Assembly: GCA_049297675.1 (NCBI GenBank) | Contig: JBAQUS010000017.1 | Span: forward strand, 7,456 to 71,455 | Length of the DNA stretch: 64,000 nucleotides | DNA from: Minisyncoccia bacterium | GTDB lineage: Bacteria > Patescibacteriota > Minisyncoccia > Phycocordibacterales > DATDWN01 | Direction of reading: 5' to 3' | Shown here: piece by piece, positions 1 through 64,000 of the stretch | How the letters are laid out: each line of letters opens with the position of its first letter | Numbering within the stretch: position 1 is the stretch's first letter | Position numbers and translations under genes: made by a program | Notes under the pieces: generated by a model | Database searches by the model: none | Told to the model about the DNA's origin: nothing | The model's input: the letters and a program-made list of their open reading frames with translations, nothing else

Positions 1-716
1 CTAAACAAATGTGGGAAGAGGCAAATCATTGTGTTGCCTTTGAATATGTTTTGGAGACTTTTCCTTTCGATAGAGAAACAGTTTTCAATACTCACTTGGA
101 AATTCCTTCAATGCTCGCCAAGGAAGCTTTTATAAACAAATACATGGCTCGAATGACAGATATTAGGCTCGATATTTCAACAATAGATGGCAAAAAAGAC
201 TTCCTGCGAAACTTGGTTGCCACAAATATAGTCATGGAAGGCATATGGTTTTACTCAGGCTTTATGGTTGCTCTCTCTTTCAGACAAAGAAACCAGCTCA
301 GAAACTTTGGTTCCATGATAAATTGGGTTTTGCGAGATGAGTCGCTTCATCTGAAGTTTGGTATAAATCTAGTCCATCATATTTTGGAAGAAAACCCTGA
401 GCTCTTGACGGAGGAATTTGCGGCAGAGATTAGAAATATAGTCATAGAAGGGGTTGATTTGGAAACCGCATATAACAAAGATCTCTTTCCAAATGGAATT
501 TTGGGACTTAACGCTGATTATGTAAATCAGTATGTTCAGTATGTTGCGGACAGGAGACTTCAAGAGCTTGGGATGCCGAAATACTACAATGCCACAAATC
601 CAGCAAAGTGGATGTCGACAGCGACAGATGTATTCGAGCTCGTTAACTTTTTTGAATCTCAAAACACAAGCTACGAAGTAGATTCTCACGCAAGCACGAA
701 TAAAAAAGCAGAGTAG
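1..716 (+). CDS. nrdB: ribonucleoside-diphosphate reductase beta (R2) subunit, class I; C-terminal ~235 aa, 5-prime end outside window
   Basis: Reading frame is open to position 1. EGIWFYSGF and the diiron-helix motifs are typical of NrdB. Confidence 0.8.
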   Translation, partial: KQMWEEANHCVAFEYVLETFPFDRETVFNTHLEIPSMLAKEAFINKYMARMTDIRLDISTIDGKKDFLRNLVATNIVMEGIWFYSGFMVALSFRQRNQLRNFGSMINWVLRDESLHLKFGINLVHHILEENPELLTEEFAAEIRNIVIEGVDLETAYNKDLFPNGILGLNADYVNQYVQYVADRRLQELGMPKYYNATNPAKWMSTATDVFELVNFFESQNTSYEVDSHASTNKKAE

Positions 717-732
717 ATACAAGTGTGAAGGT

Positions 733-800
733 GTGAAAGTGGAAAGTGTGAAAGTAAATGCAAGTTCTTCTTACTCAACTTTTCACTTTCACACTTTTAA
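733..800 (+). terminator. hairpin plus T-tract after nrdB
   Basis: GAAAGTGTGAAAGT and ACTTTTCACTTTC form inverted arms, followed by a T-rich run. Confidence 0.45.
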
Positions 801-862
801 CTTCTTCGTATTTCTTTGCTATACTTTAATCATTAATCTTTAATCTTTCTTCATATGACTTG

Positions 863-961
863 TCCCGTTAGAGTTTTACAGATATAAATAAATGATAAGG
901 TTATTAAAGGTGACAAATTATAATTTTTTAGCATAAAACTATATGAAAAACTCTAACGGGA
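863..961. promoter_or_regulatory. inverted-repeat pair TCCCGTTAGAGTTTT (863-877) / AAAACTCTAACGGGA (947-961) bracketing the gap start codon (ATG 943)
   Basis: The two 15-bp arms are perfect reverse complements, 69 bp apart. The second arm encodes codons 2-6 of gap. Confidence 0.6.
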
Positions 962-1965
962 TAAAAGTTGCAATAAACGGTTTTGGAAGAATTGGCCGAG
1001 CCTTTCTTAAAGGTTCGTGGGACAGTGACGAGCTTGAGGTGGTCGCTGTAAACGATCTCGGAAGTGTCGATAACATGGCGTATCTTTTAAAGTACGACAC
1101 TGTTTATAAGACTTGGGACAAGGATGTAAAAGTGGAAGGTGGAAACCTTGTTATCGACGGCAAGACAGTAAAATTTGTCTCAGAAAAAGAACCCACAAAG
1201 CTTCCGTGGAAAGATTTGAATATTGATGTGGTCGTAGAGTCAACGGGTTTATTTACCGATTATGAAAAAGCCTCTGTGCATCTCTCAGCAGGAGCAAAAA
1301 AGGTTGTCATTACTGCTCCATCAAAAGGTGAGAGTGGGGGAGAAACTATTTTGATGGGGGTGAATGAAGAAAAGTTTGGTACTTGCGACGTAACTTCAAA
1401 CGCATCATGTACCACAAACGCAGCGTCCCCACTCATTGCAATTTTGGACGAAAACTTTGGTATTGAAAAAGCCATACTTAATACTGTTCATGGGTACACT
1501 GCCTCGCAGTCACTAGTTGATGGTCCATCTAAAAAAGATTTACGTGAAGGCAGAGCTGCCGCACAAAACATTGTGCCTAGTTCAACAGGTGCAGCTATTG
1601 CAGTGACAAAAGCTTTTACCAAGCTCGATGGTCTTTTTGACGGTATTTCCATTCGAGTGCCGGTAGTAGCTGGGTCTATCGTTGATGTCACACTTATTTC
1701 AAAAAAAACTACAACTGCAGAAGAAGTAAATGAAGTTTTGAGAGAAGCTTCTAAAACTGAAAGATGGAAAAATATTTTCTCCGCAACTGACGAGGAACTC
1801 GTCTCCTCCGACATTTTAGGGAGTCACTTTGGTTCCATCGCTGATCTCAAGATGACTCGTGTCGTTGGCGGAAATCTTGTTAAAGTCATGGCATGGTACG
1901 ATAACGAAGCGGGGTATACGCACACACTCATTGACCATGTCATAAAGACTGGTTCTACAATATAA
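943..1965 (+). CDS. gap: glyceraldehyde-3-phosphate dehydrogenase, type I
   Basis: INGFGRIGR Rossmann motif and the SNASCTTN active-site cysteine region. Confidence 0.95.
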   Translation: MKNSNGIKVAINGFGRIGRAFLKGSWDSDELEVVAVNDLGSVDNMAYLLKYDTVYKTWDKDVKVEGGNLVIDGKTVKFVSEKEPTKLPWKDLNIDVVVESTGLFTDYEKASVHLSAGAKKVVITAPSKGESGGETILMGVNEEKFGTCDVTSNASCTTNAASPLIAILDENFGIEKAILNTVHGYTASQSLVDGPSKKDLREGRAAAQNIVPSSTGAAIAVTKAFTKLDGLFDGISIRVPVVAGSIVDVTLISKKTTTAEEVNEVLREASKTERWKNIFSATDEELVSSDILGSHFGSIADLKMTRVVGGNLVKVMAWYDNEAGYTHTLIDHVIKTGSTI

Positions 1966-2135
1966 ACTTCCAAATTTGGCGAACTCCTCGTTCCCAAATT
2001 AAAAATGCTCGGAGCCTTAATCTAACTAAGACTTCTCGCCTTTTTAATTTCTCACGTCGGATTTCATCCAAATTTTGAAGTTTTTTAACTTAGTTACTAG
2101 TATTCTCATGGATAAAATTTTGGTACAATTCATGT

Positions 2136-2582
2136 ATGAAAATATACATAGGGTCGGATCATGCGGGGTTTGAACTGAAGAGACACCTTATCTCATATCT
2201 TTCGACTTTGTCACATGACTCTTATGATTGCGGTCCGTACGAGTACAATCATGATGATGATTATCCAGATTATGTGTCAAAAGTTGCAAGGGAAGTTTCC
2301 GAGGATCATGATGCATTTGGAGTAGTTATAGGAAAAAATGGTCAAGGTGAAGCCATAGTTGCCAACAGGTTTCCTTTTGTCAGGTGCATGGTTTATTATG
2401 GTGGGTCAAAACATATGATAACCTTAGGTAGAGAGCACGATGATGCTAATATGATTTCCTTTGGAGCGGATTTCATTACCACTCAAGAAGCCAAAGAGGC
2501 ACTAGAGCTGTTTATCCACACCAAATTCTCCTACGATGAAAGACATGAGAGAAGGATTCAGAAGATTGAAGATTATTCATAA
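2136..2582 (+). CDS. rpiB: ribose-5-phosphate isomerase B (RpiB/LacAB family)
   Basis: MKIYIGSDHAGFELK N-terminus and a length of ~148 aa. Confidence 0.9.
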   Translation: MKIYIGSDHAGFELKRHLISYLSTLSHDSYDCGPYEYNHDDDYPDYVSKVAREVSEDHDAFGVVIGKNGQGEAIVANRFPFVRCMVYYGGSKHMITLGREHDDANMISFGADFITTQEAKEALELFIHTKFSYDERHERRIQKIEDYS

Positions 2583-2598
2583 CAAACACGACACCAAT

Positions 2599-2670
2599 AC
2601 ACGAATGAAAACGAAATACGCGAATAAAATACAGATGCATCTTATTCGTGTCATTCGCATGAATTCGTAG
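2599..2670. repeat. intergenic CGAAT-array element, copy 1 (three CGAAT pentamers at ~10-bp phase, a central AGATGCATCT palindrome, then three ATTCG pentamers)
   Basis: Read directly. Related copies sit at 13424-13500 and 33371-33460. Confidence 0.65.
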
Positions 2671-2687
2671 ATTAGTGTCGCACTTTT

Positions 2688-3353
2688 ATGCAAGTTGTTC
2701 CAGCCATAATTCCAAAAAATAGAGAGCAGATGGAGGAGGAGATAAAAAAAGTCTCTAGTTTTGCTCACTTAGTTCAGATAGATATATCTGACGGTATTTT
2801 CACTCAATATAAAACTTGGCCATACAACGGACAGGATACGGAATATTTTGAAAAGCTAAAAAAAGAAGAGATAGGTTTGCCTAGGTGGGAAGAAGTGGAG
2901 TATGAGGTTCATCTCATGATAAAAAATCCAGAGGAGGTTGTTTTGGATTGGATACATGCCGGGGTTTCTACTATCATAGCTCACATAGAATCTACAGAAA
3001 ATTTTCAGAAAGTTATTGATATCTGCAGAGAAAACGAAGTTTTAGTTGGCGTGGCAATAAAACCCAGTACAGATATAGAGAAGATTAAAACTCTTGTGGA
3101 AAAAGTGGATTTTATACAAGTTATGGGTTCGGATTTACTCGGAAAACATGGTACAAAACTGGAAGACAGAGCCATTCTGATGATAAAAGAAATTCAAAAG
3201 TTGTATCCAAACAAAACTATAGCAGTTGATATAGGAGTTAATCAGACGACGGAAGATATCCTCAAAAATGCTGGTGCAACTAAACTTGTTTCTGGCGGGG
3301 CAATTCTCGAATCAGCAAATCCACAAGAAGTTTATAGTGACTTATCTGAATAG
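2688..3353 (+). CDS. rpe: ribulose-phosphate 3-epimerase family protein (divergent)
   Basis: HLMIKNPEE and IDISDGIF TIM-barrel motifs resemble Rpe. The DGHF metal-ligand His is replaced by Ile. Confidence 0.6.
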   Translation: MQVVPAIIPKNREQMEEEIKKVSSFAHLVQIDISDGIFTQYKTWPYNGQDTEYFEKLKKEEIGLPRWEEVEYEVHLMIKNPEEVVLDWIHAGVSTIIAHIESTENFQKVIDICRENEVLVGVAIKPSTDIEKIKTLVEKVDFIQVMGSDLLGKHGTKLEDRAILMIKEIQKLYPNKTIAVDIGVNQTTEDILKNAGATKLVSGGAILESANPQEVYSDLSE

Positions 3354-3596
3354 CTTCAAGCAATTTTATTTATAGAGCACGCATAAATCTCTGGTGAGAT
3401 TTTGCTCTCGCTCGGCAATCAAGAAAACAATCTTTCTCACTCCAGAGCCTTCTCGCGAACTCGCCAGGATTACCTGTGCTCAAACAACGCTTCAGGCTTC
3501 TTCTCGTTCGTCGTTATTTTCTAATTGCCTCCGCAGTCTCTATAAATAACATTGCTTGAAGTTTTTCCAGGGTATATAATTTATGTTAAGAAATAT

Positions 3597-4496
3597 ATGA
3601 GTGGCAACTTAAACGACGAAAAAATAAAATTTCTTGAAGATAAGGCCAAAGAAATTAGAATTTCTATAATAGAAATGCTTGTCTCGGCTGGCTCAGGGCA
3701 CTCTGCGGGACCTCTTGGTATGGCCGATATTTTTACAGCACTCTATTTTTACATACTTCGCCATGATCCAAAAAAGCCGGACTGGGAAAAAAGAGACAGA
3801 CTCATCCTCTCAAACGGTCACATAAATCCAGTTTTGTATGCCACTATGGCTCATGCAGGGTATTTTCCACTTAAAGAACTTTTGACACTTCGAAAGTTTG
3901 GTACACGTCTTCAGGGTCATCCTCATAGAGAGTACTTACCAATGCTCGAGACTTCTTCTGGACCACTTGGATGTGGACTTTCGCAGGCGGTTGGTATGGC
4001 TCTAGCAGATAGGATGAGCGTAGGAAAATCATCAGACAAGTTTTTCTATGCTCTCTTAAGTGATGGTGAGTTGGACGAAGGCAATAGTTGGGAGGCTATA
4101 ATGCTTGCGAACAAATACAAACTTGGGAATCTTATCGCCATAGTTGATCGAAACAATATTCAGATTGATGGTTTTACGGATGATGTTATGCCACTTGGGA
4201 ATGTTGCAAAAAAATTTGAAAGTTTTGGTTGGCATACTGAAGAAGTAGATGGACATAATTTTGCAAATATTATTGCGGCAGTTGGCAGAGCCCAAGCTGT
4301 CTATAATGCTCCGTCAGTTTTGGTGGCTAGAACCATCCCGGGAAAGGGCGTTTCTTTCATGGAAAAGGATTTTAAATGGCACGGCTCTCCTCCGGGGACA
4401 GAAATGAAAGGTGAGCCACCAAAGGATGAACAGGCGAAGATAGCTTTGCATGATTTACGTACATTAAAAGGCCAAATAACCGGCGAACACGAATAA
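3597..4496 (+). CDS. tktA: transketolase, N-terminal (thiamine-diphosphate-binding) subunit
   Basis: GHSAGPLGMADIFTALYF and SNGH motifs. The ATG at 3597 is preferred over the upstream TTG. Confidence 0.9.
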   Translation: MSGNLNDEKIKFLEDKAKEIRISIIEMLVSAGSGHSAGPLGMADIFTALYFYILRHDPKKPDWEKRDRLILSNGHINPVLYATMAHAGYFPLKELLTLRKFGTRLQGHPHREYLPMLETSSGPLGCGLSQAVGMALADRMSVGKSSDKFFYALLSDGELDEGNSWEAIMLANKYKLGNLIAIVDRNNIQIDGFTDDVMPLGNVAKKFESFGWHTEEVDGHNFANIIAAVGRAQAVYNAPSVLVARTIPGKGVSFMEKDFKWHGSPPGTEMKGEPPKDEQAKIALHDLRTLKGQITGEHE

Positions 4497-4497
4497 T

Positions 4498-4719
4498 ATG
4501 GAAACAATTAATGTTTTTTTTAGGATAGCACTATTGATAATAACGCCAGTTATTTTTTTTCATATAATAAAATATTTTTCATCAAAATTTGACGATTATT
4601 TAAAAAAAACAAAATCAGGTAGAATAATTAGATTAATAATAATTCCGATTGTGTTAACTATTTATTTATATTTCTTATTCATGATTATTATTACTATTTA
4701 TTCATTAAGAAATCTATGA
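4498..4719 (+). CDS. possible small hydrophobic protein (73 aa) in a ~20%-GC spacer between the transketolase halves
   Basis: ORF with two predicted TM stretches. The extreme AT bias means it may be non-coding. Confidence 0.25.
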   Translation: METINVFFRIALLIITPVIFFHIIKYFSSKFDDYLKKTKSGRIIRLIIIPIVLTIYLYFLFMIIITIYSLRNL

Positions 4720-5714
4720 TTAATACTTCTCAAAAACTAAATCCTAATCTTTTTGATAAGAGGGTAGAACAAGTGCCAATTCGTCAAGGTTTTGGACAAG
4801 GACTTTTGGAAGTGGGGGAGAAAAATCCAAATGTTGTTGGGCTTTGCGCGGATTTGACAGAGTCAACCAAAATGAATTTGTTTGCACAGAAATTTCCAGA
4901 GAGATTTGTCCAAGTCGGTGTTGCGGAGCAAAACCTGGCAGCCGTAGCCTCGGGAATGTCTGCCATGGGCAAGATTCCATATATATCGAGCTACGCCATG
5001 TTTTCTCCTGGAAGAAACTGGGAGCAGATTCGCACAACTATTTGCTACAACGATAGGGCAGTTATTATCGCAGGTAGCCACGCTGGCATAAGTGTCGGTC
5101 CTGACGGTGGAACACATCAAGCTATAGAGGATATTGCCATAACCCGAGTAATTCCAAACATGATAGTTATTTCTCCCTGCGATGCTATTGAGGCTAAAAA
5201 GGCCACAATAGCCGCGGCCGATTTAAAAAAACCAGTTTATATTCGTTTAGCTCGCGAAAAAACTCCCGTTATTACTACGAACGATACTCCTTTTGAAATA
5301 GGTAAAGCTCAGCTTTTGTTTGGCGAGGAAAGTAAAAAAGCTGATGTTGGGATTATTGCTACGGGAGCACTAGTATATAAGGCATTCAAAGTAGCTGATG
5401 AATTAGAAAAAGAAGGAACTAGTGTAAAAGTTTTAAATATCTCCACAATAAAACCACTTGATAGTGAAGCGGTGATAAATTTAGCCAAAACATGTGGTGC
5501 TATCGTAACTGTTGAAGAGCATCAAATAATCGGTGGTCTCGGAGGAGCGGTTTCAGAATGTTTAGCACAAAATTTTCATGTTCCGCAAGAATTTGTTGGA
5601 GTCAAAGATAAGTTTGGTCAGTCAGGAACACAAGATGAACTTCTAGAGCATTATGGAATGGGTGAGAAGGATATAAAAGAGGCGTGCAAGAAAGTGATGA
5701 GTAGGAAAATTTAG
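4716..5714 (+). CDS. tktB: transketolase, C-terminal (pyrimidine-binding) subunit
   Basis: Transketolase central and C-terminal domain motifs (GEDGPTHQ-like GPDGGTHQ). Confidence 0.9.
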   Translation: MINTSQKLNPNLFDKRVEQVPIRQGFGQGLLEVGEKNPNVVGLCADLTESTKMNLFAQKFPERFVQVGVAEQNLAAVASGMSAMGKIPYISSYAMFSPGRNWEQIRTTICYNDRAVIIAGSHAGISVGPDGGTHQAIEDIAITRVIPNMIVISPCDAIEAKKATIAAADLKKPVYIRLAREKTPVITTNDTPFEIGKAQLLFGEESKKADVGIIATGALVYKAFKVADELEKEGTSVKVLNISTIKPLDSEAVINLAKTCGAIVTVEEHQIIGGLGGAVSECLAQNFHVPQEFVGVKDKFGQSGTQDELLEHYGMGEKDIKEACKKVMSRKI

Positions 5715-5724
5715 AAAACTATTT

Positions 5725-6717
5725 TTAAATTTTTCTCACCCTATAATCCTCTGGGGCTTTATCTAAAAATTCTTGGATTTTTTCCTGAGCTAGAAGCCCT
5801 TCTTGGGCACCGATTTTCTGAACGACTGACATGGAATTTATTCCAGCCCAACGCATAGCTTCTCCAAAGGGTACCCCTTTGGCGAGGGCTGAGACTATTG
5901 TGGAGGCGTATGCATCCCCGGCACCAGTTCTCTCAAAGGGTTTGTGTGGGTAAATAGGCATAAACCAAAAATCTTCCGTATTACTTGCCTCATATGCATA
6001 AGCACCATTTATGCCATCTGTTATGACTACTGTTTCAGGTCCCAATTCAGACATTTTTTTAAGTAAAACTTTCAAATCCCTTGAACTTTCCCCTAGTATC
6101 TTTTGAGCTTCCTCTACGTTACAGAAAAAAATATCAGTATTTTTATATATTTTACTCAGCGCTTCTGTTCCAAACTTCATCTGGAATGTTCCCGGTTGAA
6201 AGGCCAGTTTAGTTTCGGGATTATTTTCAATGAATTCAGCTATTTGATCATGAAAATTTAAAGAATTTTCTCCAAGAGAAGAAAGATAAATCCACCTTGG
6301 GTGATTAATATCACCGAGGTCATAGTTAAATGTATCATGCTTTACTAATATTGTTCTGTCGACGTCGTACCACAAAACATAGTGATAGTTTGTGTGTTTT
6401 CCAGGGTCAACTCTTATGAAACTGACATCAACATTATTTTTTCTAAGTTCTTCAATATCTTCCTTTCCATTTTGATCGTCACCAATATATGCAAGAAGAG
6501 CAGAGTTTAATCCGAGTCGACTTGCTGAGACAGAAGCGTTGCTACTATTTCCAACTGCTTTTACAATCGTCACTGACTCGAATGGAATTTTATCGCCGAA
6601 ATTTACACAAAGTTTGCAGTTTTCGTTATCCTCATCGCATCTCACCTCAGCTTCTTTGAGTCGAATAAATGCATCAGTCGTAATATCTCCAATAGCCAAA
6701 AAATCTAGCTTTGTCAT
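5725..6717 (-). CDS. PfkB-family carbohydrate kinase (ribokinase-like)
   Basis: N-terminal GDITTD and a C-terminal GAGDAY anion-hole motif. Confidence 0.85.
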   Translation of the reverse strand: MTKLDFLAIGDITTDAFIRLKEAEVRCDEDNENCKLCVNFGDKIPFESVTIVKAVGNSSNASVSASRLGLNSALLAYIGDDQNGKEDIEELRKNNVDVSFIRVDPGKHTNYHYVLWYDVDRTILVKHDTFNYDLGDINHPRWIYLSSLGENSLNFHDQIAEFIENNPETKLAFQPGTFQMKFGTEALSKIYKNTDIFFCNVEEAQKILGESSRDLKVLLKKMSELGPETVVITDGINGAYAYEASNTEDFWFMPIYPHKPFERTGAGDAYASTIVSALAKGVPFGEAMRWAGINSMSVVQKIGAQEGLLAQEKIQEFLDKAPEDYRVRKI

Positions 6718-6754
6718 AAGGAAATTATATCACTTCTCTTTAATGCATGTAAGT

Positions 6755-6775
6755 TGTGGAAGACGGTCTTCCACA
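6755..6775. repeat. REP family 1 palindrome TGTGGAAGAC-G-GTCTTCCACA
   Basis: 10-bp perfect arms around a central G. Confidence 0.85.
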
Positions 6776-6788
6776 GTAGTATGTATTT

Positions 6789-7445
6789 ATGGAAAGAAAA
6801 ATACCATTGTTTGAGGGGGAATGCTTTCATATATATAACAGAGGTGTGGATAAAAGAAAAATTTTCTTAGATTCACACGACTATAACAGATTTATAATTT
6901 TACTTTACCTTTGTAACTCAAACTTACCTGTTGATCTTCAAAAAATTTTTCGAGAAGGACGAACATTTAATGAGATATTTAGTATTGATAGAGGCGATCG
7001 ACTTATTGACATAGGCGCTTGGGTGTTGATGCCAAATCACTTTCATCTATTGGCCAGGCAGAATTGTAGTGATGGATTGTCTGTTTTTATGAGAAAACTA
7101 TGTACCGGATACTCAAATTACTTTAATCAAAAAAATAATAGATTAGGAGCGCTTTTTCAGGGCAGATTTAAATCTGAACATGCATCTGATGATAGATATT
7201 TAAAGTATTTATTTTCCTATATTCACTTAAATCCAGTTAAACTTATTCCAGGGGAGGAAAATTGGAAGGAGGTTGGTATAAAAAATCCAGATAATGCATC
7301 TAAATTCATAAATAATTATGAATACTCCAGTCTACATGACTACAGAAATGAGACCTTGTTCAGTAGTCTAGTAAATAAGGAACTATTTAGTAGTATCTCT
7401 GACGATTTAAGGGATATGGTTGAAAGCGTGAATAATTGGCTATAA
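6789..7445 (+). CDS. REP-associated tyrosine transposase (RAYT; IS200-like Y1 HUH transposase), copy 1
   Basis: FHIYNRG, AWVLMPNHFHLL (HuH) and YIHLNPVK (catalytic Tyr) motifs, matching the E. coli RAYT pattern. Confidence 0.8.
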   Translation: MERKIPLFEGECFHIYNRGVDKRKIFLDSHDYNRFIILLYLCNSNLPVDLQKIFREGRTFNEIFSIDRGDRLIDIGAWVLMPNHFHLLARQNCSDGLSVFMRKLCTGYSNYFNQKNNRLGALFQGRFKSEHASDDRYLKYLFSYIHLNPVKLIPGEENWKEVGIKNPDNASKFINNYEYSSLHDYRNETLFSSLVNKELFSSISDDLRDMVESVNNWL

Positions 7446-7453
7446 ATAAGCTT

Positions 7454-7476
7454 TTGTGGAAGACGGTCTTCCACAA
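7454..7476. repeat. REP family 1 palindrome TTGTGGAAGAC-G-GTCTTCCACAA
   Basis: 11-bp perfect arms, in the same orientation as 6755-6775. Confidence 0.85.
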
Positions 7477-7511
7477 TTGGCGCAGGGATTATTTATTGGT
7501 ACAATTAAGTT

Positions 7512-8390
7512 ATGAAATTATTAAGAGAAAGTGTTTTTGAAGCAAAAGAGAGAAAAGTCGCTATTGGACATTTCAATATTTCAAACATTGAAGGTTTCTG
7601 GGGGGTTTTCAGAGGTGCGCAGTCACTTGGTGTACCAATAATAATAGGAGTATCTGAAAGTGAGAGGGATTTTATTGGAGTTAATCAAGTCTCTGCTTTG
7701 GTAAAAGCTACCAGAGAGCAGTATGATTATCCGATTTTTCTAAATGCTGATCACACCTATTCATTTGAAAGGGTCAAAGAAGCCATTGATACCGGATTTG
7801 ATTCTGTTATTTTCGATGGGGCGAAACTTTCTTTTGAGGAAAATGTAAAAATTGCAAAGCAGTGCGTTCAGTACGCCAAGGAGTATACAAAGAAAACTGG
7901 CAGGGAAGTTTTGGTTGAAGGGGAGTTGGGTTTTATTGGTCAGTCTTCGAAGATATTGGACGAAGTTCCAGAAGGAGTAATCCTCGACGAAAAATCTTTA
8001 ACTGACCCAGAAAAGGCAAAAGAGTTTGTAGTAGAAACTGGTGTAGACATGCTTGCCCCAGCAGTGGGGAATTTCCACGGTATGCTTCGGGGCGGGATCG
8101 ATCCTAAGCTAAATATAGATAGAATTAGAGCCATTTACGAGAGTACAAATGTTCCATTGGTTCTCCATGGTGGGTCAGGTAACTCAGAAGATGATTTTAG
8201 AGATGGAATAGCAAATGGTATTTCTATAATTCACATAAACACAGAAATACGTATAGCTTACATAGATGCCTTGAGGAAATTTCTAGAAGAAAATCCAGAC
8301 GAGGTAGCCCCATATAAATTTTTGAAGTCTTCAGTTGAGGCAATACAAAAAGTTGTTACTGAGAAACTACAATTATTCAATAACCTTTAA
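7512..8390 (+). CDS. fba: fructose-bisphosphate aldolase, class II
   Basis: AIGHFNISN and LVLHGGSG motifs of class II ketose-bisphosphate aldolases. Confidence 0.9.
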   Translation: MKLLRESVFEAKERKVAIGHFNISNIEGFWGVFRGAQSLGVPIIIGVSESERDFIGVNQVSALVKATREQYDYPIFLNADHTYSFERVKEAIDTGFDSVIFDGAKLSFEENVKIAKQCVQYAKEYTKKTGREVLVEGELGFIGQSSKILDEVPEGVILDEKSLTDPEKAKEFVVETGVDMLAPAVGNFHGMLRGGIDPKLNIDRIRAIYESTNVPLVLHGGSGNSEDDFRDGIANGISIIHINTEIRIAYIDALRKFLEENPDEVAPYKFLKSSVEAIQKVVTEKLQLFNNL

Positions 8391-8428
8391 CTATTGATTT
8401 TTATGGATGATTTGATATACTTCTTCGC

Positions 8429-9070
8429 ATGTTGATTTTGGAAGCACAAAAGAGAGATTTAAAGCTCGACAATAATGCACTGAGAAAGGAGGGTAAAATG
8501 CCTGCTGTTTTTTATGGTAAAAAAACTACCTCAACGCCCATTGTTTTTTTGGAGAAAGATTTTTTAAAGATTTGGCATAAAGCGGGGGAATCAGGTGTTG
8601 TTTCAATAAAAACTCCAGAGGGAGTGGTGGAGACCCTTATTCACGACGTTAATATTGACCCAGTCTCTGACAAGCCAAGACACGCTGATTTTTATGTCTT
8701 CGAAAAGGGAAAGAAACTGGAAGTAGATGTGCCACTTGAATTTATTGGTATCTCTCCGGCCGTAAAGGATCTTGGTGGAATATTGGTTAAAGCTCTGCAT
8801 GAAATAAAAATTAGTTCTGATCCAACAAGTATTCCGCATGATATAAAAGTAGATATTTCAAGTCTAACTGGACTGGATAGTGTTATTTTGGCAGGAGACT
8901 TGAAACTTCCTTCAGGTGTAACTTTGGTTGAGAGAGGAGAGGAGGTTGTTGCGGCGATTACTCAATATAAAGAAGAAATTCCAGAAGTTGCTCCAGTTGA
9001 CCTATCTACTATTGAAGTGGAGAAGAAGGGCAAGAAAGAAGAAGAAGCTCCAGTAGAGGAGGCAAAGTAG
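8429..9070 (+). CDS. rplY: 50S ribosomal protein L25 (Ctc form)
   Basis: N-terminal LEAQKRD...GKMPAVFYG L25 signature with an acidic C-terminal extension. Confidence 0.85.
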   Translation: MLILEAQKRDLKLDNNALRKEGKMPAVFYGKKTTSTPIVFLEKDFLKIWHKAGESGVVSIKTPEGVVETLIHDVNIDPVSDKPRHADFYVFEKGKKLEVDVPLEFIGISPAVKDLGGILVKALHEIKISSDPTSIPHDIKVDISSLTGLDSVILAGDLKLPSGVTLVERGEEVVAAITQYKEEIPEVAPVDLSTIEVEKKGKKEEEAPVEEAK

Positions 9071-9106
9071 CTATAATTGTAACCAATAGAAGTTTAACAC
9101 GTCTAC

Positions 9107-10474
9107 GTGTATAATATATTTATGATAGTAATGTTCAAACAGTCTTTTCTGTTGTCAATTTTATTTTTATTTTTGGTCTTTCAATTCCAGACGGTTTTTG
9201 CCTTGTCTCCGGAAGAGCAGGAAGCAGTTTGGAGGGAAGAACTGGCTCAAACAGAGGCCGATATTGCCAAGTGGCAGTCAATATTAGATAACACAAAAGC
9301 CAACACCAAATCTTTACAGCAAGAAGCTACTAAACTGAACGCCAAAATAAACCAGGCAAAAGCACTGATAAAAAAGAAAAATATTGCTATTGCTCAGCTT
9401 GAACAAGACATAGCTAAAAAAAATCATAGAATTAAAACTTTGGAGCAGAAAATTGAGGACGGTCATACTTCCTTAGCTCAGATTCTTAGAAAAACAAATG
9501 AAATTGACAGTTTCAGTTTACCCGAAGTTATTTTAGGAAACAAAAATATTTCAGAATTTTTCAGTGATATAGATACATTCCAGTCTGTAAATAGATCACT
9601 TCAAGATTTATTTGTCGAGGTCAGAGCTACAAAAAATCTAACACAAAAAGAGAAAGCTGAATTAGACAAACAAAAAGACAAAGAGGCTGATACGAAAGCT
9701 GCAGCTGAAGTTCAAAAAAAACAAGTGGAGGCTGATGAGAAAGAAAAGCAGTATCTTATTAAGGTAAATAAGACAAATGAGAAGACGTATACAGAGGTTA
9801 TTTCCGAGAGACAAAAAAAAGCTGGTGAGATAAGAGCTAAGCTTTTTAAGCTAGCAGGAGGTAGTAATCCTATTCCATTCGGTGATGCACTAGCTTTTGC
9901 TCAGACGGCATCGCTTAAAACAGGAGTTTCTCCATCTCTACTCCTTGCAGTTTTGACTCAAGAATCAAGTCTAGGGGCAAACGTTGGAAAATGTTATCTA
10001 ACAGATACAAACACAGGCGCCGGGGTCAATACAAGTGGTACAAAAACTTTTCCAAATGTTATGAAACCTACTAGAGATGTATCTCCTTTTTTAGAGATAA
10101 CTAATAAACTGGGTTTTAGTTATCTTAAAACTGTAGTTTCTTGTCCTATTGCAGGGGTGGCAGGATATGGTGGAGCAATGGGTCCAGCACAATTTATTCC
10201 TTCAACATGGAAACTTTTTGAAGACAGATTGCGTAATACTTTGGGTCGTGAACCAAATCCTTGGAATCCAGAGGATGCATTTTCAGCTTCGTCATTTTAC
10301 TTGGGAGACCTGGGAGCAGGAAGTGGCACATATAGCTCTGAAATTCGAGCTGCATGTAAATACTATGGTTCAGGCGGATCCACTTGTTCGTACGGAAGAA
10401 GTGTAATGAATTTAAAAAATAGTATTCAAGCAGATATAGATTATTTAGAAGAATACGGAGTTTCTAGAAGGTAA
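9107..10474 (+). CDS. secreted coiled-coil protein with a C-terminal lytic-transglycosylase-like (SLT) domain
   Basis: Signal peptide, a long coiled coil, and QESS plus GAMGPAQFIPSTW motifs resembling SLT catalytic motifs. Confidence 0.6.
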   Translation: MYNIFMIVMFKQSFLLSILFLFLVFQFQTVFALSPEEQEAVWREELAQTEADIAKWQSILDNTKANTKSLQQEATKLNAKINQAKALIKKKNIAIAQLEQDIAKKNHRIKTLEQKIEDGHTSLAQILRKTNEIDSFSLPEVILGNKNISEFFSDIDTFQSVNRSLQDLFVEVRATKNLTQKEKAELDKQKDKEADTKAAAEVQKKQVEADEKEKQYLIKVNKTNEKTYTEVISERQKKAGEIRAKLFKLAGGSNPIPFGDALAFAQTASLKTGVSPSLLLAVLTQESSLGANVGKCYLTDTNTGAGVNTSGTKTFPNVMKPTRDVSPFLEITNKLGFSYLKTVVSCPIAGVAGYGGAMGPAQFIPSTWKLFEDRLRNTLGREPNPWNPEDAFSASSFYLGDLGAGSGTYSSEIRAACKYYGSGGSTCSYGRSVMNLKNSIQADIDYLEEYGVSRR

Positions 10475-10593
10475 GTTCAGTTTATGAAATTCTTAACCGA
10501 AGTAAAGTTGGTGTTGTTTTTTCACGACTTACTTATTGACAAAAAATTATATTATGATACCGTACTTTGAAAAGCAGGTTTTCATAAGTATTA

Positions 10594-13083
10594 ATGATGA
10601 CTACAACACAAAAAATAAAAGAGTTACCTATACCTACGTATTTACTCGTGCTACTTTTGTTTATTATAGGATCAGCCCAAGTTGCCTATGCTGAGGTCTT
10701 GTCTACCGATTTCACAGAAACAACGATTATCTCCAGTGACTTAGATGGACCATCATCAATGGCTTTTACACCGGACGGCAGACTACTCATAAATGAGCTT
10801 GGAGGTCAGATAAGAGTATATAAAAATGGTATTTTACTTTCCGAACCAGCACACACTCTGCAAGTATCAAATGAAGGTGAACAAGGATTAACAGGATTAG
10901 CTATTGACCCAAATTTTGGAACAAATGGATATATTTACATTTACTATACTGCGCTTTTTCCATCACCACACAACCGTCTAAGTCGACTGACGATGTCAGG
11001 AGACACAGTCGTACCAAATAGTGAAAGGATTCTTTTAGATTTGCCTTCTGTGGGAAATCAGAACCATCATGGTGGAGACATACAGTTTGGACTAGACGGA
11101 AAACTATATGTTACTGTTGGTGATCATACTATACGAGCAAATGTTCAGTCTCTGTCGAGTCTTTTTGGAAAAGTTCTGAGGTTGAATTCTGATGGTACTA
11201 TTCCATTAGACAATCCCTTTGTTAACACCCCAGGAGCCCGAGGTGAAATATGGGCATTAGGTTTCCGTAACCCTTTTAAGTTTGCAATAGATCAAGTAAG
11301 TGGCAAGATTCATGTCAATGATGTTGGAGAAAATACTTGGGAAGAAATAAATCTTGTTCAAAGAGGAGCAAACTATGGTTGGCCAACATGTGAGGGTGTT
11401 TGTTCAAATTCAAGTTTTGTAAATCCAATACACTCATATATTCACAATGGTAATGCATCCATAACTGGCGCAACATTTTACAGAGGGTCACAGTTTCCAA
11501 GTGAATATGTGGGTAGATATTTATTTTCGGATTACAACAGCAATTGGGTCAAAGTCCTAAATGATAATGGCACTGCTTCGGATTTTATTATTAATATCCC
11601 AACCCCAATTGATCTTCTGACGGCTCCTGACGGAAGCCTTTATGTATTATCTATTTATCCTGGAAGGCTAACAAAAATTGCATATACAAAACCAAACCAA
11701 AACCATGCTCCGACAGTTACTGCCACAGCTAATCCATCTTCAGGGATATCTCCACTAAATGTTTTATTTAACGCAAATGGTAGTGATTTAGATGGTGATC
11801 TATTATCTTATGTTTGGAATTTTGGTGATGGAACTCAAAGTATCTTCGGTAAGACTCTCTCCCATATTTATAACTTAGCAGGGAATTATACTGCTGTAGT
11901 GACTGTCTCTGATGGGCGGGGTGGAACAGGAACAAGGAACATTAACATTAGTGTTGGAAGTCCACCAACAGGAGTATTTACCACTCCGCTCTCCGGAGTA
12001 AAATATAATGCGGGTGATATTATTTCCTATTCAGGTACTGCAACCGACCTTCAAGATGGTACATTAGGTGCATCAGCATTTAGTTGGACAATAATTTTTC
12101 ACCACGGCACACACATTCATCCTTTTCTTGGACCAGTCAGTGGAGTTAGAAGCGGTAGTTTTCTAATCCCACAAACTGGCGAAGTTTCTTCAGATGTTTA
12201 TTATGAGATTCAATTAAAAGTAAAAGACTCATCTGGACTAGAACATATCACTAGTCGAAATATTTTTCCTAACACAGTAAATGTGACCATTGCCACTAAC
12301 CCTACTGGTCTTTCTGTTAATCTAGATAGTCAGCCAAAAATTACTCCATATTCTTTTGTTGGTGTGACTGGATTTACAAGGGATGTTGGTTTAATTTCTC
12401 CGCAGACCCTAAATGCCAAGAAATATGAATTTATATCTTGGTCCGACAATGGCCTGCAAAATCATTCCATAAGAACACCCAACGTAAACACTACATACAC
12501 CGCAAACTTTAGAGAAGTGGTTGTCACACCACCTCCACCACCCCCACCACCATATTCACAAGCATCTTACGTAACACCACCCCCACCTCCACCTTACTCC
12601 CAATCATCCTATTATTCACAAGCATCTTACGTAACACCACCTCCTCCACCAACATATTCACAGGCGTCATACTACTCTCAATCATCATACGTCACACCTC
12701 CTCCACCGTCATATTCTCAATCATCATATATGACGCCTCCTATTCCACCTGCTGGAGGAACATCTTCATGGCAAACCCCTACTCCATGGACCACTACTCC
12801 ACAGACACAAAATTCAGGATGGTCACAACCATCGTCTTGGAATACTACACCTGTAGCTTCAGCCTCATCATGGTCACAGGAGACGACATGGCCACAACCT
12901 GTTGGTTGGACAACTACACCAGTAGGATCTGTAAGTACATGGTCACAGCCAACTGCTTGGAGTAGTTCTCCTGTTGGTGCATCGTCCTCTTGGGCATCAC
13001 CTACTTTATGGACTGTAAATACAGGTTCGACACAAAGTTCTTCTTGGCAGACAAGTGAGTGGGCTGCTCCTACCCCATGGTAA
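10594..13083 (+). CDS. cell-surface protein: signal peptide, glucose/sorbosone-dehydrogenase-like beta-propeller, PKD domain, Pro-rich and Trp-periodic C-terminal repeats
   Basis: GSDH-like motifs (GLTGLAIDPNF, NGYIYIYYT), a PKD-like WNFGDGT, then low-complexity repeats. Confidence 0.7.
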   Translation: MMTTTQKIKELPIPTYLLVLLLFIIGSAQVAYAEVLSTDFTETTIISSDLDGPSSMAFTPDGRLLINELGGQIRVYKNGILLSEPAHTLQVSNEGEQGLTGLAIDPNFGTNGYIYIYYTALFPSPHNRLSRLTMSGDTVVPNSERILLDLPSVGNQNHHGGDIQFGLDGKLYVTVGDHTIRANVQSLSSLFGKVLRLNSDGTIPLDNPFVNTPGARGEIWALGFRNPFKFAIDQVSGKIHVNDVGENTWEEINLVQRGANYGWPTCEGVCSNSSFVNPIHSYIHNGNASITGATFYRGSQFPSEYVGRYLFSDYNSNWVKVLNDNGTASDFIINIPTPIDLLTAPDGSLYVLSIYPGRLTKIAYTKPNQNHAPTVTATANPSSGISPLNVLFNANGSDLDGDLLSYVWNFGDGTQSIFGKTLSHIYNLAGNYTAVVTVSDGRGGTGTRNINISVGSPPTGVFTTPLSGVKYNAGDIISYSGTATDLQDGTLGASAFSWTIIFHHGTHIHPFLGPVSGVRSGSFLIPQTGEVSSDVYYEIQLKVKDSSGLEHITSRNIFPNTVNVTIATNPTGLSVNLDSQPKITPYSFVGVTGFTRDVGLISPQTLNAKKYEFISWSDNGLQNHSIRTPNVNTTYTANFREVVVTPPPPPPPPYSQASYVTPPPPPPYSQSSYYSQASYVTPPPPPTYSQASYYSQSSYVTPPPPSYSQSSYMTPPIPPAGGTSSWQTPTPWTTTPQTQNSGWSQPSSWNTTPVASASSWSQETTWPQPVGWTTTPVGSVSTWSQPTAWSSSPVGASSSWASPTLWTVNTGSTQSSSWQTSEWAAPTPW
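12529..13080 (+). repeat. coding tandem repeats: (YSQ[AS]SYVTPPPPP)n followed by (S[ST]W..PT.W)n
   Basis: Includes an exact 29-bp DNA duplication, TATTCACAAGCATCTTACGTAACACCACC, at ~12555 and ~12616. Confidence 0.8.
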
Positions 13084-13153
13084 ATATCTCTTGCAGGATG
13101 GTTAGATTTTTGGTAGCATACCGCTAGTTAGGTTTTATGTAATAATTAGTAAA

Positions 13154-13423
13154 ATGAAGAAAGATATACACCCTAAAAACTATAGGCCAGTTCTATTTAT
13201 AGACAACTCAAACAACGCAGAGTTTGTTATTTCCTCTGCTGTAGAAACAAAAGAAACTCTCAAAGCAAAAAACGGCAAAGAGTATCCTGTTTTTAGAGTT
13301 GAAGTTACCTCAGCTAGTCATCCTTTTTATACAGGTAACGAAAAAATGTTAGATTCTGCAGGTAGAGCAGAAAAGTTTAAGGCAAAGGTAGCCAAGGCTA
13401 CAAAGAAACAAGCTCAACACTAA
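13154..13423 (+). CDS. rpmE: 50S ribosomal protein L31, type B (no zinc ribbon)
   Basis: MKKDIHP...HPFYTG signature with no Cys ligands. Confidence 0.85.
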   Translation: MKKDIHPKNYRPVLFIDNSNNAEFVISSAVETKETLKAKNGKEYPVFRVEVTSASHPFYTGNEKMLDSAGRAEKFKAKVAKATKKQAQH

Positions 13424-13500
13424 TACACGAATTATCCCGAATGACACGAATAGAAGAATTCACTAGTGTCATTTGTTTTTATTCGTAATTCGCGTCGTGT
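13424..13500. repeat. intergenic CGAAT-array element, copy 2
   Basis: ACACGAAT, CCGAAT, ACACGAAT, then ATTCGTAATTCGCG. It fills the whole rpmE-prfA spacer. Confidence 0.65.
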
Positions 13501-13502
13501 TT

Positions 13503-14483
13503 ATGGATATAGAAAAATTTTCAAATAACTCAAAAACTTCTTACCTAGCGGGGGAGTATAAAAAACTCCTAAAACAGGAGGAGGAGACTAAAATAATGAT
13601 TGAGAGTGACCCGACTCTTAGAGATTTAGCCTACTCAGAATTTGAGTCAATTAAAATTCAGAAAGAAATTCTTCTAAAACAGATGGAAGATATTTTTAGT
13701 GAATACGACAAAGAAACAGAGGAGTTTCCAAACGAAGTTATTTTGGAAGTTAGGGCTGGAGCCGGTGGGGAAGAGGCTGCACTTTTCGCTGAGGAACTTG
13801 CCAAAATGTACACTACTTATGCTAAAAATCATGGTTGGGGAGTATACGTTGTTGACGAATCCTGGAGCAGTACAGGGGGCTATAAGGAAGCTTCATTTGA
13901 AATACGTGGCAGAGAAGTATATAAAAGTTTAAGGTTTGAAACTGGTGTTCATAGAGTTCAGAGAGTTCCTGCTACTGAGAAAAATGGTAGAGTTCATACA
14001 TCGACTGCTACGGTTGCTGTTCTTCCTGTACGAAAGAGGACAAAAATAGTTATAAATCCAGCTGACATTGAAATAGAAACTTCACGCTCAGGTGGGGCTG
14101 GTGGACAAAATGTCAATAAAATAGAATCTGCCGTCAGAATTATTCACAAACCAACTGGTCTTGATGTCCGTTCAACTGCTGAGAGAAGTCAGTTGAAAAA
14201 TAAAGAGAGAGCTATGACTATTTTGACTGCCAAGATTCAAATGCTTAAAGATGAAGAGGAGGCGAAGAAATACTCTAGTGATCGCAAGTCTCAGATTGGC
14301 ACAGCTGACAGGTCGGAGAAGATTCGCACATACAATATTTTGCAAGACCGCATAACTGATCACAGAATAAAACAATCTTGGCACAATATAGAGAAAATTC
14401 TCCTAGGTGGTATAGAACCGATTCTTTCTGTCATGGCAAATTTTGATGGAAAGTCTGTAGAAGGGGATGATTCTGATGATTGA
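13503..14483 (+). CDS. prfA: peptide chain release factor 1
   Basis: GGQ motif (SGGAGGQNVNK). Start set at the ATG at 13503 rather than the ATG at 13473, which lies inside the repeat. Confidence 0.9.
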   Translation: MDIEKFSNNSKTSYLAGEYKKLLKQEEETKIMIESDPTLRDLAYSEFESIKIQKEILLKQMEDIFSEYDKETEEFPNEVILEVRAGAGGEEAALFAEELAKMYTTYAKNHGWGVYVVDESWSSTGGYKEASFEIRGREVYKSLRFETGVHRVQRVPATEKNGRVHTSTATVAVLPVRKRTKIVINPADIEIETSRSGGAGGQNVNKIESAVRIIHKPTGLDVRSTAERSQLKNKERAMTILTAKIQMLKDEEEAKKYSSDRKSQIGTADRSEKIRTYNILQDRITDHRIKQSWHNIEKILLGGIEPILSVMANFDGKSVEGDDSDD

Positions 14484-14492
14484 CTTACAGGT

Positions 14493-15263
14493 TTAGATAA
14501 TCGCCACTAAATATCGCCATTTTCCAAATTGATCCTTATAAAACTGTGTTTGAGTGAAACTGTTGTCTTTCAAAATCCTTGAAACATCGCCTTTTTGGTT
14601 GTATCCGAATTCCATATAAATTTTTCCACCTTTATTAAGATGTTTCTCGGCTTGCTCTAAGAATTTTTTTATATAAAGAAGTCCATCACTTCCGCCGAAT
14701 AGGGCGTTGTTTGGCTCAAAGTCTAAAACTGATTTTTCCACCTCACTTTTTTTGTTTTCAGATATGTATGGTGGATTTGCAAAAATATAATCATATTTAT
14801 CCACTATATTTTCAAATATATCTGATTTTATTGTTCTTATTTTGGAATTATTTACTTTATTTTGTTTACAGTTAATTTTAATCTGCATAATCATTGCCAT
14901 TTCGGAATCAGAGAAATCCATTTTTACATTTGGACAGTTTTTAAGTACTAAAATTCCAACACATCCCGACCCGGAAAACATATCAAGACACATTTTAGGT
15001 GTTTTTGATTTGTTCATTTCCTTAATTGCTTTCTCAACCCAAAACTCGGTTTCAGGTCTAGGAATAAGTGGTCTCTTTGTGAGGTCGATTTTACATCCCA
15101 AAAAATCGGCAAAACCGATAATGTATCCAACTGGTTCGCCAGTTTGCAACCTAGAAAGGTCAGTTTTTGTTAATTTTTCCTTCCTACCTTTGTACTTTTC
15201 ATTAACAATCCAGCGGATTTCCCGGCCATATTTGTTAAATTTCTCATCTGTCCTATCTTTCAT
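14493..15263 (-). CDS. prmC: release-factor glutamine N5-methyltransferase
   Basis: NPPY motif (FANPPYI) and SAM-binding motifs. Convergent with prfA. Confidence 0.85.
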   Translation of the reverse strand: MKDRTDEKFNKYGREIRWIVNEKYKGRKEKLTKTDLSRLQTGEPVGYIIGFADFLGCKIDLTKRPLIPRPETEFWVEKAIKEMNKSKTPKMCLDMFSGSGCVGILVLKNCPNVKMDFSDSEMAMIMQIKINCKQNKVNNSKIRTIKSDIFENIVDKYDYIFANPPYISENKKSEVEKSVLDFEPNNALFGGSDGLLYIKKFLEQAEKHLNKGGKIYMEFGYNQKGDVSRILKDNSFTQTQFYKDQFGKWRYLVAII

Positions 15264-15425
15264 ATTCAGTGATCATACCTGTTTCTAATTTTTACACAAA
15301 TAAGTTGTGTTTATGTGTATTTCGTTAGTATTGACGTGTATTACTAGAGTATTGTAGTATTGTTCTTGGATAACTCATGAAGCTTTTTTGGACATTTCGT
15401 TCACAACTTAATTGAGGAGGTTCTT

Positions 15426-15809
15426 ATGATCCGTAAAACCGTCTTTACAATCTTGTTTTTTGGATGTATAGGCTGTAGCGAGATTGACACAGCTAAGTTT
15501 CGAGTTTCTGGGTTGAACAGGGACAGTCAAAGAAGGATTATCTTTGTGGTCGATGGACAAAACGTTGGCTCGGTTGTTGAACCTGGAGACACGCAATCAC
15601 CGCATGACATAAAGGTAGTATTCGACAAACCACTATGGTATGGTCTTGGACCGTCGTCCATTAAGACCGCTGACATATCACTCGGTGTTCGAGATGCTGA
15701 TACCCAAGTTGTCTTTATGGACGTAATAAGATGTCAGTTGGCGCAAGATTCGGTTACCAACTTTGTGTATAGCAGGGATGGAGGAGTTGATCGTCTCTAT
15801 TGTCGGTAG
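15426..15809 (+). CDS. hypothetical lipoprotein (127 aa), GC-elevated cassette with a GAGGAGG RBS
   Basis: Signal peptide plus lipobox (LFFGCIGC). Canonical SD. GC visibly higher than the flanks. Confidence 0.5.
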   Translation: MIRKTVFTILFFGCIGCSEIDTAKFRVSGLNRDSQRRIIFVVDGQNVGSVVEPGDTQSPHDIKVVFDKPLWYGLGPSSIKTADISLGVRDADTQVVFMDVIRCQLAQDSVTNFVYSRDGGVDRLYCR

Positions 15810-15844
15810 TAACTTGGAGGTCTAGCTATCAAATTTCGCGAGAT

Positions 15845-15880
15845 CGCGAGGCATAGCCTCAAAGCGCCTCGCGTTTTCGT
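15845..15880 (+). terminator. intrinsic terminator CGCGAGGC...GCCTCGCG followed by TTTT
   Basis: 8-bp GC stem followed by a T-run. Confidence 0.55.
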
Positions 15881-15951
15881 TTATATTAATTGGAAAACTT
15901 TTAATTCACTATTGCCTAATAGTTAAGAATTTGCTAAAGTGTCATTCACAC

Positions 15952-16668
15952 ATGATAAAAACAGAAAAAACAGGATTAGCTACAGGAGGCCTCGTTGAGG
16001 CTCTTTATTCTCATGGAGTTCATTTTGGTTTCATAAAGTCTAGAAGACATCCTTCAACCAAACCGTATATTTACGGTGTTAAGAACAAAATTGAGATCTT
16101 TGATTTAGAGAAAACTGGTAAGGCACTTGAGAGAGCTTTGAGTTTTATAGAGGAGGTTGCTTCAAAAAACGGCAAGATACTTTTTGTTAGTAGTAAAAAT
16201 GAAGCTAAAGAAGCAGTCTCTTCTATGGCTGAGAGTATTGGTGAACCATACGTTGCCGGTAGATTTATAGGTGGAACTATTACTAACTTTTCACAAATCA
16301 GGAAAAGAGTAGAGAAAATGGAGTCTCTTATTTCACAGAGAGAAAAAGGTGAGCTTTCAAAATACACAAAAAAGGAGAGGCTACTTATCGATAGAGAAAT
16401 TGATAAACTTAAAACTTTTTTCTCTGGTCTTTCGGTCATGAAAGCTCTTCCGCAGGCAGTTTTTATTGTTGATAGTAAAAAGGAATCTATAGCTGTAAAA
16501 GAGGCTCAAAAGGCGAATATACCCATTATTGCTATTTGCGGGACTGATAACAACTTAAACGAGGTGGAGTACCCTATACCCGCCAATGACGCAAGCAAAT
16601 CAAGTATAGAGTTTATACTAAAGAAAGTTGTAGAAAGTTTTAAAGCTGGACAGTTGAAGAAAGAGTAG
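15952..16668 (+). CDS. rpsB: 30S ribosomal protein S2
   Basis: GVHFGF...RRHP S2 N-terminal signature. ATG at 15952. Confidence 0.9.
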   Translation: MIKTEKTGLATGGLVEALYSHGVHFGFIKSRRHPSTKPYIYGVKNKIEIFDLEKTGKALERALSFIEEVASKNGKILFVSSKNEAKEAVSSMAESIGEPYVAGRFIGGTITNFSQIRKRVEKMESLISQREKGELSKYTKKERLLIDREIDKLKTFFSGLSVMKALPQAVFIVDSKKESIAVKEAQKANIPIIAICGTDNNLNEVEYPIPANDASKSSIEFILKKVVESFKAGQLKKE

Positions 16669-16747
16669 AATTGAAGTATGATGTAGGACGTACGTGGCAA
16701 AAAATCTGCTTCGAATATCTTAAACCTAACATTTTACATCTATCAAA

Positions 16748-17335
16748 ATGGTAATAACAACAGAACTTGTAAAAGAGTTACGAGACATTACTGGAGTCTC
16801 AATAATGCAATGTAAGAAAGCACTAGAGGAAGTCAACGGAGATTTGGAGAAAGCCAAGATGATTCTTCAGAAAAAAAGTGCTGATTCAGCCTTGAAAAAA
16901 AGTGGTAGAGTACTAGGAGCTGGAGTAGTTTCTTCTTATGTTCACTCAACTGGCTCAATCGGCACATTAGTTGAGCTTTTGTGCGAAACAGACTTTGTGG
17001 CAAAAAACGAGGAGTTCAAAACTCTGGCTAGGGATATCGCTATGCATGCCACTGCTACCAATCCTCAATTTCTAAAGTTAACAGATATAGATGAGCACTC
17101 AATGGGTTTGGCAAAAGAGATGTTCGAAAAGGAGGTGGAAGGGAAGTCAGGGGATATGAAAGAGAAGATTTTAGATGGGAAACTGGGTGCTTATTGGAAA
17201 GATAGAGTTCTTCTTGAGCAATCATTTATTAAAAATCCGGATTTAACTATTACAAATCTCATACAAAGTGCGACGCAAAAATTTGGCGAAAAAATAGAAC
17301 TGTCTCGCTTCACCAGGTTTTCTGTTTCACAATAA
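16748..17335 (+). CDS. tsf: elongation factor Ts (short form)
   Basis: TTELVKELRDITG...MQCKKAL UBA-like N-terminus. Follows rpsB. Confidence 0.9.
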   Translation: MVITTELVKELRDITGVSIMQCKKALEEVNGDLEKAKMILQKKSADSALKKSGRVLGAGVVSSYVHSTGSIGTLVELLCETDFVAKNEEFKTLARDIAMHATATNPQFLKLTDIDEHSMGLAKEMFEKEVEGKSGDMKEKILDGKLGAYWKDRVLLEQSFIKNPDLTITNLIQSATQKFGEKIELSRFTRFSVSQ

Positions 17336-17778
17336 TTTTATGATAATAACTATATTTTTAACATCCATGATTTTTTTAGTTTCAATGATATTTTCTAAGG
17401 CCATAGAGATAAAAACAGGTAATGCACATTTTATGTCTACACTATTTCAAAGATTTGATGGTAATGTTCATGTTTATTCTGACCTTTTATTTTCAAAATT
17501 TAAAAGATATAGGAAAATTTCAAACTTACTTTTTTTTGAATTTATACCCTCATTCTCTTTTGAAATATTGACTAGAATGAATGACTTTGTTTCTAAGAAA
17601 TACCATACAGCTGGCAACAATTTTCGTGGAAAAAAGGCTCTTCGGCATGATGGTTCAGTCTCTTTCTTTCTTAGTAGACTGTCCGAAGAAAAAATCAATT
17701 CAAGTGAGAGTAGAATTTAGTTTTCTTGAAAAAAGTGCTCAAGAATGTTAGATTATGTTTGTTCATTATAGATTTTTT

Positions 17779-17854
17779 GCCACCTTAGCTCAGTTGGTAG
17801 AGCGCCACTTTTGTAAAGTGGATGTCCCCAGTTCAAGCCTGGGAGGTGGCTCCA
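17779..17854 (+). tRNA. tRNA-Thr (anticodon UGU), CCA encoded
   Basis: Cloverleaf read by hand: 7-bp acceptor stem GCCACCT/AGGTGGC, anticodon stem CCACT/AGTGG, loop TTTGTAA, T-arm CCCAG-TTCAAGC-CTGGG. Confidence 0.85.
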
Positions 17855-17897
17855 GTTAAAAATCTCAGTGCATACTGGGATTTTTAAATAAGCTAAC

Positions 17898-18581
17898 CTA
17901 GTTATTCTCTGTACTCGTTGCAGTTTTAGCTTTGAGTGTTTTAAGTTCTGGGATCATTTTCTCCAAATCTTCGACACTTTTGAATCCATAGTAAACTTTA
18001 TCTTTTATTATGAGAGCTGGAAGTTCATTTTTTATTTTATTAACAGAGATTAAGGTTTTAACAGCCGAAACGTCGATATTATAATCAAAGGAATAAACTC
18101 TTAAATCCGGATAATTTTCACGAAGATGAGTTAGGACATAACCTTCTTTTTCACAATCTGGACACTTATTGTCAGTGGAATAGAAATAAATAACAGAGAA
18201 AGGCACTCTCTTACACTTTTCGTTTACTTTATTCATAAGCAAGTAATCCTTTATTTCTAAGAGTGAATAGTATTTTTTTAAAGTTATAACCTCAGGATCA
18301 TCGAATCCTCTCTGATTTTCGGTGTAGGAAAGTTTATCCTCCAACTCCCCGAGTTCCTCTGAAAGTGAACCAGTTCCGAGGTCCTTGCATGAGTACTCTT
18401 CAAGTAGGGAAAACTGGGTTTCTGAAGAGAGAATATCGATAGCTATTTTGTCCTGAATATTTCTGATCTCTTCTAGTTTTTTGTTTGCGAAAAAATTAGA
18501 TAGATAAATTGCCGAGGCAAATATAAGTGCTGTAATAAGAAAAGAGAATACATACTTTTGCCAGTTTATCTCGTTTTTCAT
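17898..18581 (-). CDS. membrane-anchored thioredoxin-fold protein with a CPDC motif (putative thiol-disulfide oxidoreductase)
   Basis: N-terminal TM segment and a CxxC (CPDC) motif. Overlaps the upstream GT2 gene by 4 nt. Confidence 0.5.
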   Translation of the reverse strand: MKNEINWQKYVFSFLITALIFASAIYLSNFFANKKLEEIRNIQDKIAIDILSSETQFSLLEEYSCKDLGTGSLSEELGELEDKLSYTENQRGFDDPEVITLKKYYSLLEIKDYLLMNKVNEKCKRVPFSVIYFYSTDNKCPDCEKEGYVLTHLRENYPDLRVYSFDYNIDVSAVKTLISVNKIKNELPALIIKDKVYYGFKSVEDLEKMIPELKTLKAKTATSTENN

Positions 18582-19819
18582 CTCCAGTTAGTTTTTACAT
18601 CGAATACTACGTTAAATAGAGCTTTACCAATCCACAGTGGGGCTATAAACATATACAAGCTTAGGTAGTAAACTACATCCATACCAATATCCAGTTTACC
18701 CTCTGACATTCTTTTCGACATAAGTATCATTGTAATTGTGCCAAGTATAACTACTATTCCAACAAGAGCCATAAACTGTGTGTTTATGTAAAACCAATCG
18801 AAACTAAGCCCACTAAAGTTGAATCCAATAGTTTGGATTCTAACAAATTCACTTAAAATATTGTTTATTATGTTAACAACAGAAACAATCGAAACAAAAA
18901 GTACAGACACTACAGAAAGTGCCGCCATAGGTAAAATAATCATTCCAACGTTACCATATTCCTTCTTAAAAAACATATCTCTGTAATCACTTGCGTTTTT
19001 TATAAATCCGTATGACCACCTAACTCTTTGTTTTAGAAGTTTCCTAATGGTTTTCGGCGGGACAGTATAAACGTAAGCATTGTGAGCATGGACAATTTTC
19101 ATTCCATTTTTTTGCATACGGAGTGCAACTTCAATATCTTCTGTGTTGTGGGCATGTTTATATCCACCAAGTTTGTCGAAAACTTCTCTTCTAAATATCG
19201 AGAATGGTCCAGGAGTGATATAGATAGCTTGCATATAGTGGAACATTTTTCTGGTGAATATTCCAAACCCGTATTCAACCTTTTGTAATAATTGCAAGAA
19301 GTTCTTTGGTTCCCAAAGTTTTATTGATGGGGCAACAGCCATAACCTGCTTATCTTCAAAATAAGTAACAATCTTTTTAAGAGCATCACCCGAGACATAT
19401 GAATCAGCGTCTAAGCATCCAACCAAGTCACTCTGGCTTTTTGATAAACCTAGATTCAGTGCGGTGTATTTTCCACCATTTTCTTTTGTGTAAAGTTCAA
19501 CCTGCGTATTACTACTGAACTTCTGGACGACCCCCCATGTATTATCGGTTGATCCATCATCAATCACCATTATTTTTAATTTATTCTTAGGGTAATCGAG
19601 TTTCAGAAGAGAGTTGATGGTTTTCGATACAGTTGTTTCTTCGTTCCAGCATGGGACTATGATAGAAACTGTAGGATACTTTGCTAGCACTCTTGAGGAT
19701 AACCTCTCCTCTTCTTTTATGTTTAGTCTGTTTTCAAAATATGTGATAAGCAAAAAAACCTCAAAGTTAAGAGACAAGAATAAAAAAGCGTATGTGATTA
19801 TATTTGTGATGTCTGCCAT
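18578..19819 (-). CDS. processive family-2 glycosyltransferase (NodC / cellulose-synthase-like)
   Basis: D, DxD and QRVRW (QxxRW) motifs, plus C-terminal TM helices. Confidence 0.8.
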   Translation of the reverse strand: MADITNIITYAFLFLSLNFEVFLLITYFENRLNIKEEERLSSRVLAKYPTVSIIVPCWNEETTVSKTINSLLKLDYPKNKLKIMVIDDGSTDNTWGVVQKFSSNTQVELYTKENGGKYTALNLGLSKSQSDLVGCLDADSYVSGDALKKIVTYFEDKQVMAVAPSIKLWEPKNFLQLLQKVEYGFGIFTRKMFHYMQAIYITPGPFSIFRREVFDKLGGYKHAHNTEDIEVALRMQKNGMKIVHAHNAYVYTVPPKTIRKLLKQRVRWSYGFIKNASDYRDMFFKKEYGNVGMIILPMAALSVVSVLFVSIVSVVNIINNILSEFVRIQTIGFNFSGLSFDWFYINTQFMALVGIVVILGTITMILMSKRMSEGKLDIGMDVVYYLSLYMFIAPLWIGKALFNVVFDVKTNWR

Positions 19820-19823
19820 TTAA

Positions 19824-20966
19824 CTACCTTACTTTAGCCCCGTAGACCTTAGTGGTTGTATCTTCCAACATTTTGTGTAAAGTGTCAACCTCCTCGTTGG
19901 TTAATGTTTTGTCGAGCGACCTATAGGTGATTCTATAAGCATAACTAATATTTCCTTCGCCGAATTTTTCAGCGTTCTCGTACTTATCTATTAGGCTAAC
20001 TTCCTCGACCATATCGGGAATAGTTTCTCTGACAATATCAAAATAATCGTTTGGCACAAAAGTGTTTTTTACTACAAAAGATATGTCACGAACTACAGGA
20101 GGAAATTTGGAAACCTCAACAAACTTTTGCCCGATCTTTAGCTGTTTAGTAACTCTAGGATCCTCTGACCAAAGTAAGCGAATGTCAGGCAAACTCATAG
20201 AGGCTATGGCAAGACGCTCCATTCCGAACCCGAAAGCCCAACCGTTGTAGCCTTCCAAACCAAAATTCGATAGTACAGATTTTCTTGGAAGTCCAGAGCC
20301 AAGCATCTCAATCCATTGGTTGTTTATAAATGCTTCCATCTCGAAGCTCGGGTCAGTGTAGGGGAATGTGTGGTCATAAAATCTAAATTCTACTCCCTCT
20401 CCAAAAACACTCTTGGCTACGTCAGTTAAAATAGCTTTAAGATCATCTGGTGTGGTGTCTTTTTTCTCGTCCGGAGCAAGGAAAAGTCCACCAATTTGAT
20501 GAAAGACATTCATATGACGAGAATCGATTTCGTCCTTTCTATAAACTTTCCCGTAGCAAATTGCTCCTATGCTCTCTTTCTTAAGAATCCTCTCTTTAAT
20601 CTCTGGAAGGTTTAAATAGTAATACCAAAAAACTGTATCATGGGTTCTAAGAACATTTTTGTCATCAACGTAGTAAGTATCAGATTTACTTCTGGCAGGG
20701 TGACCTTCAGGCATATTGAAAAGGTCAAAAAGTATATCAGTTGATATAATTTCAGGAATATTAATTATATCTAAACCGTCTAGACTTTTGACCTTAAGCG
20801 TTCTCTGTACAATCTCATTTATTGGACTTCCACAAGTTCTAGAGAGGTCAGGCATTGAGAGGTATTTTCTTATTCTCGTCGCCTCAATATCACTTCGTGT
20901 TTCAAATTTCTTCAAAACTTCCTCCTGCTTTTCCGAGGAAATAAGGTATTCCTTATGGTTGGACAT
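19824..20966 (-). CDS. pheS: phenylalanine--tRNA ligase alpha subunit
   Basis: GHPAR, LRTH, class II motif 2 KVYRKDEIDSRHMNVFHQIGGL, and motif 3 FGFGMERL. Confidence 0.8.
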   Translation of the reverse strand: MSNHKEYLISSEKQEEVLKKFETRSDIEATRIRKYLSMPDLSRTCGSPINEIVQRTLKVKSLDGLDIINIPEIISTDILFDLFNMPEGHPARSKSDTYYVDDKNVLRTHDTVFWYYYLNLPEIKERILKKESIGAICYGKVYRKDEIDSRHMNVFHQIGGLFLAPDEKKDTTPDDLKAILTDVAKSVFGEGVEFRFYDHTFPYTDPSFEMEAFINNQWIEMLGSGLPRKSVLSNFGLEGYNGWAFGFGMERLAIASMSLPDIRLLWSEDPRVTKQLKIGQKFVEVSKFPPVVRDISFVVKNTFVPNDYFDIVRETIPDMVEEVSLIDKYENAEKFGEGNISYAYRITYRSLDKTLTNEEVDTLHKMLEDTTTKVYGAKVR

Positions 20967-21020
20967 ATTTGAACTATACCAAAATCCTTCCCAAATTCCA
21001 ACATAATTATCTTTTTAATC

Positions 21021-21051
21021 TACTACCCCTACATCGGAAGTAGGAGTAGTA
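21021..21051. repeat. REP family 2 palindrome TACTACCCCTAC-ATCGGAA-GTAGGAGTAGTA
   Basis: Imperfect 12-bp arms, 7 nt upstream of the RAYT-2 start. Confidence 0.75.
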
Positions 21052-21058
21052 TCTTGGC

Positions 21059-21772
21059 ATGGCAAAAAGAAGGATAAATTTCTCATTAGATGAGTTCTAT
21101 CACTTGTATAATAGAGGAAACAGTAAGCAGAAAATATTTCTTGATGAACAGGATTATGATAGGTTTACCAAACTTCTTTTTCTCTGTAACACCATAAAAA
21201 GTATTAATTATAGGGATGATATCGTTGAAAAAGAAATTGATGCATGGGATTACGATAAAGGAGAAAGTATTGTTTCGATAGGAGCATGGGTTCTAATACC
21301 CAACCACTTTCATATACTTATAACAACACCCCCCACATCGGAAGTCGGGGAGGGGTCGATAAGTTTTTTTATGAAGAAGGTTTGTATTTCATACTCAAAG
21401 TACTTTAATAAAAAGTATGAAAGAGTAGGAGGTTTATTTGAGTCGAATTTTAAGTCTTCACACATAGATGATGATAATTATCTAAAATATATTTTTTCCT
21501 ACATTCACCTTAATCCAGTAAAAAAAGTTTTTCCCAACTGGAAAAATGATGGCATTTTGGATTATGAATTAACAAAAGAGTTTCTGAACAAATATGAGTA
21601 TAGTAGTTACACGGATTATATAAATATAAAAAGAAATCAAAGTAAAATTTTATCGATTGGAGAATTTCCAGACTACTTTTCTGATACTAAATTATTTAAG
21701 GATGAAATTTTTGATTGGCTATCATATACCCCTACTTCCGATGTAGGGGACAATGATGTAGGGGACAATTAG
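21059..21772 (+). CDS. REP-associated tyrosine transposase (RAYT), copy 2
   Basis: FYHLYNRG, AWVLIPNHFHIL and YIHLNPVK motifs. Divergent from copy 1. Confidence 0.8.
   Translation: MAKRRINFSLDEFYHLYNRGNSKQKIFLDEQDYDRFTKLLFLCNTIKSINYRDDIVEKEIDAWDYDKGESIVSIGAWVLIPNHFHILITTPPTSEVGEGSISFFMKKVCISYSKYFNKKYERVGGLFESNFKSSHIDDDNYLKYIFSYIHLNPVKKVFPNWKNDGILDYELTKEFLNKYEYSSYTDYINIKRNQSKILSIGEFPDYFSDTKLFKDEIFDWLSYTPTSDVGDNDVGDN
21329..21355. repeat. REP family 2-like sequence CCCCCCACATCGGAAGTCGGGGAGGGG, in frame inside RAYT-2 (encodes PPTSEVGEG)
   Basis: Shares the ACATCGGAAGT core with the flanking REPs. Confidence 0.6.
21729..21769. repeat. REP family 2 copy in inverse orientation (CCCCTACTTCCGATGTAGGGG) plus a 15-bp tandem duplication (GATGTAGGGGACAAT x2) forming the RAYT-2 C-terminus
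   Basis: Read directly. Encodes ...TPTSDVGDNDVGDN before the stop. Confidence 0.7.
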
Positions 21773-21858
21773 CTGATAATTCATGATGATTTAGGGGGCA
21801 TTTGGAAATATAAGGGAAATTGCTTAGCTGGGAAACAAGGAAAGGAGTGATATTCATT

Positions 21859-21880
21859 CCCCCATATCGGAAGTAGGGGG
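21859..21880. repeat. REP family 2 palindrome CCCCCATATCGGAAGTAGGGGG
   Basis: 5-bp C/G arms around the ATCGGAAGT core. Confidence 0.7.
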
Positions 21881-21907
21881 TGAAGGATTTTTGTGGTGAG
21901 CAATTTT

Positions 21908-21956
21908 AAATAAACAAAACCCCGCGCAACATCCGAGTGCGAAGCACGGGGTTTGT
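21908..21956 (-). terminator. intrinsic terminator on the minus strand (CCCCGTGC...GCGCGGGG then TTTTGTTTATTT)
   Basis: GC-rich hairpin plus a U-tract, immediately downstream of the minus-strand 79-aa gene pair. Confidence 0.55.
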
Positions 21957-21978
21957 TGGCGGGGTGGGGAGGAATGGA

Positions 21979-22218
21979 CTAATCCCTATACTGCTTCCTC
22001 CACTGGGTGAGCTCTTCTTCGGTGATGCCGAGTCTCGACATCCCGTTTTTGGGAAACTCACCGAGGTACTCATCGATGTCTTTGAGGGATGCGTACCCCA
22101 ATGACTGGTTGACTTCTCTCTCACGGAGTGTGTCGACCGCTCTTGGTCCAGTCACCATGACATCCGATGGCATTGGTCCGAACATCTGATTCGCCTTGCG
22201 TTGCCAGTAGTTCGACAT
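21979..22218 (-). CDS. hypothetical protein (79 aa), second gene of a GC-rich two-gene operon
   Basis: AAGGAGGAG RBS and ~50% GC, against a ~37% background. No recognisable domain. Confidence 0.5.
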   Translation of the reverse strand: MSNYWQRKANQMFGPMPSDVMVTGPRAVDTLREREVNQSLGYASLKDIDEYLGEFPKNGMSRLGITEEELTQWRKQYRD

Positions 22219-22251
22219 CTCTCCTCCTTTGGCTTTAGCCCTGTTATGTGG

Positions 22252-22491
22252 CTATAACTTGGCAATTCGATTGTAGCTTCGAACACAGCGACGGAGCGCG
22301 GATTCAGTGTACGCTTCATCTAAGCGATTGGGGAGACGAACAATGAACAGCTCTGCACCGTCCTTGTCATTAACCTTTGTTGCATCGAATTCCCGTGCCG
22401 TGTTGACTAGCCTGTCTTCTTCGAGAGGGAAGTCATTTTCTTCGATGATTACGAGGCCTGTTTCGAATTGTCCTGCATAACCTGGGCGCAT
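22252..22491 (-). CDS. hypothetical protein (79 aa), first gene of a GC-rich two-gene operon
   Basis: AAGGAGG RBS 4 nt from the ATG and a consensus promoter upstream. No recognisable domain. Confidence 0.5.
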   Translation of the reverse strand: MRPGYAGQFETGLVIIEENDFPLEEDRLVNTAREFDATKVNDKDGAELFIVRLPNRLDEAYTESALRRCVRSYNRIAKL

Positions 22492-22514
22492 GAAACCTCC
22501 TTTTTCTAACCGAC

Positions 22515-22543
22515 ATTCTATACTGTTTACATTAACTTGTCAA
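22515..22543 (-). promoter_or_regulatory. near-consensus sigma70 promoter TTGACA-N17-TAGAAT driving the 79-aa gene pair
   Basis: -35 at 22543..22538 and -10 at 22520..22515 on the minus strand. The same hexamers are used at 61781-61808. Confidence 0.55.
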
Positions 22544-22639
22544 GGGTAATTTTGTGGCTAGGAATATTGAATAAATGCTTGTTTGTGAGAGTAGAATTTG
22601 CTATAATTATCAGGTTAAAATGACAAAAAAATAATAAAA

Positions 22640-24727
22640 ATGGCGGAGAAAGATAAAAAAGGAAAAGATAATTACGGGGCGGATGCGATACAGATTCTAG
22701 AGGGTTTGGAGCCTGTTAGAAAGCGTCCTGGAATGTACATAGGTACAACAGGCACGGATGGACTCCACCACTTAATCACTGAGATTTTTGACAACTCTCG
22801 TGACGAAGCCATGGGAGGTTTTGCAAACGAGATTGAGGTTACGCTTCTTCCTGGAAATCGTGTGAGAGTTACTGACAATGGTCGAGGTATTCCTGTTGAT
22901 ATTCACAAGCAGACAAAAGTATCAGCACTAGAAACTATCATGACCACCTTGCACGCTGGAGGAAAATTTGGTGGTGAAGGAACTGGATACAAAGTCTCTG
23001 GTGGTCTTCATGGAGTAGGAGCATCAGTTGTAAACGCCCTTTCAATTTATTGTAAAGTTACCGTTCATAAAGATGGTGGTGAATATGTTCAAGAATACTC
23101 TCAGGGAAAGAAAAAAGCGTCAGTTAAAAAAGTTGGCTCAACAAAAAGAAACGGAACTATAGTGGTCTTTGAGCCAGATCCAGCAATATTTCCTGTAATT
23201 GATTTTTCATTTAAGAGAGTGGTTGATCATTTGAGGCAACAAGCATATTTAGTAAAAGGTCTTAGAATAATAGCCAATGATGCTTCGAAGTACGAGGGAA
23301 AAATTAAGGAGGACGAAGTCTTCAATATTTCTGAATTGGAGCTCGAGATTCCGTCCATGTCTTTTTACTTTGAGGGTGGACTTCTCTCTCTTGTGAAGTT
23401 TTATAACTCATCCTACAAGCCGATACACAAAAACGTTTTCTATGTTGAGAAGAAAACAAATGAATGGGAATCGGTGGAGATTTCGCTTCAGTACGTAGAT
23501 GACATTTCTTCACGCATGATTGGTTTTGCAAACAATATTCACACTCCAGAGGGCGGAACACATATTACTGGTTTTAAAACAGCACTGACGCGCTCACTGA
23601 ACGCTTATGGTAGAAAAAATAATTTAATAAAAGAATCAGAGGATAATTTTACAGGCGAGGATGTGCTTGAGGGAATAACAGCAGTTATTTCTATAAAACT
23701 TCGGGAGATACAGTTTGAGGGACAAACAAAAGCTAAGCTCGGAACTGTGGAGGCTCAAGCTAGTGTTTCAAATGTTTTCTCTGAAAGCTTCAACGCATTT
23801 TTAGAGGAAAATCCAGATGACGCTAAAGCTATAATAAACAAAGTAGTTTTGGCCCTCAAGGCCAGAAAGGCAGCCAAGGCGGCAAAAGATTCTGTTCTGC
23901 GAAAGGGAGCACTGGAGGGTATGACACTTCCAGGAAAGCTTGCGGACTGTCAGTCAAAGTTAGCAGAGGATTCGGAACTTTTCATTGTAGAGGGAGACTC
24001 TGCAGGAGGCACTGCAAAAACTGGTCGCGACAGACGAACGCAGGCAATACTTCCGCTTCGAGGAAAAATTCTAAATATTGAGCGTGCCAGACTCGACCGT
24101 ATGCTTGAATCCGAGCAGATTAAAAACCTAGTTATAGCTCTCGGTACTGCCATAGGGGATACATTTGATATTTCCAAACTTCGTTATCACAAAATAATCA
24201 TAGCCACAGATGCTGACGTTGACGGAGCGCACATCCGCACACTTATTTTAACCCTGCTTTACAGATTCTTCAGACCACTTATAGATGGTGGGTTTGTCTA
24301 CATTGCTCAACCACCGCTTTATAAAATAAAAAAAGGTAAGGAAATTTTTTACGCATATTCAGATGAGGAAAAAAATAAAGTTGTAGGTAAGGATGTTGTA
24401 GAAGAGATAGAAGAAGTGGAAAGTGTGAAAGATGAAAGTTTGAAAGTGGAAGGGTCAATTGAAGAGTCTGAGCAAGGGGAGTCCTTGCTCAAGGGCAAAA
24501 CGAAAGATAAGAAAGTTTCGATTCAGAGGTACAAAGGTTTGGGAGAAATGAATGCTGAAGAACTTTGGGAGACAACCATGGACCCTGTAAGGCGTGTTCT
24601 AAAGCAAGTGGCAGTTGAGGACACAGTATCAGCAGACAAAGTTTTCGATATTCTTATGGGTTCAGATGTTCCTGCAAGGAAGTCGTTTATTCAATCCAAT
24701 GCCACTAAGGCAAATTTAGATGTTTAG
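22640..24727 (+). CDS. gyrB: DNA gyrase subunit B
   Basis: GHKL ATPase motifs (GLHGVGASVVNALS), a TOPRIM domain, and a C-terminal RYKGLGEMN. Confidence 0.95.
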   Translation: MAEKDKKGKDNYGADAIQILEGLEPVRKRPGMYIGTTGTDGLHHLITEIFDNSRDEAMGGFANEIEVTLLPGNRVRVTDNGRGIPVDIHKQTKVSALETIMTTLHAGGKFGGEGTGYKVSGGLHGVGASVVNALSIYCKVTVHKDGGEYVQEYSQGKKKASVKKVGSTKRNGTIVVFEPDPAIFPVIDFSFKRVVDHLRQQAYLVKGLRIIANDASKYEGKIKEDEVFNISELELEIPSMSFYFEGGLLSLVKFYNSSYKPIHKNVFYVEKKTNEWESVEISLQYVDDISSRMIGFANNIHTPEGGTHITGFKTALTRSLNAYGRKNNLIKESEDNFTGEDVLEGITAVISIKLREIQFEGQTKAKLGTVEAQASVSNVFSESFNAFLEENPDDAKAIINKVVLALKARKAAKAAKDSVLRKGALEGMTLPGKLADCQSKLAEDSELFIVEGDSAGGTAKTGRDRRTQAILPLRGKILNIERARLDRMLESEQIKNLVIALGTAIGDTFDISKLRYHKIIIATDADVDGAHIRTLILTLLYRFFRPLIDGGFVYIAQPPLYKIKKGKEIFYAYSDEEKNKVVGKDVVEEIEEVESVKDESLKVEGSIEESEQGESLLKGKTKDKKVSIQRYKGLGEMNAEELWETTMDPVRRVLKQVAVEDTVSADKVFDILMGSDVPARKSFIQSNATKANLDV

Positions 24728-24942
24728 TTCTCAAAGTGGTGATGAGAGGGTTTTGAAGGGACTACGATGGCACCAATGAAATAACCAATGAGAGCTGGCA
24801 TAAAACCTGTGACTATACCAATCAGGATATAACCTAGACGCAAAATAGTAGGGTCCATATCGTAATACTCTCCGACACCTCCTATTACACCAAAAACAAC
24901 TTTGTTTGTGTTTGATTTGTAAATTCTTTTTGTGTTAGTCAT
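24724..24942 (-). CDS. PspC-domain membrane protein
   Basis: VFGVIGGVGEYYDMDPTILRLGYIL matches the PspC-domain signature. Confidence 0.75.
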   Translation of the reverse strand: MTNTKRIYKSNTNKVVFGVIGGVGEYYDMDPTILRLGYILIGIVTGFMPALIGYFIGAIVVPSKPSHHHFEN

Positions 24943-24963
24943 GATATTTATGTTAAATAATAA

Positions 24964-25182
24964 TTAAGCACTGACAGAAACTGGAATATTGTTTGCTGAC
25001 TTCATCTCATTTTTCTGTTTGTTGGTCTTTAGTGAAACTCCAAGTATCTCAACTCCAAGAACCTTACCATTTTTATCCAAATCTGCATTAACTAGACTCG
25101 AAAGATGAACAGTTTTTTTTACTGTTCCACTTTTTACTTTTATGTAAACAGCATCTGCTGTTTTGTCGTAATTAATTTTCAT
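24964..25182 (-). CDS. DUF2283-family protein (putative antitoxin-like partner)
   Basis: MKINYDKTADAVYIK N-terminus typical of DUF2283. Overlaps the upstream DUF4258 gene. Confidence 0.7.
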   Translation of the reverse strand: MKINYDKTADAVYIKVKSGTVKKTVHLSSLVNADLDKNGKVLGVEILGVSLKTNKQKNEMKSANNIPVSVSA

Positions 25183-25390
25183 AATATGCAGTTATTATTA
25201 TATAACTCGATCCCTGAATTTTGTATATCACATCCAGAACTTTGTTGCGTACAGCAATCTTTGCGGTAATCATACCATACCTGTCTACCTTATGCACTTG
25301 GGGTGATTTAATAGCTGTTTTCACATCACTTACAGAAACACCCCTTTCTAAAAAGCGATGTTTGGCATGATGAGTAAGAATGATCTTCAT
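25172..25390 (-). CDS. DUF4258-family protein (putative toxin-like partner)
   Basis: HAKHRFLERGVS motif typical of DUF4258. 72 aa. Confidence 0.7.
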   Translation of the reverse strand: MKIILTHHAKHRFLERGVSVSDVKTAIKSPQVHKVDRYGMITAKIAVRNKVLDVIYKIQGSSYIIITAYYEN

Positions 25391-25392
25391 AA

Positions 25393-26673
25393 CTAACTCT
25401 TTGACTTGATTTCTTCAAGGAGCTTTTTTAGGAGGTCTTCTGTTGTTATTTGTCCAAGTTTTCCACTATCTCGTGACTCAAGTGTAACTACTTCAGCCTC
25501 TACTTCTTTATCACCAATAACGATCCAGTAGGGGATTTTTTCCTCTTTTGTCTTTCGAACCTTTGTCCCCAGATTTTCATCATTATCATCAATTTCAGCT
25601 CGAATCCCAGCATCTATAAGTATGTCAAAGACAGTCCTTGACATCGTATTATGACTTTCTCTTACGGGTATGATCTTAACCTGAGTTGGCGAAAGCCAAA
25701 GAGGAAAGTTGCCTCCATATTTTTCTATAAGAAAAGCCATAATTCTTTCAATTGATCCTATAGAAGATCTGTGCACAACTACAGCTTCTTTTTCCTTACC
25801 TTCATTATTTGTGTAAACCAGATTAAATCTTTTCGGCATTACGAAGTCGTACTGTACAGTGAAAGCTGTATCTTCTTTACCTCGAACATCTTTCATCTGA
25901 ATATCTATTTTTGGTCCATAAAATGCCGCCTCATCTTCAACCTCGATAAACGGAACATCTTGCTCCTTCAAAACTTGTCTAAGCGCTCCTTCAGCTTCAT
26001 CCCAGGCCTTATCATCTTTGTAATATTTTTTATCGTCTTTTCGATCTCCTAGTGAAAGTCTGTACCAGTAGTCTTCTCCCTTTTTTAGACCAAATTTATT
26101 TTGGGCGAAAGAAATTAATTCCAATGCTCCTCTGACTTCTTGTATAGCTTGATCCCTGTCAGTACATATAATATGGGCGTCAGACAAACAAAAAGATCGC
26201 GTTCTTTCTATACCTGTTAAGACTCCAGAAAGTTCGTATCGATAAAGTTTCGCAATCTCAGCAATTTTAAATGGGAGCTCCCGATAACTCCGCGGTTTTG
26301 AAAGGTAGAGTTCAAAGTGATGTGGACAAGTCATCGGTCGTAGCATGAATTCCTCACCATCAACATCAATAGGAGAATACATCGAGCTTTTGTAGTAAGG
26401 GTAGTGTCCGGATTTTTTGTATAAATCTATCTTAGCAATGTCTGGTGTGGAGACGTGTTTATACCCACGCTTTATTTCTTCTTCTATTGCAAATTTCTCA
26501 AGCTCTCTTCTTATTGTCGCGCCCTTATCTGTGTAAAGGGGAAGTCCTTTTCCTACAATGTCAGAAAAGACAAAAAGTCCCAGTTCTTTACCGATAACCC
26601 TATGATCATTTTTGTCTAATCCCACATTTTCTTTTTCATCCTCTTTTTCTTTCATATTGAAAAATAATAGCAT
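25393..26673 (-). CDS. thrS: threonine--tRNA ligase, minimal form lacking N-terminal editing domains
   Basis: ThrRS catalytic-core motifs (RPMTCPHH, HRSSIGSIER) and an anticodon-binding domain. Only 426 aa. Confidence 0.85.
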   Translation of the reverse strand: MLLFFNMKEKEDEKENVGLDKNDHRVIGKELGLFVFSDIVGKGLPLYTDKGATIRRELEKFAIEEEIKRGYKHVSTPDIAKIDLYKKSGHYPYYKSSMYSPIDVDGEEFMLRPMTCPHHFELYLSKPRSYRELPFKIAEIAKLYRYELSGVLTGIERTRSFCLSDAHIICTDRDQAIQEVRGALELISFAQNKFGLKKGEDYWYRLSLGDRKDDKKYYKDDKAWDEAEGALRQVLKEQDVPFIEVEDEAAFYGPKIDIQMKDVRGKEDTAFTVQYDFVMPKRFNLVYTNNEGKEKEAVVVHRSSIGSIERIMAFLIEKYGGNFPLWLSPTQVKIIPVRESHNTMSRTVFDILIDAGIRAEIDDNDENLGTKVRKTKEEKIPYWIVIGDKEVEAEVVTLESRDSGKLGQITTEDLLKKLLEEIKSKS

Positions 26674-26743
26674 TATTTAAAGAGCATTATATACTTGACA
26701 TATCAAGCATTTGATTTTAAGATAAATGTTGGAGGGGGTACCT

Positions 26744-26992
26744 ATGAGTTTTTCGCTTGGAAATCGAGAAAGCCTGCCAAAGTGCCGGACTTGCCAGATT
26801 CCGATTTGGCAAAAACAGGCACCAGAGCTTGATCAAAACTTGTGCCAGTCGTGTAATCTTTTTCTGACTGGTCTAAGAAAACTTGAGAGTTCTGAACTTG
26901 AGAGGCAACTCTTAAGTCGAGATTGGCAAGACGGACTCTTTGCTGTATTTTGTGAGGAATACAAAAGGAGAGGTCTGAGACTTCCACAGTAG
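26744..26992 (+). CDS. hypothetical zinc-ribbon protein (82 aa), GC-elevated cassette
   Basis: CRTC...CQSC Cys pairs, a GGAGGG RBS, and a TTGACA-N17-TAAGAT promoter upstream. Confidence 0.4.
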   Translation: MSFSLGNRESLPKCRTCQIPIWQKQAPELDQNLCQSCNLFLTGLRKLESSELERQLLSRDWQDGLFAVFCEEYKRRGLRLPQ

Positions 26993-27005
26993 TTCACATC
27001 CCGAA

Positions 27006-27052
27006 ACGCGGGGTCTGTGAGCCCCGCGTCGAGATTTACTCGGCGTTTTTTT
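27006..27052 (+). terminator. intrinsic terminator ACGCGGGG...CCCCGCGT plus T7 run
   Basis: Strong GC hairpin followed by TTTTTTT. The T-run overlaps the dnaE stop on the opposite strand. Confidence 0.55.
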
Positions 27053-30000
27053 ATTCCATCAGTCTAATTTTATCAATAAGTACAGACTTTTCACCGTTTC
27101 TAAGTGACACTGAGCCTTTTATAACCACACAATTCTCAACAGCAAACAGTCCACTACTTTCTTCTGTCAGTATTTTTGGAAAAGCTACGGCTTCGATCGA
27201 GTCCGATAAGTCTGAGACTTTCAAAAAATACATTTTCTCCCCCTTTTTGGTCATGACAGGACGAAGTTCCTCTATGATTCCCCCAAAAACAACTTCATCT
27301 TTGTCTTTTTTACTTTCTTTTATTTTTTTTATATTTAAATTTTTATTTTCAAGTTTATCTTTGTAACTATCAAGAGGATGACCTGAAATATAAAGTCCTA
27401 AAAGTTCTTTCTCCCACATGAGTTTGTCTCCCTGGGTAGTTTTTCCATTAAGTTCGAGTTTTATTTCAGTGGCTTTTATTTCTGTACCAAAGAAAAGAGA
27501 AGTTTGGTCTCCCATGTCCTGTCTTTCTTCTCTACTAAACTGAAGCATCTTATCAATATTTGATAGAAGCATTGATCGATCATCGCTTCCACCAGCTAGG
27601 GAGTCCATCGCTCCAGCCTTTATGAGAGATTCAAGAGATTTTTTGTTCAAATTTTTATCTTTTACTCTTCTTAGAAAATCTGAAAGGGAAGTGAACTCTC
27701 CGTTTTTCTTTCTTTCCTCGACAATTGAGTGAGCGATACCTTCGCCAAAGTTTTTGATGGTTGAAAGTCCGAATCTAATAGTGTCCGGGATAGAAGTATG
27801 AAGTTCGATGTTCGATTTATTCACGCCGAAACCCTCAAATGATTTGTTTACATCTGGTGGTAGAACCGGAATTCCCATTCTTTTACATTCGTTTATAACC
27901 TCCGCCACCGTCTCTATATTTCCGGATTCTGCAGTCAGAACTGCTGACATATATATTGCAGGGAAGTTGGCCTTCATGTAAGCGGTCTGGTATGCAACTT
28001 TACCGTAGCTAACAGCGTGGGCCATATTAAAACCATAACCTTGGAAGGGCTCAAATAAATTCCAAAGTTCTTCTGCTTTTTTCTCTGACATGCCACCGTG
28101 TTTCTGACTACCCTCAACGAACTTTATATGTTGCTTCTTCATTTCTTCTGGGATTTTCTTTCCGACAGCTTTTCGAAATTTATCTACTTCTCCCCAGTCG
28201 TATCCTGCCACCTCAATAGCAGTGTAAAGAAGGTCGTCTTGGTAAACAAGTACCCCAAATGTTTTGTCTAGAAAGTTCTTCATTTTTGGATGCAAATACA
28301 CAATTGGTTTTTTCCCGTGTTTTCTGGCTATGTACTCGTTTATGTTATCCATCGGTCCTGGACGGTAAAGTGCTACCATAACGTTTATGTCATGAATGAC
28401 AGTTGGTTTTAGGTCTTTCAAGGCTCTAGTCATACCGTCGCCGTTTAATTGGAAAAGTCCTATTGTTTCTCCGCGAGCCAGCATGTCAAAAGTCTTTTTA
28501 TCATCCACAGGAACATTTTCAATATCAATTTTAATTCCCTCTATTTTTTCCACTCTTTTGACACTATCTGCCAAAATAGAAAGATTACGAATCCCAAGAA
28601 AGTCGAATTTCAGTAATCCCACGCCATCCTCACCGACTGAATGCATATCATATTGTGTGATGATCTTATGCTGTCCGTTTTCTCCACCTTTTGTATCGTA
28701 TTGAAGTGGTACATAGTCGATAAGTGGTGTTGGTGCCATAACCACTCCCGCGGCATGAACTGATATATGCCTTGCACATCCTTCGATTTTCTTAGCCATA
28801 TCAATAATTTTTTTGACATCAGGCTCTTCTTTATATCTTCGAGAAAGTTCTGGCTCTTCTTTCAGTGCTCTGTCAATTGTCATGGGGAAGCCTTGCTTAC
28901 CAAGAGGAATAAGCTTGGATATTGAGTCTCCGAGACTGTATGGAAATCCTAAAGCACGTGTGACATCTCGAACTGCCCCTCTAGCGGCCATTGTTCCAAA
29001 TGTTCCTATTTGTGCCACTTTGTCTTCACCATATTTTTTCTTGGCATATTCAATAACCTCATCGCGTCTATTATCTGCAAAGTCCATATCGATGTCCGGT
29101 GCTGATGGTCTGTAAGGATTCAGAAATCTCTCAAATGGCAAGTTGTATTCAAGTGGGTTTACGTTTGTAATTCCAGATAGGAAAGTAACTAAAGATCCAG
29201 CCACAGAGCCTCTAATAGTTGTTAAAATTCCGTTTTCATGAGCAAAATTTAAAAGATCGGAAACCACTAGAAAGTATGGCGCATAACCCTTATCTTTAAT
29301 TATTTTGAGCTCGTATTCCATTCTCTCCACAATCTCTTTAGTTTTTTCCAGCTTTCTCTTTTTTATTCCTTCCACGGTAATTCTTCGGAGTTCATCATCG
29401 TAAGAAAGTCCACTTTCCACAACGTAGTTGGGTAGCGACCATTTGCCTATCTCGATTTCCAGGTTACATCTCTCAACTATTTTCTCAATATTTTCTATTG
29501 CCTCTGGTATGTTTTTAAAAAATTCTAAAGCATCACTTTGGCTAATGAACGAAAAATTTTCTTCTTTAAATTCCAACTTCTCATCGTTTTGAGATGCAAC
29601 TGCTATGAGAGTTTGCCTAGCTTCACGATCCTCAGGGTGGAGATAATAAACATCATGTGATGCAACCAGAGGCGTGTTGGTTTTTTTTGCAAACTCAACA
29701 ACTTTTTGCATTGTTTCCTCGTGCCCCTTCATTTCTGGATGATGTGTAATTTCGAGAAAAAAATTTTCTTCACTATTCTTATTAAAAACGCTTTTATACC
29801 AATCCAATCTTTCTAGTGCTTGGTTCTGGTTTGCAAGTTTAATAGACAGAACGATATCACTCGAAAAAGATGGGGCAATAGCGATAAGCCCATCAGAGTA
29901 CTTTTCTAGTAGTTCGTTATCAATTCTCGGCTTATAATAAAAGCCTTCGAGGTGAGCATAAGTTACGAGCTTTATGAGATTTTTGTATCCAATATCATTT

Positions 30001-30278
30001 TTGGCTAGAAGGACCAGGCGATATCTTTCTTTATCAATTGACTGCTTATCTTTTCTTCCTCTTATTGCTACATAAGCGTCGATTCCAATAATTGGTTTTA
30101 CACCCTTTTTCTTACATTGAATGTAAAACTCAATTGCTCCATAGAGATTACAGTTATCCGTCAAAGCCAAGGCAGACATGTCATTTTTCTTTGCCTCGTC
30201 AATCAAATCTTTAATTTTCGGCAAGGCATTAAGAAGAGAGTAGTGGCTATGTGTATGGAGATGGGTAAATTTTGACAT
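27051..30278 (-). CDS. dnaE: DNA polymerase III alpha subunit
   Basis: PHP domain (HLHTHSHYS) and polymerase core motifs. Start placed at MSKFTHLHTHS, which has a TATAAT 6 nt upstream. Confidence 0.95.
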   Translation of the reverse strand: MSKFTHLHTHSHYSLLNALPKIKDLIDEAKKNDMSALALTDNCNLYGAIEFYIQCKKKGVKPIIGIDAYVAIRGRKDKQSIDKERYRLVLLAKNDIGYKNLIKLVTYAHLEGFYYKPRIDNELLEKYSDGLIAIAPSFSSDIVLSIKLANQNQALERLDWYKSVFNKNSEENFFLEITHHPEMKGHEETMQKVVEFAKKTNTPLVASHDVYYLHPEDREARQTLIAVASQNDEKLEFKEENFSFISQSDALEFFKNIPEAIENIEKIVERCNLEIEIGKWSLPNYVVESGLSYDDELRRITVEGIKKRKLEKTKEIVERMEYELKIIKDKGYAPYFLVVSDLLNFAHENGILTTIRGSVAGSLVTFLSGITNVNPLEYNLPFERFLNPYRPSAPDIDMDFADNRRDEVIEYAKKKYGEDKVAQIGTFGTMAARGAVRDVTRALGFPYSLGDSISKLIPLGKQGFPMTIDRALKEEPELSRRYKEEPDVKKIIDMAKKIEGCARHISVHAAGVVMAPTPLIDYVPLQYDTKGGENGQHKIITQYDMHSVGEDGVGLLKFDFLGIRNLSILADSVKRVEKIEGIKIDIENVPVDDKKTFDMLARGETIGLFQLNGDGMTRALKDLKPTVIHDINVMVALYRPGPMDNINEYIARKHGKKPIVYLHPKMKNFLDKTFGVLVYQDDLLYTAIEVAGYDWGEVDKFRKAVGKKIPEEMKKQHIKFVEGSQKHGGMSEKKAEELWNLFEPFQGYGFNMAHAVSYGKVAYQTAYMKANFPAIYMSAVLTAESGNIETVAEVINECKRMGIPVLPPDVNKSFEGFGVNKSNIELHTSIPDTIRFGLSTIKNFGEGIAHSIVEERKKNGEFTSLSDFLRRVKDKNLNKKSLESLIKAGAMDSLAGGSDDRSMLLSNIDKMLQFSREERQDMGDQTSLFFGTEIKATEIKLELNGKTTQGDKLMWEKELLGLYISGHPLDSYKDKLENKNLNIKKIKESKKDKDEVVFGGIIEELRPVMTKKGEKMYFLKVSDLSDSIEAVAFPKILTEESSGLFAVENCVVIKGSVSLRNGEKSVLIDKIRLME

Positions 30279-30369
30279 AAAAACATTATAGCATTTCAAA
30301 TTGTTTTCCTTCCTGATTATACTGTTGACTATAAGTAATTTTATTGTTATTTTGTTCTCGGAGGTTTGC

Positions 30370-30819
30370 ATGAGTTTACCGATGGTCGAAGGAAGAGAGC
30401 TTCAATGGTCGTCACTCACAGATTTTGAAAGGGCGTGTCTCGTCCAAATCGGTGAGGAGGTGGTGAGTCCGAATCCAAACACGCACCTCATCAAGATTCT
30501 CTGTGATGCGGTGCGTCTTGCGAGGCAGTGTGCGGACAATCCACCACTCATTTCCATCGAGGATGATCAAACGAGGCTCAGGAAAATCGCACTTAAGCAG
30601 ATAACCAGCGTAGTCAACAAATATCGACGGAAGGACGGATCTGGTCGTCTCCTTCCAGAGTATGATTGGGGAGGTCAGAGAAACTTCCTCATCCGTGACA
30701 TTTTAGAGACTGCTCTGAATGTTGCATTCTGCATTGAGGGTGCGTCAACCGGATTTCATTCCCGAGATTCCAATCGGGTTTATCATGACAGTCCAGTCAA
30801 CAACGCCCCTCGGGGCTAA
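30370..30819 (+). CDS. hypothetical protein (149 aa), GC-elevated cassette divergent from dnaE
   Basis: GGAGG RBS, a TTGACT-N17-TATTTT promoter, and a GGGGTCAC...GTGACCCC hairpin downstream. No recognised domain. Confidence 0.4.
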   Translation: MSLPMVEGRELQWSSLTDFERACLVQIGEEVVSPNPNTHLIKILCDAVRLARQCADNPPLISIEDDQTRLRKIALKQITSVVNKYRRKDGSGRLLPEYDWGGQRNFLIRDILETALNVAFCIEGASTGFHSRDSNRVYHDSPVNNAPRG

Positions 30820-30877
30820 ACACTGGGGTCACCGCCAAAAGCGAGTGACCCCTCACCATATGTGTTAAAATTTTGTT

Positions 30878-31519
30878 ATGAATTATGTTGTCGGTATAGA
30901 TGAAGTTGGAAGGGGACCACTGGCTGGGCCTGTCACTGTCTGTCTGGTTTGTTGCGAAGATAGATTATATAGAAAGTTAAAGCAAAATAGAAGTTTACCC
31001 AAATTAGGTCAAGACAGCAAAAAAATCTCAGAAAAAAATCGCCAGAAATACTCCTTGACCCTGAAGTCCCTAATGTCAAAGACGGTCTTTGACATTTCCA
31101 AAGGGGACCCCTTTGGGAATGAGATTGGAATGTGGTATGTAGTTAATCATGTTTCAAACAGAGTAATTGACCAAAAGGGAATTTCTTTTGCGATTGAAGG
31201 GGCTATTGCCACAGGAATTAAGGGGTTAAATTTAGATGCAAAAAATTGCATAATTTTGCTTGACGGAGGATTAAGAGTGCCGAAAAATTTTAAACAGAAA
31301 ACAATAATAAAGGGCGACGAGAGGGAAAAAATAATTAGCTGGGCTTCGATTTTGGCAAAAGTTTCGAGGGATGATCTGATGATAAATTTGAGTAGGAAGT
31401 ACTCATTTTATGGTTTTGATAAACACAAAGGCTATGGCACCAAACACCACAGAGAAATGATCCTGGAATTTGGCTTAAGCAAAATTCACCGCAAAACCTT
31501 CTGCAAAAAATTGATTTAG
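30878..31519 (+). CDS. rnhB: ribonuclease HII
   Basis: GIDEVGRGPLAGPV active-site motif. Confidence 0.9.
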   Translation: MNYVVGIDEVGRGPLAGPVTVCLVCCEDRLYRKLKQNRSLPKLGQDSKKISEKNRQKYSLTLKSLMSKTVFDISKGDPFGNEIGMWYVVNHVSNRVIDQKGISFAIEGAIATGIKGLNLDAKNCIILLDGGLRVPKNFKQKTIIKGDEREKIISWASILAKVSRDDLMINLSRKYSFYGFDKHKGYGTKHHREMILEFGLSKIHRKTFCKKLI

Positions 31520-31605
31520 TGTTGTCAATTTGCATTTATTAATTGTCTTGAAATCTTATTTTACAAGAATGTTAATTTATGATAATGTCAAATCGGAGGT
31601 AGGTC

Positions 31606-32046
31606 ATGTCCCACTTTTCCGGAGCAGTAATCTGGGAGGAGCGGGATGGAGAAATCTACCTGCTCATTCAAGAGTTTGAGACAACTAACCCTCGTTTTCG
31701 AATAAAGAAAGGAAAAAAGTTTCCTGGTGGGAGAAGTGTACCTGGAGAGTCTCCAGAACAGACCCTACACAGGGAGCTTCTCGAGGAGTTGTGGGTTTGT
31801 GTGAGTGGTGAGATGGTACAGATTGCTGTGGTTCCTTCAAACAGTAATCACACAATGTATTTTTTTCTAATCCATATCTCACAACTTAAGGGGGACATTT
31901 GGAATGAGGTTGTCGATGATGGACAGTCGAAAATTCAGCCTCTAGTTTCAGTAAGAGCTAATAAAGTCGGAAGTCTACCAGGCTTTCTTGATTCACATCA
32001 ACCTGCCTTGTTGGTTACACTTCGTCGCTTTGGACTCGTGGGATAG
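31606..32046 (+). CDS. Nudix hydrolase (GC-elevated cassette)
   Basis: Nudix box GGRSVPGESPEQTLHRELLEELWV and a GGAGG RBS. Confidence 0.7.
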   Translation: MSHFSGAVIWEERDGEIYLLIQEFETTNPRFRIKKGKKFPGGRSVPGESPEQTLHRELLEELWVCVSGEMVQIAVVPSNSNHTMYFFLIHISQLKGDIWNEVVDDGQSKIQPLVSVRANKVGSLPGFLDSHQPALLVTLRRFGLVG

Positions 32047-32159
32047 GACTCTCAATCGTTCTATTCCACGAGAAATACCCCGACACTGTCGTGGTTTTTT
32101 TATAGATAAACTGTTCTAAATTTGTAATTTCTTAGCAAACATGTTAGTCTTTTCACACT

Positions 32160-32378
32160 ATGGTAGTACGAATGCGACATACAAAAAGTCAGCGAAACAG
32201 AACGAGATCACATCATCGTTTAGACAAACCTGCCATAACTTTGGACAAAAACTCAAACGTTCCACATCTTCGTCACAGAGCTTCACTCGTGACAGGACAA
32301 TACAAAGGCAGAATGGTCATTGATGTTCAAGCTAAGATTGCTAAGAAAGCTAAGAAGAATAAAAAAGAAGGTAGATAA
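32160..32378 (+). CDS. rpmF: 50S ribosomal protein L32
   Basis: MVVRMRHTKSQRNRTRSHHRL...PHLRHR L32 signature. Confidence 0.8.
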   Translation: MVVRMRHTKSQRNRTRSHHRLDKPAITLDKNSNVPHLRHRASLVTGQYKGRMVIDVQAKIAKKAKKNKKEGR

Positions 32379-32479
32379 GAGGAATAGTACATAAATAGAT
32401 AGGATTTGGTTTTGGGGACTATGCAAATTTTTTGTTATTTGATATCCTGTAACTAGTTACTAAATGCTAGACACAAAAA

Positions 32480-33370
32480 ATGGCAAACAGGCACCTTTCC
32501 AGATCGATAGTTCTTCAATCACTCTTTGAGTGGGATTTTTCGTCCAAAAATCCTGCAGATTCAGACGAAATTTTTGATCGTAATCTGAAAGAGTTCGCTC
32601 CTGGTGCTGGGGATAAGCCTTTCATGGACAATCTCATGAAGGGTGTAATGGATAAAAGAAGAGATATAGATTTAATTATAGAAAAAGCCGCACCTGATTG
32701 GCCAATAGATAAGATAAGTGTCATAGACAGAAATATTTTAAGGATCGGTCTTTATGAACTTTTGTTTTCAGACAGAAAAGAAGTTCCTCCAAAAGTTGCT
32801 ATAAACGAGGCTATCGAGCTTTCTAAAACATTCGGTGGTGATACATCTAGCAAGTTCGTAAATGGAGTTTTGGGAGCAGTTTACAAAGAGCTTGGTGAAC
32901 CAGGCAAGGAACAAGTTTCAAAGGTTAAAAATAAAGGTGAAGGTGCTGTTGTGACAAATGAATACCTTGGTGGAGCAGTGGTCTTTGCCAGGGATGGAGA
33001 GGAGGTTTACCTTGCTCTGGTACATGATGTTTTTGGAAGGTGGACCCTATCTAAGGGTCATATTGATGATAATACAAATCAAATTGATGGGATCAAGGTC
33101 ATAATAAAGACTGAACTTGGTTTAAATATTGAAGTGAAAGAAAAGCTAGGTGAAAATGAGTATGTTGCTTATCATCCTGAAAAAGGAAAGATAAGAAAAC
33201 ATGTCATATATTATTTGGCAGAGTCTGCGTTTGTTGATATAACAAGAGAGATAAAAGGTGGTCTTGATGATGCAAAATGGTTTAAGCTCGCTGACATACT
33301 TGACCTTAATTTTTATGGTGATATATTGCCGATAGTTACGAAAGCGATTAATATATTGTTAAAGAAGTAA
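32480..33370 (+). CDS. nusB: NusB antitermination factor fused to a C-terminal Nudix-like domain
   Basis: N-terminal NusB helices (RSIVLQSLFEWDF, ILRIGLYELLF). The C-terminal ~140 aa has a Nudix-like GHIDD...ELGL segment. Confidence 0.75.
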   Translation: MANRHLSRSIVLQSLFEWDFSSKNPADSDEIFDRNLKEFAPGAGDKPFMDNLMKGVMDKRRDIDLIIEKAAPDWPIDKISVIDRNILRIGLYELLFSDRKEVPPKVAINEAIELSKTFGGDTSSKFVNGVLGAVYKELGEPGKEQVSKVKNKGEGAVVTNEYLGGAVVFARDGEEVYLALVHDVFGRWTLSKGHIDDNTNQIDGIKVIIKTELGLNIEVKEKLGENEYVAYHPEKGKIRKHVIYYLAESAFVDITREIKGGLDDAKWFKLADILDLNFYGDILPIVTKAINILLKK

Positions 33371-33460
33371 TCGCGATACGAATCTACGAATACATACGAA
33401 TAGTCAATGCTCTCACAAGTAGAGAAAAGACAAATATTCGCATTATTCGCATAAATTCGT
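33371..33460. repeat. intergenic CGAAT-array element, copy 3
   Basis: ACGAAT x3 at 9-10 bp phase, then ATTCGCATTATTCGCATAAATTCGTA. Confidence 0.65.
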
Positions 33461-33481
33461 ATATTGGCATCGGTACCATTT

Positions 33482-34171
33482 ATGGATCTTGAAGAATTTC
33501 AAAAATCAATAGGAGTAACATTTAAAGACAAAACCCTTCTTCAGCAGGCTTTTGTTCATCGTTCATACATAAACGAAAACAGAAGCTCAGGATTGTCCCA
33601 TAATGAAAGACTGGAATTTTTGGGCGATGCTGTATTAGAACTTGTTATAACCGATTTTTTATACAAAAAATATCCAGAAAAAGCAGAGGGAGAGCTGACT
33701 TCGTACAGATCTGCCTTAGTTAACGCCGACACATGTGCTGGGGTTGCAACAAAACTTAGCATGGGCGATTACCTCATGTTATCAAAAGGTGAGAGTAAGG
33801 ATACAGGAAGGGCAAGACAATATATTTTAGCAAATGCACTGGAGGCACTTATTGGTGCTACATATCTTGATCAAGGTATGGAAGGCGCTAAAGTGTTCAT
33901 CGAGAAGAATTTTACGCTCATGATAGATAAAATTATTGAGGAGAAAAGTCATGTGGATAGTAAGTCCTTTTTTCAAGAAAAAGCTCAAGAGTATGATTCT
34001 GTAACGCCTTCATATAAAACCATTAAAGAAATTGGTCCAGATCACGAAAAGAAATTTACAGTAGGAGTTTATATTGGTAAAGAATTAATTGCCAATGGTG
34101 AGGGAGTTTCCAAGCAAGAAGCAGAACAAAACGCTGCTAAATCCGCATTAGAAAAAAGAGGGTGGAACTAA
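33482..34171 (+). CDS. rnc: ribonuclease III
   Basis: ERLEFLGDAVL catalytic motif and a C-terminal dsRBD. Confidence 0.9.
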   Translation: MDLEEFQKSIGVTFKDKTLLQQAFVHRSYINENRSSGLSHNERLEFLGDAVLELVITDFLYKKYPEKAEGELTSYRSALVNADTCAGVATKLSMGDYLMLSKGESKDTGRARQYILANALEALIGATYLDQGMEGAKVFIEKNFTLMIDKIIEEKSHVDSKSFFQEKAQEYDSVTPSYKTIKEIGPDHEKKFTVGVYIGKELIANGEGVSKQEAEQNAAKSALEKRGWN

Positions 34172-34243
34172 CGCCAAGGGAAATCATACTCTTTTCCTAG
34201 AACGTGCTTTTTCCGTTATGGTAAATTTTGCTATACTTAATAT

Positions 34244-35257
34244 GTGAAAAGGAAAAATATTTCTGGAGGTAATACTCAGGACGTTGTTATTTATAGAAGT
34301 TCTGAAGGCAACGTAACTTTAAGAGCTGACATAAGTAAGGACACTATATGGGCGACACAAGCACAGATTGCTGAACTTTTCGGTGTTGATAGAACAGTAA
34401 TAACCAAACATATTCGTAATATTTTTCGTGAAAGAGAACTTCAGGAAAAGGCAGTATGTGCAAAATTTGCACATACTGCAGGTGATGGGAAAACATATAA
34501 TGTTCAGTATTATAATCTTGATGCAGTAATTTCAGTTGGATATAGAATAAATTCTAAACAAGCAACACAGTTTAGAATTTGGGCAACTGAAACTCTCCAT
34601 GATTACATTATTCATGGAATGGCAGTAAATACAGAAAGAATAAAGAAATTAAATAACTCTAAACTTCAAGATTTAAATAGTAAAATTTCTTTCATACAGG
34701 AAACAATAAGAAGAAAACAGCTTGACCAAGAAGAGGTAGATAGTTTACTTTCAGTTATTCGTGACTATGCAAATTCATGGACTTTTCTTCAGAAATACGA
34801 TGATGGGAGTTTGGAACTGACAAAGAGTAAAACAAAAGAAAAATCTGTTTTAGAGTATGGTTTTGTCAGGAGTTCGATTGATGAATTGACTAGAAAATTG
34901 AGACAAAAAGATGAGGCGGGCGATTTGTTTGGTAATGAAAGGGACGAGACTTTCAAGGGAATATTAAAGGGAATTTATCAGTCATTTGGTAGTAAGGAAA
35001 TTTATGATGGTTTGGAGGTTAAGGCTGCACATCTTCTATATTTTATAATAAAAGATCATCCATTTTCCGATGGCAACAAACGCATTGGCTCTTTTCTGTT
35101 CATTCTATTTTTAGAATTAAATAAAATATTATATAACAGAAAAGGTGATAGAAAAATTACAGATAATACACTTGTTGCTCTAGCACTTTTGGTTGCTGAA
35201 AGTGACCCAAAAGAAAAAGAAACAATGGTAGCTCTAATAACAAATCTCTTAAAATAA
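34244..35257 (+). CDS. RhuM-family N-terminal domain fused to a Doc/Fic domain (HPFSDGNKR)
   Basis: RhuM-like IWATQAQIAELFGV...YNLDAVISVGYRINS, and the C-terminal Fic/Doc motif HxFxDGNKR. GTG start. Confidence 0.75.
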   Translation: MKRKNISGGNTQDVVIYRSSEGNVTLRADISKDTIWATQAQIAELFGVDRTVITKHIRNIFRERELQEKAVCAKFAHTAGDGKTYNVQYYNLDAVISVGYRINSKQATQFRIWATETLHDYIIHGMAVNTERIKKLNNSKLQDLNSKISFIQETIRRKQLDQEEVDSLLSVIRDYANSWTFLQKYDDGSLELTKSKTKEKSVLEYGFVRSSIDELTRKLRQKDEAGDLFGNERDETFKGILKGIYQSFGSKEIYDGLEVKAAHLLYFIIKDHPFSDGNKRIGSFLFILFLELNKILYNRKGDRKITDNTLVALALLVAESDPKEKETMVALITNLLK

Positions 35258-35276
35258 AAAGAATGTATCCCGTTAG

Positions 35277-35386
35277 AGATTGTCCAGTTAAATCTTGCTA
35301 ATTTTAGTGTTATAATTTAAGTTAGTGATTTTTTTATTAATAATAATCAACTTCGGAAATTAAAAATTTCCTATCTCTAACGGGAT
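35277..35386. promoter_or_regulatory. inverted-repeat pair ATCCCGTTAGAGAT (35277-35290) / ATCTCTAACGGGAT (35373-35386) ending at the smc ATG
   Basis: 14-bp perfect arms 82 bp apart. Same CCCGTTAGAG core as at gap. Confidence 0.6.
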
Positions 35387-37637
35387 GTATCTAAAATCAA
35401 TTGAACTTTCTGGATTCAAGAGTTTTGCAAAAAAGGCAGAGCTCAGTTTTAACTCCAAAGTTTCTGCTATAGTAGGTCCGAATGGTTCGGGAAAGTCTAA
35501 CATTGCCGAAGCTTTTCGATTTGTACTAGGTGAACAGTCCATAAAGAGTTTGCGTGGTAAAAAAGGAGAGGATTTAATATTTAATGGAGCAGGGAACTTA
35601 CCAAGGTCTAATAGAGCAGGAGTTAAAGTAGTTTTCGACAATAATACAAAATTTTTACCAATTGACTTTGAGACAGTGACAATCGAAAGAGTAGTTCACA
35701 GGGACTCAGTAAACGAATATCTTATAAATGGCTCACAGGTCAGACTCCGGGATGTTATTGAGCTACTCTCATCAGCTCATATAGGCTCCTCTGGGCATCA
35801 TATTATCTCCCAAGGTGAAGCGGATAGAATTCTAAATGCCAGCACAAAAGAGAGAAAAGCTATGATCGAGGATGCACTAGGGCTCAAACTGTATCAGTAT
35901 AAAAAAGTTGAGAGTGAGAGAAAGCTAGAGAAAACAGAAGAGAACATTAAACAAGTTGGATCACTGCGTCGTGAAATTATGCCCCACATAAAGTTTCTCA
36001 AAAAACAGGTTGAGAAAGTGGAGAGGGCGATAGAGCTCAAAGATGAGCTTCAAAAAGAAGCACAAGAATATCTTCGGCGTGAGGAAGAATACATTTCTGT
36101 TAATGAGAAAAATTTAGAAAAAGAAAAAAACCCACTTTTAGAGAGTCAGAGTAATCTGGATAAGGAACTTCGTCAGGCTAAGGAGACTTTAGAGAAGGCA
36201 AAAAATAAAGATGAAAAATCTAAAGAGCTTATAGAACTTGAATCGGATTTACACAATACAAGAGAAGAAAAGGATAGTCTTTACAGAGAATTCGGAAGAG
36301 TAGATGGAGAACTTATGTCCCTAATTAGAATGGTAAAAAAGCAGGAAGAAGTAGGGCGATCTATTGAGCACAAAACAGTGGCACTCATCTTGGTTGAAAA
36401 GCTAATAAGTGACATTGAGAAAATTACTAGTGAGGCAAGACAAAAAAAGGATGTAGATTATCTGGTTACTGCAATAGATAAAACAATCCTACTATTGAAT
36501 AACTTCATTGATGAGAATAAAGATAGAGTGGATATGTCTCTTTTGGAAGAAAGCAGAAAAGAAATTGACAGTTTGAAATCAAGAAAAGAGAAAATAGAGA
36601 AGTCACTTTCTGATTTGACAGAGAAAGAGAAAGAGTTCGATAAAAGATACAGAGAACTAAAATCCAGTATTGAAAAGGAAAAAGATGTAAACCGTGATGC
36701 AGAAAAGGCTGTTTTTAGAATTATGGCTGAGAGTCAGGAAGTGCGTTCAAAAATTCATGATTTAAGTCTAAAAGAGGAGAATTTGAGGCTTGTTAGGGAA
36801 GATTTCAAAAGGGAGCTCCTTGAGCTCGGGCATATAGTCGGTGTTTCCATTTCTGAATACAAAAAATTGGACTTGGATTTTAGCGTGGAAGAGAGACGGG
36901 GGGATCAGGAAGAGAGAAGAAGGAAAATTGAGAAAATAAAAATTCGCTTGGAGGACTCGGGTGGAGCAGGTGGTGCTGAAGTTTTAAAGGAATACACTGA
37001 AGCCACTGAGAGGGATAGTTTTTTGGAGAGGGAGCTTTTGGATTTGGAAAAATCGGCAGAGTCTCTACAAGAGTTAATAAAAGATTTGGACGAAAGACTT
37101 TCAAACGAGTTCAAGCAAGGAATTAGTAAGATAAATCATCAATTTAAAGAATATTTCTCACTCATGTTTGGTGGAGGTGATGCTTCACTTTCTGTCTCTG
37201 CTCCAGTAAAAAGAAAAAAGAGAGATACAGATCTGGATTTAGAAAGTGGTGACGATCCAGAGCTAGTAGAAGAAGAGGCGGAAGAGGGAATCGATATTGA
37301 GGTCAATCTACCAAAGAAAAAAGTTAAAGGTCTTATGATGCTCTCAGGTGGTGAAAGAGCTCTGACATCCATTGCACTTTTGTTTGCCATCTCACAAGTA
37401 AATCCACCTCCTTTTATTATTCTGGATGAAACGGATGCGGCACTAGACGAGGCAAATTCTAAAAAGTATGGAGATATGGTGGAAAGTCTATCTGAGAGAT
37501 CACAGCTTATTGTCATAACTCACAACAGAGAAACAATGTCACGGGCTGGGATTCTCTACGGGGTCACTATGGGACTAGGTGGCGGGTCAAAGCTTCTCTC
37601 AGTCTCTTTTGATGAAGCTGTTACAACTGCCAAGTAA
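35385..37637 (+). CDS. smc: SMC-family chromosome-segregation ATPase, short (750 aa)
   Basis: N-terminal Walker A GPNGSGKSN, a long coiled coil, and a C-terminal LSGGERALTSIALLFA signature with Walker B. Confidence 0.75.
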   Translation: MYLKSIELSGFKSFAKKAELSFNSKVSAIVGPNGSGKSNIAEAFRFVLGEQSIKSLRGKKGEDLIFNGAGNLPRSNRAGVKVVFDNNTKFLPIDFETVTIERVVHRDSVNEYLINGSQVRLRDVIELLSSAHIGSSGHHIISQGEADRILNASTKERKAMIEDALGLKLYQYKKVESERKLEKTEENIKQVGSLRREIMPHIKFLKKQVEKVERAIELKDELQKEAQEYLRREEEYISVNEKNLEKEKNPLLESQSNLDKELRQAKETLEKAKNKDEKSKELIELESDLHNTREEKDSLYREFGRVDGELMSLIRMVKKQEEVGRSIEHKTVALILVEKLISDIEKITSEARQKKDVDYLVTAIDKTILLLNNFIDENKDRVDMSLLEESRKEIDSLKSRKEKIEKSLSDLTEKEKEFDKRYRELKSSIEKEKDVNRDAEKAVFRIMAESQEVRSKIHDLSLKEENLRLVREDFKRELLELGHIVGVSISEYKKLDLDFSVEERRGDQEERRRKIEKIKIRLEDSGGAGGAEVLKEYTEATERDSFLERELLDLEKSAESLQELIKDLDERLSNEFKQGISKINHQFKEYFSLMFGGGDASLSVSAPVKRKKRDTDLDLESGDDPELVEEEAEEGIDIEVNLPKKKVKGLMMLSGGERALTSIALLFAISQVNPPPFIILDETDAALDEANSKKYGDMVESLSERSQLIVITHNRETMSRAGILYGVTMGLGGGSKLLSVSFDEAVTTAK

Positions 37638-37670
37638 ATGTGATAAGATAGGAAATAGAAGGGGGTGGGT

Positions 37671-38033
37671 ATGTGTATTATCACAGCTATCGAGTGCGAA
37701 GTCTGCAACGACCCAATCATTGCAGTTGAACCTAGAGAAGAAAAAGTTGTAGTTACAATACTGTGTTTCAGGTGTCTGACTTTGTTAACCTACTCGATCG
37801 ACGAGTTGGCTAAATTGAACAAGGTCAGGTGCGGGAATATGAAATGCAGAAATGTAGTCATAACTACGCACAGAAAGAGTGATGAAGTAATTATCACTCT
37901 TGAATGCTCGAGTTGCCCGAATATCTCTAGTTTCTCACTTGACGGCCTGCAAAGATCGGTCGGACTAAGGTCTGATTACGACTGCATTGATCAGGCAGAA
38001 ATTGTCTACCAGATTAGCCATCTCGTCTACTAG
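37671..38033 (+). CDS. hypothetical double zinc-ribbon protein (~120 aa), GC-elevated
   Basis: Four CxxC pairs (CEVC, CFRC, CGNMKC, CSSC). G-rich RBS 5 nt upstream. Confidence 0.4.
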   Translation: MCIITAIECEVCNDPIIAVEPREEKVVVTILCFRCLTLLTYSIDELAKLNKVRCGNMKCRNVVITTHRKSDEVIITLECSSCPNISSFSLDGLQRSVGLRSDYDCIDQAEIVYQISHLVY

Positions 38034-38152
38034 GAGTCGAAGTGCTGGTGTTTCTTGAGGACCCCGCGATTGCATCAATGCATCAAAGGGTCCGTCTTTA
38101 TATATAAAAATAAATAACTAAACCACAAAACTATCTAAGTATGCTTAATGTA

Positions 38153-38200
38153 TACTCATACACTTAACTTATGCTATAGCATAAGTTAAGTGTATGAGTA
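38153..38200. repeat. 48-bp perfect palindrome (24-bp arms TACTCATACACTTAACTTATGCTA) in a convergent intergenic region
   Basis: Read directly. Flanked by A-rich direct repeats (TAGGTAAAA x2, ATAAAG.GTAAAA x2). Confidence 0.85.
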
Positions 38201-38324
38201 GTTAATAAATGCATAACGAAATTTAGGTAAAATGAAATCTAGGTAAAAATTGGGTGTGCAAAATAAAGTAAAAGCAAAAATAGGGTAAGGTTAATAAAGA
38301 GTAAAAACTTGAATTAACTATTAA

Positions 38325-40250
38325 TTATGAATTAACAAGAGAGTAGTCGAGCACTCGACGTTCGAGGTCGGCTGAAACAACTTTGAACCTGACTTTGTCG
38401 CCCAATGTGAATTTCTTACCACTACTCTGTCCCTTGATTGTGTAGTTTTTTTCGTCTAGTGACCAAAAGTCATCACCCAAATCCTTTAGCTTTATCATTC
38501 CTTCGCATTTTGTTTCTTTCTCCTCAACATAAATACCCCATTCTGTCACGCCCATTATGGTGCCATCGAATTCCTCACCAACATGCTCTTGCATGTATTC
38601 TACCTGTTTGTACTTTATAGAAGTTCTCTCGGCATCTGTTGCTTTTTTTTCAAGCTCGCTCGATGCTAGACAAAGGGTTTCATATTTTTGAAATTCATCA
38701 AGTTCTACTTTTCCACCCTTGAGCTCTCGCTCTAGAAATCTGTGAACTAATACGTCCGGGTATCTTCTTATGGGTGAAGTAAAGTGCGTATAGTAAGCGA
38801 AAGCTAAAGAGAAATGACCAATGTTTTTTGTCGAGTAAACTGCCTTTTGCATACTTCTGACAGTAGCCGTATTTATGAGTTCCTCATTTGGTGTACCTTT
38901 TACTTCAGCTAAGAGTCGATTCAAATCCTTCGACGTTACTTCACCATCTTTGTTATTTAGATCAAAGCCTAAAGCTTTTAGAAAAATTGCCAAATCTTTT
39001 ATCCTATCTTTGTCTGGATTAGCATGAATACGATAGACAGATTGTTTACCTTTTAAACCTTTGTTTTGTGACATAAAAATATGTTTTGCCACAGCACGGT
39101 TAGCTAGGAGCATAAATTCCTCCACAAGTTTATGAGTATCAAGTCTTGATTTTCTGTAAACAGAAACTGGTTTACCTTTTTCATCTAATACAAACTTTAC
39201 TTCATCAGTATCAAAAACCATTGCTCCAGATTTTATTTTATTTTTTTCAAATTTCTGAGCTATTTCTCTTAGTTTTCTTAGCTCTTTTTGAAATGGGTCT
39301 TGGAGTTTTCCATCAATAACTTCCTGTGCTTCCTCATATGTGAACCTCTTGTCGGAATGTATAACTGTTCGTCCGAACCATTCGTCAAAAACTTTTCCGC
39401 TTCCATCCATTTTAAAAATAGCAGAAAAAGTAAATTTATCCTCGTCTGGGTTTAATGAACAAAGATCATTAGATAAAACTTCAGGGAGCATGGGAATTGT
39501 TCTATCTACCAAATAAACAGAGAGTCCTCTTTTTTCGGCTTCATGATCTAGCTCTGTACCAGGTGTTACAAAATATGAGACGTCAGCGATATGTACACCT
39601 ATCTCGTATGTATCATTCCCTAAATCCACAAATGAAATGGCGTCGTCAAAATCCTTTGCATCAAATGGGTCAATTGTCATAGTAGTGACATCTCTCATAT
39701 CACGACGGTTTTTTATTTCACTTTCGAAATGACTTCTGTATTCCTTTTTTATTTTCTCTGCTTCTTCTTCAACTTTTTCTGGAAATTCAACACGAAATCC
39801 ACGCTCTAGAACAATAGACTCCATCTCTGTGTTGTTCTCTCCCTTCTTTCCTATTACCATTACCAGCTCTCCCGCTAGTGTTTGCCAGTCGACTATTTTA
39901 ACTAGAACCTTTTCATTCTTTATAACATTCTCATCGTTTGGCAAGGAAATATCCACATAAACTCTTTTATCATCGGGAACAGCGTAAACTTTTCCGTCAT
40001 GAATATCTATTGTTCCAACAAACTCATCTCTGGACCTCTTTACTATTTTTTCCACTTTACCCTGTTCACGGTTTCTTATTTTATTTCCCAAAAGAGAGAC
40101 AATCACAATGTCTCCAGAAAATGCCTTGTTTATATTTTCTGGTTGAATCTCTATACTCTCGTCTTTTTTCCTGCTCAGTGGATCAGGGTTAAAAAAACCC
40201 ACACCTTTTGTGTTCACAGATATCTGTCCCTCGAGGGTCTTTTTAGTCAT
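38325..40250 (-). CDS. rnr: ribonuclease R (RNB family exoribonuclease)
   Basis: Cold-shock/OB domain, RNB domain motifs, and a C-terminal S1 domain. Confidence 0.9.
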   Translation of the reverse strand: MTKKTLEGQISVNTKGVGFFNPDPLSRKKDESIEIQPENINKAFSGDIVIVSLLGNKIRNREQGKVEKIVKRSRDEFVGTIDIHDGKVYAVPDDKRVYVDISLPNDENVIKNEKVLVKIVDWQTLAGELVMVIGKKGENNTEMESIVLERGFRVEFPEKVEEEAEKIKKEYRSHFESEIKNRRDMRDVTTMTIDPFDAKDFDDAISFVDLGNDTYEIGVHIADVSYFVTPGTELDHEAEKRGLSVYLVDRTIPMLPEVLSNDLCSLNPDEDKFTFSAIFKMDGSGKVFDEWFGRTVIHSDKRFTYEEAQEVIDGKLQDPFQKELRKLREIAQKFEKNKIKSGAMVFDTDEVKFVLDEKGKPVSVYRKSRLDTHKLVEEFMLLANRAVAKHIFMSQNKGLKGKQSVYRIHANPDKDRIKDLAIFLKALGFDLNNKDGEVTSKDLNRLLAEVKGTPNEELINTATVRSMQKAVYSTKNIGHFSLAFAYYTHFTSPIRRYPDVLVHRFLERELKGGKVELDEFQKYETLCLASSELEKKATDAERTSIKYKQVEYMQEHVGEEFDGTIMGVTEWGIYVEEKETKCEGMIKLKDLGDDFWSLDEKNYTIKGQSSGKKFTLGDKVRFKVVSADLERRVLDYSLVNS

Positions 40251-40315
40251 ATTTTTCAGTTTAGCAAATAAGAATCAGTTTGACCATTTTGTTCTTTCTT
40301 GTTACTATAGCCAGC

Positions 40316-40699
40316 ATGTTAAAAATACGATTACAGAGAGTTGGGAGGGCACACGAGCCGGTTTACAGACTGGTTTTGACCGATTCTAAAAACGCCACAA
40401 AGAGCGGAAAATATTTGGAAAACCTGGGGTCATTTGATTCCAGAAGAGGAGAGAAAGCAGTTTTCAAAGATGATAGGGTAAAATATTGGCTTTCAAAAGG
40501 AGCACAGGCAACTGGCACAGTTCATAATCTCCTTGTTAGCAGGAAAGTTGTACAAGGCAAAAAAATAAATGTTTTGCCAAAAAAGAAGCCTATATTAAAA
40601 GAAGGTGCTGAAACTCCAACTGAAGCCAAAAAAGAGATCGTATTGGAAACTCCGGTTTCAACTCCAAAGGAGGAAGTAGTAGAAACCGTCTCCTCCTAA
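40316..40699 (+). CDS. rpsP: 30S ribosomal protein S16 with a C-terminal extension
   Basis: MLKIRLQRVG...PVYRLV S16 signature. Confidence 0.85.
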   Translation: MLKIRLQRVGRAHEPVYRLVLTDSKNATKSGKYLENLGSFDSRRGEKAVFKDDRVKYWLSKGAQATGTVHNLLVSRKVVQGKKINVLPKKKPILKEGAETPTEAKKEIVLETPVSTPKEEVVETVSS

Positions 40700-40765
40700 T
40701 TTTGACGAAAATTTCTGTTAGCCTTATAATATTACTGTTAGATTAATAATTAACTGAACGACTAA

Positions 40766-41080
40766 ATGGAACTAGACAAAAAATTTTTGGAATTTATTAT
40801 AAAGGAACTCGTTGATAATCCTTCTGACGTAAAAATAAACAGGACTGTAGATGAGATGGGTGTACTCATGACACTGGATGTAAACCCTGCTGACATGGGA
40901 AAGATTATCGGTAGAGAAGGAAATACCGCAAAGGCGATCAGAACACTCCTTCGAGTAGTCGGGATGAAAAATAACGCCAGAGTAAACCTAAAGATAAACG
41001 AACCAGAAGGGGCGGGAAGAGAGGCAAAAATGAGTGCTTCTAAGTCCCTCGACGAAGCAATGTCCGACCTAAATCTCTAA
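40766..41080 (+). CDS. KH-domain RNA-binding protein (KhpA/YlqC-like)
   Basis: KH GxxG motif (IIGREGNTAKAIRTLL). Conserved position after rpsP. Confidence 0.8.
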   Translation: MELDKKFLEFIIKELVDNPSDVKINRTVDEMGVLMTLDVNPADMGKIIGREGNTAKAIRTLLRVVGMKNNARVNLKINEPEGAGREAKMSASKSLDEAMSDLNL

Positions 41081-41099
41081 TTTTATAATTAATCACTCC

Positions 41100-41120
41100 T
41101 GTGGAAGACCGTCTTCCACA
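41100..41120. repeat. REP family 1 palindrome TGTGGAAGAC-C-GTCTTCCACA (opposite orientation to the copies at RAYT-1)
   Basis: Same 10-bp arms as 6755-6775, with central C instead of G. 20 nt after the KH gene stop. Confidence 0.85.
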
Positions 41121-41136
41121 TATTTGTCGTGTTGAC

Positions 41137-41165
41137 TTGACAATGGATTTGTGTGGTGATACAAT
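41137..41165 (+). promoter_or_regulatory. sigma70-like promoter TTGACA-N17-TACAAT inside the rpsP-trmD insert
   Basis: Hexamers and spacing read directly. Confidence 0.4.
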
Positions 41166-41214
41166 GGATAGCGGAACAACCCAAGCTGGTGCTAAGTGCA
41201 CCGAGGAGGATGGA

Positions 41215-41400
41215 ATGAACTGCAAAGGTGAAATCATGACCGGCGGTGAAGTGGCCAGTGTGTTTGCATTCTCGTTTGCCTTGCTGGTGGTCGGAGTACT
41301 CGTCTTCGGGCAGGTGCCGATTGCCCAGGCAATCGAGACAGGCTGGGGCTTCAGTGCCGCCCAGCCCATTCTCAAACTCAAAATTGTGTGGGGAGGGTGA
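41215..41400 (+). CDS. hypothetical small membrane protein (61 aa), GC-rich
   Basis: GAGGAGG RBS and one TM helix. ORF-track frame 41101..41400 trimmed to this ATG. Confidence 0.35.
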   Translation: MNCKGEIMTGGEVASVFAFSFALLVVGVLVFGQVPIAQAIETGWGFSAAQPILKLKIVWGG

Positions 41401-41401
41401 G

Positions 41402-41542
41402 ATGCCAAAAACCTTCTGGCTTTGTCTCTCGTTCATTCTCGTCACGGTTGCTGCCGCAGTGGTCTTTATCTCTTACGAGGTGAAGTACGAGCACAACAAC
41501 CCCGATCGGCCAATCACTCCCATCGCCTTTCGAAGGGCGTGA
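41402..41542 (+). CDS. hypothetical small membrane protein (46 aa), GC-rich
   Basis: GGGGAGGG RBS overlapping the upstream stop, and one TM helix. Confidence 0.3.
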   Translation: MPKTFWLCLSFILVTVAAAVVFISYEVKYEHNNPDRPITPIAFRRA

Positions 41543-41639
41543 GAATTCATGAATGCCGGAGGTGAGGTCTTAGACCACGCCTCCGGTTCGTCGTATATAC
41601 AATTTCATGCATTTGTGATATAAATCAATAGGAGGTAAC

Positions 41640-41747
41640 ATGACCACTATTGCTTTTCTTCTCTTACTTAGTCGATTGAAGATTGTACGGAAATTCATGG
41701 CGTTCTGGAGGCTACTCACTGATCTAGAGAAAAGTGCTGGTCTCTAA
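41640..41747 (+). CDS. possible micro-ORF (35 aa) with an AGGAGG RBS
   Basis: RBS-ATG spacing is ideal. Followed by the perfect hairpin CGAGGAGGAC-ATAA-GTCCTCCTCG (41748-41771). Confidence 0.2.
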   Translation: MTTIAFLLLLSRLKIVRKFMAFWRLLTDLEKSAGL

Positions 41748-41785
41748 CGAGGAGGACATAAGTCCTCCTCGAACTATTTAATATT

Positions 41786-42481
41786 ATGCGTTTCCATATA
41801 ATTACGTTATTTCCAAAGGCCTTTGATTCATATCTAAATGAGTCTATTATTTCTCGTGCCATTGAGGACAAGAAAATTAAAGTTAACTTCTACAACCCAC
41901 GAAATTTTACAAAAGACAAACACAGAAGAATTGATCAGAAGCCGTATGCTGGAGGACCTGGAATGGTCATACAAGCAGAACCTGTAATAAAAGCGATAGA
42001 GAAAGCATTGGGTAGAATATCGAAGCACGAAGCACAAAGCACGAAAAAAATTCGAATTTCGAACATCGAGCGTCGTACTTCTGCCCGAATTATTTTTTTG
42101 AGTCCGGGAGGAAAGCAGTTTGATACGAACTATGCCAAAAAAGTTAATCAAAAATTTACTGATATAATAATTGTTTGTGGTAGATATGAGGGTATTGATG
42201 CTAGAGTTAAAAAGGTGTTCAAAATGGAAGAAATATCGGTTGGGCCATATGTCCTAACAGGCGGGGAATTGCCAGCTATGATACTGATTGACTCAATTTC
42301 AAGGCAGGTTTCAGGGGTTTTAGGAAATATAGATTCTCTTGAAGAGAGAAGAGTAGCAAGCAGAGATGTTTATACAAGACCTGAGGTTCTTGTTCACAAT
42401 GATAAAAAGTACAGAGTGCCGAAAGTTTTGCTTTCCGGTAATCATGCTAAAATAATCGAGTGGAAAAAGAAAAGATCTTAA
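41786..42481 (+). CDS. trmD: tRNA (guanine37-N1)-methyltransferase
   Basis: MRFHIITLFP N-terminus and SPOUT-knot motifs. Confidence 0.9.
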   Translation: MRFHIITLFPKAFDSYLNESIISRAIEDKKIKVNFYNPRNFTKDKHRRIDQKPYAGGPGMVIQAEPVIKAIEKALGRISKHEAQSTKKIRISNIERRTSARIIFLSPGGKQFDTNYAKKVNQKFTDIIIVCGRYEGIDARVKKVFKMEEISVGPYVLTGGELPAMILIDSISRQVSGVLGNIDSLEERRVASRDVYTRPEVLVHNDKKYRVPKVLLSGNHAKIIEWKKKRS

Positions 42482-43608
42482 ACTTAATAAAAATTACTTC
42501 CAACATCGCTACGGTTTTTTTCATTGGACTGATTATTGTTGGCTTAGCAGATGATAAAAAGATAAATAGTCAAAATTGGGTCGTCTTTAAGAGCGACTCA
42601 GAAATTACAAGCAAAACCGAGCTTGCTGAAAAAGTTTCTATCTCTACACCTACAAAAAAAGTTTCAAAGGAAATTGAACCATGCCCTAAGAGTAATACTG
42701 ACTTTGATTGTTATAACGATTACTATAAAAATCTAGTTTTGAAAAAAGGTGTACCGGAAGCAATGAAGGTTTTGAAAGATGAGTACAGTAAAAATCAATA
42801 CGTGGTTGCCCAGTGTCATCCTCTGACACACGTCATAGGTCACGCCGCAGTCTCACTTTACCCGACAGTTTCAGAGGCTTTTACAAATGGTGACGCTTAT
42901 TGTTGGTCAGGATATTATCACGGGGTAATGGAAGAGGTATCAGAGAGAATCGGGCTAAATAAGATTGCCGGGGAACTAAACAATATATGTAAAGATATCC
43001 CTGGAAAGGAAAAATATAGTTTTGACTATTACAACTGTGTTCACGGGTTGGGACATGGAGTAATGGCTGTCAGTGAAAATAATTTATTTAATTCTCTAAA
43101 ACTCTGTGATAATCTAGTTGGGGGCTGGGAACAAAGTTCATGTTACGGTGGAGTATATATGGAAAATATCATTATAGAAGGCCAAGGAGAACATACTGAC
43201 TATCTGAAACCTAGCGATCCACTTTATCCATGTAACTCTGTCGAGAATAAATACAAATCATCGTGTTACCTCATGCAGACATCTTATGCTCTGAAAGTTT
43301 ACAATCAGGATTTCTCAAAAGTATTTGCTTTGTGTAGGAAAGCTGATACAGGGTTTGAAGATATATGTTGGCAGAGCCTTGGAAGAGATGCTTCTGGTTC
43401 GACATCAAGCAATGCCGAGGCAACAAGGGCTAAATGTTATTTTGGTGAAAACTATAGGGAAAGATCAAATTGTGTTGTGGGGGCGGTCAAAGATTTCATC
43501 TCATATTTCCACTCTGACATAGAAGCCAAAAAATTCTGTTCGATTCTTACTGATGATTTGAAACTAGTCTGTTTGGATGTGGCTACTGCTTACTATAAGA
43601 GTTTTTAA
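42460..43608 (+). CDS. hypothetical membrane-anchored Cys/His-rich protein (382 aa)
   Basis: N-terminal TM helix and repeated C..G.GHG / SCY motifs. No recognised family. Confidence 0.5.
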   Translation: MEKEKILNLIKITSNIATVFFIGLIIVGLADDKKINSQNWVVFKSDSEITSKTELAEKVSISTPTKKVSKEIEPCPKSNTDFDCYNDYYKNLVLKKGVPEAMKVLKDEYSKNQYVVAQCHPLTHVIGHAAVSLYPTVSEAFTNGDAYCWSGYYHGVMEEVSERIGLNKIAGELNNICKDIPGKEKYSFDYYNCVHGLGHGVMAVSENNLFNSLKLCDNLVGGWEQSSCYGGVYMENIIIEGQGEHTDYLKPSDPLYPCNSVENKYKSSCYLMQTSYALKVYNQDFSKVFALCRKADTGFEDICWQSLGRDASGSTSSNAEATRAKCYFGENYRERSNCVVGAVKDFISYFHSDIEAKKFCSILTDDLKLVCLDVATAYYKSF

Positions 43609-43644
43609 TTTTACTCTTTTATACTTTGAGTTTATACTACCGAA

Positions 43645-54500: not shown

Positions 54501-54742
54501 CTCTTCTAGGTCACGGAGCTGCTCACACCTTGCAAGAAATTTTGACCATTAAGTCTGACGATATACTTGGAAGGTCAGCAGCTTTTGATGCAATTGTTAA
54601 AGGACAGCCAATAACTCAACTTAACACCCCTGCATCGTTTAATGTTTTGTTAAATAATCTTCGTGGATTAGCACTAGATGTTCAAATAAAGAGAGGGTCG
54701 AAGGAACTACTGGATGGGCATAAGCAGGATGTAAACAGATAG
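51539..54742 (+). CDS. rpoB: DNA-directed RNA polymerase subunit beta
   Basis: Conserved beta-subunit blocks (GYNYEDA-like SNYEDA, NMQRQA). Confidence 0.95.
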   Translation: MNTTLYPQKFFGRFRKPLVSTPNFVEPQINSFKWLTDSGLKEIFDEFSSIRDYSERKFTLDFTGFELDEPKYNEYYAKDNKLSYEAPLKVKVRLKNHVLGTEKEQEIFMADFPLMTSHGTFIISGIERVIVPQLARSYGVFFTESEVRGRRFFGAKIIPSRGAWIEIETDPDGVMSVRIDRKRKFAVTTLLRVFGVRDDESIKKLFIGNTNALSAIEKTLQKDHGKTIDEAFIEIHKRLRDGDMATADNAKEFINSIFDAERYDLSPVGRHRFNKRFGKKMEEKDLKKRTISLDDLVTIVSHISTLNNTPNSLPDDIDHLGSRRVRFVGELFQQKIRTGMAQIKRNIQNRMSTIDTDVTLPVQFISPKPLQARIKEFFTTNQLSHFMDQTNPLSEIEYLRTFSALGPGGLNRTRAGFEVRDVHPSHYGRLCPINTPEGPNIGLVLRMAIYARINSFGMLETPYAKVKNGKITDEIVYLNAAEEEGFAIAHAATPVGEDGKILVEDVEVRVEGEPSTVIREKVQYIDIATNQAFSIATSMIPFLNHNEAHRALMGSNMQRQATPCVIPEAPLVATGMEVDAIKDTGRIVIAEEEGVVIYSDGKRVVVKNNKAKEKEYNLIRFSRTNNFTAFHQRPIVNVGDKVKKGDVLADTSASVNGQSAVGQNMLVAFMSWGGSNYEDAIILSERVVKDSKFTSIHIEEFVVSVRDTKLGPEVTTCDIPNVGEAKLKNLAEDGIVRVGAEVRPGDILVGKITPRGETQLTPEERLLRSLFGEKAHDVKDTSKRMEGGKKGRVIKVQIFSREKGDKLDSGIIKRIHIEVAELRNVSVGDKLAGRHGNKGVISRIMPEEDMPYMADGTPIDVILTPLGVPSRMNLGQILELHLGLAANTLGYQAIVPPFAGATGEEIKHELKSAGFPESGKIKLFDGRTGHAFEQDIAVGYMYILKLHHMVDDKIHMRSIGPYSLITQQPLGGKAQNGGQRFGEMEVWALLGHGAAHTLQEILTIKSDDILGRSAAFDAIVKGQPITQLNTPASFNVLLNNLRGLALDVQIKRGSKELLDGHKQDVNR

Positions 54743-54781
54743 TTTGATGAGATTATATATAAAATCCTTAACTTCAACAAA

Positions 54782-57700
54782 ATGAGAACAAAAAATATAG
54801 AAACAAGCGATTTCGAAACTATAACTTTAAAACTAGCTTCTCCAGAAAGAATAAAAGAGTGGTCCTTTGGTGAGGTAACAAAACCTGAAACCATCAACTA
54901 TCGTACTCAAAGATCTGAAAAAAATGGCCTTTTCGACGAGAAAATTTTTGGTCCTGATAGGGATTACGAGTGCTATTGTGGAAAGTATAGAGGAATAAGA
55001 TTTAAGGGTATTGTCTGTGAAAAGTGCGGTGTTGAAATCACACGTTCGATTGTCCGAAGGGAAAGGATGGGGCATATCGAGCTTTCTACAGTGGTTTCTC
55101 ACATCTGGTTTTTAAAATCTATGCCATCTAGAATAAGCTTAGTTCTCGGTATCCCTACTTCTGATTTAGAAAAAGTAATTTATTTTGCTGGTTATGTAAT
55201 TACAAAGGTCTCTGAAGAAGATAGAACAAGATATCTCAAGGATTTAGATTCCGAGTACAAATCAAAAATCAAATCACTTCAAGATGATAAAACCAAAGAA
55301 GCTGTAAAGGAGATGCTCCTTACTGCCAAAAGAGAGATTGAGTCAATTCAGGAAGGTAAAGTTTTAGATGAAGTCGAATATTACAATTTCGGGATGAAGT
55401 ATGGAACTATGTTTGAAGCTTCTATAGGAGCCGAGGCCATCTATAATATTTTTAAGAAAATTGATCTAAGCAAGTTACTATCGCAATTAAGAGAAGAGCT
55501 AGAAAATTCAACTAGTCTTGAGTCTGTTAAAATTAACAAAAGAATCTCTCTAGTTGCCTCAATGATCAATTCAAACACAAGGCCTGAGTGGATGTTTCTA
55601 ACAAATATTCCAGTTATTCCTCCTGCTCTGCGCCCTATGGTTCCACTTGATGGTGGAAGATATGCTACATCTGATGTTAATGATCTGTATAGAAGAGTCA
55701 TAAACAGAAACAATCGCCTTAAGAAACTTAAGGATATTCATGCTCCCGATGTTATTTTGAGAAATGAAAAAAGGATTCTTCAAGAAGCAGTTGATGCGCT
55801 TATAGATAACTCAATAAGACACGGTTCGGCATCAGGTGCTGTCAATCAATCTCAGAGGAGACCTCTAAAATCACTAGCCGATAATCTCAAGGGTAAAAGA
55901 GGAATTTTCAGACAAAATCTTTTGGGAAAAAGAGTGGATTATTCAGGAAGATCGGTTATTGTAGTTGGGCCAGATTTACATTTAAATCAGTGCGGACTGC
56001 CAAAACATATGGCCTTGGAGCTCTTTAAGCCATTTGTTATATCACAACTACTGCAAAAAGAATTAGCTTATAATATTCGTGGTGCAAGTAAACTTATCGA
56101 AGACGGTATACCGGAAGTCTGGGCCATACTTGAAGATGTGATATCTAATAAGTATGTACTTTTAAACAGAGCCCCAACTCTTCACAGGCTTGGTATTCAG
56201 GCATTCAAACCGATTCTAATTGAAGGTAATGCTATTCAGCTTCATCCACTTGTTTGTTCAGCTTTTAATGCTGACTTTGATGGTGATCAGATGGCAGTTC
56301 ATGTACCACTTTCAGACGAAGCTCAACTTGAAGCAAAAGAAATAATGGCTTCAGATAAAAATATTCTAAAACCCGGATCGGGTGATCCTACCGTTTCAGC
56401 CAAGATGCTCGATATTGTTTTAGGATGTTACTGGATGACAAAAGAAGTTCAAGGAGAGCTAGGGGAGGGAAAATATTTCTCTTCACCAAATTCTGCAATC
56501 ACAGCTTATGATATGGGGGCAGTTTCTTTTAGAGCGAAAATAAAAGTTTTGCCATCAGATTCAGAAAAATACACAGTATATGATGGAAAACTTTTTGAGA
56601 CTACTGTTGGCAGACTTTTATTTAACTCAGTTTTACCAAAGGATTATTCTTTCATGAATATGGAAATTAATCGTGATAGAATTTCTTCCCTCATTGACGA
56701 TCTCATAGAGAAGTATGGAATTGAAAATGTTTCAAAGATCATTGATCAGATAAAGTCTTTTGGATTCAAATACGCTACATATTCTGGAGTAACATGGGGG
56801 ATAGATGATGTAGTTATTCCAGAAGGAAAAAAGGAAATTGTCTCTAAAGCAAGAAGCAAAGAAGATATCCTCATAGAGCATTTTAACTCTGGACTTATTT
56901 CAAAAGATGAGAAATCGAGATTGACAATTGAGATATGGCATGGAGCAAAGGCAGACATTGAAAAATTAATACCGGGAACTCTACCTAAAAATGGTCCAGT
57001 CGCCGATATGGTGCTTTCAAAAGCCAGAGGGACAATGAGTAACATTACCCAGATGGCAGGTATGAAAGGTCTCATCACAAACACAGCCGGGGAAACAATT
57101 GAATTTCCAATTATTTCATGCTCCAAGGAAGGACTTACCCCTCTTGAATATTTTATTACTACCCACGGAGCCAGAAAGGGTTTGACCGATACCGCTCTTA
57201 ACACGGCAAAGTCCGGATATCTTACTAGGAAGATGTTCGTTGTAGCTCAAGATACCATAATAACCGAAGAAGATTGCGGAACAAAAGACGGAGTTGTCAT
57301 TGATAAATTTGCAATTTCCGGGATTGAGACACCAATTGCTAAGCATATTAAAGGTAGGTTTCTTTCGGAGGATGTCTCTGAAAACGATGGAAAGATGCTC
57401 TTTAAAAAAGGTCATTTGCTGAGCAAAAAAGATGCACAAAAGATAGAGTCATCTGGTGTCGTATCTGTTTGGGTTAGATCTCCTCTGTCATGCAAAACTC
57501 CAAACGGTATCTGCGTTAAGTGTTATGGTGTCGATTTGGGTAAAAACAAGGTTGTGGAATTGGGTGAAGCTGTCGGTACTATCGCCGCTCAAGCTATTGG
57601 TGAACCCGGAACTCAGCTTACAATGCGTACTTTCCATGCTGGAGGAACGGCATCAGTTGGTGGAGATATAGTTTCAGGTTTGCCGAGAGTGGAGGAACTT

Positions 57701-58456
57701 CTAGAGAAACGAAAGCCAAAAAATCCAGCTATTGTTTCCGGTGTATCAGGAATAATTTCCGAAATAAAGGTTAGTGAGAAGGAGAAATTAATTTTCATTA
57801 CTCCATCTCTTGAAGACAGAACAAAATTGAAAGATAAAATAGAATACTCAGTGTCACTGAACAGAGTCATTCTTGTTAAGGTTGGGGATGAAGTAAAGAA
57901 AGGAGACATAATAACTGATGGTTCAGCCGATATTGATGAGTTATTTAAGTATGCAGGTAAAGATAAAACAATCGACTATATTATTCATGAAATAAACAAA
58001 CCCTATGAGCTTCAAGGGGAGACTGTTTCAAGAAAGCATATTGAAACTATAGTTAGACAAATGTTTTCCAGAAAGAAAATTAAAGATCCAGGAGACACTA
58101 CTTTTCAAGATGGAGATGTCGTCGAGTCGGCTTTTCTATCAGAGGAGAATACCAGGGTAAGAGCACTAGGTAAGGATGAAGCAAAGGCAGAAAACATAGT
58201 TATGGGAATTATTGACGTTTCGCTTTCAAGAAAGAGTTTTCTTGCAGCTGCATCATTCCAGCATACTACTAGAATGTTAATTGCCAGTGCCTTGAGAGCT
58301 AATTCGGACCCACTTCAAGGACTAATGGAAAATGTTATCCTCGGTCGACTTATACCGGCCGGTACAGGTTTTAAAGACAGTAACAAATTCAAAATGATAC
58401 AGGAGATGAGGTCAAATAGACCAGCTGTCTATGAAGAAAGGAACAAGTTTAAGTAA
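54782..58456 (+). CDS. rpoC: DNA-directed RNA polymerase subunit beta-prime
   Basis: NADFDGDQM catalytic motif and the zinc-binding CxxC...CxxC N-terminus. Confidence 0.95.
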   Translation: MRTKNIETSDFETITLKLASPERIKEWSFGEVTKPETINYRTQRSEKNGLFDEKIFGPDRDYECYCGKYRGIRFKGIVCEKCGVEITRSIVRRERMGHIELSTVVSHIWFLKSMPSRISLVLGIPTSDLEKVIYFAGYVITKVSEEDRTRYLKDLDSEYKSKIKSLQDDKTKEAVKEMLLTAKREIESIQEGKVLDEVEYYNFGMKYGTMFEASIGAEAIYNIFKKIDLSKLLSQLREELENSTSLESVKINKRISLVASMINSNTRPEWMFLTNIPVIPPALRPMVPLDGGRYATSDVNDLYRRVINRNNRLKKLKDIHAPDVILRNEKRILQEAVDALIDNSIRHGSASGAVNQSQRRPLKSLADNLKGKRGIFRQNLLGKRVDYSGRSVIVVGPDLHLNQCGLPKHMALELFKPFVISQLLQKELAYNIRGASKLIEDGIPEVWAILEDVISNKYVLLNRAPTLHRLGIQAFKPILIEGNAIQLHPLVCSAFNADFDGDQMAVHVPLSDEAQLEAKEIMASDKNILKPGSGDPTVSAKMLDIVLGCYWMTKEVQGELGEGKYFSSPNSAITAYDMGAVSFRAKIKVLPSDSEKYTVYDGKLFETTVGRLLFNSVLPKDYSFMNMEINRDRISSLIDDLIEKYGIENVSKIIDQIKSFGFKYATYSGVTWGIDDVVIPEGKKEIVSKARSKEDILIEHFNSGLISKDEKSRLTIEIWHGAKADIEKLIPGTLPKNGPVADMVLSKARGTMSNITQMAGMKGLITNTAGETIEFPIISCSKEGLTPLEYFITTHGARKGLTDTALNTAKSGYLTRKMFVVAQDTIITEEDCGTKDGVVIDKFAISGIETPIAKHIKGRFLSEDVSENDGKMLFKKGHLLSKKDAQKIESSGVVSVWVRSPLSCKTPNGICVKCYGVDLGKNKVVELGEAVGTIAAQAIGEPGTQLTMRTFHAGGTASVGGDIVSGLPRVEELLEKRKPKNPAIVSGVSGIISEIKVSEKEKLIFITPSLEDRTKLKDKIEYSVSLNRVILVKVGDEVKKGDIITDGSADIDELFKYAGKDKTIDYIIHEINKPYELQGETVSRKHIETIVRQMFSRKKIKDPGDTTFQDGDVVESAFLSEENTRVRALGKDEAKAENIVMGIIDVSLSRKSFLAAASFQHTTRMLIASALRANSDPLQGLMENVILGRLIPAGTGFKDSNKFKMIQEMRSNRPAVYEERNKFK

Positions 58457-58534
58457 AATGTAGGTTAAAGTTTTATCTGAAAACTTTAAATCTTTACCTT
58501 ATCAACTTTATAACTTTATACTTTTAACTACAAT

Positions 58535-60304
58535 ATGTCTTCAGTTGATCAAATAAAATCAAAAATAGACATAGTCACCCTCATAAGCTCTTACATGAAG
58601 CTTGAAAAGGCTGGTTCGAACTGGAAGGGTAAATGTCCTTTTCACAATGAAAAAACACCCAGTTTTTTTGTTTCCCCTGACAGAGGTAGTTATTATTGCT
58701 TCGGTTGTCAGGCCAAGGGGGATATTTTTACTTTCGTGGAAGAGTTTGAGGGTTTGGATTTTCTTGGAGCACTAAAGGTTCTGGCAGAAAAAGCTGGTGT
58801 AGAACTGGAAAGATTCAATGGTGTGGAAAAAAACCAAGATAATCATCTATTCTCTGTACTAGAGCAAGCTACTTTCTTCTACCAAAAAAATCTATCGGAA
58901 AACAAAACTGCCTTAGATTACCTAAGAAATAGAGGAGTAAAAGAAGAGACAATTAAAGAATTTAGACTTGGGTTTGCACTGGACGAGTGGAGGAGTCTTT
59001 ACGATTTCCTTACAGATCGTGCTATAAAACCAGAAGAGATGCTTTCTGTCGGATTAATAAAAGAAAAAGATGGCAATACAAAAAAATATTACGATACTTT
59101 TAGAGGTAGAGTAATTTTCCCCATTTCGGATTCAAGCGGAAGAGTAGTTGGTTTTTCCGGAAGAATTATTAATTCAGAAGACTTTAGCGTAGGATCAAAG
59201 CTAGATACTGGGCAAGTTGATTCACCCAAATATCTCAACAGCCCAGAAACCAAATTTTTCAAGAAATCGGAGATTCTTTTTGGACTTGATAAAGCTAAGA
59301 GAGAAATTCGTCAAAAAGATTATTCCATTTTGGTTGAGGGACAGATGGATTTGATATTGATGCATCAGATTGGGCTAAAGAATACTGTGGCTACATCCGG
59401 TACGGCTCTAACTGAAACGCACTTAGTTAAGCTCAAACGATTATCGGATAGGATAACTTTCTCATTTGATTCAGACTTGGCGGGATTTAGTGCTTCGGAC
59501 AGAAGCGCAAAAATAGCTATAGGCCTTGGTATGGATCTTAAAATTGTACAAATGCCAGATGGCAAAGACCCAGCTGAATTAGCAAAGGATGACCCGAAGT
59601 TTCTTAGGGAATGCCTTAAAAACTCCAAATCTATCGTTGATTTTTACGTTGATACACTACTAGCTAAAGATTTATCACCAAAAGATTTAGCCATTGAGAT
59701 TAGGAAGAAAGTTTTACCTTATATAGCGGGAATGTCAGAAAAAACATATCAATCATTGTGGATTAATTCTATAAAAAGAAAAACATTTCTAAACGAAGAA
59801 GCTCTTTGGGATGATTTAAAAAAAATATCTCTAAATCAAAACTCTACAATTGACCAAGATTTTCCTAAAACTATCGGACCGCCTTTCAAAGATAGGATTG
59901 AATCTATAGAAAGAAAGGTTTTTGGTTTCCTATTGTGGATAAAAGGAAATAAAGTCGAGACAGAAGGTGTAGTGTTAAAGGAAATAGAAGATAGGTTGAG
60001 GGACATTTCTAAAGATAGGTTTGATAAGTTAATACAAAAGTTTGAAGAGGAAAAAACGCTATTATTGTTTGAGGTTGAGGCTTATTATAATAATAAAAAA
60101 AATTTATCTAAGGAGGTTGAGGAGCTACTTTTAGGACTTGAAGAGGAATATTTAAAAAAAGATTTCGGGGAAGCTATGATCAGCTTGCAAAAGGCTGAAC
60201 AGAAAAAAAATAGTAGTGATGTTTTAAAATATTTTGAAGAGTGTCATAGAATTTCACAAAGGATAAATACTTTAAAGACGATCAGAAATGCATATGAAAA
60301 ATAA
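58535..60304 (+). CDS. dnaG: DNA primase
   Basis: CHC2 zinc finger (CPFHNEKTPSF...CFGC) and TOPRIM (EGQMD). Confidence 0.9.
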   Translation: MSSVDQIKSKIDIVTLISSYMKLEKAGSNWKGKCPFHNEKTPSFFVSPDRGSYYCFGCQAKGDIFTFVEEFEGLDFLGALKVLAEKAGVELERFNGVEKNQDNHLFSVLEQATFFYQKNLSENKTALDYLRNRGVKEETIKEFRLGFALDEWRSLYDFLTDRAIKPEEMLSVGLIKEKDGNTKKYYDTFRGRVIFPISDSSGRVVGFSGRIINSEDFSVGSKLDTGQVDSPKYLNSPETKFFKKSEILFGLDKAKREIRQKDYSILVEGQMDLILMHQIGLKNTVATSGTALTETHLVKLKRLSDRITFSFDSDLAGFSASDRSAKIAIGLGMDLKIVQMPDGKDPAELAKDDPKFLRECLKNSKSIVDFYVDTLLAKDLSPKDLAIEIRKKVLPYIAGMSEKTYQSLWINSIKRKTFLNEEALWDDLKKISLNQNSTIDQDFPKTIGPPFKDRIESIERKVFGFLLWIKGNKVETEGVVLKEIEDRLRDISKDRFDKLIQKFEEEKTLLLFEVEAYYNNKKNLSKEVEELLLGLEEEYLKKDFGEAMISLQKAEQKKNSSDVLKYFEECHRISQRINTLKTIRNAYEK

Positions 60305-61562
60305 ATCAAAACAAAAAAAGAATAGAAAAGCCATAAAAACGCAAAAAAAAGCGTTTAAACCTGCCAAGTCAAGAAAAACAAAGAGAATTATTGTTCCCAA
60401 AATCAGGCATAGCAAAAAGGGAAAATCTTTAGCTATTAGTTCTGCCCGTAAGGAAAATAATAAACCGGTTAAACCGTTAAACAAAGCAGGCAGACAACAA
60501 AGCGGAATGGATAGGCTTTTAAGTAAGGGAAAAGAAAGGGGATATGTTACTTATGATGAAATTTTAAAGGAGTTTCCGACTATAGAAGAAGACATTACTT
60601 TTCTCGATGATATGTATGAAAAGCTCTCTACTGCGGGCGTTGACGTTTTAGAAGGAGGAGGCTTATTAGAGGCTTCAAATGAGGATTTAGTTAGTAAAAA
60701 GTTTGCCTATGGTAAAAGTGAAGAGGCCAGTTATGATTCGATCCAGATGTATCTTAAAGAAATCGGTCAATATCCGCTTATATCCGGTGGTATGGAAAAA
60801 GAGCTTGCTAGAAGGATTGAAAAAGGAGACGTGGAAGCCAAAAATCTCTTAGCAAGAGCCAATCTTCGTTTGGTTGTTTCCATTGCCAAAAAATATGCCA
60901 ATAAAAGCGCTGACCTCACTCTACTCGATCTCATCCAAGAAGGTAACCTCGGTCTCTTTAAGGCTGTCGATAAGTTTGATTGGACTAAGGGCTATAAATT
61001 TTCTACATATGCTACTTGGTGGATAAGGCAAGCTATTACTCGTGCACTAGCCGATCAGTCTAGAACTATTCGTGTGCCTGTTCACATGGTGGAGACAATA
61101 GCTAAGTATAAACAAGTTGTCAGACGTTTGTCGCAGGATTTGGGCAGGGAACCTTTGCCAGACGAAATTGCAATCGAAATGAATTTGCCTGTTGAGAAAG
61201 TGTATACAATTGAAAAAATAGACCAGTCAACTCTCTCCCTAGAGACACCGATTGGTGAAGAAGAAGACGGCAAATCAAAGCTCGGAGACTTTTTAGCAGA
61301 TGACAAAATTCTCTCTCCAGAGCAGGAGTCTATGAGAAGAATTATTTCTGATCAGGTTAAGGAAATTCTTAGTGATCTTCCTGAAAAAGAAAGAAAAATT
61401 TTAGAGCTACGTCACGGGCTACTCGACGGTGTTACTCATACTCTAGAAGAAGTTGGTAAAGAGTTTGGTGTTACCCGCGAGCGTATTCGTCAAATTGAGG
61501 CCAAGGCACATGAGAAGATCAGACAGCATGATAAGATTAACCGCTTGAGAAACTACATATAA
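60288..61562 (+). CDS. rpoD: RNA polymerase sigma-70 factor
   Basis: Region 2 (DLIQEGNLGL...YATWWIRQAI) and region 4 HTH. Basic N-terminal tail. Confidence 0.9.
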   Translation: MHMKNKSKQKKNRKAIKTQKKAFKPAKSRKTKRIIVPKIRHSKKGKSLAISSARKENNKPVKPLNKAGRQQSGMDRLLSKGKERGYVTYDEILKEFPTIEEDITFLDDMYEKLSTAGVDVLEGGGLLEASNEDLVSKKFAYGKSEEASYDSIQMYLKEIGQYPLISGGMEKELARRIEKGDVEAKNLLARANLRLVVSIAKKYANKSADLTLLDLIQEGNLGLFKAVDKFDWTKGYKFSTYATWWIRQAITRALADQSRTIRVPVHMVETIAKYKQVVRRLSQDLGREPLPDEIAIEMNLPVEKVYTIEKIDQSTLSLETPIGEEEDGKSKLGDFLADDKILSPEQESMRRIISDQVKEILSDLPEKERKILELRHGLLDGVTHTLEEVGKEFGVTRERIRQIEAKAHEKIRQHDKINRLRNYI

Positions 61563-61780
61563 TAGCTCGGGTCTTTTTACTCAATCTCATCGTCTAAAAT
61601 TTAAAAATAATCATCACCTTAGCACTAACTAAGGCTCTTCATATTTTTAAATTTTATACGCGATCTTGAGCAAAAATCCTCCGAGTTTCTTACTTGATAT
61701 CGAGGAGGATACAAAATATCCCATAAAATAAGGTTATTCTAGTTATTAAGATAGAAAAAATTAAGTTCGTCAAAAAATAC

Positions 61781-61808
61781 TTGACAAAAAAAATAACAGT
61801 GCTAGAAT
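61781..61808 (+). promoter_or_regulatory. near-consensus sigma70 promoter TTGACA-N16-TAGAAT
   Basis: Hexamers read directly. AT-rich context just upstream of a GC-rich gene. Confidence 0.55.
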
Positions 61809-61822
61809 ACATATGGAACAGA

Positions 61823-61843
61823 TTGATCGCATTCCGCGATCAA
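61823..61843. promoter_or_regulatory. palindromic operator-like site TTGATCGC-ATTCC-GCGATCAA between the -10 element and the RBS
   Basis: 8-bp perfect arms, positioned at about +15 to +35 of the predicted transcript. Confidence 0.5.
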
Positions 61844-61855
61844 AGGAGGATTCGG

Positions 61856-62506
61856 ATGGCTACCAAAGCGACTGTCAACGAGACCACCGTGCGCCAGGCC
61901 TTTGTGGACTACGCACGTGAGGCGACCCTTGCCGTCGGCAAGGACGGAGTACACCCTCGGTTTGTCGGGTTTTACATCGTTCACGAGGTCACCGATCTCG
62001 TGAATGTAGCGAAGCTCTCATACAAGGAGGGGCGCTTCGATGAGGCATTCGAGAAGATCACCAGTGCGAGGAAGTGGCTTCTCGGTGGTCAGCGCAAGTA
62101 CGTGCTGAGTTCGGTCGAGAAGTACTTCGAGGCTCGTCTCGAGGATCTACGATACTCCGAGCTCGAGCAGGATATCCTCGACGGCGTCAACTCGAAGATG
62201 AGGGAATTCGAGTCAGCTCTCGTTGCCCTCAAGGGTGGCAATGCCAGCCTCGAAGAAGTGACCGTCATGTATTGGGTGCTCAACGATGCAATCGAGAATG
62301 CACCCAAGCTCCAGGCAGAGCGCGACGAGCATCGTCGCAAGCTCGCCGACGAGGATCGTTCCCGCAAGCAACGCGAGAAGATGCTCGCCAAGAAGGCACG
62401 CGAGGCCGAAGAGGCAGAGAAGAGCCGTCAGGCTCAGATCGAAGCCAACGCTCGCTGGCGACAGGAGCGTGAGAGCTTCGTCGACGAGCTCTTCGCGGGG
62501 CTCTAG
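61856..62506 (+). CDS. hypothetical protein (216 aa), strongly GC-rich (~58% by eye), with a charged coiled-coil-like C-terminus
   Basis: AAGGAGG RBS 6 nt before the ATG. Codon usage is dominated by GAG, CTC and CGC, unlike the backbone. No recognised domain. Confidence 0.55.
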   Translation: MATKATVNETTVRQAFVDYAREATLAVGKDGVHPRFVGFYIVHEVTDLVNVAKLSYKEGRFDEAFEKITSARKWLLGGQRKYVLSSVEKYFEARLEDLRYSELEQDILDGVNSKMREFESALVALKGGNASLEEVTVMYWVLNDAIENAPKLQAERDEHRRKLADEDRSRKQREKMLAKKAREAEEAEKSRQAQIEANARWRQERESFVDELFAGL

Positions 62507-62534
62507 TACACAAGGTCGGCAAGGCCGACGAAGT

Positions 62535-62567
62535 CCGGAGAGGACAGCAAACTCTCCGGGCTTTTTT
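62535..62567 (+). terminator. intrinsic terminator CCGGAGAG...CTCTCCGG followed by GCTTTTTT
   Basis: 8-bp stem plus a T6 run. A second hairpin, GTCGGC-AAG-GCCGAC, sits just upstream. Confidence 0.6.
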
Positions 62568-62624
62568 AGTACAAAAATTTTATTTGTGATATTATTACGT
62601 TAGAAATCTTAGAGAGGAGTAAGG

Positions 62625-62756
62625 ATGTCACAGAGGACAAACACTACTATACCTTTCTCGTTAGGGTTCTTCGCCGTTTCATCCGTCTTTGTTGCGGGGG
62701 CAACATTAGTAGCACGTGGGCTAGTGATTGTTCTCAGTCAGTACTTCAACTTCTAG
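62625..62756 (+). CDS. hypothetical micro-membrane protein (43 aa)
   Basis: GAGGAG RBS and one TM helix. GC-elevated. Confidence 0.3.
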   Translation: MSQRTNTTIPFSLGFFAVSSVFVAGATLVARGLVIVLSQYFNF

Positions 62757-62766
62757 CGAGGTAAAG

Positions 62767-62925
62767 ATGGAAAAAAAGAAAGAAGTAATATGTAGTCCGG
62801 TTTGCGATAGTCGCAACATCGGTCCGTACTACTCAACAGGCTACAACATCTGCCGGAAATGCGGGAAACTTCTTGATGAGATCTTGCTCCCCCCAGAAGG
62901 GTCAGAAAGGTTGGTAAAAAAGTAA
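62767..62925 (+). CDS. hypothetical zinc-ribbon micro-protein (52 aa)
   Basis: CSPVC...CRKC Cys pairs, a GAGG RBS, and a terminator downstream. Confidence 0.35.
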   Translation: MEKKKEVICSPVCDSRNIGPYYSTGYNICRKCGKLLDEILLPPEGSERLVKK

Positions 62926-62930
62926 CAAGT

Positions 62931-62982
62931 GCTTGCGGGGGAGGGTAAAGTCAGTTTTCTTTACCCCACGCAAGGCTTTTTT
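62931..62982 (+). terminator. intrinsic terminator CTTGCGGGG.AGGGTAAAG...CTTTACCCCACGCAAG followed by TTTTTT
   Basis: Long imperfect hairpin plus a T6 run. Confidence 0.55.
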
Positions 62983-62987
62983 GTTAC

Positions 62988-63010
62988 ATGCCAAGGGGCA
63001 CCCTTGGCAT
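62988..63010. repeat. REP family 3 palindrome ATGCCAAGGG-GCA-CCCTTGGCAT
   Basis: 10-bp perfect arms with loop GCA. Confidence 0.85.
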
Positions 63011-63050
63011 AAGTGAATAATTATGGAAATATCACGACTTGGTCCTTTAA

Positions 63051-63072
63051 ATGCCAAGGGTGCCCCTTGGCA
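63051..63072. repeat. REP family 3 palindrome ATGCCAAGGG-TGC-CCCTTGGCA (inverse orientation)
   Basis: Same arms with loop TGC. Confidence 0.85.
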
Positions 63073-63174
63073 AGTAGGAAGTCAGTATTTAGTTATACAT
63101 CCCCGTCTTTCGTAGAATATTTTTCTCGAAACTTATCAATATTGTTTAAGGGCTTTTTCAGTAAGTCCACTACT

Positions 63175-63795
63175 TTACATTGGATCATTAGATAAGTTTA
63201 TTGTTTCGTCTAAGAAATCGTTACCGTCAAACAGTTCTTCAATAATTTGTCTATAAACAAGTATGAAATTCCTATCAGAAGTGTAGTCGATATAACTACT
63301 CCATTTATAATCATTAATATTACTTACAAGTCCATCTTTCAAGGGATTTGTGTGAATGTAGGCAGAAGTCCACATCAATTGTTCGTTTGAATTTATAACT
63401 TTAGACTTGAACTGATCTTGAAATAGATGACCAACTCTTTTATATTTTCTATTAATGTACATTGCATAACTTGTACAAAGTTTTAATATTAAATTTGAAA
63501 TGGGAATATTTTTCGATTGCTCGATCAATAAATGAAAATGATTTGGCATTAGACAAAAAGAGTGTAATTTAAATGCATTTTTTCCTAGCCCTTCTATCCT
63601 AATTCTGGAGTGAGGGAGATTGGTCAGTACATTTTTGTTTAATTCGGCTTCCTCAAACCCCAAAATTAGGCCTAGTCTAAATAAAAATGCCCTGTAATCC
63701 TGCTGGTCAAAGAATATTTTTTCTTTATTGTTACCCCTATTGTAGGCATGGAAGATTGAACCATCACCAACATCTTTGTAATCTCTTAGTTTCAT
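63175..63795 (-). CDS. REP-associated tyrosine transposase (RAYT), copy 3
   Basis: FHAYNRG, FCLMPNHFHLL and YIHTNPLK motifs. Confidence 0.8.
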   Translation of the reverse strand: MKLRDYKDVGDGSIFHAYNRGNNKEKIFFDQQDYRAFLFRLGLILGFEEAELNKNVLTNLPHSRIRIEGLGKNAFKLHSFCLMPNHFHLLIEQSKNIPISNLILKLCTSYAMYINRKYKRVGHLFQDQFKSKVINSNEQLMWTSAYIHTNPLKDGLVSNINDYKWSSYIDYTSDRNFILVYRQIIEELFDGNDFLDETINLSNDPM

Positions 63796-63826
63796 AGCCC
63801 ATTATAATCTAGGATTGTTAATGTAA

Positions 63827-63848
63827 TGTCAAGGGTGCCCCTTGGCAA
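63827..63848. repeat. REP family 3 palindrome TGTCAAGGG-TGC-CCCTTGGCAA (one G-T mismatch in the stem)
   Basis: ~30 nt upstream of the RAYT-3 start. Confidence 0.75.
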
Positions 63849-63902
63849 CCACTTAATTTGGGGGGGAGATTTTTTTGGTCGAAATTAATTTCATGCTATC
63901 CT

Positions 63903-64000
63903 ATGGGAATGTCAAAGGTTGCATTTCAAAGGGTACTTGAGAAAATATACAAATCACTAAACAAGGAGCAGAAAAGGGCTGTCGATACTATAGAAGGTCC
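63903..64000 (+). CDS. UvrD/PcrA/Rep-family helicase, N-terminal fragment (continues beyond window)
   Basis: Translation M(G)MSKVAFQRVLEKIYKSLNKEQKRAVDTIEGP carries the LNxEQxxAV...GP N-terminal helicase signature. The ORF is too short to appear in the six-frame track. Confidence 0.5.
   Translation, partial: MGMSKVAFQRVLEKIYKSLNKEQKRAVDTIEG

Follow-up and report, generated by a model that had tools for sequence, protein, structure and literature searches.

Within the window, the 64,000-nucleotide stretch of DNA that was analysed, the 5′ ends of gap, whose open reading frame starts at 943, and of smc, an open reading frame at 35385–37637 that matches SMC_N with an E-value of 1.9e-61, are each overlapped by a pair of inverted repeats. 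The 10-nt core of these repeats, CCCGTTAGAG, has exactly four matches in the window, at 864 and 35269 on the forward strand and at 951 and 35375 on the reverse strand, where 0.07 would be expected, and none of 100 shuffled window controls contained more than one. The four matches form two inverted pairs, one at each gene, as the first-pass annotation had claimed. That annotation had also correctly described the gap arms as 69 nt apart with the distal arm forming codons 2–6 (the protein begins MKNSNG), and the distal smc arm as ending in the ATG, which lies at 35385–35387; the smc arms, which it had placed 82 nt apart, are separated by 92 nt. Between their cores the gap arms are 77 nt apart and the smc arms 96 nt. 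Outside the arms the two copies have almost no similarity. Both regions are predicted to fold stably, with energies of −30.5 kcal/mol at gap (z −6.0 versus shuffled controls) and −36.2 kcal/mol at smc (z −5.5). Neither a mismatch search nor a covariance-model search with filters off revealed further copies within the window. The first-pass annotation had made its proposal depend on there being others, and very many are present in other genomes.

The smc copy, at 35268–35385 on the forward strand, is a canonical 118-nt member of the main family with exact arms, and scores 91.8 bits with the covariance model R1 on this strand versus 50 on the reverse strand. Its gene-distal terminal inverted repeat, TCCCGTTAGAGAT (35268–35280), is complementary over 13 nt to the gene-proximal repeat, ATCTCTAACGGGA (35373–35385), the last A of which doubles as the first base of the smc ATG; in the window the arms extend across 35267–35280 and 35373–35386. 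A sub-terminal hairpin, GGAAATT-AAA-AATTTCC (35355–35371), is followed by a single T and then by the proximal arm. To the left of the element ATGTA (35263–35267) represents the original start codon together with the duplicated target sequence TGTA, and a −10-like TAAAAT (35250–35255) is found 7 nt upstream of it. To the right ATGTA (35385–35389) is the present start codon, with the A supplied by the element and TGTA duplicated. A short upstream open reading frame, encoding MYPVRDCPVKSC and ending at a stop codon, opens at the original ATG and runs through the left arm (35263–35301). Four related species (SMC identity 78–80%) have no element at the orthologous site, where an extended −10 motif, TGnTATAAT, is followed after 7–11 nt by ATGTATTTGAAATC. 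The smc copy is a canonical insertion, with ATGTAT at the empty site and ATGTA, 118 nt of element and TGTAT at the filled site in the window.

The gap copy (863–961, forward strand) is 99 nt long, belongs to a shorter subfamily and scores 41.7 bits with R1. Its left arm, TCCCGTTAGAGTTTT (863–877), pairs with the right arm, AAAACTCTAACGGGA (947–961), which now codes for K-N-S-N-G, and the complementarity extends imperfectly across 860–884 and 940–964. The present start of gap is an ATG carried by the element (943–945), in frame with both the right arm and the gene, and the copies of the same subfamily at loci L118 and L132 carry the same in-frame ATG(AGT)AAAAACTCTAACGGGA. Upstream of the element what is left of the original gap start, ATGACTTG (855–862), opens a 10-codon upstream reading frame (855–887). 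Comparing the upstream sequences by eye, the ATG of this remnant corresponds in position to that of L131, a relative with an empty site; a MAFFT alignment places the L131 sequence after the element and gives no view of this correspondence. A promoter-like TTAACT-17-TATACT with a TG is located at 797–825, its TATACT being conserved in L131, and transcripts from this site would, judging from the sequence, include both arms.

The two closest gap relatives, L131 and L133 (GAPDH identity 94% and 91%), have no element. In L132 an element is present at the same codon with a target duplication of TTAA, the gene reading ATGAAAAAAATTAA, element, TTAAAGTT, and the element-borne ATGAGTAAAAACTCTAACGGGA giving a protein that begins MSKNSNG-IKV. 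Close GAPDH homologues begin MI(K/R)VAING or M(A/S/K/T)KI(K/R)V, without KNSNG, the exceptions being P0169 and P0175, which begin MSKNSNG. Another N-terminal extension ending in SNG-I is seen at L039, where the junction is mutated to ATA. While the junctions of the gap copy can be read directly, the order of events is likely to have been that the element entered a TTAA a few nucleotides inside the open reading frame and that the N-terminus was replaced by M-K-N-S-N-G, the gene surviving because this subfamily has an in-frame ATG right before the right arm.

Paired arms were found at at least 120 loci in GTDB and at least 120 metagenome loci, every copy having been recruited by an exact 11-nt arm match. 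From the record titles of the matches listed the hosts are almost all Patescibacteria lineages; no copies were found in IMG/VR, plasmids or phages. The copies listed are 95–122 nt long, with a peak at 117–121 nt and a second mode at about 99–103 nt. The terminal inverted repeats are of 13 bp, TCCCGTTAGAG-R-Y, and the AT-rich, variable interior has no capacity to code for protein. Members of the main family also have a 7-bp sub-terminal hairpin, GGnnnnn/nnnnnCC, adjoining one arm; its geometry is constant, and across the family 22 different stem sequences occur with compensatory changes. Within the arms positions 1–11 were fixed by the search; positions 12 and 13 covary, with 105 of 110 of the copies listed being Watson–Crick paired through 4 and 3 pair types, respectively. 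Both helices were recovered by RNAalifold, and compensatory change is seen in 9 pairs. Variant arms, TCCCGTTAGAA/TTCTAACGGGA in 12 copies and TCCCGATAGTG/CACTATCGGGA in one, keep both the complementarity and the target. Very divergent lineages have nearly the same arms, while the interiors are randomised. This conservation, together with the covariation of arms and hairpin, is unusual for a purely selfish MITE and hints that selection acts on a folded single strand, whether RNA or single-stranded DNA, or on a conserved host enzyme. When the window was compared with Rfam 15 only tRNA reached the gathering score. For the elements the best matches by E-value were chance-level miRNA models, at 21 bits versus the 83 needed, and no element came near the gathering score of a curated cis-regulatory RNA family.

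A perfect 4-bp direct repeat flanks 80 of the 110 oriented copies among those listed. The base preceding these 80 duplications is A in 76, G in three and T in one, and the duplicated sequence is TGAA in 52, TGGA in 13, TGAG in nine and TGTA in three, with ATGAA making up 66% of the flanking repeats. The element inserts after the A of ATGRR and duplicates TGRR, 4 bp in length and occasionally 3 or 5 bp. The final base of the element is itself an A, which gives GGG-ATG-RR at the right junction, so that a gene with an insertion on its start codon retains an intact ATG while the original ATG and promoter remain at the left junction. Six copies, including that at gap, have (A)CTTG at the distal flank and no duplication. 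Among the copies listed, the junction ATG opens a reading frame of at least 60 amino acids on exactly one side in 110 of 132, and in an independent metagenome sample it lies at a gene start in 102 of the 124 listed. The target proteins are housekeeping proteins from 158 Pfam families, examples being MurA, SMC, EF-G/LepA, aminoacyl-tRNA synthetases, RRF and L17.

The 5-bp target does not in itself account for this preference. ATGAA occurs in the window nine times at starts, 40 times at other intergenic positions and 187 times in coding sequence, and from the target alone a share of about 20% at starts would be expected, versus the more than 80% observed. The four-fold excess of start codons over other intergenic ATGAA sites needs either extra targeting or selection. 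Upstream of the target ATG the information is at most 0.3 bit per position, and no arm-like sequences were found at the targets. The orientation of the element is also strongly biased. The strictly defined hairpin is gene-proximal in 43 copies, versus about four among the copies listed in which it is clearly distal; the ratio is 33:1 in the second, metagenome, sample, and across unrelated genomes the orientation, with the hairpin adjoining the gene, is more than 90% uniform.

Taken together, the two pairs of repeats are very probably the ends of two copies of a family of non-autonomous, MITE-like DNA elements of Patescibacteria, mainly Paceibacteria/Parcubacteria. The elements are small, below the MITE limit of about 600 bp, lack coding capacity and have terminal inverted repeats; the duplication of the target is seen both in the 80 of 110 perfect repeats and in the comparison of empty and filled smc sites; and there are several copies per genome with signs of recent copying. 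Up to four copies are found in 8 kb, and copies at different genes of one genome have interior identities of 0.91–0.93, versus a median of 0.58 and a maximum of 0.79 between genomes. Of the possibilities raised in the first-pass annotation, that of a MITE-like insertion that donated start contexts is borne out by the target duplications, the empty sites, the hundreds of copies elsewhere and the element-derived ATG and KNSNG at gap.

The annotation's other suggestion, a small regulon or symmetric operator pair, did not hold up. A host cis-regulatory device, consisting of either a conserved leader RNA or a protein operator pair and controlling a regulon that includes gap and smc, would fit with arms that are conserved across the phylum and overlap start codons, with the stable predicted leader folds, with the covariation of arms and hairpin, and with old copies in which intact arms enclose diverged interiors. 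Such a device is nevertheless very unlikely, and as the origin of the repeats it is largely refuted: the targets, in 158 unrelated Pfam families, have no common theme, orthologous genes of close relatives differ in whether a copy is present, the flanks bear the direct target duplications that are a hallmark of transposition, near-identical copies lie at unrelated genes of one genome, and there is no Rfam match. An operator pair is in addition a poor fit because the arm spacing is variable, with arm centres about 88 and 107 bp apart, and not a multiple of the helical turn. It is scarcely credible that the segment between the repeats is an invertible promoter, turned round by a site-specific invertase so that the gene downstream goes on and off. 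Inverted repeats do surround an AT-rich segment directly upstream of genes, TGTTATAAT is present in the smc copy at 35308–35316, and a small number of copies face the other way. Against this, interior −10 motifs are no commoner in sense than in antisense and have no fixed position, the orientation is uniform as described above, the segments are merely 70–95 bp, essential genes are among the targets, and target duplications with empty sites denote insertion rather than inversion. By its −10 motifs and its orientation among the copies, the element does not qualify as an inverton.

In approximately 1.7 Mb flanking the loci there was no transposase or recombinase and no long element with these arms, and no neighbouring gene recurs. 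It is conceivable, though unlikely, that the element is mobile but is moved by a site-specific recombinase, of the tyrosine type or similar, that works on a folded strand or circular intermediate, single-stranded in the former case, rather than by a cut-and-paste DDE transposase. The flanking repeat would then be the crossover region, as opposed to a fill-in duplication, as in integron attC or the CTX-phage attP hairpin. The compensatory arm changes and covarying second helix are typical of substrates recognised by structure, joining of the ends would give CTCTAACGGG-ATGAAT-CCCGTTAGAG, a 10-6-10 palindromic core-like site, the insertion is strongly orientation-specific, and the dominance of ATGAA would be expected if the overlap must match; the lack of a transposase-bearing parent element in the flanking DNA also points this way. 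However, that DNA contains no recombinase either, the repeat has a length of 3 to 5 bp and a sequence that changes with the second codon of the target, the targets lack arm-like sequences or informative upstream positions, and the GTTAGAG/CTCTAAC cores are in the opposite order to the R″/R′ boxes of attC.

Several known systems resemble the element in part. REPIN/RAYT, attC and CTX attP also have paired inverted sequences about 60–140 nt apart in which the pairing but not the interior is conserved; they are evolutionarily long-lived, and recognition is of a folded single strand. Sites of the attC type have RYYYAAC at the 5′ end and GTTRRRY at the 3′ end and occur in cassette arrays beside an integrase. 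The order here is GTTAGAG...CTCTAAC and the copies are scattered at housekeeping starts without a recurrent neighbour, so the element is not an integron attC. REPINs lack target duplications, are extragenic and are not known to be associated with start codons; the target duplication seen here argues against membership of REPIN/RAYT, and neither a RAYT nor an integrase was found among the neighbouring genes at the loci. IS900, IS901 and IS902 of the IS110 family target translation-initiation signals and go in between ribosome-binding site and ATG, with a defined orientation relative to the gene, but they are autonomous elements of about 1.4 kb with a DEDD transposase and neither terminal inverted repeats nor target duplication. 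In contrast, the element described here is of 0.1 kb, non-coding, has inverted repeats and a 4-bp duplication and inserts in the start codon itself of genes mostly without a Shine–Dalgarno sequence. It is not a member of the IS110 family, and the likeness to the IS900 type is in target choice alone.

The Correia elements (CREE/NEMIS) of Neisseria are alike in being non-coding sequences of about 100–150 nt with terminal inverted repeats and target duplication, present in many copies near genes and co-transcribed with them. Their repeats are of 26 bp and the duplication is TA, whereas here unrelated 13-bp repeats are accompanied by duplication of TGRR and the last base rebuilds the ATG. Correia elements are also not known to be tied to start codons, while over 80% of the present copies are, in one orientation; given the different arms, duplication and Patescibacteria hosts, the element does not belong with them. 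Hairpins formed by Correia repeats in mRNA are bound or cleaved by RNase III, with altered expression (PMC2649163, PMC10969869), and the elements have IHF and promoter motifs (PMC2649163). Rickettsia palindromic elements are small palindromic mobile sequences whose in-frame insertions in genes contribute peptide segments to the proteins (PMC10969869). The N-terminal extensions ending in SNG at gap, L132 and L039 are reminiscent of these, but the Rickettsia elements are translated throughout within open reading frames, whereas here coding use is exceptional, as in the gap subfamily, and the rule is a position directly before codon 1. No published description was found of an element that lands on start codons and rebuilds the ATG.

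Many genes in the window have TAnAAT 6–8 nt upstream of the ATG, and only three of 76 targets have a Shine–Dalgarno-like motif. Only 48% of Parcubacteria 16S rRNAs had a detected anti-Shine–Dalgarno motif (PMC9297842), and in these genomes many genes appear from their sequences to be leaderless or without a Shine–Dalgarno. With a −10 box 6–8 nt before the ATG, an inserted element would become a new 5′ leader in transcripts from the old promoter. Pairing of the arms in this leader RNA, which would cover the real AUG, is plausible, being thermodynamically sound in the predicted folds and fitting the covariation of arms and hairpin. Interior −10 or Shine–Dalgarno motifs are not enriched on the sense strand, the −10 motif has no fixed position, and no conserved internal promoter was found. 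We infer that host genes are kept expressed by one of two routes. Translation of the short upstream reading frame from the old AUG (M-x-P-V-R-D...) could unwind the left arm and so leave the real AUG accessible, or, by analogy with Correia-element transcripts, RNase III could cut the composite helix of about 21 bp and so cleave the leader. Across the family the upstream peptide starts M-x-P-V-R-(D/G), and its frame is open through the entire element in 18 of 83 copies versus about nine of 83 in each other frame, a weak signal.

The picture that emerges is of a small non-coding mobile element that lies almost exclusively on the start codons of ordinary genes, its own last base restoring the ATG. 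Tentatively, it may go beyond a selfish MITE and be a mobile 5′ leader that specifically recognises the transcription/translation start of leaderless genes, is moved by a conserved host-encoded enzyme, and is retained across Patescibacteria for the sake of its folded RNA, which would be 'translationally transparent' or regulatory through RNase III removal or opening by the retained upstream AUG. If so, it would represent an intron-like way for an element to occupy essential genes at their start codons, and would provide a phylum-wide layer of post-transcriptional control.

The 64-kb window contains four matches to the 10-mer CCCGTTAGAG, at 864 and 35269 on the forward strand and at 951 and 35375 on the reverse, against an expectation of 0.07, which rules out a chance origin of the repeats. 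The matches form two inverted pairs, one at gap and one at smc, as described in the first-pass annotation, a model's reading of the sequence alone. At gap the left, gene-distal arm TCCCGTTAGAGTTTT (863-877) is separated by 69 nt from the right, gene-proximal arm AAAACTCTAACGGGA (947-961), which is read as codons 2-6 (KNSNG) of an open reading frame beginning at 943, again as annotated. At smc the arms are ATCCCGTTAGAGAT (35267-35280) and ATCTCTAACGGGAT (35373-35386), the final three bases of the latter overlapping the smc ATG; their spacing, previously put at 82 nt, is 92 nt. Both regions are predicted to fold far more stably than shuffled sequences, with energies of -30.5 kcal/mol for gap (z -6.0) and -36.2 kcal/mol for smc (z -5.5). 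The two copies are unrelated outside the arms. The smc copy, of 118 nt, falls in the main length class of the family described below and the gap copy, of 99 nt, in the short class, with its arms extended as GAGTTTT/AAAACTC. No third copy was found in the window by mismatch-tolerant search or with a covariance model run with filters off, and no tRNA or other small RNA was found between the arms. The window comes from a Minisyncoccia/Paceibacteria MAG, and an identical gap locus is present in GCA_049296815.1. No polymorphism of the smc copy was seen, other contigs with identical SMC showing the same arrangement.

The arms recur widely outside the window. A scan of GTDB, with one genome per species and the pattern TCCCGTTAGAG-N(70-100)-CTCTAACGGGA, located paired arms in at least 120 stretches, and they were present in at least 120 stretches of JGI/ENA metagenome contigs. 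All of the copies analysed were found through exact 11-nt arms; a covariance model adds at least 17 variant copies in 720 kb. Including the arms, element length peaks at 117-121 nt with a second mode at about 99-103 nt. Among the matches listed, nearly every host record bears a Patescibacteria title (Wolfe-, Yanofsky-, Kaiser-, Nomura-, Harrison-, Zambryski-, Taylor-, Lipton-, Sungii- and Campbellbacteria, Paceibacteria and TPA records labelled 'Saccharibacteria'). A few loci carry other labels, namely Omnitrophica (L116), Elusimicrobia (L020), WOR-3 (L031) and Gammaproteobacteria (L024). The Omnitrophica-labelled locus carries two copies of the usual kind, both at gene starts; L020 and L031, which are GC-rich and have neither ATG nor duplication, may be unrelated or mis-binned. 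An origin in phage or plasmids was rejected, there being no match in IMG/VR, INPHARED or PLSDB, and no RNA family in Rfam 15 matched, whether the threshold was gathering or permissive.

The flanks of 132 copies show where the element inserts. Nearly all read ...ATGAA/TCCCG...CGGGA/TGAA... (slashes marking the element ends) or the reverse complement. A perfect 4-bp direct repeat is present in 80 of the 110 oriented copies, most often TGAA (52), followed by TGGA (13), TGAG (9) and TGTA (3), and the base preceding it is A in 76, G in three and T in one. The length of the duplication varies from 3 to 5 bp, with repeats of 3 or 5 bp in a few copies. Because the terminal base of the element is an A, the right junction reads GGG-ATG-RR. 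This junction ATG begins a reading frame of 60 codons or more, on exactly one side, in 110 of the 132 copies, and in 102 of 124 in an independent metagenome sample. The target proteins match 158 Pfam families of housekeeping type and include epimerases, MurA, SMC, EF-G/LepA, the Met-, Ile- and Phe-tRNA synthetases, RRF and L17. The ATGs are therefore genuine start codons without a functional theme, which argues against the regulon with shared operators that had been suggested from the two window copies. Four targets appear to have formerly started with GTG or TTG and to have been converted to ATG by the element. In six copies (A)CTTG lies directly outside the gene-distal arm in place of a duplication, where about 0.5 would be expected by chance; these are in L010, L021, L088 (two), L099 and the gap copy (858-862).

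Empty sites are available for both window copies. SMC orthologues of 78-80% identity from four other species were compared together with their upstream DNA. In all four, TG-n-TATAAT (or TGATATACT) is separated by 7-11 nt from ATGTATTTGAAATC and the element is absent, while the corresponding window sequence is TAAAAT-aaaaaga-ATGTA-(118-nt element)-TGTATCTAAAATC. The element has thus entered smc at its first codons, duplicating TGTA, and the promoter of the gene abuts its ATG. At gap the site is empty in the two closest relatives, L131 and L133, whose GAPDH proteins are 94% and 91% identical and begin MIRVAING and MTKIRVAING. In the more distant L132 (86% GAPDH identity) the same gap codon is occupied by a member of this subfamily, in the arrangement ATGAAAAAAATTAA-(element)-TTAAAGTTGCT. 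There TTAA is cleanly duplicated, the insertion lies 10 nt downstream of the first base of the original ATG, and the element-borne ATGAGTAAAAACTCTAACGGGA gives rise to MSKNSNG-IKV. The right junction at gap in the window, GGG-ATA-AAA-GTT, is one synonymous change from that of L132. Left of the element lies a remnant of the original gap start, ATGACTTG (855-862). Comparison of the upstream sequences by eye places its ATG at the position of the L131 start codon; a MAFFT alignment, which puts the L131 sequence after the element, does not show this correspondence. The interiors of the window and L132 gap copies are 0.70 identical, compared with 0.51-0.66 for other short-class comparisons, which would fit either a single old event or two insertions at the same TTAA.

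The KNSNG extension of GAPDH results from in-frame reading of the element's right arm, and the element also supplies the gap start codon at 943. In L039, where the junction ATG has become ATA, ...SNG-I... is read from an in-frame ATG lying further upstream within the element. Among the GAPDH homologues P0121-P0199 the N-termini take the forms MI(K/R)V..., M(A/S/K/T)KI(K/R)V..., MAFFSKTKKVRV... and MSKNSNGIKV...; at least the last of these is made by the element. The alternative offered in the first-pass annotation, a MITE-like insertion that donated start contexts, is therefore the one upheld, by the duplications, the empty sites and the element-supplied gap ATG and KNSNG codons.

The arms are complementary over exactly 13 positions, and complementarity ends at position 14. 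Positions 12 and 13, which were free in the search, form Watson-Crick pairs in 105 of 110 copies, with A-T 80, G-C 16, T-A 7 and C-G 2 at position 12 and T-A 64 and C-G 40 at position 13. Some secondary copies from these loci have altered arms whose changes compensate one another, TCCCGTTAGAA/TTCTAACGGGA (12 times) and TCCCGATAGTG/CACTATCGGGA (once), and these copies keep the ATGRR flanks. In the main class a 7-bp hairpin is followed by a T and the gene-proximal arm, (TAC)-GGnnnnn-loop-nnnnnCC-T-RYCTCTAACGGGA-TG. Its stem occurs as 22 different sequences, with two to four Watson-Crick pair types at every position but the first G-C pair. RNAalifold recovered both helices, with double changes at nine pairs, from 32 copies that had been picked for having the hairpin, and this result is a description and not an unbiased test. 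In a second architecture the partner of this 3' strand (...GCGACC-T-GTCTC...) is not local but lies at the far end of the element. The hairpin is gene-proximal in 43 strict cases against about four clearly distal ones, and in 33 against one in a replicate sample. Mismatches in the hairpin (five G·T against two A·C) are too few to tell RNA from DNA folding. The interior is otherwise unconserved. Copies at different genes within one genome reach interior identities of 0.91-0.93 (L116, L091), with five more such pairs at 0.72-0.81, whereas comparisons between genomes have a median of 0.58, with 0.67 at the 95th percentile and a maximum of 0.79. Many within-genome pairs differ as much as unrelated copies, so several old lineages coexist per genome. 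Tandem or nested insertions at the same ATG are also seen, for example in L032, L007 and L227.

Several other identities for the element were considered and rejected. An integron attC site, a group I intron, IS200/IS605 and a Helitron-like element were set aside on account of the core order, the size, the inverted repeats and the true duplication. A portable promoter or ribosome-binding cassette was rejected, as -10, extended -10, -35-like and Shine-Dalgarno motifs are equally frequent on both interior strands and have no preferred position; a promoter scan found nothing inside the smc copy, and its TGTTATAAT is at chance level for the family. No autonomous parent was detected as arm pairs 0.5-3 kb apart in 1.7 Mb of DNA from the loci. 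Nor was an associated gene found by all-against-all clustering of 943 ORFs from 120 loci, where no family occurred in more than seven loci and the most recurrent neighbours, judged by sequence, look like ordinary housekeeping proteins.

Of the clean target cases, 92% have purines at +4/+5 and 66% have AA, compared with about 27% and 16% at gene starts in the window; the mobilising enzyme therefore prefers A/TGRR. Of the ATGAA sites in the window, nine coincide with gene starts, 40 lie in the remaining intergenic DNA and 187 fall within genes. If intragenic insertions were lost, about 20% of the survivors would be expected at starts, against the 82-83% observed in two samples, and the A/TGRR preference alone is insufficient to explain the start-codon position. 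The enzyme may sense a feature specific to transcription or translation starts, or copies elsewhere may be quickly removed in these deletion-prone genomes and those at start codons shielded. A Shine-Dalgarno-like motif precedes three of 76 target genes, and TAnnnT lies 4-10 nt upstream in about half. In many window genes TAnAAT, frequently accompanied by an upstream TG, stands 6-8 nt ahead of the ATG and a Shine-Dalgarno sequence is absent (for example 2120-2138, 7496-7514 and, on the reverse strand, 5718-5735, 19967-19985 and 63796-63812), and a minority have GGAGG (15426, 31606, 45619 and 47439). From these layouts the genome seems to mix leaderless and Shine-Dalgarno-led genes. The anti-Shine-Dalgarno motif was found in only 48% of Parcubacteria 16S rRNAs (PMC9297842).

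Insertion leaves the old promoter and old ATG at the left junction, and the element would become a leader of about 125 nt, in which the arms and a flanking A-U pair would cover the real AUG. Such pairing in the mRNA, proposed in the first-pass annotation, is plausible from the predicted folds. Upstream of the gap element is a promoter-like TTAACT-17-TATACT (797-825), transcripts from which would include both arms. Expression could then be achieved by two routes that are not exclusive. In the first, the old AUG would start a short upstream ORF (M-x-P-V-R-D/G...) running through the left arm, and its ribosomes would unmask the real AUG. This frame is open to the right-arm TAA or an ATGA overlap in 18 of 83 copies, a minority that rejects translation of the whole element as a rule; each of the other five frames is open in about nine of 83, a weak signal of roughly twofold excess in the expected direction. 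In the second, RNase III would cut a helix of about 21 bp, the size that it needs; this would arise where the terminal helix of 13-14 bp stacks on the 7-bp hairpin or, in the second architecture, is extended. Correia-element repeats in Neisseria mRNAs are cut by RNase III (PMC2649163, PMC10969869). RNase III is encoded two genes upstream of smc in the window.

Between rnc (33464-34171) and smc lies a RhuM/Fic-domain gene (34244-35257) whose stop is 5 nt before the old smc ATG. In relatives this spacer holds other small ORFs or a terminator-like hairpin, and it is therefore an insertion hot spot in this lineage. The window also contains a second inverted-repeat family (3348-3567 and 47209-47362), whose 30-nt arms are separated by 92-160 nt and whose interiors share a core, CGCATAAATC-N8-GATTTTGCT, that matches exactly twice against none expected; both copies follow a stop codon ahead of the next gene's promoter. 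Four occurrences of a 21-nt near-palindrome, CCCCTACATCGGAAGTAGGGG, fall in a span of 850 nt (none expected), at 21026-21046, 21330-21350, 21729-21749 and 21859-21879, in and around an ORF at 21059-21772; they may represent a REP-like repeat or an array of operators. A long imperfect hairpin with GTGAAAG/CTTTCAC repeats (712-805), directly after the ribonucleotide reductase small-subunit gene and upstream of the gap promoter, is probably a terminator and is absent from L131. Further strong intergenic palindromes or inverted repeats, at 38153-38200, 62985-63076 and 45320-45537 (with 45364-45465 nested), include one perfect 48-nt palindrome, one 26-nt pair ATGCCAAGGG(G/T)GCCCCTTGGCA and, upstream of gene 45619, one inverted repeat nested within another.

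By every testable criterion save a known parent transposase, the element is a MITE. It departs from described bacterial MITEs in four respects: it targets the start codon itself, rebuilds the ATG with its terminal base, keeps a fixed orientation, and has ends that are conserved, and covary, across a phylum-level radiation. IS900-type IS110 elements insert between the ribosome-binding site and the ATG, and are alike in target choice but not in anatomy; the occasional coding use resembles that of the Rickettsia RPEs. The literature searched held no description of MITEs in Patescibacteria/CPR, of the core CCCGTTAGAG or of MITEs targeting start codons, and start or initiation codons appear nowhere in a 2024 review of prokaryotic MITEs (PMC10969869).

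The tiny, gene-dense genomes of CPR/Patescibacteria, often without Shine-Dalgarno-led initiation, are an unusual niche for a mobile element. This one sits on essential start codons (SMC, RRF, tRNA synthetases, MurA) without killing the genes, a niche absent from the 2024 review. For annotation it is a trap, presenting gene callers with two ATGs about 120 nt apart and a conserved upstream ORF beginning MxPVRD, and its abundance could make it a strain-level marker in CPR metagenomes. A mobilising enzyme with A/TGRR specificity and fixed insertion orientation would be of interest in itself. For the hosts, the element is a source of new N-termini, such as the ...SNG-I extension of GAPDH, and a natural translation experiment, in which leaderless mRNAs would acquire a strongly folded leader of about 125 nt, testing how these organisms initiate.

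Follow-up and report, generated by a model that had tools for sequence, protein, structure and literature searches.

Closest described systems

The closest described counterparts of the elements considered here are the REP/REPIN sequences with their RAYT partners. Like these, the present family consists of short imperfect palindromes dispersed in intergenic spacers, with several copies per stretch of genome and a copy number that is specific to the lineage; they are often transcribed within operons, and the repeat flanks or encloses a small nuclease-type gene, gene-less copies being far commoner. The two systems differ in that the associated protein here is a PD-(D/E)XK protein of the GxxExxY family (PF13366), whereas that of REP is a Y1 HUH transposase. 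The arms are arrays of heptamers rather than the single 20-40-nt palindrome with a GTAG head that makes up a REP, and, unlike in REP, the core unit of this CGAAT family is conserved across phyla. IS1397 and IS621 are known to target REP sequences.

MITEs and foldback elements, including Correia, RUP and BOX and the eukaryotic foldback transposons with sub-repeated inverted arms, provide a further comparison. Members of the present family resemble them in measuring 60-120 bp, in lacking an ORF, in having inverted terminal arms with outermost ends conserved within a subfamily, in showing insertion polymorphism, and in having longer relatives with the same arms that carry a gene. In contrast to MITEs, the cargo is no recognised transposase, and the arms contain two to six internal repeats that vary in number and spacing. 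Intervening sequences of 23S rRNA genes contain a small, patchily distributed ORF within a long-range stem and are inserted in conserved transcription units. The present family likewise encloses a patchy small gene within inverted flanks in such units, but between protein-coding genes rather than in rRNA helices, and with another cargo family. The inverted terminal repeats of parvoviruses such as AAV, hairpin stems with tandem tetranucleotides bound by the HUH Rep protein, are alike in principle only, as stems of tandem motifs that bind, or in the present family may bind, a nuclease multimerically; the biology of these telomeres of linear ssDNA viruses is unrelated.

Three elements in operon spacers of a Minisyncoccia genome

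The window, a 64-kb stretch of a Minisyncoccia bacterium contig analysed as a whole, contains three palindromic elements and no other such sites. Each has three to four (A)CGAAT units, a variable centre and three to four ATTCG units:

Copy 1, 2590 to 2683, no strand: whole element (covariance model 103 bits, E 3.8e-21)
Copy 1, 2590 to 2625: left arm, GACAC, CCAAT at 2593 (degenerate), CGAAT at 2602, CGAAA at 2612, CGAAT at 2621
Copy 1, 2626 to 2643: centre or loop, AAAATACAGATGCATCTT
Copy 1, 2644 to 2683: right arm, ATTCG at 2644, 2653 and 2663, ATTAG at 2671 (degenerate), GTGTC(GCAC)
Copy 2, 13416 to 13501, no strand: whole element (covariance model 79 bits, E 1.1e-15)
Copy 2, 13416 to 13451: left arm, ACACTAAT, then CGAAT at 13428, 13438 and 13447
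Copy 2, 13471 to 13501: right arm, ATTTG at 13471, ATTCG at 13481 and 13488, then CGTCGTGT
Copy 3, 33372 to 33473, no strand: whole element (covariance model 78 bits, E 1.6e-15)
Copy 3, 33372 to 33401: left arm, CGCGATA, then CGAAT at 33379, 33387 and 33397
Copy 3, 33402 to 33435: centre, 34 nt, variable
Copy 3, 33436 to 33473: right arm, ATTCG at 33436, 33445 and 33455, then TATATTGGCATCGG

Copy 1 lies between the stop codon of rpiB (2580-2582) and the ATG of an rpe-like gene (2688), and its degenerate outer units, CCAAT and ATTAG, are closed by GACAC and GTGTC. Copy 2 overlaps the stop codon of rpmE, which encodes L31 (13421-13423), and ends just 5' of the prfA ATG (13503); its right arm is partly decayed, with ATTTG at 13471 and one 7-nt spacing. 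Copy 3 follows the stop codon of the nusB-fusion gene (33368-33370) and precedes the rnc ATG (33482). The three centres bear no relation to one another.

An initial sequence-only reading had proposed a common inverted CGAAT/ATTCG architecture in these three spacers. All three were found where it placed them and far above chance, and its flanking gene assignments were verified. Its lengths were too short, the full elements having the conserved closing ends CGAYRC...GYRTCG, and its prfA boundary was corrected to the ATG at 13503. CGAAT is rarer than expected in the window as a whole (46 copies against about 70), and tandem CGAAT or ATTCG pairs are restricted to the three element sites. The observed clusters hold 5, 5 and 6 units, while in 300 Markov simulations the largest cluster per 90 bp was mostly 3, with a single case of 5; in shuffled sequence the expected number of matches to a two-arm pattern is 0.00. 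A covariance model run on the window recovered the three elements and nothing else at E <= 1.6e-15; the next match had E = 0.1.

Distribution and anatomy of the family

A strict two-arm pattern gave at least 120 matches among genome contigs from at least eight phyla, those among the matches listed including Chloroflexota, Planctomycetota, Bacteroidota, Acidobacteriota, Verrucomicrobiota and many Patescibacteria; it also matched 49 viral (phage) contigs. About 80% of the matches bear units additional to those that the pattern requires. An arm consists of two to six CACGAAT-type heptamers in a short tandem array, the unit being strictly conserved as nCA-CGAAT-K-A and identical in both arms, and the same unit is kept over genomic GC contents of 33-67%, phages at 67% among them. 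The two arms mirror each other, and their conserved ends differ by subfamily, Patescibacteria having CGAYRC and the majority of other phyla GCCA. Spacings of 8-10 bp, plus a single 7, separate the units in the window; across the family 9 bp is the commonest value (320 of 466 spacings) within a range of 7-13 bp, so that the units do not lie on one helical face and the 10-bp phasing suggested earlier does not hold.

Patescibacteria copies from different classes can be aligned end to end, with shared position-specific unit variants and conserved ends. Four copies are known in about 84 kb of the source genome (the window and adjoining sequence), the fourth at 3690-3827 of L259. Copy 1 is 83% identical both to this fourth copy and to an element at an unrelated locus of another MAG (L082), in which its first 18 nt recur unchanged; its right end, CATGAATTCGTAGATTAGTGTCGCAC, differs from that of the L259 copy, CATGAATTCGTAGATTAGTATCGCAC, by one substitution. 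The CGATAC end of copy 3 is common to Patescibacteria copies in L015, L028, L044, L077 and L080. Several copies occur within 8 kb in L020 and L092.

Gene context is not restricted: 56 copies fall between tandem genes, 18 between convergent and 12 between divergent ones. No neighbouring gene or regulator recurs beside them, and the downstream genes are functionally unrelated. In L054, a 23S gene follows some 500 nt downstream of one copy. In phages, copies adjoin major head or head-protease genes (L129, L130, L137, L141, L152, L164 and L169), either directly after them or between protease and major head genes. Rfam 15 at the gathering threshold matched only tRNA in the window, with nothing at the elements, and in E-value mode copy 3 and 13 further loci gave only noise matches to miRNA-precursor hairpins. 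No description of a CGAAT-array repeat family was found in the literature searched.

Gain and loss between relatives

Comparison with syntenic relatives (PrfA 78-89% identical) showed that elements are inserted into intergenic spacers and subsequently decay or disappear. The rpiB and rpe genes overlap in L253 and L254, while the window has a 105-nt spacer bearing the element; copy 1 is thus an insertion. In the rpmE/prfA spacer, L251 retains a further-decayed copy of the element, and L252-L254 have unrelated hairpins. No CGAAT arrays were present in 77 kb of syntenic relatives. The same polymorphism at orthologous sites is seen in a second lineage, Prevotella, in which L255 and L256 have 2-4 nt between DUF4924 and the epimerase gene, where L092 has an 87-nt spacer that contains a hairpin. 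No target-site duplication of the kind sought at MITE insertions was recognisable at the two mapped junctions, rpiB/rpe and DUF4924/epimerase, although the divergence between the genomes compared is too great to map the junctions to the base.

The absence of the elements from relatives in which the same genes overlap or bear other hairpins argues against a dedicated regulatory site for these genes in the spacers. Such a role for rpe, prfA or rnc is not indicated, and the window copies are best seen as tolerated insertions; no special tie of copy 3 to rnc was supported.

Association with GxxExxY genes

Elsewhere, the arms enclose a gene. A PF13366 gene is nested between the arms in L092, L096, L205, L248, L261 and L262, and lies between two hairpins in L039. 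It occupies the loop precisely: the start codon adjoins one arm and the final codons run into the other. The cargo between split arms is essentially GxxExxY alone. In an 8-kb stretch of Prevotella sequence, copies with and without the gene have arms that hardly differ. The protein is about 125 aa long with invariant catalytic D/E/K residues, and its AlphaFold model, a confident one, has a PD-(D/E)XK fold (pLDDT 91.8). A sample of 80 PF13366 loci taken independently showed exact CGAAT units at 14 of the 80, compared with 10 of 767 background windows, and inverted tandem arrays flanked 22 of 76 PF13366 genes versus 4 of 668 controls.

On the other hand, exact-unit arrays are missing from about 70% of PF13366 genes, and among the pattern-selected loci empty copies outnumber occupied ones by about 190 to 3. 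Closely related GxxExxY proteins (80% identity) have either CACGAAT or CACGGAT arms, so co-evolution of protein and repeat is not visible. No GxxExxY gene was found in the window, in about 20 kb past its ends, or in the Patescibacteria loci examined, and no PF13366 gene in the viral contigs; phages bear empty copies only. The window does contain a Y1_Tnp gene (PF01797, 63175-63795), which is flanked by another palindrome, ATGCCAAGGGGCACCCTTGGCAT, and not by CGAAT arrays. A RAYT was accordingly rejected as partner, CGAAT arms flanking PF13366 instead.

A proposed mobile repeat and its alternatives

Insertion polymorphism, together with a nuclease gene in the loop elsewhere, gives the element the look of a mobile repeat, a reading absent from the sequence-only one. 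On balance, we favour the view that the window elements are gene-less copies of a palindromic mobile repeat, akin to REP and MITEs, that has the GxxExxY nuclease as its partner. They would be non-autonomous members of a widespread 'foldback' family of intergenic repeats. The heptamer arrays may serve as multimeric recognition sites for the nuclease on duplex, hairpin or cruciform DNA, and the nuclease, acting in trans, could spread or maintain gene-less copies in the manner of RAYT with REP/REPIN or of a transposase with MITEs. The window copies would then be insertions tolerated in operon spacers and, when transcribed, would form imperfect hairpins with a possible incidental effect on mRNA processing or stability. 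We know of no transposition mechanism for a minimal PD-(D/E)XK protein.

The elements could also be RNA-level cis elements, the hairpin acting as partial terminator, as a site for RNase III or other processing or as a 3' stabiliser and setting the relative expression of neighbours as E. coli REP does, with mobile origin secondary. Folding of the sense strand does beat that of shuffled sequence (z between -1.9 and -4.6), pairing takes in 85.6% of the positions in the arms, with a score that none of 500 shuffles attained, and the closing stem shows compensatory changes; these, with the many copies elsewhere, bear out the initial suggestion of a genuine family with hairpin potential, the search having found both further copies and covariation. 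Most copies also lie between co-directional or convergent genes, and those at phage head and protease genes occupy a classic place for an expression-setting hairpin. The strand tests point the other way: there is no sense-strand G·U preference, and it is the antisense strand that folds more stably at each of the window copies (for example -40.8 versus -28.7 kcal/mol) and in 22 of 39 oriented copies, the sense strand in 14, which amounts to no sense bias. The suggested terminator role also finds no counterpart in the window, where no intrinsic terminator was called on the + strand at any copy; a T-run in terminator position accompanies 26 of 193 family members (13%), the same rate as in the inverse arrangement, and the L034 copy has a separate canonical terminator upstream. 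The 12 copies between divergent genes, the close relatives with the same operons and no element, the lack of an Rfam match, and a primary sequence conserved across phyla over the GC range noted above, beyond what a purely structural hairpin would require, all weigh against this account, and we consider it unlikely. RNA-level side effects of the copies are nevertheless possible, since the phage copies adjoin major head genes, and in that setting an RNA-level function may instead have been selected.

A host protein binding CGAAT units cooperatively on duplex DNA, as an operator or architectural array that regulates or insulates its neighbours, which takes up the protein-binding array of the sequence-only reading, would suit the strict unit shared by both arms across such different base compositions, the two to six fairly regularly spaced units per arm and the symmetric layout without strand preference. 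It seems improbable in light of the spacing, which puts the sites off one helical face, of the unrelated downstream genes without a recurring regulator, and of the 18 copies in convergent spacers, where there is no promoter to regulate. Sigma-70 promoter matches toward the downstream gene on the + strand occurred in copy 3 only (TTCGCA-17-TATATT in its right arm, 9/12, not above chance), with counts within shuffle expectation. Copies are, moreover, gained, lost and decayed between close relatives, and the register-specific complementarity at non-unit positions would be superfluous for a simple array of sites. The direction could also be reversed: the hairpins would be independent host or selfish elements, and GxxExxY a homing-type selfish gene that targets their loops, comparable to the insertion sequences that target REP, rather than the agent spreading gene-less copies. 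The exact seating of the gene, the near-identical arms of empty and occupied copies in one genome, the great excess of empty copies and the phages with empty copies only are all compatible with this. It does not account for the spread and cross-phylum conservation of empty hairpins, however, and two Prevotella species have an orthologous GxxExxY gene that stayed at the same locus while its arms drifted, so the gene is not visibly homing there; we give this reading little credence. As to order of derivation, the gene may have entered hairpins that already existed, or a gene cassette may have given rise to the hairpins.

Significance

Beyond the mobile-repeat reading of the window copies, we raise tentatively, as a doubtful but possible generalisation, that heptamer-array palindromes and GxxExxY constitute a new class of mobile element functionally parallel to REPIN-RAYT, in which a minimal nuclease would recognise the arrays on hairpin or cruciform DNA and propagate gene-less copies; such a class may extend over eight or more bacterial phyla, Patescibacteria among them, and into their phages. 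If the preferred reading is true, it would define a new cross-phylum intergenic repeat, with no Rfam entry and no record in the literature searched, and would mean that palindromic DNA proliferates inside core operons even in the tiny genomes of Patescibacteria. For annotation, AT-rich hairpins of this kind should then not be taken to regulate rpe, prfA or rnc specifically; the placement of such hairpins after phage major head genes would call for explanation. It would also suggest a testable role for GxxExxY, a highly abundant, uncharacterised family of small proteins (at least about 8,000 cluster representatives at E <= 1e-5 in one search) that is common in Bacteroidota, Chloroflexota, Planctomycetota and their relatives.

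CGAAT elements of the window

Three intergenic spacers of the window, which comes from a Minisyncoccia (Patescibacteria) MAG, carry inverted arrays of a CGAAT unit. The sequence-only reading had described these arrays and named their flanking genes (rpiB and an rpe-like gene; type-B L31 and prfA; a nusB fusion and rnc); the arrays are present as described, far above chance, and the gene names are correct for all three spacers.

CGAAT elements of the window
2590-2683: copy 1, rpiB/rpe-like spacer; CGAAT/CGAAA at 2602, 2612 and 2621, ATTCG at 2644, 2653 and 2663
13416-13501: copy 2, rpmE/prfA spacer; CGAAT at 13428, 13438 and 13447, ATTTG at 13471, ATTCG at 13481 and 13488
33372-33473: copy 3, nusB-fusion/rnc spacer; three units per side, ends CGCGATA.../...GGCATCG

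Copy 1 has an extra, degenerate outer pair (CCAAT/ATTAG) and a closing stem (GACAC/GTGTC), and the right arm of copy 2 is partly decayed. CGAAT itself is rarer than expected across the window (46 versus about 70 expected), and tandem units at close spacing are found within it only at copies 1-3. Clusters of at least five units almost never arise in Markov simulations, and the two-arm pattern is expected 0.00 times in shuffles. A covariance model made from Patescibacteria copies returned exactly copies 1-3 in the window (E <= 1.6e-15), the next match having E = 0.1. Mechanical ORF calls start two of the downstream genes too far upstream: for prfA at TTG 13473, where the database protein begins at ATG 13503, and for rnc at TTG 33464, where ATG 33482 is the probable start.

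Family size and anatomy

The pattern CGAAT-N2-5-CGAAT-N10-40-ATTCG-N4-ATTCG was used to scan a species-representative genome collection and IMG/VR. The genomes gave at least 120 matches; those listed are mostly from Chloroflexota, Planctomycetota, Bacteroidota (including cultured Flavobacterium and Mucilaginibacter), Acidobacteriota, Verrucomicrobiota and many Patescibacteria lineages, with a few from Desulfobacterota, Nitrospirota, Armatimonadota and Spirochaetia. In IMG/VR, 49 stretches match the same two-arm pattern. Units beyond those required by the pattern are present in about 80% of matches, so the matches are not due to chance. Past the end of the window the same genome has a fourth copy (L259, 3690-3827), with hisS on one side and an RNase H-like gene on the other; its first unit contains the hisS stop codon, and its right end differs by a single base from the right end of copy 1. 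Another MAG (L082) has, at an unrelated locus, an element with 83% identity to copy 1.

The unit consensus is nCA-CGAAT-(T/G)-A, with equal composition in both arms. There are 2-6 units per arm, and the centres of different copies are unrelated. Unit spacing has a mode of 9 bp and a range of 7-13 bp; the search pattern imposed one 9-bp spacing per element, and the mode is still 9 when that spacing is left out. In most phyla (G/A)CCA precedes the outermost unit, while the Patescibacteria ends, CGAYRC(Y)AAT...ATT(R)GYRTCG, are conserved across classes. Across 19 arms-only sequences, 85.6% of positions pair, compared with 29-45% in slid registers, and none of 500 shuffles attains the observed score. 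The closing stem shows clear compensatory changes (one pair, for example, is A-U in 11 sequences, C-G in 5 and G-C in 2), and variable positions are also complementary in a register-specific manner. Hence the two arms are genuine mirror images of each other, consistent with folding into a hairpin or cruciform, or with symmetric copying. The proposed family of elements with hairpin potential is supported by the many copies in other genomes and the compensatory changes in their arms. Some copies surround ribosomal protein genes: two near-identical hairpins bracket rpmI (L35) in a Saccharibacteria MAG (L041, 5544-5947), and in a Zambryskibacteria MAG (L015, 1328-1815) rpsS has a complete element on one side and another CGAAT array on the other.

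Turnover at orthologous sites

CGAAT copies are gained and lost between relatives. Four syntenic relatives of the window (L251-L254; PrfA 89-78% identical) were compared over the order gapA-rpiB-rpe-tkt...L25-SLT-rpmE-prfA-rpsB-tsf, and no arrays were found in their 77 kb. The rpiB and rpe genes overlap by a few bases in L253 and L254 and are separated by a 98-aa ORF in L252; among these genomes the rpiB/rpe element is found only in that of the window, so copy 1 is an insertion. Between rpmE and prfA, L251 has a decayed relative of the element (GAAT/ATTC units, 7-nt period), L252 and L254 have an unrelated long hairpin, and L253 has a short terminator-like one. In a distant Patescibacterium (L034, PrfA 56% identical) a canonical terminator and then a CGAAT element separate rpmE from prfA, an arrangement that we read as an independent insertion into one of the few available spacers. 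Likewise, at an orthologous Prevotella locus, a hairpin-bearing DUF4924/epimerase spacer of 87 nt in L092 corresponds to one of 2-4 nt in L255 and L256. At the rpiB/rpe and Prevotella junctions no target-site duplication was recognised; the compared genomes are too diverged for base-level mapping there. L252 also has small extra ORFs (98, 83 and 109 aa in size) between gapA, rpiB, rpe and two transketolase genes, at 1809-2105, 1101-1352 and 3771-4100 respectively, in spacers that are empty or carry the CGAAT element in the other genomes compared.

Association with GxxExxY nuclease genes

Examination of arrays without a nearby partner array led to GxxExxY (PF13366, PDDEXK_3), a family of small PD-(D/E)XK nucleases. 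About 390 bp encoding a PF13366 protein (E = 9e-40 and 2e-26) separate the arms in two MAGs, one of Prevotella (L092) and one of Planctomycetota (L096), and a Chloroflexia locus (L039) has a PF13366 gene with a complete hairpin on each side. Two further long contigs (L261, L262) have the gene nested between arms, and essentially no cargo other than GxxExxY was found where the arms are split. L092 has three empty copies and one gene-bearing copy within 8 kb, with nearly identical arms. Of 80 PF13366 loci sampled independently from metagenomes, 14 had at least two exact CGAAT/ATTCG units within 130 nt, compared with 10 of 767 background windows, and inverted tandem arrays of some 5-mer flanked 22 of 76 loci versus 4 of 668 controls; the units include CACGAAT, CACGGAT, CACAGAT, ACAGGAT and CACGGAG, among others. 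The statistical and structural association of CGAAT-type arrays with GxxExxY genes is strong. Most PF13366 genes have no exact-unit arrays, and no GxxExxY gene was found in the window, in about 20 kb beyond its ends or in the Patescibacteria loci examined. No co-evolution of protein and repeat is visible, as proteins 80% identical carry CACGAAT or CACGGAT arms. A Patescibacteria origin was rejected for the protein type seen at L248, whose relatives are Syntrophaceae-like.

GxxExxY keeps an invariant D...E-x-K, and its predicted model is a minimal PD-(D/E)XK fold (pLDDT 91.8). A PDB sequence search gave no match, and Foldseek gave only weak, generic PD-(D/E)XK matches (Cas4 SSO0001, lambda exonuclease, tRNA-splicing endonuclease and Hjc). 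PDDEXK_3 was listed as of unknown function in a 2012 survey of the superfamily, and a literature search on CGAAT/CACGAAT/CACGGAT repeats and GxxExxY/PF13366 found no description of the repeats and no paper tying GxxExxY to them.

Other repeats and insertions in the window

A PF01797 Y1_Tnp (IS200/RAYT-like) gene of 206 aa lies at 63175-63795 on the - strand, flanked by copies of the palindrome ATGCCAAGGGGCACCCTTGGCAT, two of them inverted relative to each other on one side and a single one on the opposite side (62991-63070, 63829-63845). The arrangement is that of a classical REP-RAYT locus, here in a Patescibacteria genome, and has no relation to the CGAAT elements. A second foldback of CGAAT-like architecture with a different unit, GTGTGAAA four times, a loop and TTTCAC(AC) three times, occupies 716-943 upstream of gapA (943-1965); the whole spacer folds at -46 kcal/mol and scores a weak 18 bits with the CGAAT covariance model. 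The hairpin TTGTGGAAGACGGTCTTCCACAA occurs at 6717-6789 and 7445-7512, on both sides of a gene at 6789-7445, and two large intergenic spacers each contain a very long and almost perfect AT-rich hairpin (38033-38325 and 45321-45619; -73 and -91 kcal/mol). Directly downstream of rnc, a gene with RhuM-family and Fic/DOC domains (34244-35257) is likely a mobile or toxin-type insertion among housekeeping genes.

Possible functions of the elements

The observation behind the sequence-only reading stands, and its interpretation, a helically phased protein-binding array or an RNA hairpin, is partly supported. The CGAAT family is real and corresponds to no known RNA family, terminator or promoter: Rfam gave no match in gathering or E-value mode, a consensus scan made no + strand terminator call at the elements in the window, and their one promoter-like match is at chance level. 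A T-run in the correct place occurs in 13% of 193 copies, no more commonly than the inverse arrangement, which speaks against the proposed terminator role; the same count does not support the "T-run upstream, A-run downstream" layout, an impression from few copies. Nor is there a sense-strand preference. All three window copies fold better as the antisense strand (copy 1, -40.8 versus -28.7 kcal/mol for the sense strand), and of 39 copies orientable by flanking genes, 14 fold better as sense and 22 as antisense. Phages make the strongest case for a selected RNA-level effect: their IMG/VR copies immediately follow major head or head-protease genes, or separate the protease gene from the major head gene (for example L129, L130, L141, L152, L164 and L169). 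In one contig of 67% GC (L137), about 530 nt separate the major head gene from an AT-rich copy downstream of it, and another copy comes right after a 151-aa ORF taken for a tail gene, which has no PHROG match. Viral contigs gave no confirmed PF13366 gene. The positional bias could also reflect the few insertion-tolerant spacers, and we consider a primary RNA-level function unlikely. Loss of Shine-Dalgarno motifs downstream of the elements is not special, as only 5 of 45 window genes have the motif; in many, a TAnnnT box precedes the ATG by 6-9 nt, and together these suggest widespread leaderless or near-leaderless mRNAs in this genome.

A duplex operator array appears improbable, since the 9-bp mode and 7-13 bp spread are unfit for the helical phasing that had been proposed and all-against-all clustering of 383 flanking proteins revealed no recurrent neighbouring gene or regulon. 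Among neighbours, only a few pilB-type ATPases (Patescibacteria) and the rpmE/prfA pair, seen twice, gave any signal; gene pairs around copies are tandem in 56 cases, convergent in 18 and divergent in 12. The nesting of GxxExxY genes between arms might alternatively mean that the hairpins are mere targets of a homing gene, which we regard as similarly improbable.

We lean towards reading the CGAAT elements as mobile repeats. They work most like REP/REPIN-RAYT or a MITE with an autonomous partner, but they do not belong to REP-RAYT: the partner here is a PD-(D/E)XK protein, and a RAYT was rejected as the partner since the Y1_Tnp gene of the window has its own, different REP. As MITEs they are incomplete, with no target-site duplication seen and GxxExxY at most a putative transposase. 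On this mobile-repeat reading, the arrays would be recognition sites for the GxxExxY nuclease, which may spread or maintain gene-less copies in a REPIN/RAYT-like or MITE-like manner. Tentatively, and with some doubt on our part, the CGAAT element might represent a new class of nuclease-driven mobile element.

Follow-up and report, generated by a model that had tools for sequence, protein, structure and literature searches.

Three RAYT-like genes with private hairpins in a genome of Patescibacteria

The three genes and their products

The window analysed here, i.e. the whole stretch of 64,000 nucleotides with an average G+C content of ~38%, comes from a MAG of Patescibacteria (ultra-small bacteria), of which ~81 kb in total were readable, the window included. 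It contains three RAYT-like genes of the HUH/Y1 type, termed R1, R2 and R3, accompanied by three families of palindromes (Fam1, Fam2 and Fam3; Table 1). The three Y1 transposase genes are located exactly where the original prediction had placed them and all are intact, and a phmmer search of all six-frame ORFs showed the window to contain no further Y1-like one.

Table 1. Genes and hairpins of the window (positions count from its first nucleotide)
Feature	Position	Strand	Remarks
Fam1 hairpin upstream of R1	6755..6775	+	3' end 13 nt before ATG
R1, RAYT-like HUH/Y1 gene	6789..7445	+	intact ORF, 218 aa
Fam1 hairpin downstream of R1	7455..7475	+	same sequence and orientation as upstream copy; begins 9 nt past stop codon
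Fam2 hairpin upstream of R2, CCCCTACATCGGAAGTAGGAG	21026..21046	+	3' end 12 nt before ATG
R2, RAYT-like HUH/Y1 gene	21059..21772	+	intact ORF, 237 aa
Degenerate Fam2 copy within R2 coding sequence	21330..21350	+	encodes extra residues ..TPPTSEVGEG.. right after HUH strand
Fam2 copy within last R2 codons, inverted	21729..21749	-	inverted pair with 21859 copy
Fam2 copy downstream of R2	21859..21879	+	86 nt past R2 stop
Two adjacent same-style hairpins of other families, AATGTCAAAGAC-G-GTCTTTGACATT and CCAAAGGGG-A-CCCCTTTGG	31072..31116	+	in frame inside rnhB
Solo Fam1 hairpin	41100..41120	-	exact match; 34 kb from R1; spacer after khpA (40766-41080)
Second Fam3 hairpin downstream of R3	62989..63009	+	inverted relative to 63052; 42-nt spacer
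Fam3 hairpin downstream of R3	63052..63072	-	orientation as in upstream copy
R3, RAYT-like HUH/Y1 gene	63175..63795	-	intact ORF, 206 aa
Fam3 hairpin upstream of R3	63827..63847	-	minus strand TGCCAAGGGGCACCCTTGACA, 1 mismatch

All three proteins exceed the Pfam gathering threshold of 23 bits for Y1_Tnp (PF01797), with scores of 28.9 for R1, 25.1 for R2 and 44.4 for R3, and no Pfam domain besides Y1_Tnp was reported in any of them. Their sole NCBIfam match is REP_Tyr_transpos (NF047646), with 50.6, 48 and 65.1 bits, respectively, all below the equivalog cut-off of 80. The sequences are as divergent as had been claimed (R1 shares 45% identity with R2 and 35% with R3), and they do have the RAYT motif set proposed for them, in slightly amended form: [FY]HxYNRG near the N terminus, [MI]PNHFH[LI]L as HUH motif, and YIH[LT]NP[VL]K as Tyr motif. 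The last of these carries the Y---NP signature of class 2, in the form YIHLNP in R1 and R2 and YIHTNP in R3, and all three proteins also possess an FQ/FE motif and a C-terminal tail with SS. In R1 the HUH pair corresponds to H84/H86 and the catalytic Tyr144 lies within YIHLNP; H84, H86, Y144 and N148 are invariant across 37 family members.

Among solved structures, TnpA_REP (4ER8) rather than the TnpA of IS200 or IS608 is the best PDB match for R1 and R3 taken singly and for the family profile; for R1 it is the single PDB sequence match (E=0.0035). The AF2 model of R1 (pLDDT 91.9) predicts a TnpA-type fold, and a Foldseek search with it places 4ER8 at the top (E 7.7e-7), followed by TnpA of IS608 and ISDra2 (2VJV, 2A6O, 2XO6). 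The motifs, the nearest structure and, for R1, the modelled fold support the RAYT identity suggested by the original prediction, namely that R1, R2 and R3 are HUH/Y1 enzymes of the RAYT type (TnpA_REP, class 2, Y---NP) rather than of the IS200 type.

Private hairpins in the window and beyond

The hairpins of the three loci consist of ~21 nt that form a 9-10 bp stem with a 1-3 nt loop, and each gene has one of them 12-34 nt upstream of its start codon and one at or just past its stop codon. The Fam1 palindrome is TGTGGAAGAC-G-GTCTTCCACA, whereas Fam2 is CCCCTACATCGGAAGTAGGGG-like and Fam3 is TGCCAAGGG-GCA-CCCTTGGCA. The bracketing of R2 by Fam2 was foreseen correctly, but the copies at 21330 and 21729, inside the coding sequence, had been overlooked. 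The latter is followed by a 15-nt tandem duplication (GATGTAGGGGACAAT x2, 21740-21769) and forms an inverted pair with the copy at 21859, 109 nt apart. The two Fam3 hairpins downstream of R3, at 62989 and 63052, together constitute a REPIN-like doublet. The GT[AG]G motif occurs in Fam1 as GTGG inside the stem and in Fam2 as GTAG in the 3' arm, and is absent from Fam3. That each gene has a different palindrome family is borne out by two results: 100 dinucleotide-preserving shuffles for each family gave no chance match to its pattern, and a scan of the window with 5 mismatches allowed found no family beside the gene of another.

Away from the genes, the ~81 kb of source genome contain one Fam1 copy (the solo hairpin of Table 1), one Fam3 variant with compensatory changes, located within truB at a distance of 8.2 kb from the window, and no Fam2 copy. 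Palindromes of two of the three families do recur elsewhere in the genome, but these ~81 kb do not support the abundant dispersed population implied by the term "REP family", nearly all copies in them being at the gene. Populations of each hairpin are small: far copies at homologous loci number six in 343 kb (45 loci), of which three lie less than 600 nt from the gene, and the density of dispersed copies is ~1 per 100 kb for a family. Similar hairpins also occur within rnhB, gyrB, pfkB and an aminoacyl-tRNA synthetase gene. In this gene-dense genome, hairpins of this kind that are away from a RAYT gene mostly lie in frame inside protein-coding genes; no cognate RAYT for the rnhB hairpins was found in the window.

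Homologous loci and the PfkB-FBA site

Analysis of metagenomic homologues reveals that the pairing of protein and hairpin extends far beyond the window. The two flanks have 17 or more consecutive identical nucleotides in common in 54 of 75 homologues (72%) and in 2 of 134 control ORFs (1.5%), and the sequence of the flanking hairpin is unique to each homologous locus. Protein identity correlates with identity of the hairpin arms (Spearman 0.255, permutation p=0.0025). The specific pairing claimed by the original prediction is thus supported as a conserved, co-diverging property of the family. The hairpin may also reside within the gene: in 15 of 36 homologues their own hairpin is present, near-exact, at aa 46-58 or 82-91 (foreign hairpins: 0.3%), and in 8 of the 36 it is at aa 82-91, the site of the R2 copy at 21330. 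Members of the R2-like clade have an insertion of 2-14 aa at the equivalent site, many of them with their own hairpin there, while no own hairpin was found inside R1 or R3. R1 matches more than 6,300 protein clusters, and among the 120 listed the named ones are all from Patescibacteria groups or an unclassified bacterium; in this lineage the gene-hairpin arrangement looks routine.

R1 is 100% identical to an NCBI protein from a 'Minisyncoccia bacterium' MAG, and the tiny genome mentioned in the original prediction would follow from this taxon. The next relative among the database matches listed shares 66% identity with R1, and the four R1 homologues with 58-63% identity and readable context (P0007, P0008, P0012 and P0014) are all found at the same chromosomal position, the PfkB-FBA site, where orthologues of R1 occur in three loci (L099, L101 and L102). 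The hairpin arms at this site are GTGGAAGAC/GTCTTCCAC in the window, GTAAAGGAC/GTCCTTTAC in L099 and GTAAAGGTC/GACCTTTAC in L101, i.e. the hairpins are related, each is present on both sides of its gene, and compensatory stem changes have occurred in both copies together. In three related genomes the site is empty, with no hairpin scar. The host-gene tree includes two filled genomes, those of the window and L099, and does not place them as sisters (1.3% bootstrap), which indicates gain and loss of the cassette. Pairs of RAYTs with at least 81% identity share common flanks that have diverged to 74-82% at the nucleotide level, and no near-identical cassette in a different context was found among 80 loci or in the window. 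Two loci (L072 and L084) carry two cassettes each. The R1 lineage has thus long resided at a single position of the chromosome, although some relatives lack it, and the elements are of low copy number, with diverged paralogues and predominantly vertical inheritance.

Relation to known systems and competing explanations

The closest parallel is provided by the REPtrons (class 2 of TnpA_Y1 in Quentin et al. 2018, PMC6006769; RAYT groups of Bertels et al. 2017, PMC5581495), such as E. coli yafM (PDB 4ER8) and those of Pseudomonas fluorescens SBW25, which share the HUH and Y---NP core with R1, R2 and R3 and supply the closest solved structure both by sequence (R1 and R3) and by predicted fold (R1). 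In both cases a private palindrome stands on either side of the gene, inverted doublets occur (here beside R3, with another beside R2), and a genome contains several diverged paralogues of low identity, each with its own repeat and mostly inherited vertically. The differences are that the hairpins here lack the GT[AG]G foot (only 1 of 38 family hairpins has the canonical start), that the proteins remain under the NCBIfam equivalog cut-off, that FQ takes the place of the conserved WQ, that dispersed copies are few, and that the host is a MAG of Patescibacteria. Without this foot, the palindromes called REP families in the original prediction are not canonical REPs.

Other Y1 families exhibit partial similarities. 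Subclass 2.4 of TnpA_Y1 (Bertels group 4, from Cyanobacteria and Bacteroidetes) has the HUH motif NH[IFV]H, which is matched here, an in-frame REP copy between HuH and Y, as in R2, a double-foot palindrome, to which only Fam1 corresponds (GTGG...CCAC), and a similarly low number of flanking repeats (~14 per replicon); by comparison of motif descriptions, it differs in having WQ and YIxNNP instead of FQ/FE and YIH[LT]NP. The flanking 16-mers per replicon reported for other RAYT groups number 57 (Bertels group 2) and 140 (group 3) (PMC5581495). The TIRYTs of the TIRtrons (Di Nocera et al. 2013, PMC3733652), equivalent to subclass 2.1 (Bertels group 1), share with our proteins a length of ~238 aa and the set of NH[YF]H, FQ, Y[IV]HLNP and SS tail, exactly in R1 and nearly so in R2 and R3; their genes are also decorated with private terminal repeats, some self-complementary, and their repeat families are small or absent. 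However, subclass 2.1 is described without REP-like hairpins, whereas the flanks here are compact perfect hairpins, and with a C-terminal DnaA_C/HTH-like domain, whereas Pfam gives only Y1_Tnp here; in addition, the terminal repeat motif GGGGWSAS is absent from the flanks of R1, R2 and R3.

We consider it probable (roughly 0.7) that each of the three loci is a REPtron-like cassette comprising a class 2 HUH/Y1 enzyme of the RAYT/TnpA_REP kind with intact catalytic motifs and at least two private hairpins of ~21 nt. From their homology to TnpA_REP of E. coli and TnpA of IS608, the proteins would each recognise their own hairpin on single-stranded DNA and would cut and rejoin the DNA beside it, a reaction that may occasionally seed new hairpin copies and could keep the local hairpins matched to the protein. 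The NCBIfam scores below the cut-off, the non-canonical foot, the scarcity of distant copies and the gain and loss of cassettes count against this reading.

An ordinary autonomous insertion sequence of the IS200 type, in which the hairpins would be subterminal ends and the whole 0.75-kb unit would move with no separate REP population, is an unlikely alternative. TnpA_IS200 of the IS200/IS605 family (subclass 1.1; e.g. IS608, ISDra2) has the same fold as the R1 model (Foldseek ranks 2-30), its presumed mechanism is likewise recognition of hairpins on single-stranded DNA, and hairpins occur at both ends of a ~0.7 kb unit, much as the hairpins here lie close to the gene and delimit ~720-850 bp. 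The concentration of nearly every hairpin copy at a gene, the presence of three cassettes in 64 kb (and of two in each of L072 and L084), and the occurrence of filled and scar-free empty PfkB-FBA spacers among similarly related genomes also agree with this explanation. On the other hand, IS200 enzymes have Y---Q and consist only of a core of ~150 aa, while the proteins here have Y---NP and 206-237 aa with a C-terminal tail (PMC6006769 Table 1), and the palindromes to the left and right of a gene are the same instead of distinct ends. Furthermore, the three proteins are only 35-45% identical, no near-identical copies were found in the window or among the 80 loci, the nearest listed relative of R1 shares 66% identity, the four R1 relatives with 58-63% identity and readable context occupy one fixed orthologous position, the most similar pairs of the 80 loci have common diverged flanks, and solo hairpins without a gene occur.

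Somewhat less probable still is a purely cis-regulatory role, in which the palindromes would serve as promoter operator or insulator and as a 3' terminator-like element for autoregulation by the protein and would not be mobilised. The upstream hairpin in the family keeps a constant, short spacing to the ATG (median 27.5 nt), a TAnnnT hexamer precedes the ATG by 4-9 nt in 29 of 36 loci (a count without control), the Fam1 hairpins score as terminator-like, the arms of the upstream R3 hairpin supply -35-like hexamers, and the in-gene copies are at conserved positions. Promoter-like matches, however, are not more frequent than in shuffles; exact or compensated copies are found 8-34 kb away, beside or within unrelated genes; four other genes (rnhB, gyrB, pfkB and the synthetase gene) contain similar hairpins; and the enzyme has kept its full catalytic site. 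A coincidental juxtaposition of palindromes and genes, for which only the overall surplus of hairpins that the window shows (25 perfect ones versus ~10 in shuffles) could speak, is refuted by the lack of any match in 100 shuffles for each family and by the 72% versus 1.5% rates of flank-to-flank matches.

Under the REPtron-like reading, RAYT/REP is a known type of element, found here in a genome of the ultra-small Patescibacteria with very few scattered hairpin copies. The original prediction regarded three co-resident pairs as unusual, but several RAYTs with private repeats per genome are known from Pseudomonas, Stenotrophomonas and Koribacter (PMC6006769, PMC3733652, PMC5581495), e.g. three RAYT-REPIN pairs of the REPtron systems in P. 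fluorescens SBW25 and three TIRYT genes with three different repeats in Koribacter versatilis (PMC3733652), and the number of protein clusters matched by R1 likewise speaks against rarity. The only unusual aspect is the contrast with the published tendency of class-2 genes towards large genomes (PMC6006769). Patescibacteria are missing from both surveys of class-2/RAYT genes (PMC6006769, PMC5581495) and the literature searched holds no description of RAYT/REP in this group.

Three RAYT-class genes and their palindromes

The observation of three Y1 transposase genes, each with a private hairpin family, was confirmed as a whole. R1, R2 and R3 are intact ORFs, and their products match the Pfam Y1_Tnp profile (PF01797) with 28.9, 25.1 and 44.4 bits, respectively, all above the gathering score of 23. 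REP_Tyr_transpos is the sole NCBIfam match for each of them (50.6, 48 and 65.1 bits, under the cut-off of 80), and a phmmer search of all six-frame ORFs revealed no fourth Y1-like relative in the window, the G+C content of which is ~38%. At the protein level R1 is 45% identical to R2 and 35% identical to R3, and an NCBI protein from a "Minisyncoccia bacterium" MAG (Patescibacteria/CPR) is 100% identical to R1. The residues H84 and H86 (HUH), as well as Tyr144 and Asn148 (Y---NP), are invariant among the three proteins and 34 database relatives. The best PDB sequence match for R1, R3 and the family profile is 4ER8, i.e. the complex of E. coli TnpA_REP with a REP hairpin, with IS200-family transposases scoring lower or being absent in the same searches; these matches are weak (E 0.0035 to 0.36) and the relationship was settled by fold comparison. 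Foldseek, run with an AlphaFold model of R1 (pLDDT 91.9), placed 4ER8 at the top (E 7.7e-7), followed by the TnpA proteins of IS608 and ISDra2. R1-R3 share the motif set of TnpA_Y1 class 2 (NHFH, FQ, YIH[LT]NP and the SS-tail; PMC6006769, Table 1), within which subclass 2.1 is the nearest by motifs and subclass 2.4 is the one whose described hairpin behavior (a double-foot palindrome and an in-gene copy) is matched here. The assignment of R1-R3 to the RAYT class holds.

The specific pairing of each gene with its own palindrome was borne out: every gene is bracketed by its own family, shuffled windows contain zero matches for Fam1, Fam2 or Fam3, and no family occurs beside the cassette (gene plus flanking hairpins) of another gene, even if 5 mismatches are allowed. 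Two Fam2 copies, missed in the first reading, lie within the R2 reading frame: the one at 21330 codes for additional residues immediately past the HUH strand, and the one at 21729 for the C-terminal tail. Inverted doublets are formed by Fam3 (62989/63052, spacer of 42 nt) and Fam2 (21729/21859, spacer of 109 nt), with none for Fam1. Since an Rfam scan at the gathering threshold returned one tRNA only, none of the palindromes is a member of a curated RNA family. R2 also has a 15-nt tandem duplication at its 3' end (21740-21769, GATGTAGGGGACAAT twice), which begins within the Fam2 hairpin and provides the final 10 codons before the stop.

Genes, palindromes and in-gene hairpins (positions in the window unless a contig is named)
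Feature	Position	Strand	Sequence or description
R1	6789-7445	+	intact ORF, 218 aa
R2	21059-21772	+	intact ORF, 237 aa
R3	63175-63795	-	intact ORF, 206 aa
Fam1 (R1)	6755, 7455; far copy 41100		TGTGGAAGAC-G-GTCTTCCACA
Fam2 (R2)	21026, 21330, 21729 (inverted), 21859		CCCCTACATCGGAAGTAGGGG-like
Fam3 (R3)	63827, 63052, 62989 (inverted)		TGCCAAGGG-GCA-CCCTTGGCA
Fam3 variant	L105 1777-1801, 8.2 kb past window end		AGTGTCAAGGGTGCCCCTTGACACT; truB aa 200-208
PfkB-FBA hairpin, window			GTGGAAGAC/GTCTTCCAC
PfkB-FBA hairpin, L099			GTAAAGGAC/GTCCTTTAC
PfkB-FBA hairpin, L101			GTAAAGGTC/GACCTTTAC
PfkB-FBA hairpin, L102			GTGAAGGAC/GTCCTTCGC; downstream copy only
rnhB hairpins	31072-31096 and 31098-31116, in rnhB 30878-31519		adjacent, perfect
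pfkB hairpin	5864-5882, in pfkB 5725-6717	- (pfkB)	CCAAAGGG-T-ACCCCTTTGG
gyrB hairpin	24469-24491, in gyrB 22640-24727
Class II aminoacyl-tRNA synthetase gene hairpin	25621-25645, in 25393-26673	- (gene)

Pairing across related loci

A scan of JGI metagenome contigs yielded 80 loci encoding homologs, 75 of which have usable flanks. The 250 nt preceding each gene were compared with the 250 nt following it, and the longest stretch identical in both was recorded. This stretch reaches 17 nt or more at 54 of 75 homologs vs 2 of 134 similarly sized control ORFs from the same loci; a perfect stem of 7 bp or longer is present in 37 of the 54, and the palindrome differs from locus to locus. Stems are typically 8-12 bp long and loops 1 or 3 nt. 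Upstream of the gene, the hairpin stops 13-35 nt short of the ATG; downstream, it is located no more than ~40 nt from the stop codon and frequently overlaps the final codons. The core next to the loop is semi-conserved (A-R-G-N-C), and a GT[AG]G start is present in only 1 of 38 hairpins. Across 38 loci, the identity of hairpin arms correlates with the identity of proteins (Spearman 0.255, permutation p=0.0025).

A near-exact in-frame copy of the own hairpin (up to 15% mismatches) was found within 15 of the 36 homologs with strong flanks, vs 0.3% for control hairpins taken from other loci. It maps either to aa 46-58 or to aa 82-91, immediately past HUH. The R2-like clade carries a 2-14 aa insertion at the latter site, of which the R2 copy is one example; R1 and R3 lack an internal copy. 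An in-gene hairpin copy is known for subclass 2.4 (PMC6006769).

Of the other explanations of the flanking hairpins, Rho-independent termination is insufficient: no terminator was called at the flanking hairpins in the R2 and R3 regions, and the calls in the R2 region fall solely on the in-gene copy at 21330. Both flanking hairpins of R1 were called terminator-like (6753-6777, plus strand; 7476-7454, minus strand) owing to the T-rich tail after each; these calls point outward, on strands with no gene reading towards the hairpins. A role of the upstream hairpin's 5' arm as the -35 element of a leaderless promoter is speculation: promoter-like sites are not in excess of shuffles, and the R1 candidate was not called in a consensus scan. 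Chance juxtaposition of palindromes and genes is ruled out by the absence of shuffle matches and by the flank-match rate relative to controls.

R1 resides between pfkB (minus strand) and a class II aldolase gene (the PfkB-FBA site), and the same site is occupied in the genomes of four close database relatives with readable context (P0008, P0014, P0012 and P0007; 63%, 60%, 59% and 58% identical to R1, respectively). The hairpins at this site are related yet distinct, with compensatory changes in both flanking copies wherever both are readable. Three genomes of similar relatedness (L095, L097 and L100) have an empty spacer of 46-50 nt with no hairpin remnant. A neighbor-joining tree built on three housekeeping proteins from the flanks does not join the window and the occupied locus L099 as sisters (1.3% bootstrap); instead, L099 groups with the empty-site L100 (84%). 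From this tree and the empty sites it follows that the cassette was gained or lost more than once. RAYT pairs with identities of 81% or higher, within the set of 80 loci, have common flanks diverged to 74-82% nucleotide identity, i.e. each pair represents one locus; the set contains no near-identical genes in differing contexts, and none of its loci shares the neighbors of R2 or R3. This pattern of long stay, vertical descent and occasional loss is RAYT-like rather than IS-like. One spacer off the R1 site, between tktC and pfkB, L057 carries an R1-like gene (1497-2135). In each of two other contigs from Patescibacteria, a pair of diverged RAYT-like genes lies within 8-13 kb, every gene with its own hairpin: L072 (1715-2374 and 6946-7620) and L084 (5995-6690, plus strand; 1077-1775, minus strand).

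Copies away from the genes

Contigs of GCA_049296815.1, one 100% identical to the window end and the other 99.95% identical to the window start, lengthen the window by 9.8 kb and 7.5 kb; no further RAYT was found in these extensions, and no RAYT pseudogene in the 17 kb adjoining the window. The original prediction also spoke of REP families. Far copies do exist, namely the Fam1 copy in the spacer after khpA, which is the only one in the window, and the Fam3 variant with both arms changed, which lies 8.2 kb from R3 in the reading frame of truB. This claim is only weakly supported, given how few copies lie away from the genes and that these are non-canonical. Among 45 homologous loci (343 kb), 6 copies were counted at distances above 400 nt from the gene, three of these within 600 nt; the density of far copies is ~1 per 100 kb per family. 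By contrast, flanking 16-mers number 57 and 140 per replicon in RAYT groups 2 and 3 of Bertels, and 12-14 in groups 1 and 4 (PMC5581495). The Fam1 19-mer has 12 matches in a collection of 185,579 species genomes (source genome not included), all singletons from unrelated phyla, which we judged to be chance matches.

The window contains 25 perfect hairpins with a stem of at least 8 bp vs ~10 in shuffles, and several GC-rich hairpins in the style of the RAYT flanks lie in frame within genes. The two in rnhB code for MSKTVFDI and SKGDPFG and correspond to ~16 residues additional to E. coli RNase HII. In 30 CPR orthologs this site is a variable insertion, missing in at least 8, and others have different hairpin-encoded peptides (e.g. 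MSKSLFDI with PQGESLGG, MSRRHLDI with YQGLPLVT), in which Lys..Phe changes jointly to Arg..Leu, as compensatory stem changes would give. The pfkB hairpin, one base from the second rnhB hairpin, occupies the codons for AKGVPFGE with the length unchanged relative to 7 orthologs; at the same codons, pfkB of L100 has another perfect palindrome, CCCAAGGTG-T-CACCTTGGG. The gyrB hairpin lies in a lineage-specific linker of ~35 aa, which S. aureus GyrB lacks, and the one in the aminoacyl-tRNA synthetase gene is related to the first rnhB hairpin, with 4 mismatches between them. Neither the window nor the extension contigs contain a RAYT cognate to these hairpins. Both in-gene REP copies and REPs located within ORFs have been described previously (PMC6006769, PMC3733652).

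By homology to E. coli TnpA_REP and IS608 TnpA, each enzyme most likely recognizes the hairpin of its own locus in single-stranded form and cuts and rejoins the DNA next to it, which would keep up the local copies and now and then seed new ones. A bolder reading, to which we would give about one chance in four, is that the RAYT/hairpin system of Patescibacteria may be adapted to near-zero intergenic space: hairpins would reside mainly in frame in tolerant loops of protein-coding genes, the RAYT gene included, and every copy of a genome would be kept matched to the resident enzyme by enzyme-driven replacement, so that the copies undergo concerted evolution and not simple insertion. Hints for this reading come from orthologous or related loci, between which the two flanks and also the in-gene copy change jointly, from the rnhB site, where different hairpins preserve the structure by species with K..F and R..L exchanged in step, and from the two perfect palindromes at the same pfkB codons in two genomes at unchanged length.

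Relation to described systems and other repeats

RAYT genes with private repeats are an already known type of system: the presence of several distinct RAYTs in one genome, with a separate repeat for each, is established (PMC6006769, PMC5581495, PMC3733652), as in Stenotrophomonas and in Koribacter, whose three TIRYT genes have their own repeats (PMC3733652). RAYT-REP characterization has so far been almost wholly confined to Proteobacteria, Cyanobacteria and Bacteroidetes. In the largest survey, class-2 genes show a preference for large genomes and are absent from Mollicutes, and no link to Patescibacteria/CPR is made (PMC6006769). Full-text literature searches combining RAYT, REPIN, tyrosine transposase or IS200 with Patescibacteria, CPR or Parcubacteria returned nothing relevant. 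On the other hand, 6,315 protein clusters are related to R1 at E<=1e-5, and all named matches among the 120 of these listed are from Patescibacteria groups or unclassified bacteria. "Unusual" is justified relative to the older surveys but not beyond them. Together, the window and more than 6,300 related clusters indicate a large, apparently undescribed radiation of such genes, each with its own short, perfect hairpin. The chief value of this system, of REP type and in a minimal genome, lies in the very large number of naturally occurring enzyme-hairpin pairs that diverged together: thousands of diverged protein-hairpin pairs, three of them in one cell here, make a covariation data set for learning how Y1 enzymes read hairpin DNA, and these pairs also suit a clean in vitro test of cross-specificity. 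The scarcity of dispersed copies bears on whether RAYTs are maintained because they serve the host or because they replicate REPs.

Several other repeats were noted. A perfect AT-rich palindrome of 48 nt (38153-38200; 24-bp arms, no loop), unrelated in sequence to the RAYT hairpins, separates the convergent ORFs 37665-38033 (plus strand) and 38325-40250 (minus strand). A single-copy perfect palindrome with a 14-bp stem, GCAGTATGTGCAAA-A-TTTGCACATACTGC (34451-34479), lies in ORF 34244-35257. A stretch of ~660 nt (41121-41785) between khpA and trmD, the usual location of rimM in bacteria, has no recognizable gene; the two ORFs of ~98 aa scanned in it have no Pfam match, and it contains two further GC-rich hairpins (41318 and 41748), with the solo Fam1 copy at its left edge. 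Past the window end, L105 (a contig of the same genome) has a gene-free stretch of 830 nt (4412-5241), the core of which is very rich in G+C. Of its four strong hairpins, CACTTGGAAGCT-C-AGCTTCCAAGTG has TGGAAGCT/AGCTTCCA in common with the hairpin at L105 1350-1369; this stretch may be a structured RNA gene.

Follow-up and report, generated by a model that had tools for sequence, protein, structure and literature searches.

The window, a 64,000-nt stretch of genomic DNA from a Minisyncoccia bacterium, carries an open reading frame at 10594..13083 that encodes a protein of 829 aa (the query below). This gene and all features described here lie on the + strand. From the N- to the C-terminus, the protein consists of a signal peptide, a GSDH propeller, a PKD domain, two Ig-like domains, a Pro/Tyr-rich spacer and a Trp-periodic tail. 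The signal peptide (aa 1-33, 10692 being its last nucleotide from 10594) has a K-containing n-region, a hydrophobic YLLVLLLFIIG stretch and then A-Y-A|E, the cleavage site being read from the sequence by eye and not by a dedicated predictor. The N-terminus is the sole hydrophobic segment of the 829-aa protein (best KD19 windows at aa 12-36), and both orthologues described below have AxA-type N-termini at the position equivalent to A-Y-A|E. The initial annotation had called the product a surface protein, and an exported location is supported by this signal-like N-terminus with its single hydrophobic stretch. By its sequence features, the query is a Sec-exported, modular, extracellular enzyme of a CPR/Patescibacteria-type Minisyncoccia. 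A scan for promoters and terminators found sites no more numerous than in shuffled sequences.

The head of the protein is a six-bladed propeller of the GSDH/PQQ-type aldose sugar dehydrogenase type (aa 50-353, 10741..11652). It matched Pfam PF07995 with 203.1 bits against a cut-off of 25 (E=9e-60) over profile positions 1-323 of 332, and its PDB relatives 2ISM, 3A9G and 2G8S were found at E=1e-37 to 1e-40. In sGDH/Asd enzymes, the His of the HxGG motif is catalytic and the Arg-Asn-Pro motif contacts PQQ. The NHHGG of the query aligned with LHSGG, IHNGG and NHFGG of the PDB relatives, and its GFRNP with their GHRNP and GIRNP, representing the (H/I)RNP motif. Judged by profile score and by these two aligned motifs, the head is a clear member of the GSDH family. 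The solved GSDH enzymes, namely E. coli YliI/Asd (2G8S) and those of T. thermophilus (2ISM) and P. aerophilum (3A9G), are single-domain and periplasmic, whereas the query adds the PKD domain, the two Ig-like domains, the Pro/Tyr spacer and the Trp tail. The propeller has a single Cys pair (C266/C270), in agreement with the six-bladed PQQ propellers of CPR bacteria, for which one or two Cys pairs were reported (Voutsinos et al. 2026). The source organism falls within the group whose genomes were reported in the same preprint to lack PQQ synthesis, and host or prey surface sugars were proposed there as the target of these propellers. The preprint makes no mention of a Trp-type tail (Voutsinos et al. 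2026).

Behind the propeller lies the PKD domain (aa 370-453, 11701..11952), which matched Pfam PKD_4 with 65.5 bits (cut-off 27, E=4.6e-18) and PKD with 48.2 bits (cut-off 23.5, E=1.1e-12); collagenase PKD structures matched it as well. The propeller and PKD domain named in the initial annotation were therefore both borne out by Pfam. The repeats had been placed directly after the PKD domain. They are indeed C-terminal to it, but about 190 aa of folded tandem beta-sandwich (aa 456-645, pLDDT ~95) intervene. Using AlphaFold2 and Foldseek, we assigned two tandem Ig-like beta-sandwich domains to this part (aa 456-643, 11959..12522), which the initial annotation had overlooked. The AlphaFold2 model of the pair is all-beta, and the pair is without a Pfam match; Foldseek returned generic tandem Ig-like matches only, among pilins, adhesins, S-layer proteins and SGBP-B. 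The first Ig-like domain carries an invariant His cluster, FHHxTHxHPF.

The GSDH-PKD-Ig-Ig architecture is widespread, with 1,638 matches in Minisyncoccia, Nitrosopumilaceae, Acidobacteria and others. Relatives cover about 78% of the query, sharing its core (aa 1-645) at 42-66% identity. The Ig-like pair is present in 104 of 120 homologues, and in these the conserved core stops at the pair, usually followed by long variable extensions. The Minisyncoccia relative P0005 has a type I dockerin (Dockerin_1, PF00404) at aa 639-684, a position equivalent to that of the query tail; Pfam found no such dockerin in the query. Other relatives list accessions that we take to be PA14, GLEYA, Laminin_G_3, fn3 and CBM9-type domains, located somewhere in the protein. 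Two syntenic orthologues, P0001 and P0002 (62-66% identity), share the Trp tail with the query, and in all three the gene order is L25 - SLT protein - GSDH gene - L31 - RF1. Relatives with this architecture end in folded modules such as the dockerin of P0005, whereas the query and its two orthologues end in an unstructured, Trp-periodic tail.

Between the Ig-like pair and the tail is the Pro/Tyr-rich spacer (aa 644-725, 12523..12768), in which five (V/M)TPP(P/I)P.. runs alternate with six YSQ[A/S]SY blocks, the hexapeptides lying at aa 654-712. TRF and a repeat search resolved the coding sequence of the Tyr/Pro blocks into three tandem 60-nt units (12553..12732), whose copies are 62-80% identical. 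One stretch of 29 nt is duplicated exactly (12553-12581 and 12613-12641), whereas exact repeats reached at most 14 nt when the gene was shuffled 200 times. Both the (YSQxSYVTPPPPP)n repeats and the exact 29-bp duplication noticed at the outset were confirmed. The accompanying idea of a recent expansion holds in part: the Tyr blocks are specific to this lineage and one pair of copies is identical in DNA, but the other copies have drifted, and no repeat length polymorphism was seen among the seven contigs that carry the gene. The six Tyr blocks differ by 45 synonymous and 9 non-synonymous codon changes, the latter all at the A/S position; because of this imbalance, we consider that the peptide of the blocks has been conserved while the DNA drifted.

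The spacer is modeled by AlphaFold at pLDDT <50-65, without secondary structure. Its length is conserved in the three orthologues (86, 78 and 71 aa), while its identity is 33-44% between the query and the orthologues and 62% between the two orthologues. In both syntenic orthologues the Tyr blocks are absent and a plain linker of Pro, Thr, Ser and Ala takes their place; the Pro content of the linker is 31% in the query and 51-55% in the orthologues. Being Pro-rich, unstructured, conserved in length and fast-evolving in sequence, the spacer corresponds to a Pro/Thr-type interdomain linker. The Pro/Thr linkers of secreted glycoside hydrolases likewise lie between folded domains and a terminal module and evolve by slippage. 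The pairing of polyproline runs with regularly placed Tyr also resembles extensins, but the Ser-Pro4 (SPPPP) and YxY motifs of extensins are absent and Pfam gave no match, the repeats being (V/M)T-Pro4-8 plus YSQ[AS]SY. We also considered a frameshift origin of the Tyr blocks from an ancestral Pro/Thr linker and rejected it, as reading the linkers of the query and the orthologues in other frames does not turn one into the other.

The Trp-periodic tail (aa 726-829, 12769..13080) comprises about six units of 17 aa; it contains 14 Trp and hardly any charged residues. A logo of 19 units from the three orthologues gave the consensus TxTPxGxxSSW[APS][QA]PTxW. Successive Trp are separated by gaps of 6, 11, 6, 11, 6, 6, 11, 6, 11, 6, 12, 5 and 6 residues. 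That 11 of the 13 gaps equal 6 or 11 was reached by none of 200,000 shuffles, the best of which had 8. Trp accounts for 13.5% of the tail, compared with 1.1% of aa 1-640. The initial annotation had described a Trp every 8-12 residues; the recurrence is real and extends over 104 aa, but the spacing alternates between 6 and 11, giving the 17-aa unit. The tail closes with the heptapeptide WAAPTPW directly before the stop codon (13060..13083), identical in the three orthologues. The protein therefore ends on a Trp, with no hydrophobic or basic anchor beyond it. Spacer and tail together (aa 640-829) contain one Arg (aa 640), three Glu and no Lys, Asp or His. AlphaFold predicted no secondary structure or fold for either, with a pLDDT of 30-36 over the tail that may partly reflect the depth of a three-sequence alignment. 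Within one protein, the tail units are about 55% identical at the DNA level, and therefore the array is old and maintained, not a fresh product of slippage.

All three proteins have at least five W-x5-W-x10 units in an S/T/P/Q matrix, located after GSDH-PKD-Ig-Ig and ending in WAAPTPW-COOH. The 6/11 spacing of Trp is kept in the three, which have 14, 11 and 15 Trp. Alignment of the tails gave 11 all-Trp columns in which no Trp was substituted, the differences being indels of whole units. The tail of the query is homologous to those of P0001 and P0002 at 118-135 bits without bias correction. We compared the domains by pN alone, because synonymous sites were saturated (pS 0.63-0.79) and no valid dN/dS could be obtained. 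The values were 0.23-0.37 for the tail, 0.29-0.34 for the PKD domain and 0.25-0.27 for the Ig domains; they rest on few comparisons because only three lineages carry the tail, and the identity of low-complexity repeats is flattered by alignment. By this measure, the tail and the folded PKD domain evolve at similarly slow rates.

We searched for the tail elsewhere. A tail profile run against 1.84 billion representatives found no carrier outside the orthologue group, the other matches being three unrelated repeat proteins; the search had power, since P0001 scored 86.6 bits. Protein searches with the tail alone and with the alignment of the three tails gave zero matches and missed even the known orthologues, the composition correction of HMMER removing 70-100 bits. 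For aa 640-829 there was no Pfam family at E<=0.01 and no NCBIfam match, and for the full protein no match at E<=1 to the wall-binding families CW_binding_1, WxL, GW/SH3_8, SLH, LysM and ChW; the HMMER bias filter is harsh on such composition in both cases. No second protein with a Trp tail was present in the window or in L001 and L002. A degenerate DNA pattern of the Trp periodicity, scanned against a genome collection, yielded mostly off-frame GC-rich tandem repeats among the at least 120 matches listed. The only listed match in a credible coding frame (L079) was an unrelated Pro/Gly/Gln-rich actinobacterial membrane protein and was rejected. Likewise, a metagenome scan for WAAPTPW plus stop gave, among the matches listed, GC-rich chance matches and no new orthologue. 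Our literature search for Trp-rich or periodic tails on surface proteins of CPR or of bacteria in general yielded no relevant paper. As no other protein with the tail was found, it does not serve these genomes as a general module for sorting or anchoring. The tail appears not to have been described before; it occurs in three lineages on one protein, and its conservation and position are what suggest its function.

The Trp region had been proposed to be a cell-wall or partner-cell adhesion module, and as a best guess this is compatible with the evidence. Our own leading reading, which we hold tentatively and at somewhat less than an even chance, is that a rigid Pro-rich spacer and a multivalent, disordered Trp "sticker" tail hold the enzyme, by non-covalent contacts, on an envelope or glycan surface. 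The indole side chains of the tail, placed at regular intervals, would act as repeated weak stickers, stacking on sugar rings or inserting into hydrophobic pockets of a polymeric surface. This surface may be the wall or S-layer of the cell itself, or it may belong to a host cell and consist of its envelope glycans. The 11-15 copies would provide avidity, and the polyproline-rich spacer would hold the catalytic head off the surface. In the query lineage, tandem duplication may have remodelled the spacer into YSQxSY/TPPPP units; the 12 Tyr so added could provide further aromatic contacts, glycosylation or cross-linking sites, in blocks whose peptide is now conserved. An attachment role is supported indirectly, because no Trp is ever substituted, the C-terminus is invariant, the tail evolves slowly and P0005 has a dockerin in the same slot. 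It is weakened because established wall-binding repeats are common to many proteins per genome while the tail is on one, and because its composition would be just as fitting for an inert linker with heavy O-glycosylation.

Among known attachment systems, the choline-binding CW_binding_1 repeats (~20 aa), WxL and GW modules are, like the tail, C-terminal and tandem, with conserved Trp or other aromatics. Such Gram-positive wall-binding repeats provide non-covalent, multivalent attachment, the role proposed here for the tail. However, they are folded (beta-hairpin solenoid, SH3-like), rich in Gly/Lys/Asp/Tyr and found on many proteins per genome, whereas the tail matches none of their profiles, is predicted to be unstructured, is uncharged and belongs to one protein only. 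The closest analogy in mechanism is with the FG repeats of nucleoporins and the Argonaute-binding Trp hooks of GW182, which place single aromatics regularly in a polar, low-charge, disordered matrix and make many weak contacts. These are eukaryotic and intracellular, with known partners, and they have no homology with the tail. To our knowledge, the known bacterial surface-attachment modules are all folded, and the tail would add an unstructured, aromatic-periodic type to them. How ultra-small CPR/Minisyncoccota bacteria attach to and act on partner cells is little known beyond type IV pili. An exported sugar oxidase whose cofactor the cell is unable to make, mounted on a stalk with a conserved Trp tail, is a candidate surface-tethered host-interaction factor. 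A bolder version, which we regard as improbable, is that the W-x5-W-x10 tail represents a new class of disordered, Trp-based, multivalent adhesion module with which a Minisyncoccia episymbiont pins a cofactor-scavenging sugar oxidase onto host envelope glycans, with repeat number and the Tyr-rich spacer tuning reach and affinity. If true, the aromatic sticker-spacer binding regions of eukaryotes would have a bacterial counterpart that works outside the cell.

The rival that survives best, although we think it unlikely, is that the C-terminal 190 aa form an inert, probably O-glycosylated linker or bristle without a specific ligand, the Trp periodicity being no more than a trace of an old tandem duplication, retained because it aids solubility or compaction. 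Its S/T/P-rich, uncharged and predicted disordered nature would fit, as would the varying number of units among orthologues and the failure of Pfam, NCBIfam and the carrier searches to find anything similar. However, linkers normally join two modules, and here nothing lies beyond the invariant WAAPTPW. Furthermore, no Trp has been substituted even though the units are only about 55% identical in DNA, sequence divergence is much faster in the true linker next to the tail, and a Trp content of 13.5% is unusual for an inert spacer.

Somewhat less probable again is that the tail serves the enzyme and not its anchoring, as a carbohydrate-binding appendage that captures polysaccharide and feeds it to the dehydrogenase, in the manner of a disordered CBM or of glycosylated cellulase linkers. 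A sugar dehydrogenase head with intact catalytic motifs would be in keeping with this, CBMs typically stack on sugars through aromatic side chains, and homologues list accessions presumably of CBM9, PA14, GLEYA and Laminin_G_3 type. The tail, however, has no predicted fold that could form a planar aromatic platform and shows no similarity to any CBM family in Pfam. Moreover, three Ig-type domains and about 80 aa of stiff spacer separate it from the active site, an arrangement that suits tethering better.

We consider it distinctly improbable that the tail is a membrane-interface anchor, whose 14 Trp would partition into the lipid head-groups of the cell's own or a host membrane without a transmembrane helix. 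On the Wimley-White scale, no residue prefers the interface more strongly than Trp, and the protein has no other C-terminal anchor. CPR bacteria are also thought to lack an outer membrane (Voutsinos et al. 2026). Yet the Wimley-White interfacial free energy summed over the tail comes to just -2.5 kcal/mol, since the polar matrix offsets what the Trp residues contribute. Basic residues for anionic lipids are absent, no amphipathic helix is predicted, and a wall would separate the membrane from the exported 829-aa protein.

It is very unlikely that dedicated machinery recognises the tail, or its WAAPTPW end, as a C-terminal signal for sorting or processing. The three orthologues do not differ in their last seven residues, and the final aromatic residue is reminiscent of the beta-signal found in outer-membrane proteins. 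The query nevertheless has neither the hydrophobic helix nor the basic tail that characterise sortase, exosortase and rhombosortase-type signals; hydropathy over 19-residue windows peaks at 0.18 in aa 640-829, and the region does not conform to LPXTG, PEP-CTERM, GlyGly-CTERM or PGF-CTERM. Such signals are also common to many substrates, whereas the tail was confined to this orthologue group among the 1.84 billion representatives and occurs on nothing else in the window, L001 or L002.

Finally, low-complexity tandem repeats are notoriously prone to misassembly, and the initial annotation had named assembly error or a variable repeat region as what would overturn it; but an artefact of collapsed or expanded repeats, or of a wrong frame, is effectively refuted, since the identical 829-aa protein occurs on seven contigs and is recorded under four NCBI MAG accessions, the repeat copies, being only 62-80% identical, are easy to assemble, and the frame runs through to a C-terminus identical with that of the orthologues. 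An independent Logan assembly (L243) matched the window at 100% identity across 5,227 nt, repeats included.

The open reading frame at 10594-13083 (+) encodes an 829-aa protein. As the initial annotation had proposed, it carries a GSDH propeller (aa 50-353, Pfam, E=9e-60), a PKD domain (aa 370-453, Pfam) and two C-terminal repeat regions, which we mapped to the last 190 aa. The repeats had been placed after the PKD domain; they are indeed C-terminal, but about 190 aa with two Ig-like beta-sandwich domains (AlphaFold2 pLDDT ~95) lie in between and had been overlooked. In structure comparison, nothing more specific came up for this pair than the generic tandem Ig-like stalks found in pilins, adhesins and S-layer proteins. 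Because the sole hydrophobic segment is N-terminal and is followed by A-Y-A|E, we consider the protein to be exported; its C-terminus has neither a membrane anchor nor a sortase-type anchor. These features mark it as a modular enzyme that is exported and whose PQQ-type head, which looks intact, is borne on a PKD/Ig stalk.

The propeller aligns with the solved aldose sugar dehydrogenases 2ISM, 3A9G and 2G8S and keeps the His-containing HxGG and the RNP motifs, and the protein has one Cys pair (C266/C270). Minisyncoccia is a class in the phylum Minisyncoccota, and a 2026 preprint places these bacteria within CPR/Patescibacteria. The same preprint reports six-bladed PQQ propellers, with one or two Cys pairs each, in 247 CPR genomes, none of which has PQQ synthesis genes, and its authors suggest that the propellers act on host or prey surface sugars. 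Since PQQ propellers of CPR have already been reported, the head is a known kind of protein, and the overall architecture is known as well. In the first Ig-like domain, which matched no Pfam family, we noticed a His cluster, FHHGTHIH (window 12100-12123, aa 503-510), that is kept across homologues. Among 27 aligned sequences, H504, H507, H509, W498 and D485 are invariant and H503 nearly so, which hints at a conserved metal site that may play a part in passing electrons on from the PQQ head.

The repeat regions can hardly be an artefact. The exact 829-aa sequence, named 'PQQ-dependent sugar dehydrogenase [Minisyncoccia bacterium]', is recorded under four NCBI MAG accessions and found on seven contigs. 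Over 5,227 nt that take in every repeat, L243, a Logan assembly made independently, matches the window with 100% identity; no repeat-number polymorphism was seen in these data. The tandem copies are only 62-80% identical, so they are easy to assemble and pose no assembly problem. Further, the reading frame continues into the C-terminus common to the orthologues P0001 (66% identity) and P0002 (62%), which are positional orthologues sharing the order L25, SLT-domain protein, dehydrogenase gene, L31 and RF1.

The first repeat region (aa 644-725) consists of six YSQ[A/S]SY hexapeptides interleaved with five (V/M)TPP(P/I)P.. runs, and the Tyr/Pro region is encoded by three 60-nt tandem units (12553-12732, +). 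The exact 29-bp duplication noted previously is present (12553-12581 = 12613-12641), whereas the longest exact repeat in shuffled gene copies is 14 nt. Across the three orthologues, the length of this spacer is kept (86, 78 and 71 aa) and its sequence is not. The spacers of P0001 and P0002 are a plain Pro/Thr/Ser/Ala linker with 51-55% Pro, no Tyr and 62% mutual identity; that of the 829-aa protein has 12 Tyr and shares 33-44% identity with them. The Tyr blocks are thus specific to this lineage, and the Tyr/Pro blocks are best read as a lineage-specific remodelling of the linker. This is in line with the suggested expansion, but 'recent' is true for one copy pair only. Of the codon differences among the six Tyr blocks, 45 are synonymous and 9 non-synonymous, and the latter fall without exception on the A/S position, a pattern that indicates selection for the peptide YSQxSY. 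Comparing the linker reading frames did not support an origin of the Tyr blocks from the ancestral linker by frameshift.

The second region, the Trp tail (aa 726-829, window 12769-13080), has 14 Trp with gaps of 6,11,6,11,6,6,11,6,11,6,12,5,6. The periodicity described initially is real, but the spacing is not every 8-12 residues: it alternates between 6 and 11, giving a 17-aa unit with a W-x5-W pair. Shuffling the tail 200,000 times never approached this regularity. The alternation is common to all three tails (14, 11 and 15 Trp), which end in the identical heptapeptide WAAPTPW. From 19 units we derived the consensus T-x-T-P-x-G-x-x-S-S-W-[APS]-[QA]-P-T-x-W, in which Trp never varies and the Pro and Thr that come after the first Trp hardly do. 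The three-way alignment has 11 all-Trp columns and no Trp opposite another residue, and the tails differ by whole units gained or lost. Synonymous sites are saturated between the orthologues, so divergence is given as non-synonymous and not as dN/dS; it is 0.23-0.37 for the tail, similar to PKD (0.29-0.34) and the Ig domains (0.25-0.27). The Trp units inside the protein share only ~55% DNA identity. Trp that is never replaced, divergence like that of folded domains and dissimilar units together point to an old, selectively maintained array and not to a product of recent slippage.

A full-length search gave 1,638 matches. Among those listed, coverage of the query is at most 79%; the conserved core spans aa 1-645, with the propeller, the PKD domain and both Ig-like domains, and 104 of the 120 proteins listed have the Ig pair. 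Most of the best matches have long variable C-terminal extensions after it. In P0005, a Minisyncoccia relative, the Ig pair leads directly into a type I dockerin (PF00404, 33 bits, aa 639-684), so that surface assembly of the cohesin-dockerin kind is implied for this group. The accessions listed for other relatives include fn3, Laminin_G_3, PA14, GLEYA and CBM9-type ones, anywhere along the protein. The site behind the Ig pair is thus a slot in which one targeting or attachment module can stand in for another. The query was missing from its own matches, probably because its 90% protein cluster is represented by P0125, a fragment of 245 aa that departs from the query in its final 7 residues.

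Among the listed matches, the Trp tail occurs only in P0001 and P0002, and it matched no Pfam or NCBIfam model. HMMER bias correction costs tail matches 70-100 bits, and word-indexed tail searches are thus uninformative; two degenerate DNA pattern scans, dominated by GC-rich chance matches, were uninformative too. An exhaustive profile search of 1.84 billion representatives found the orthologue cluster (86.6 bits, E=1e-19) and, beyond it, only three unrelated repeat proteins. At the sensitivity reached, the tail is confined to one orthologue group.

AlphaFold2 predicted no secondary structure from aa ~646 on, with pLDDT 44-65 over the spacer and 30-36 over the tail, where the alignment holds only three sequences. 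The whole of aa 640-829 contains one Arg, three Glu and no Lys, Asp or His. What emerges is a polar and uncharged chain in extended form that would present indole pairs at fixed intervals. A Pro-rich spacer of conserved length is thus followed by an unstructured end piece with periodic Trp, maintained by selection, in the slot where P0005 has its dockerin. We tentatively propose that the tail tethers the enzyme non-covalently to a polymeric surface through many weak aromatic contacts; this surface might be the cell's own envelope or the glycans of a host cell, with the spacer serving as a stiff stand-off. The initial interpretation, recent expansion and a role in adhesion, is partly supported. 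That the end piece is an inert glycosylated bristle seems unlikely, and a substrate-capturing appendage resembling a disordered CBM somewhat more so. Summed over the tail, the Wimley-White interfacial free energy comes out close to neutral (-2.5 kcal/mol), and a membrane-interface anchor is improbable. A sorting signal is very improbable, since restriction to one orthologue group hardly fits a general signal for sorting or anchoring that many substrates have in common. In mechanism, the proposed tether comes closest to eukaryotic aromatic sticker-spacer regions and to the aromatic repeats with which surface proteins of Gram-positive bacteria bind the wall; profile tests placed the tail in neither family. 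It is an undescribed, narrowly distributed variant of what would be a surface-attachment appendage.

One of the DNA pattern scans also returned L079 (1-1299, +; contig PKYM01000091.1), from an Actinomycetota MAG; this credible-frame ORF (GC3 0.88) codes for a hydrophobic protein of membrane type. The PPPGW...GPQGW repeats in a Pro/Gly/Gln-rich region of that protein have the same W-x5-W-x10 geometry as the tail but differ in composition and context, and may be a convergent analogue.

Upstream of the dehydrogenase gene, 9107-10474 (+) encodes a product with an N-terminal hydrophobic segment and a weak SLT_2/MltB-like lytic transglycosylase match; its N-terminal half gave only weak coiled-coil-type matches (SMC, EnvC). 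In each of the three genomes this gene adjoins that of the dehydrogenase, within the interval from rplY (L25) to rpmE (L31), and a functional link is possible, for instance through remodelling of the wall where cells make contact. The remainder of the window holds housekeeping genes (DnaE, GyrB, SMC, RNase R, ribosomal proteins), and a family-2 glycosyltransferase gene (18578-19819, -) could have a role in envelope glycan synthesis or protein glycosylation.
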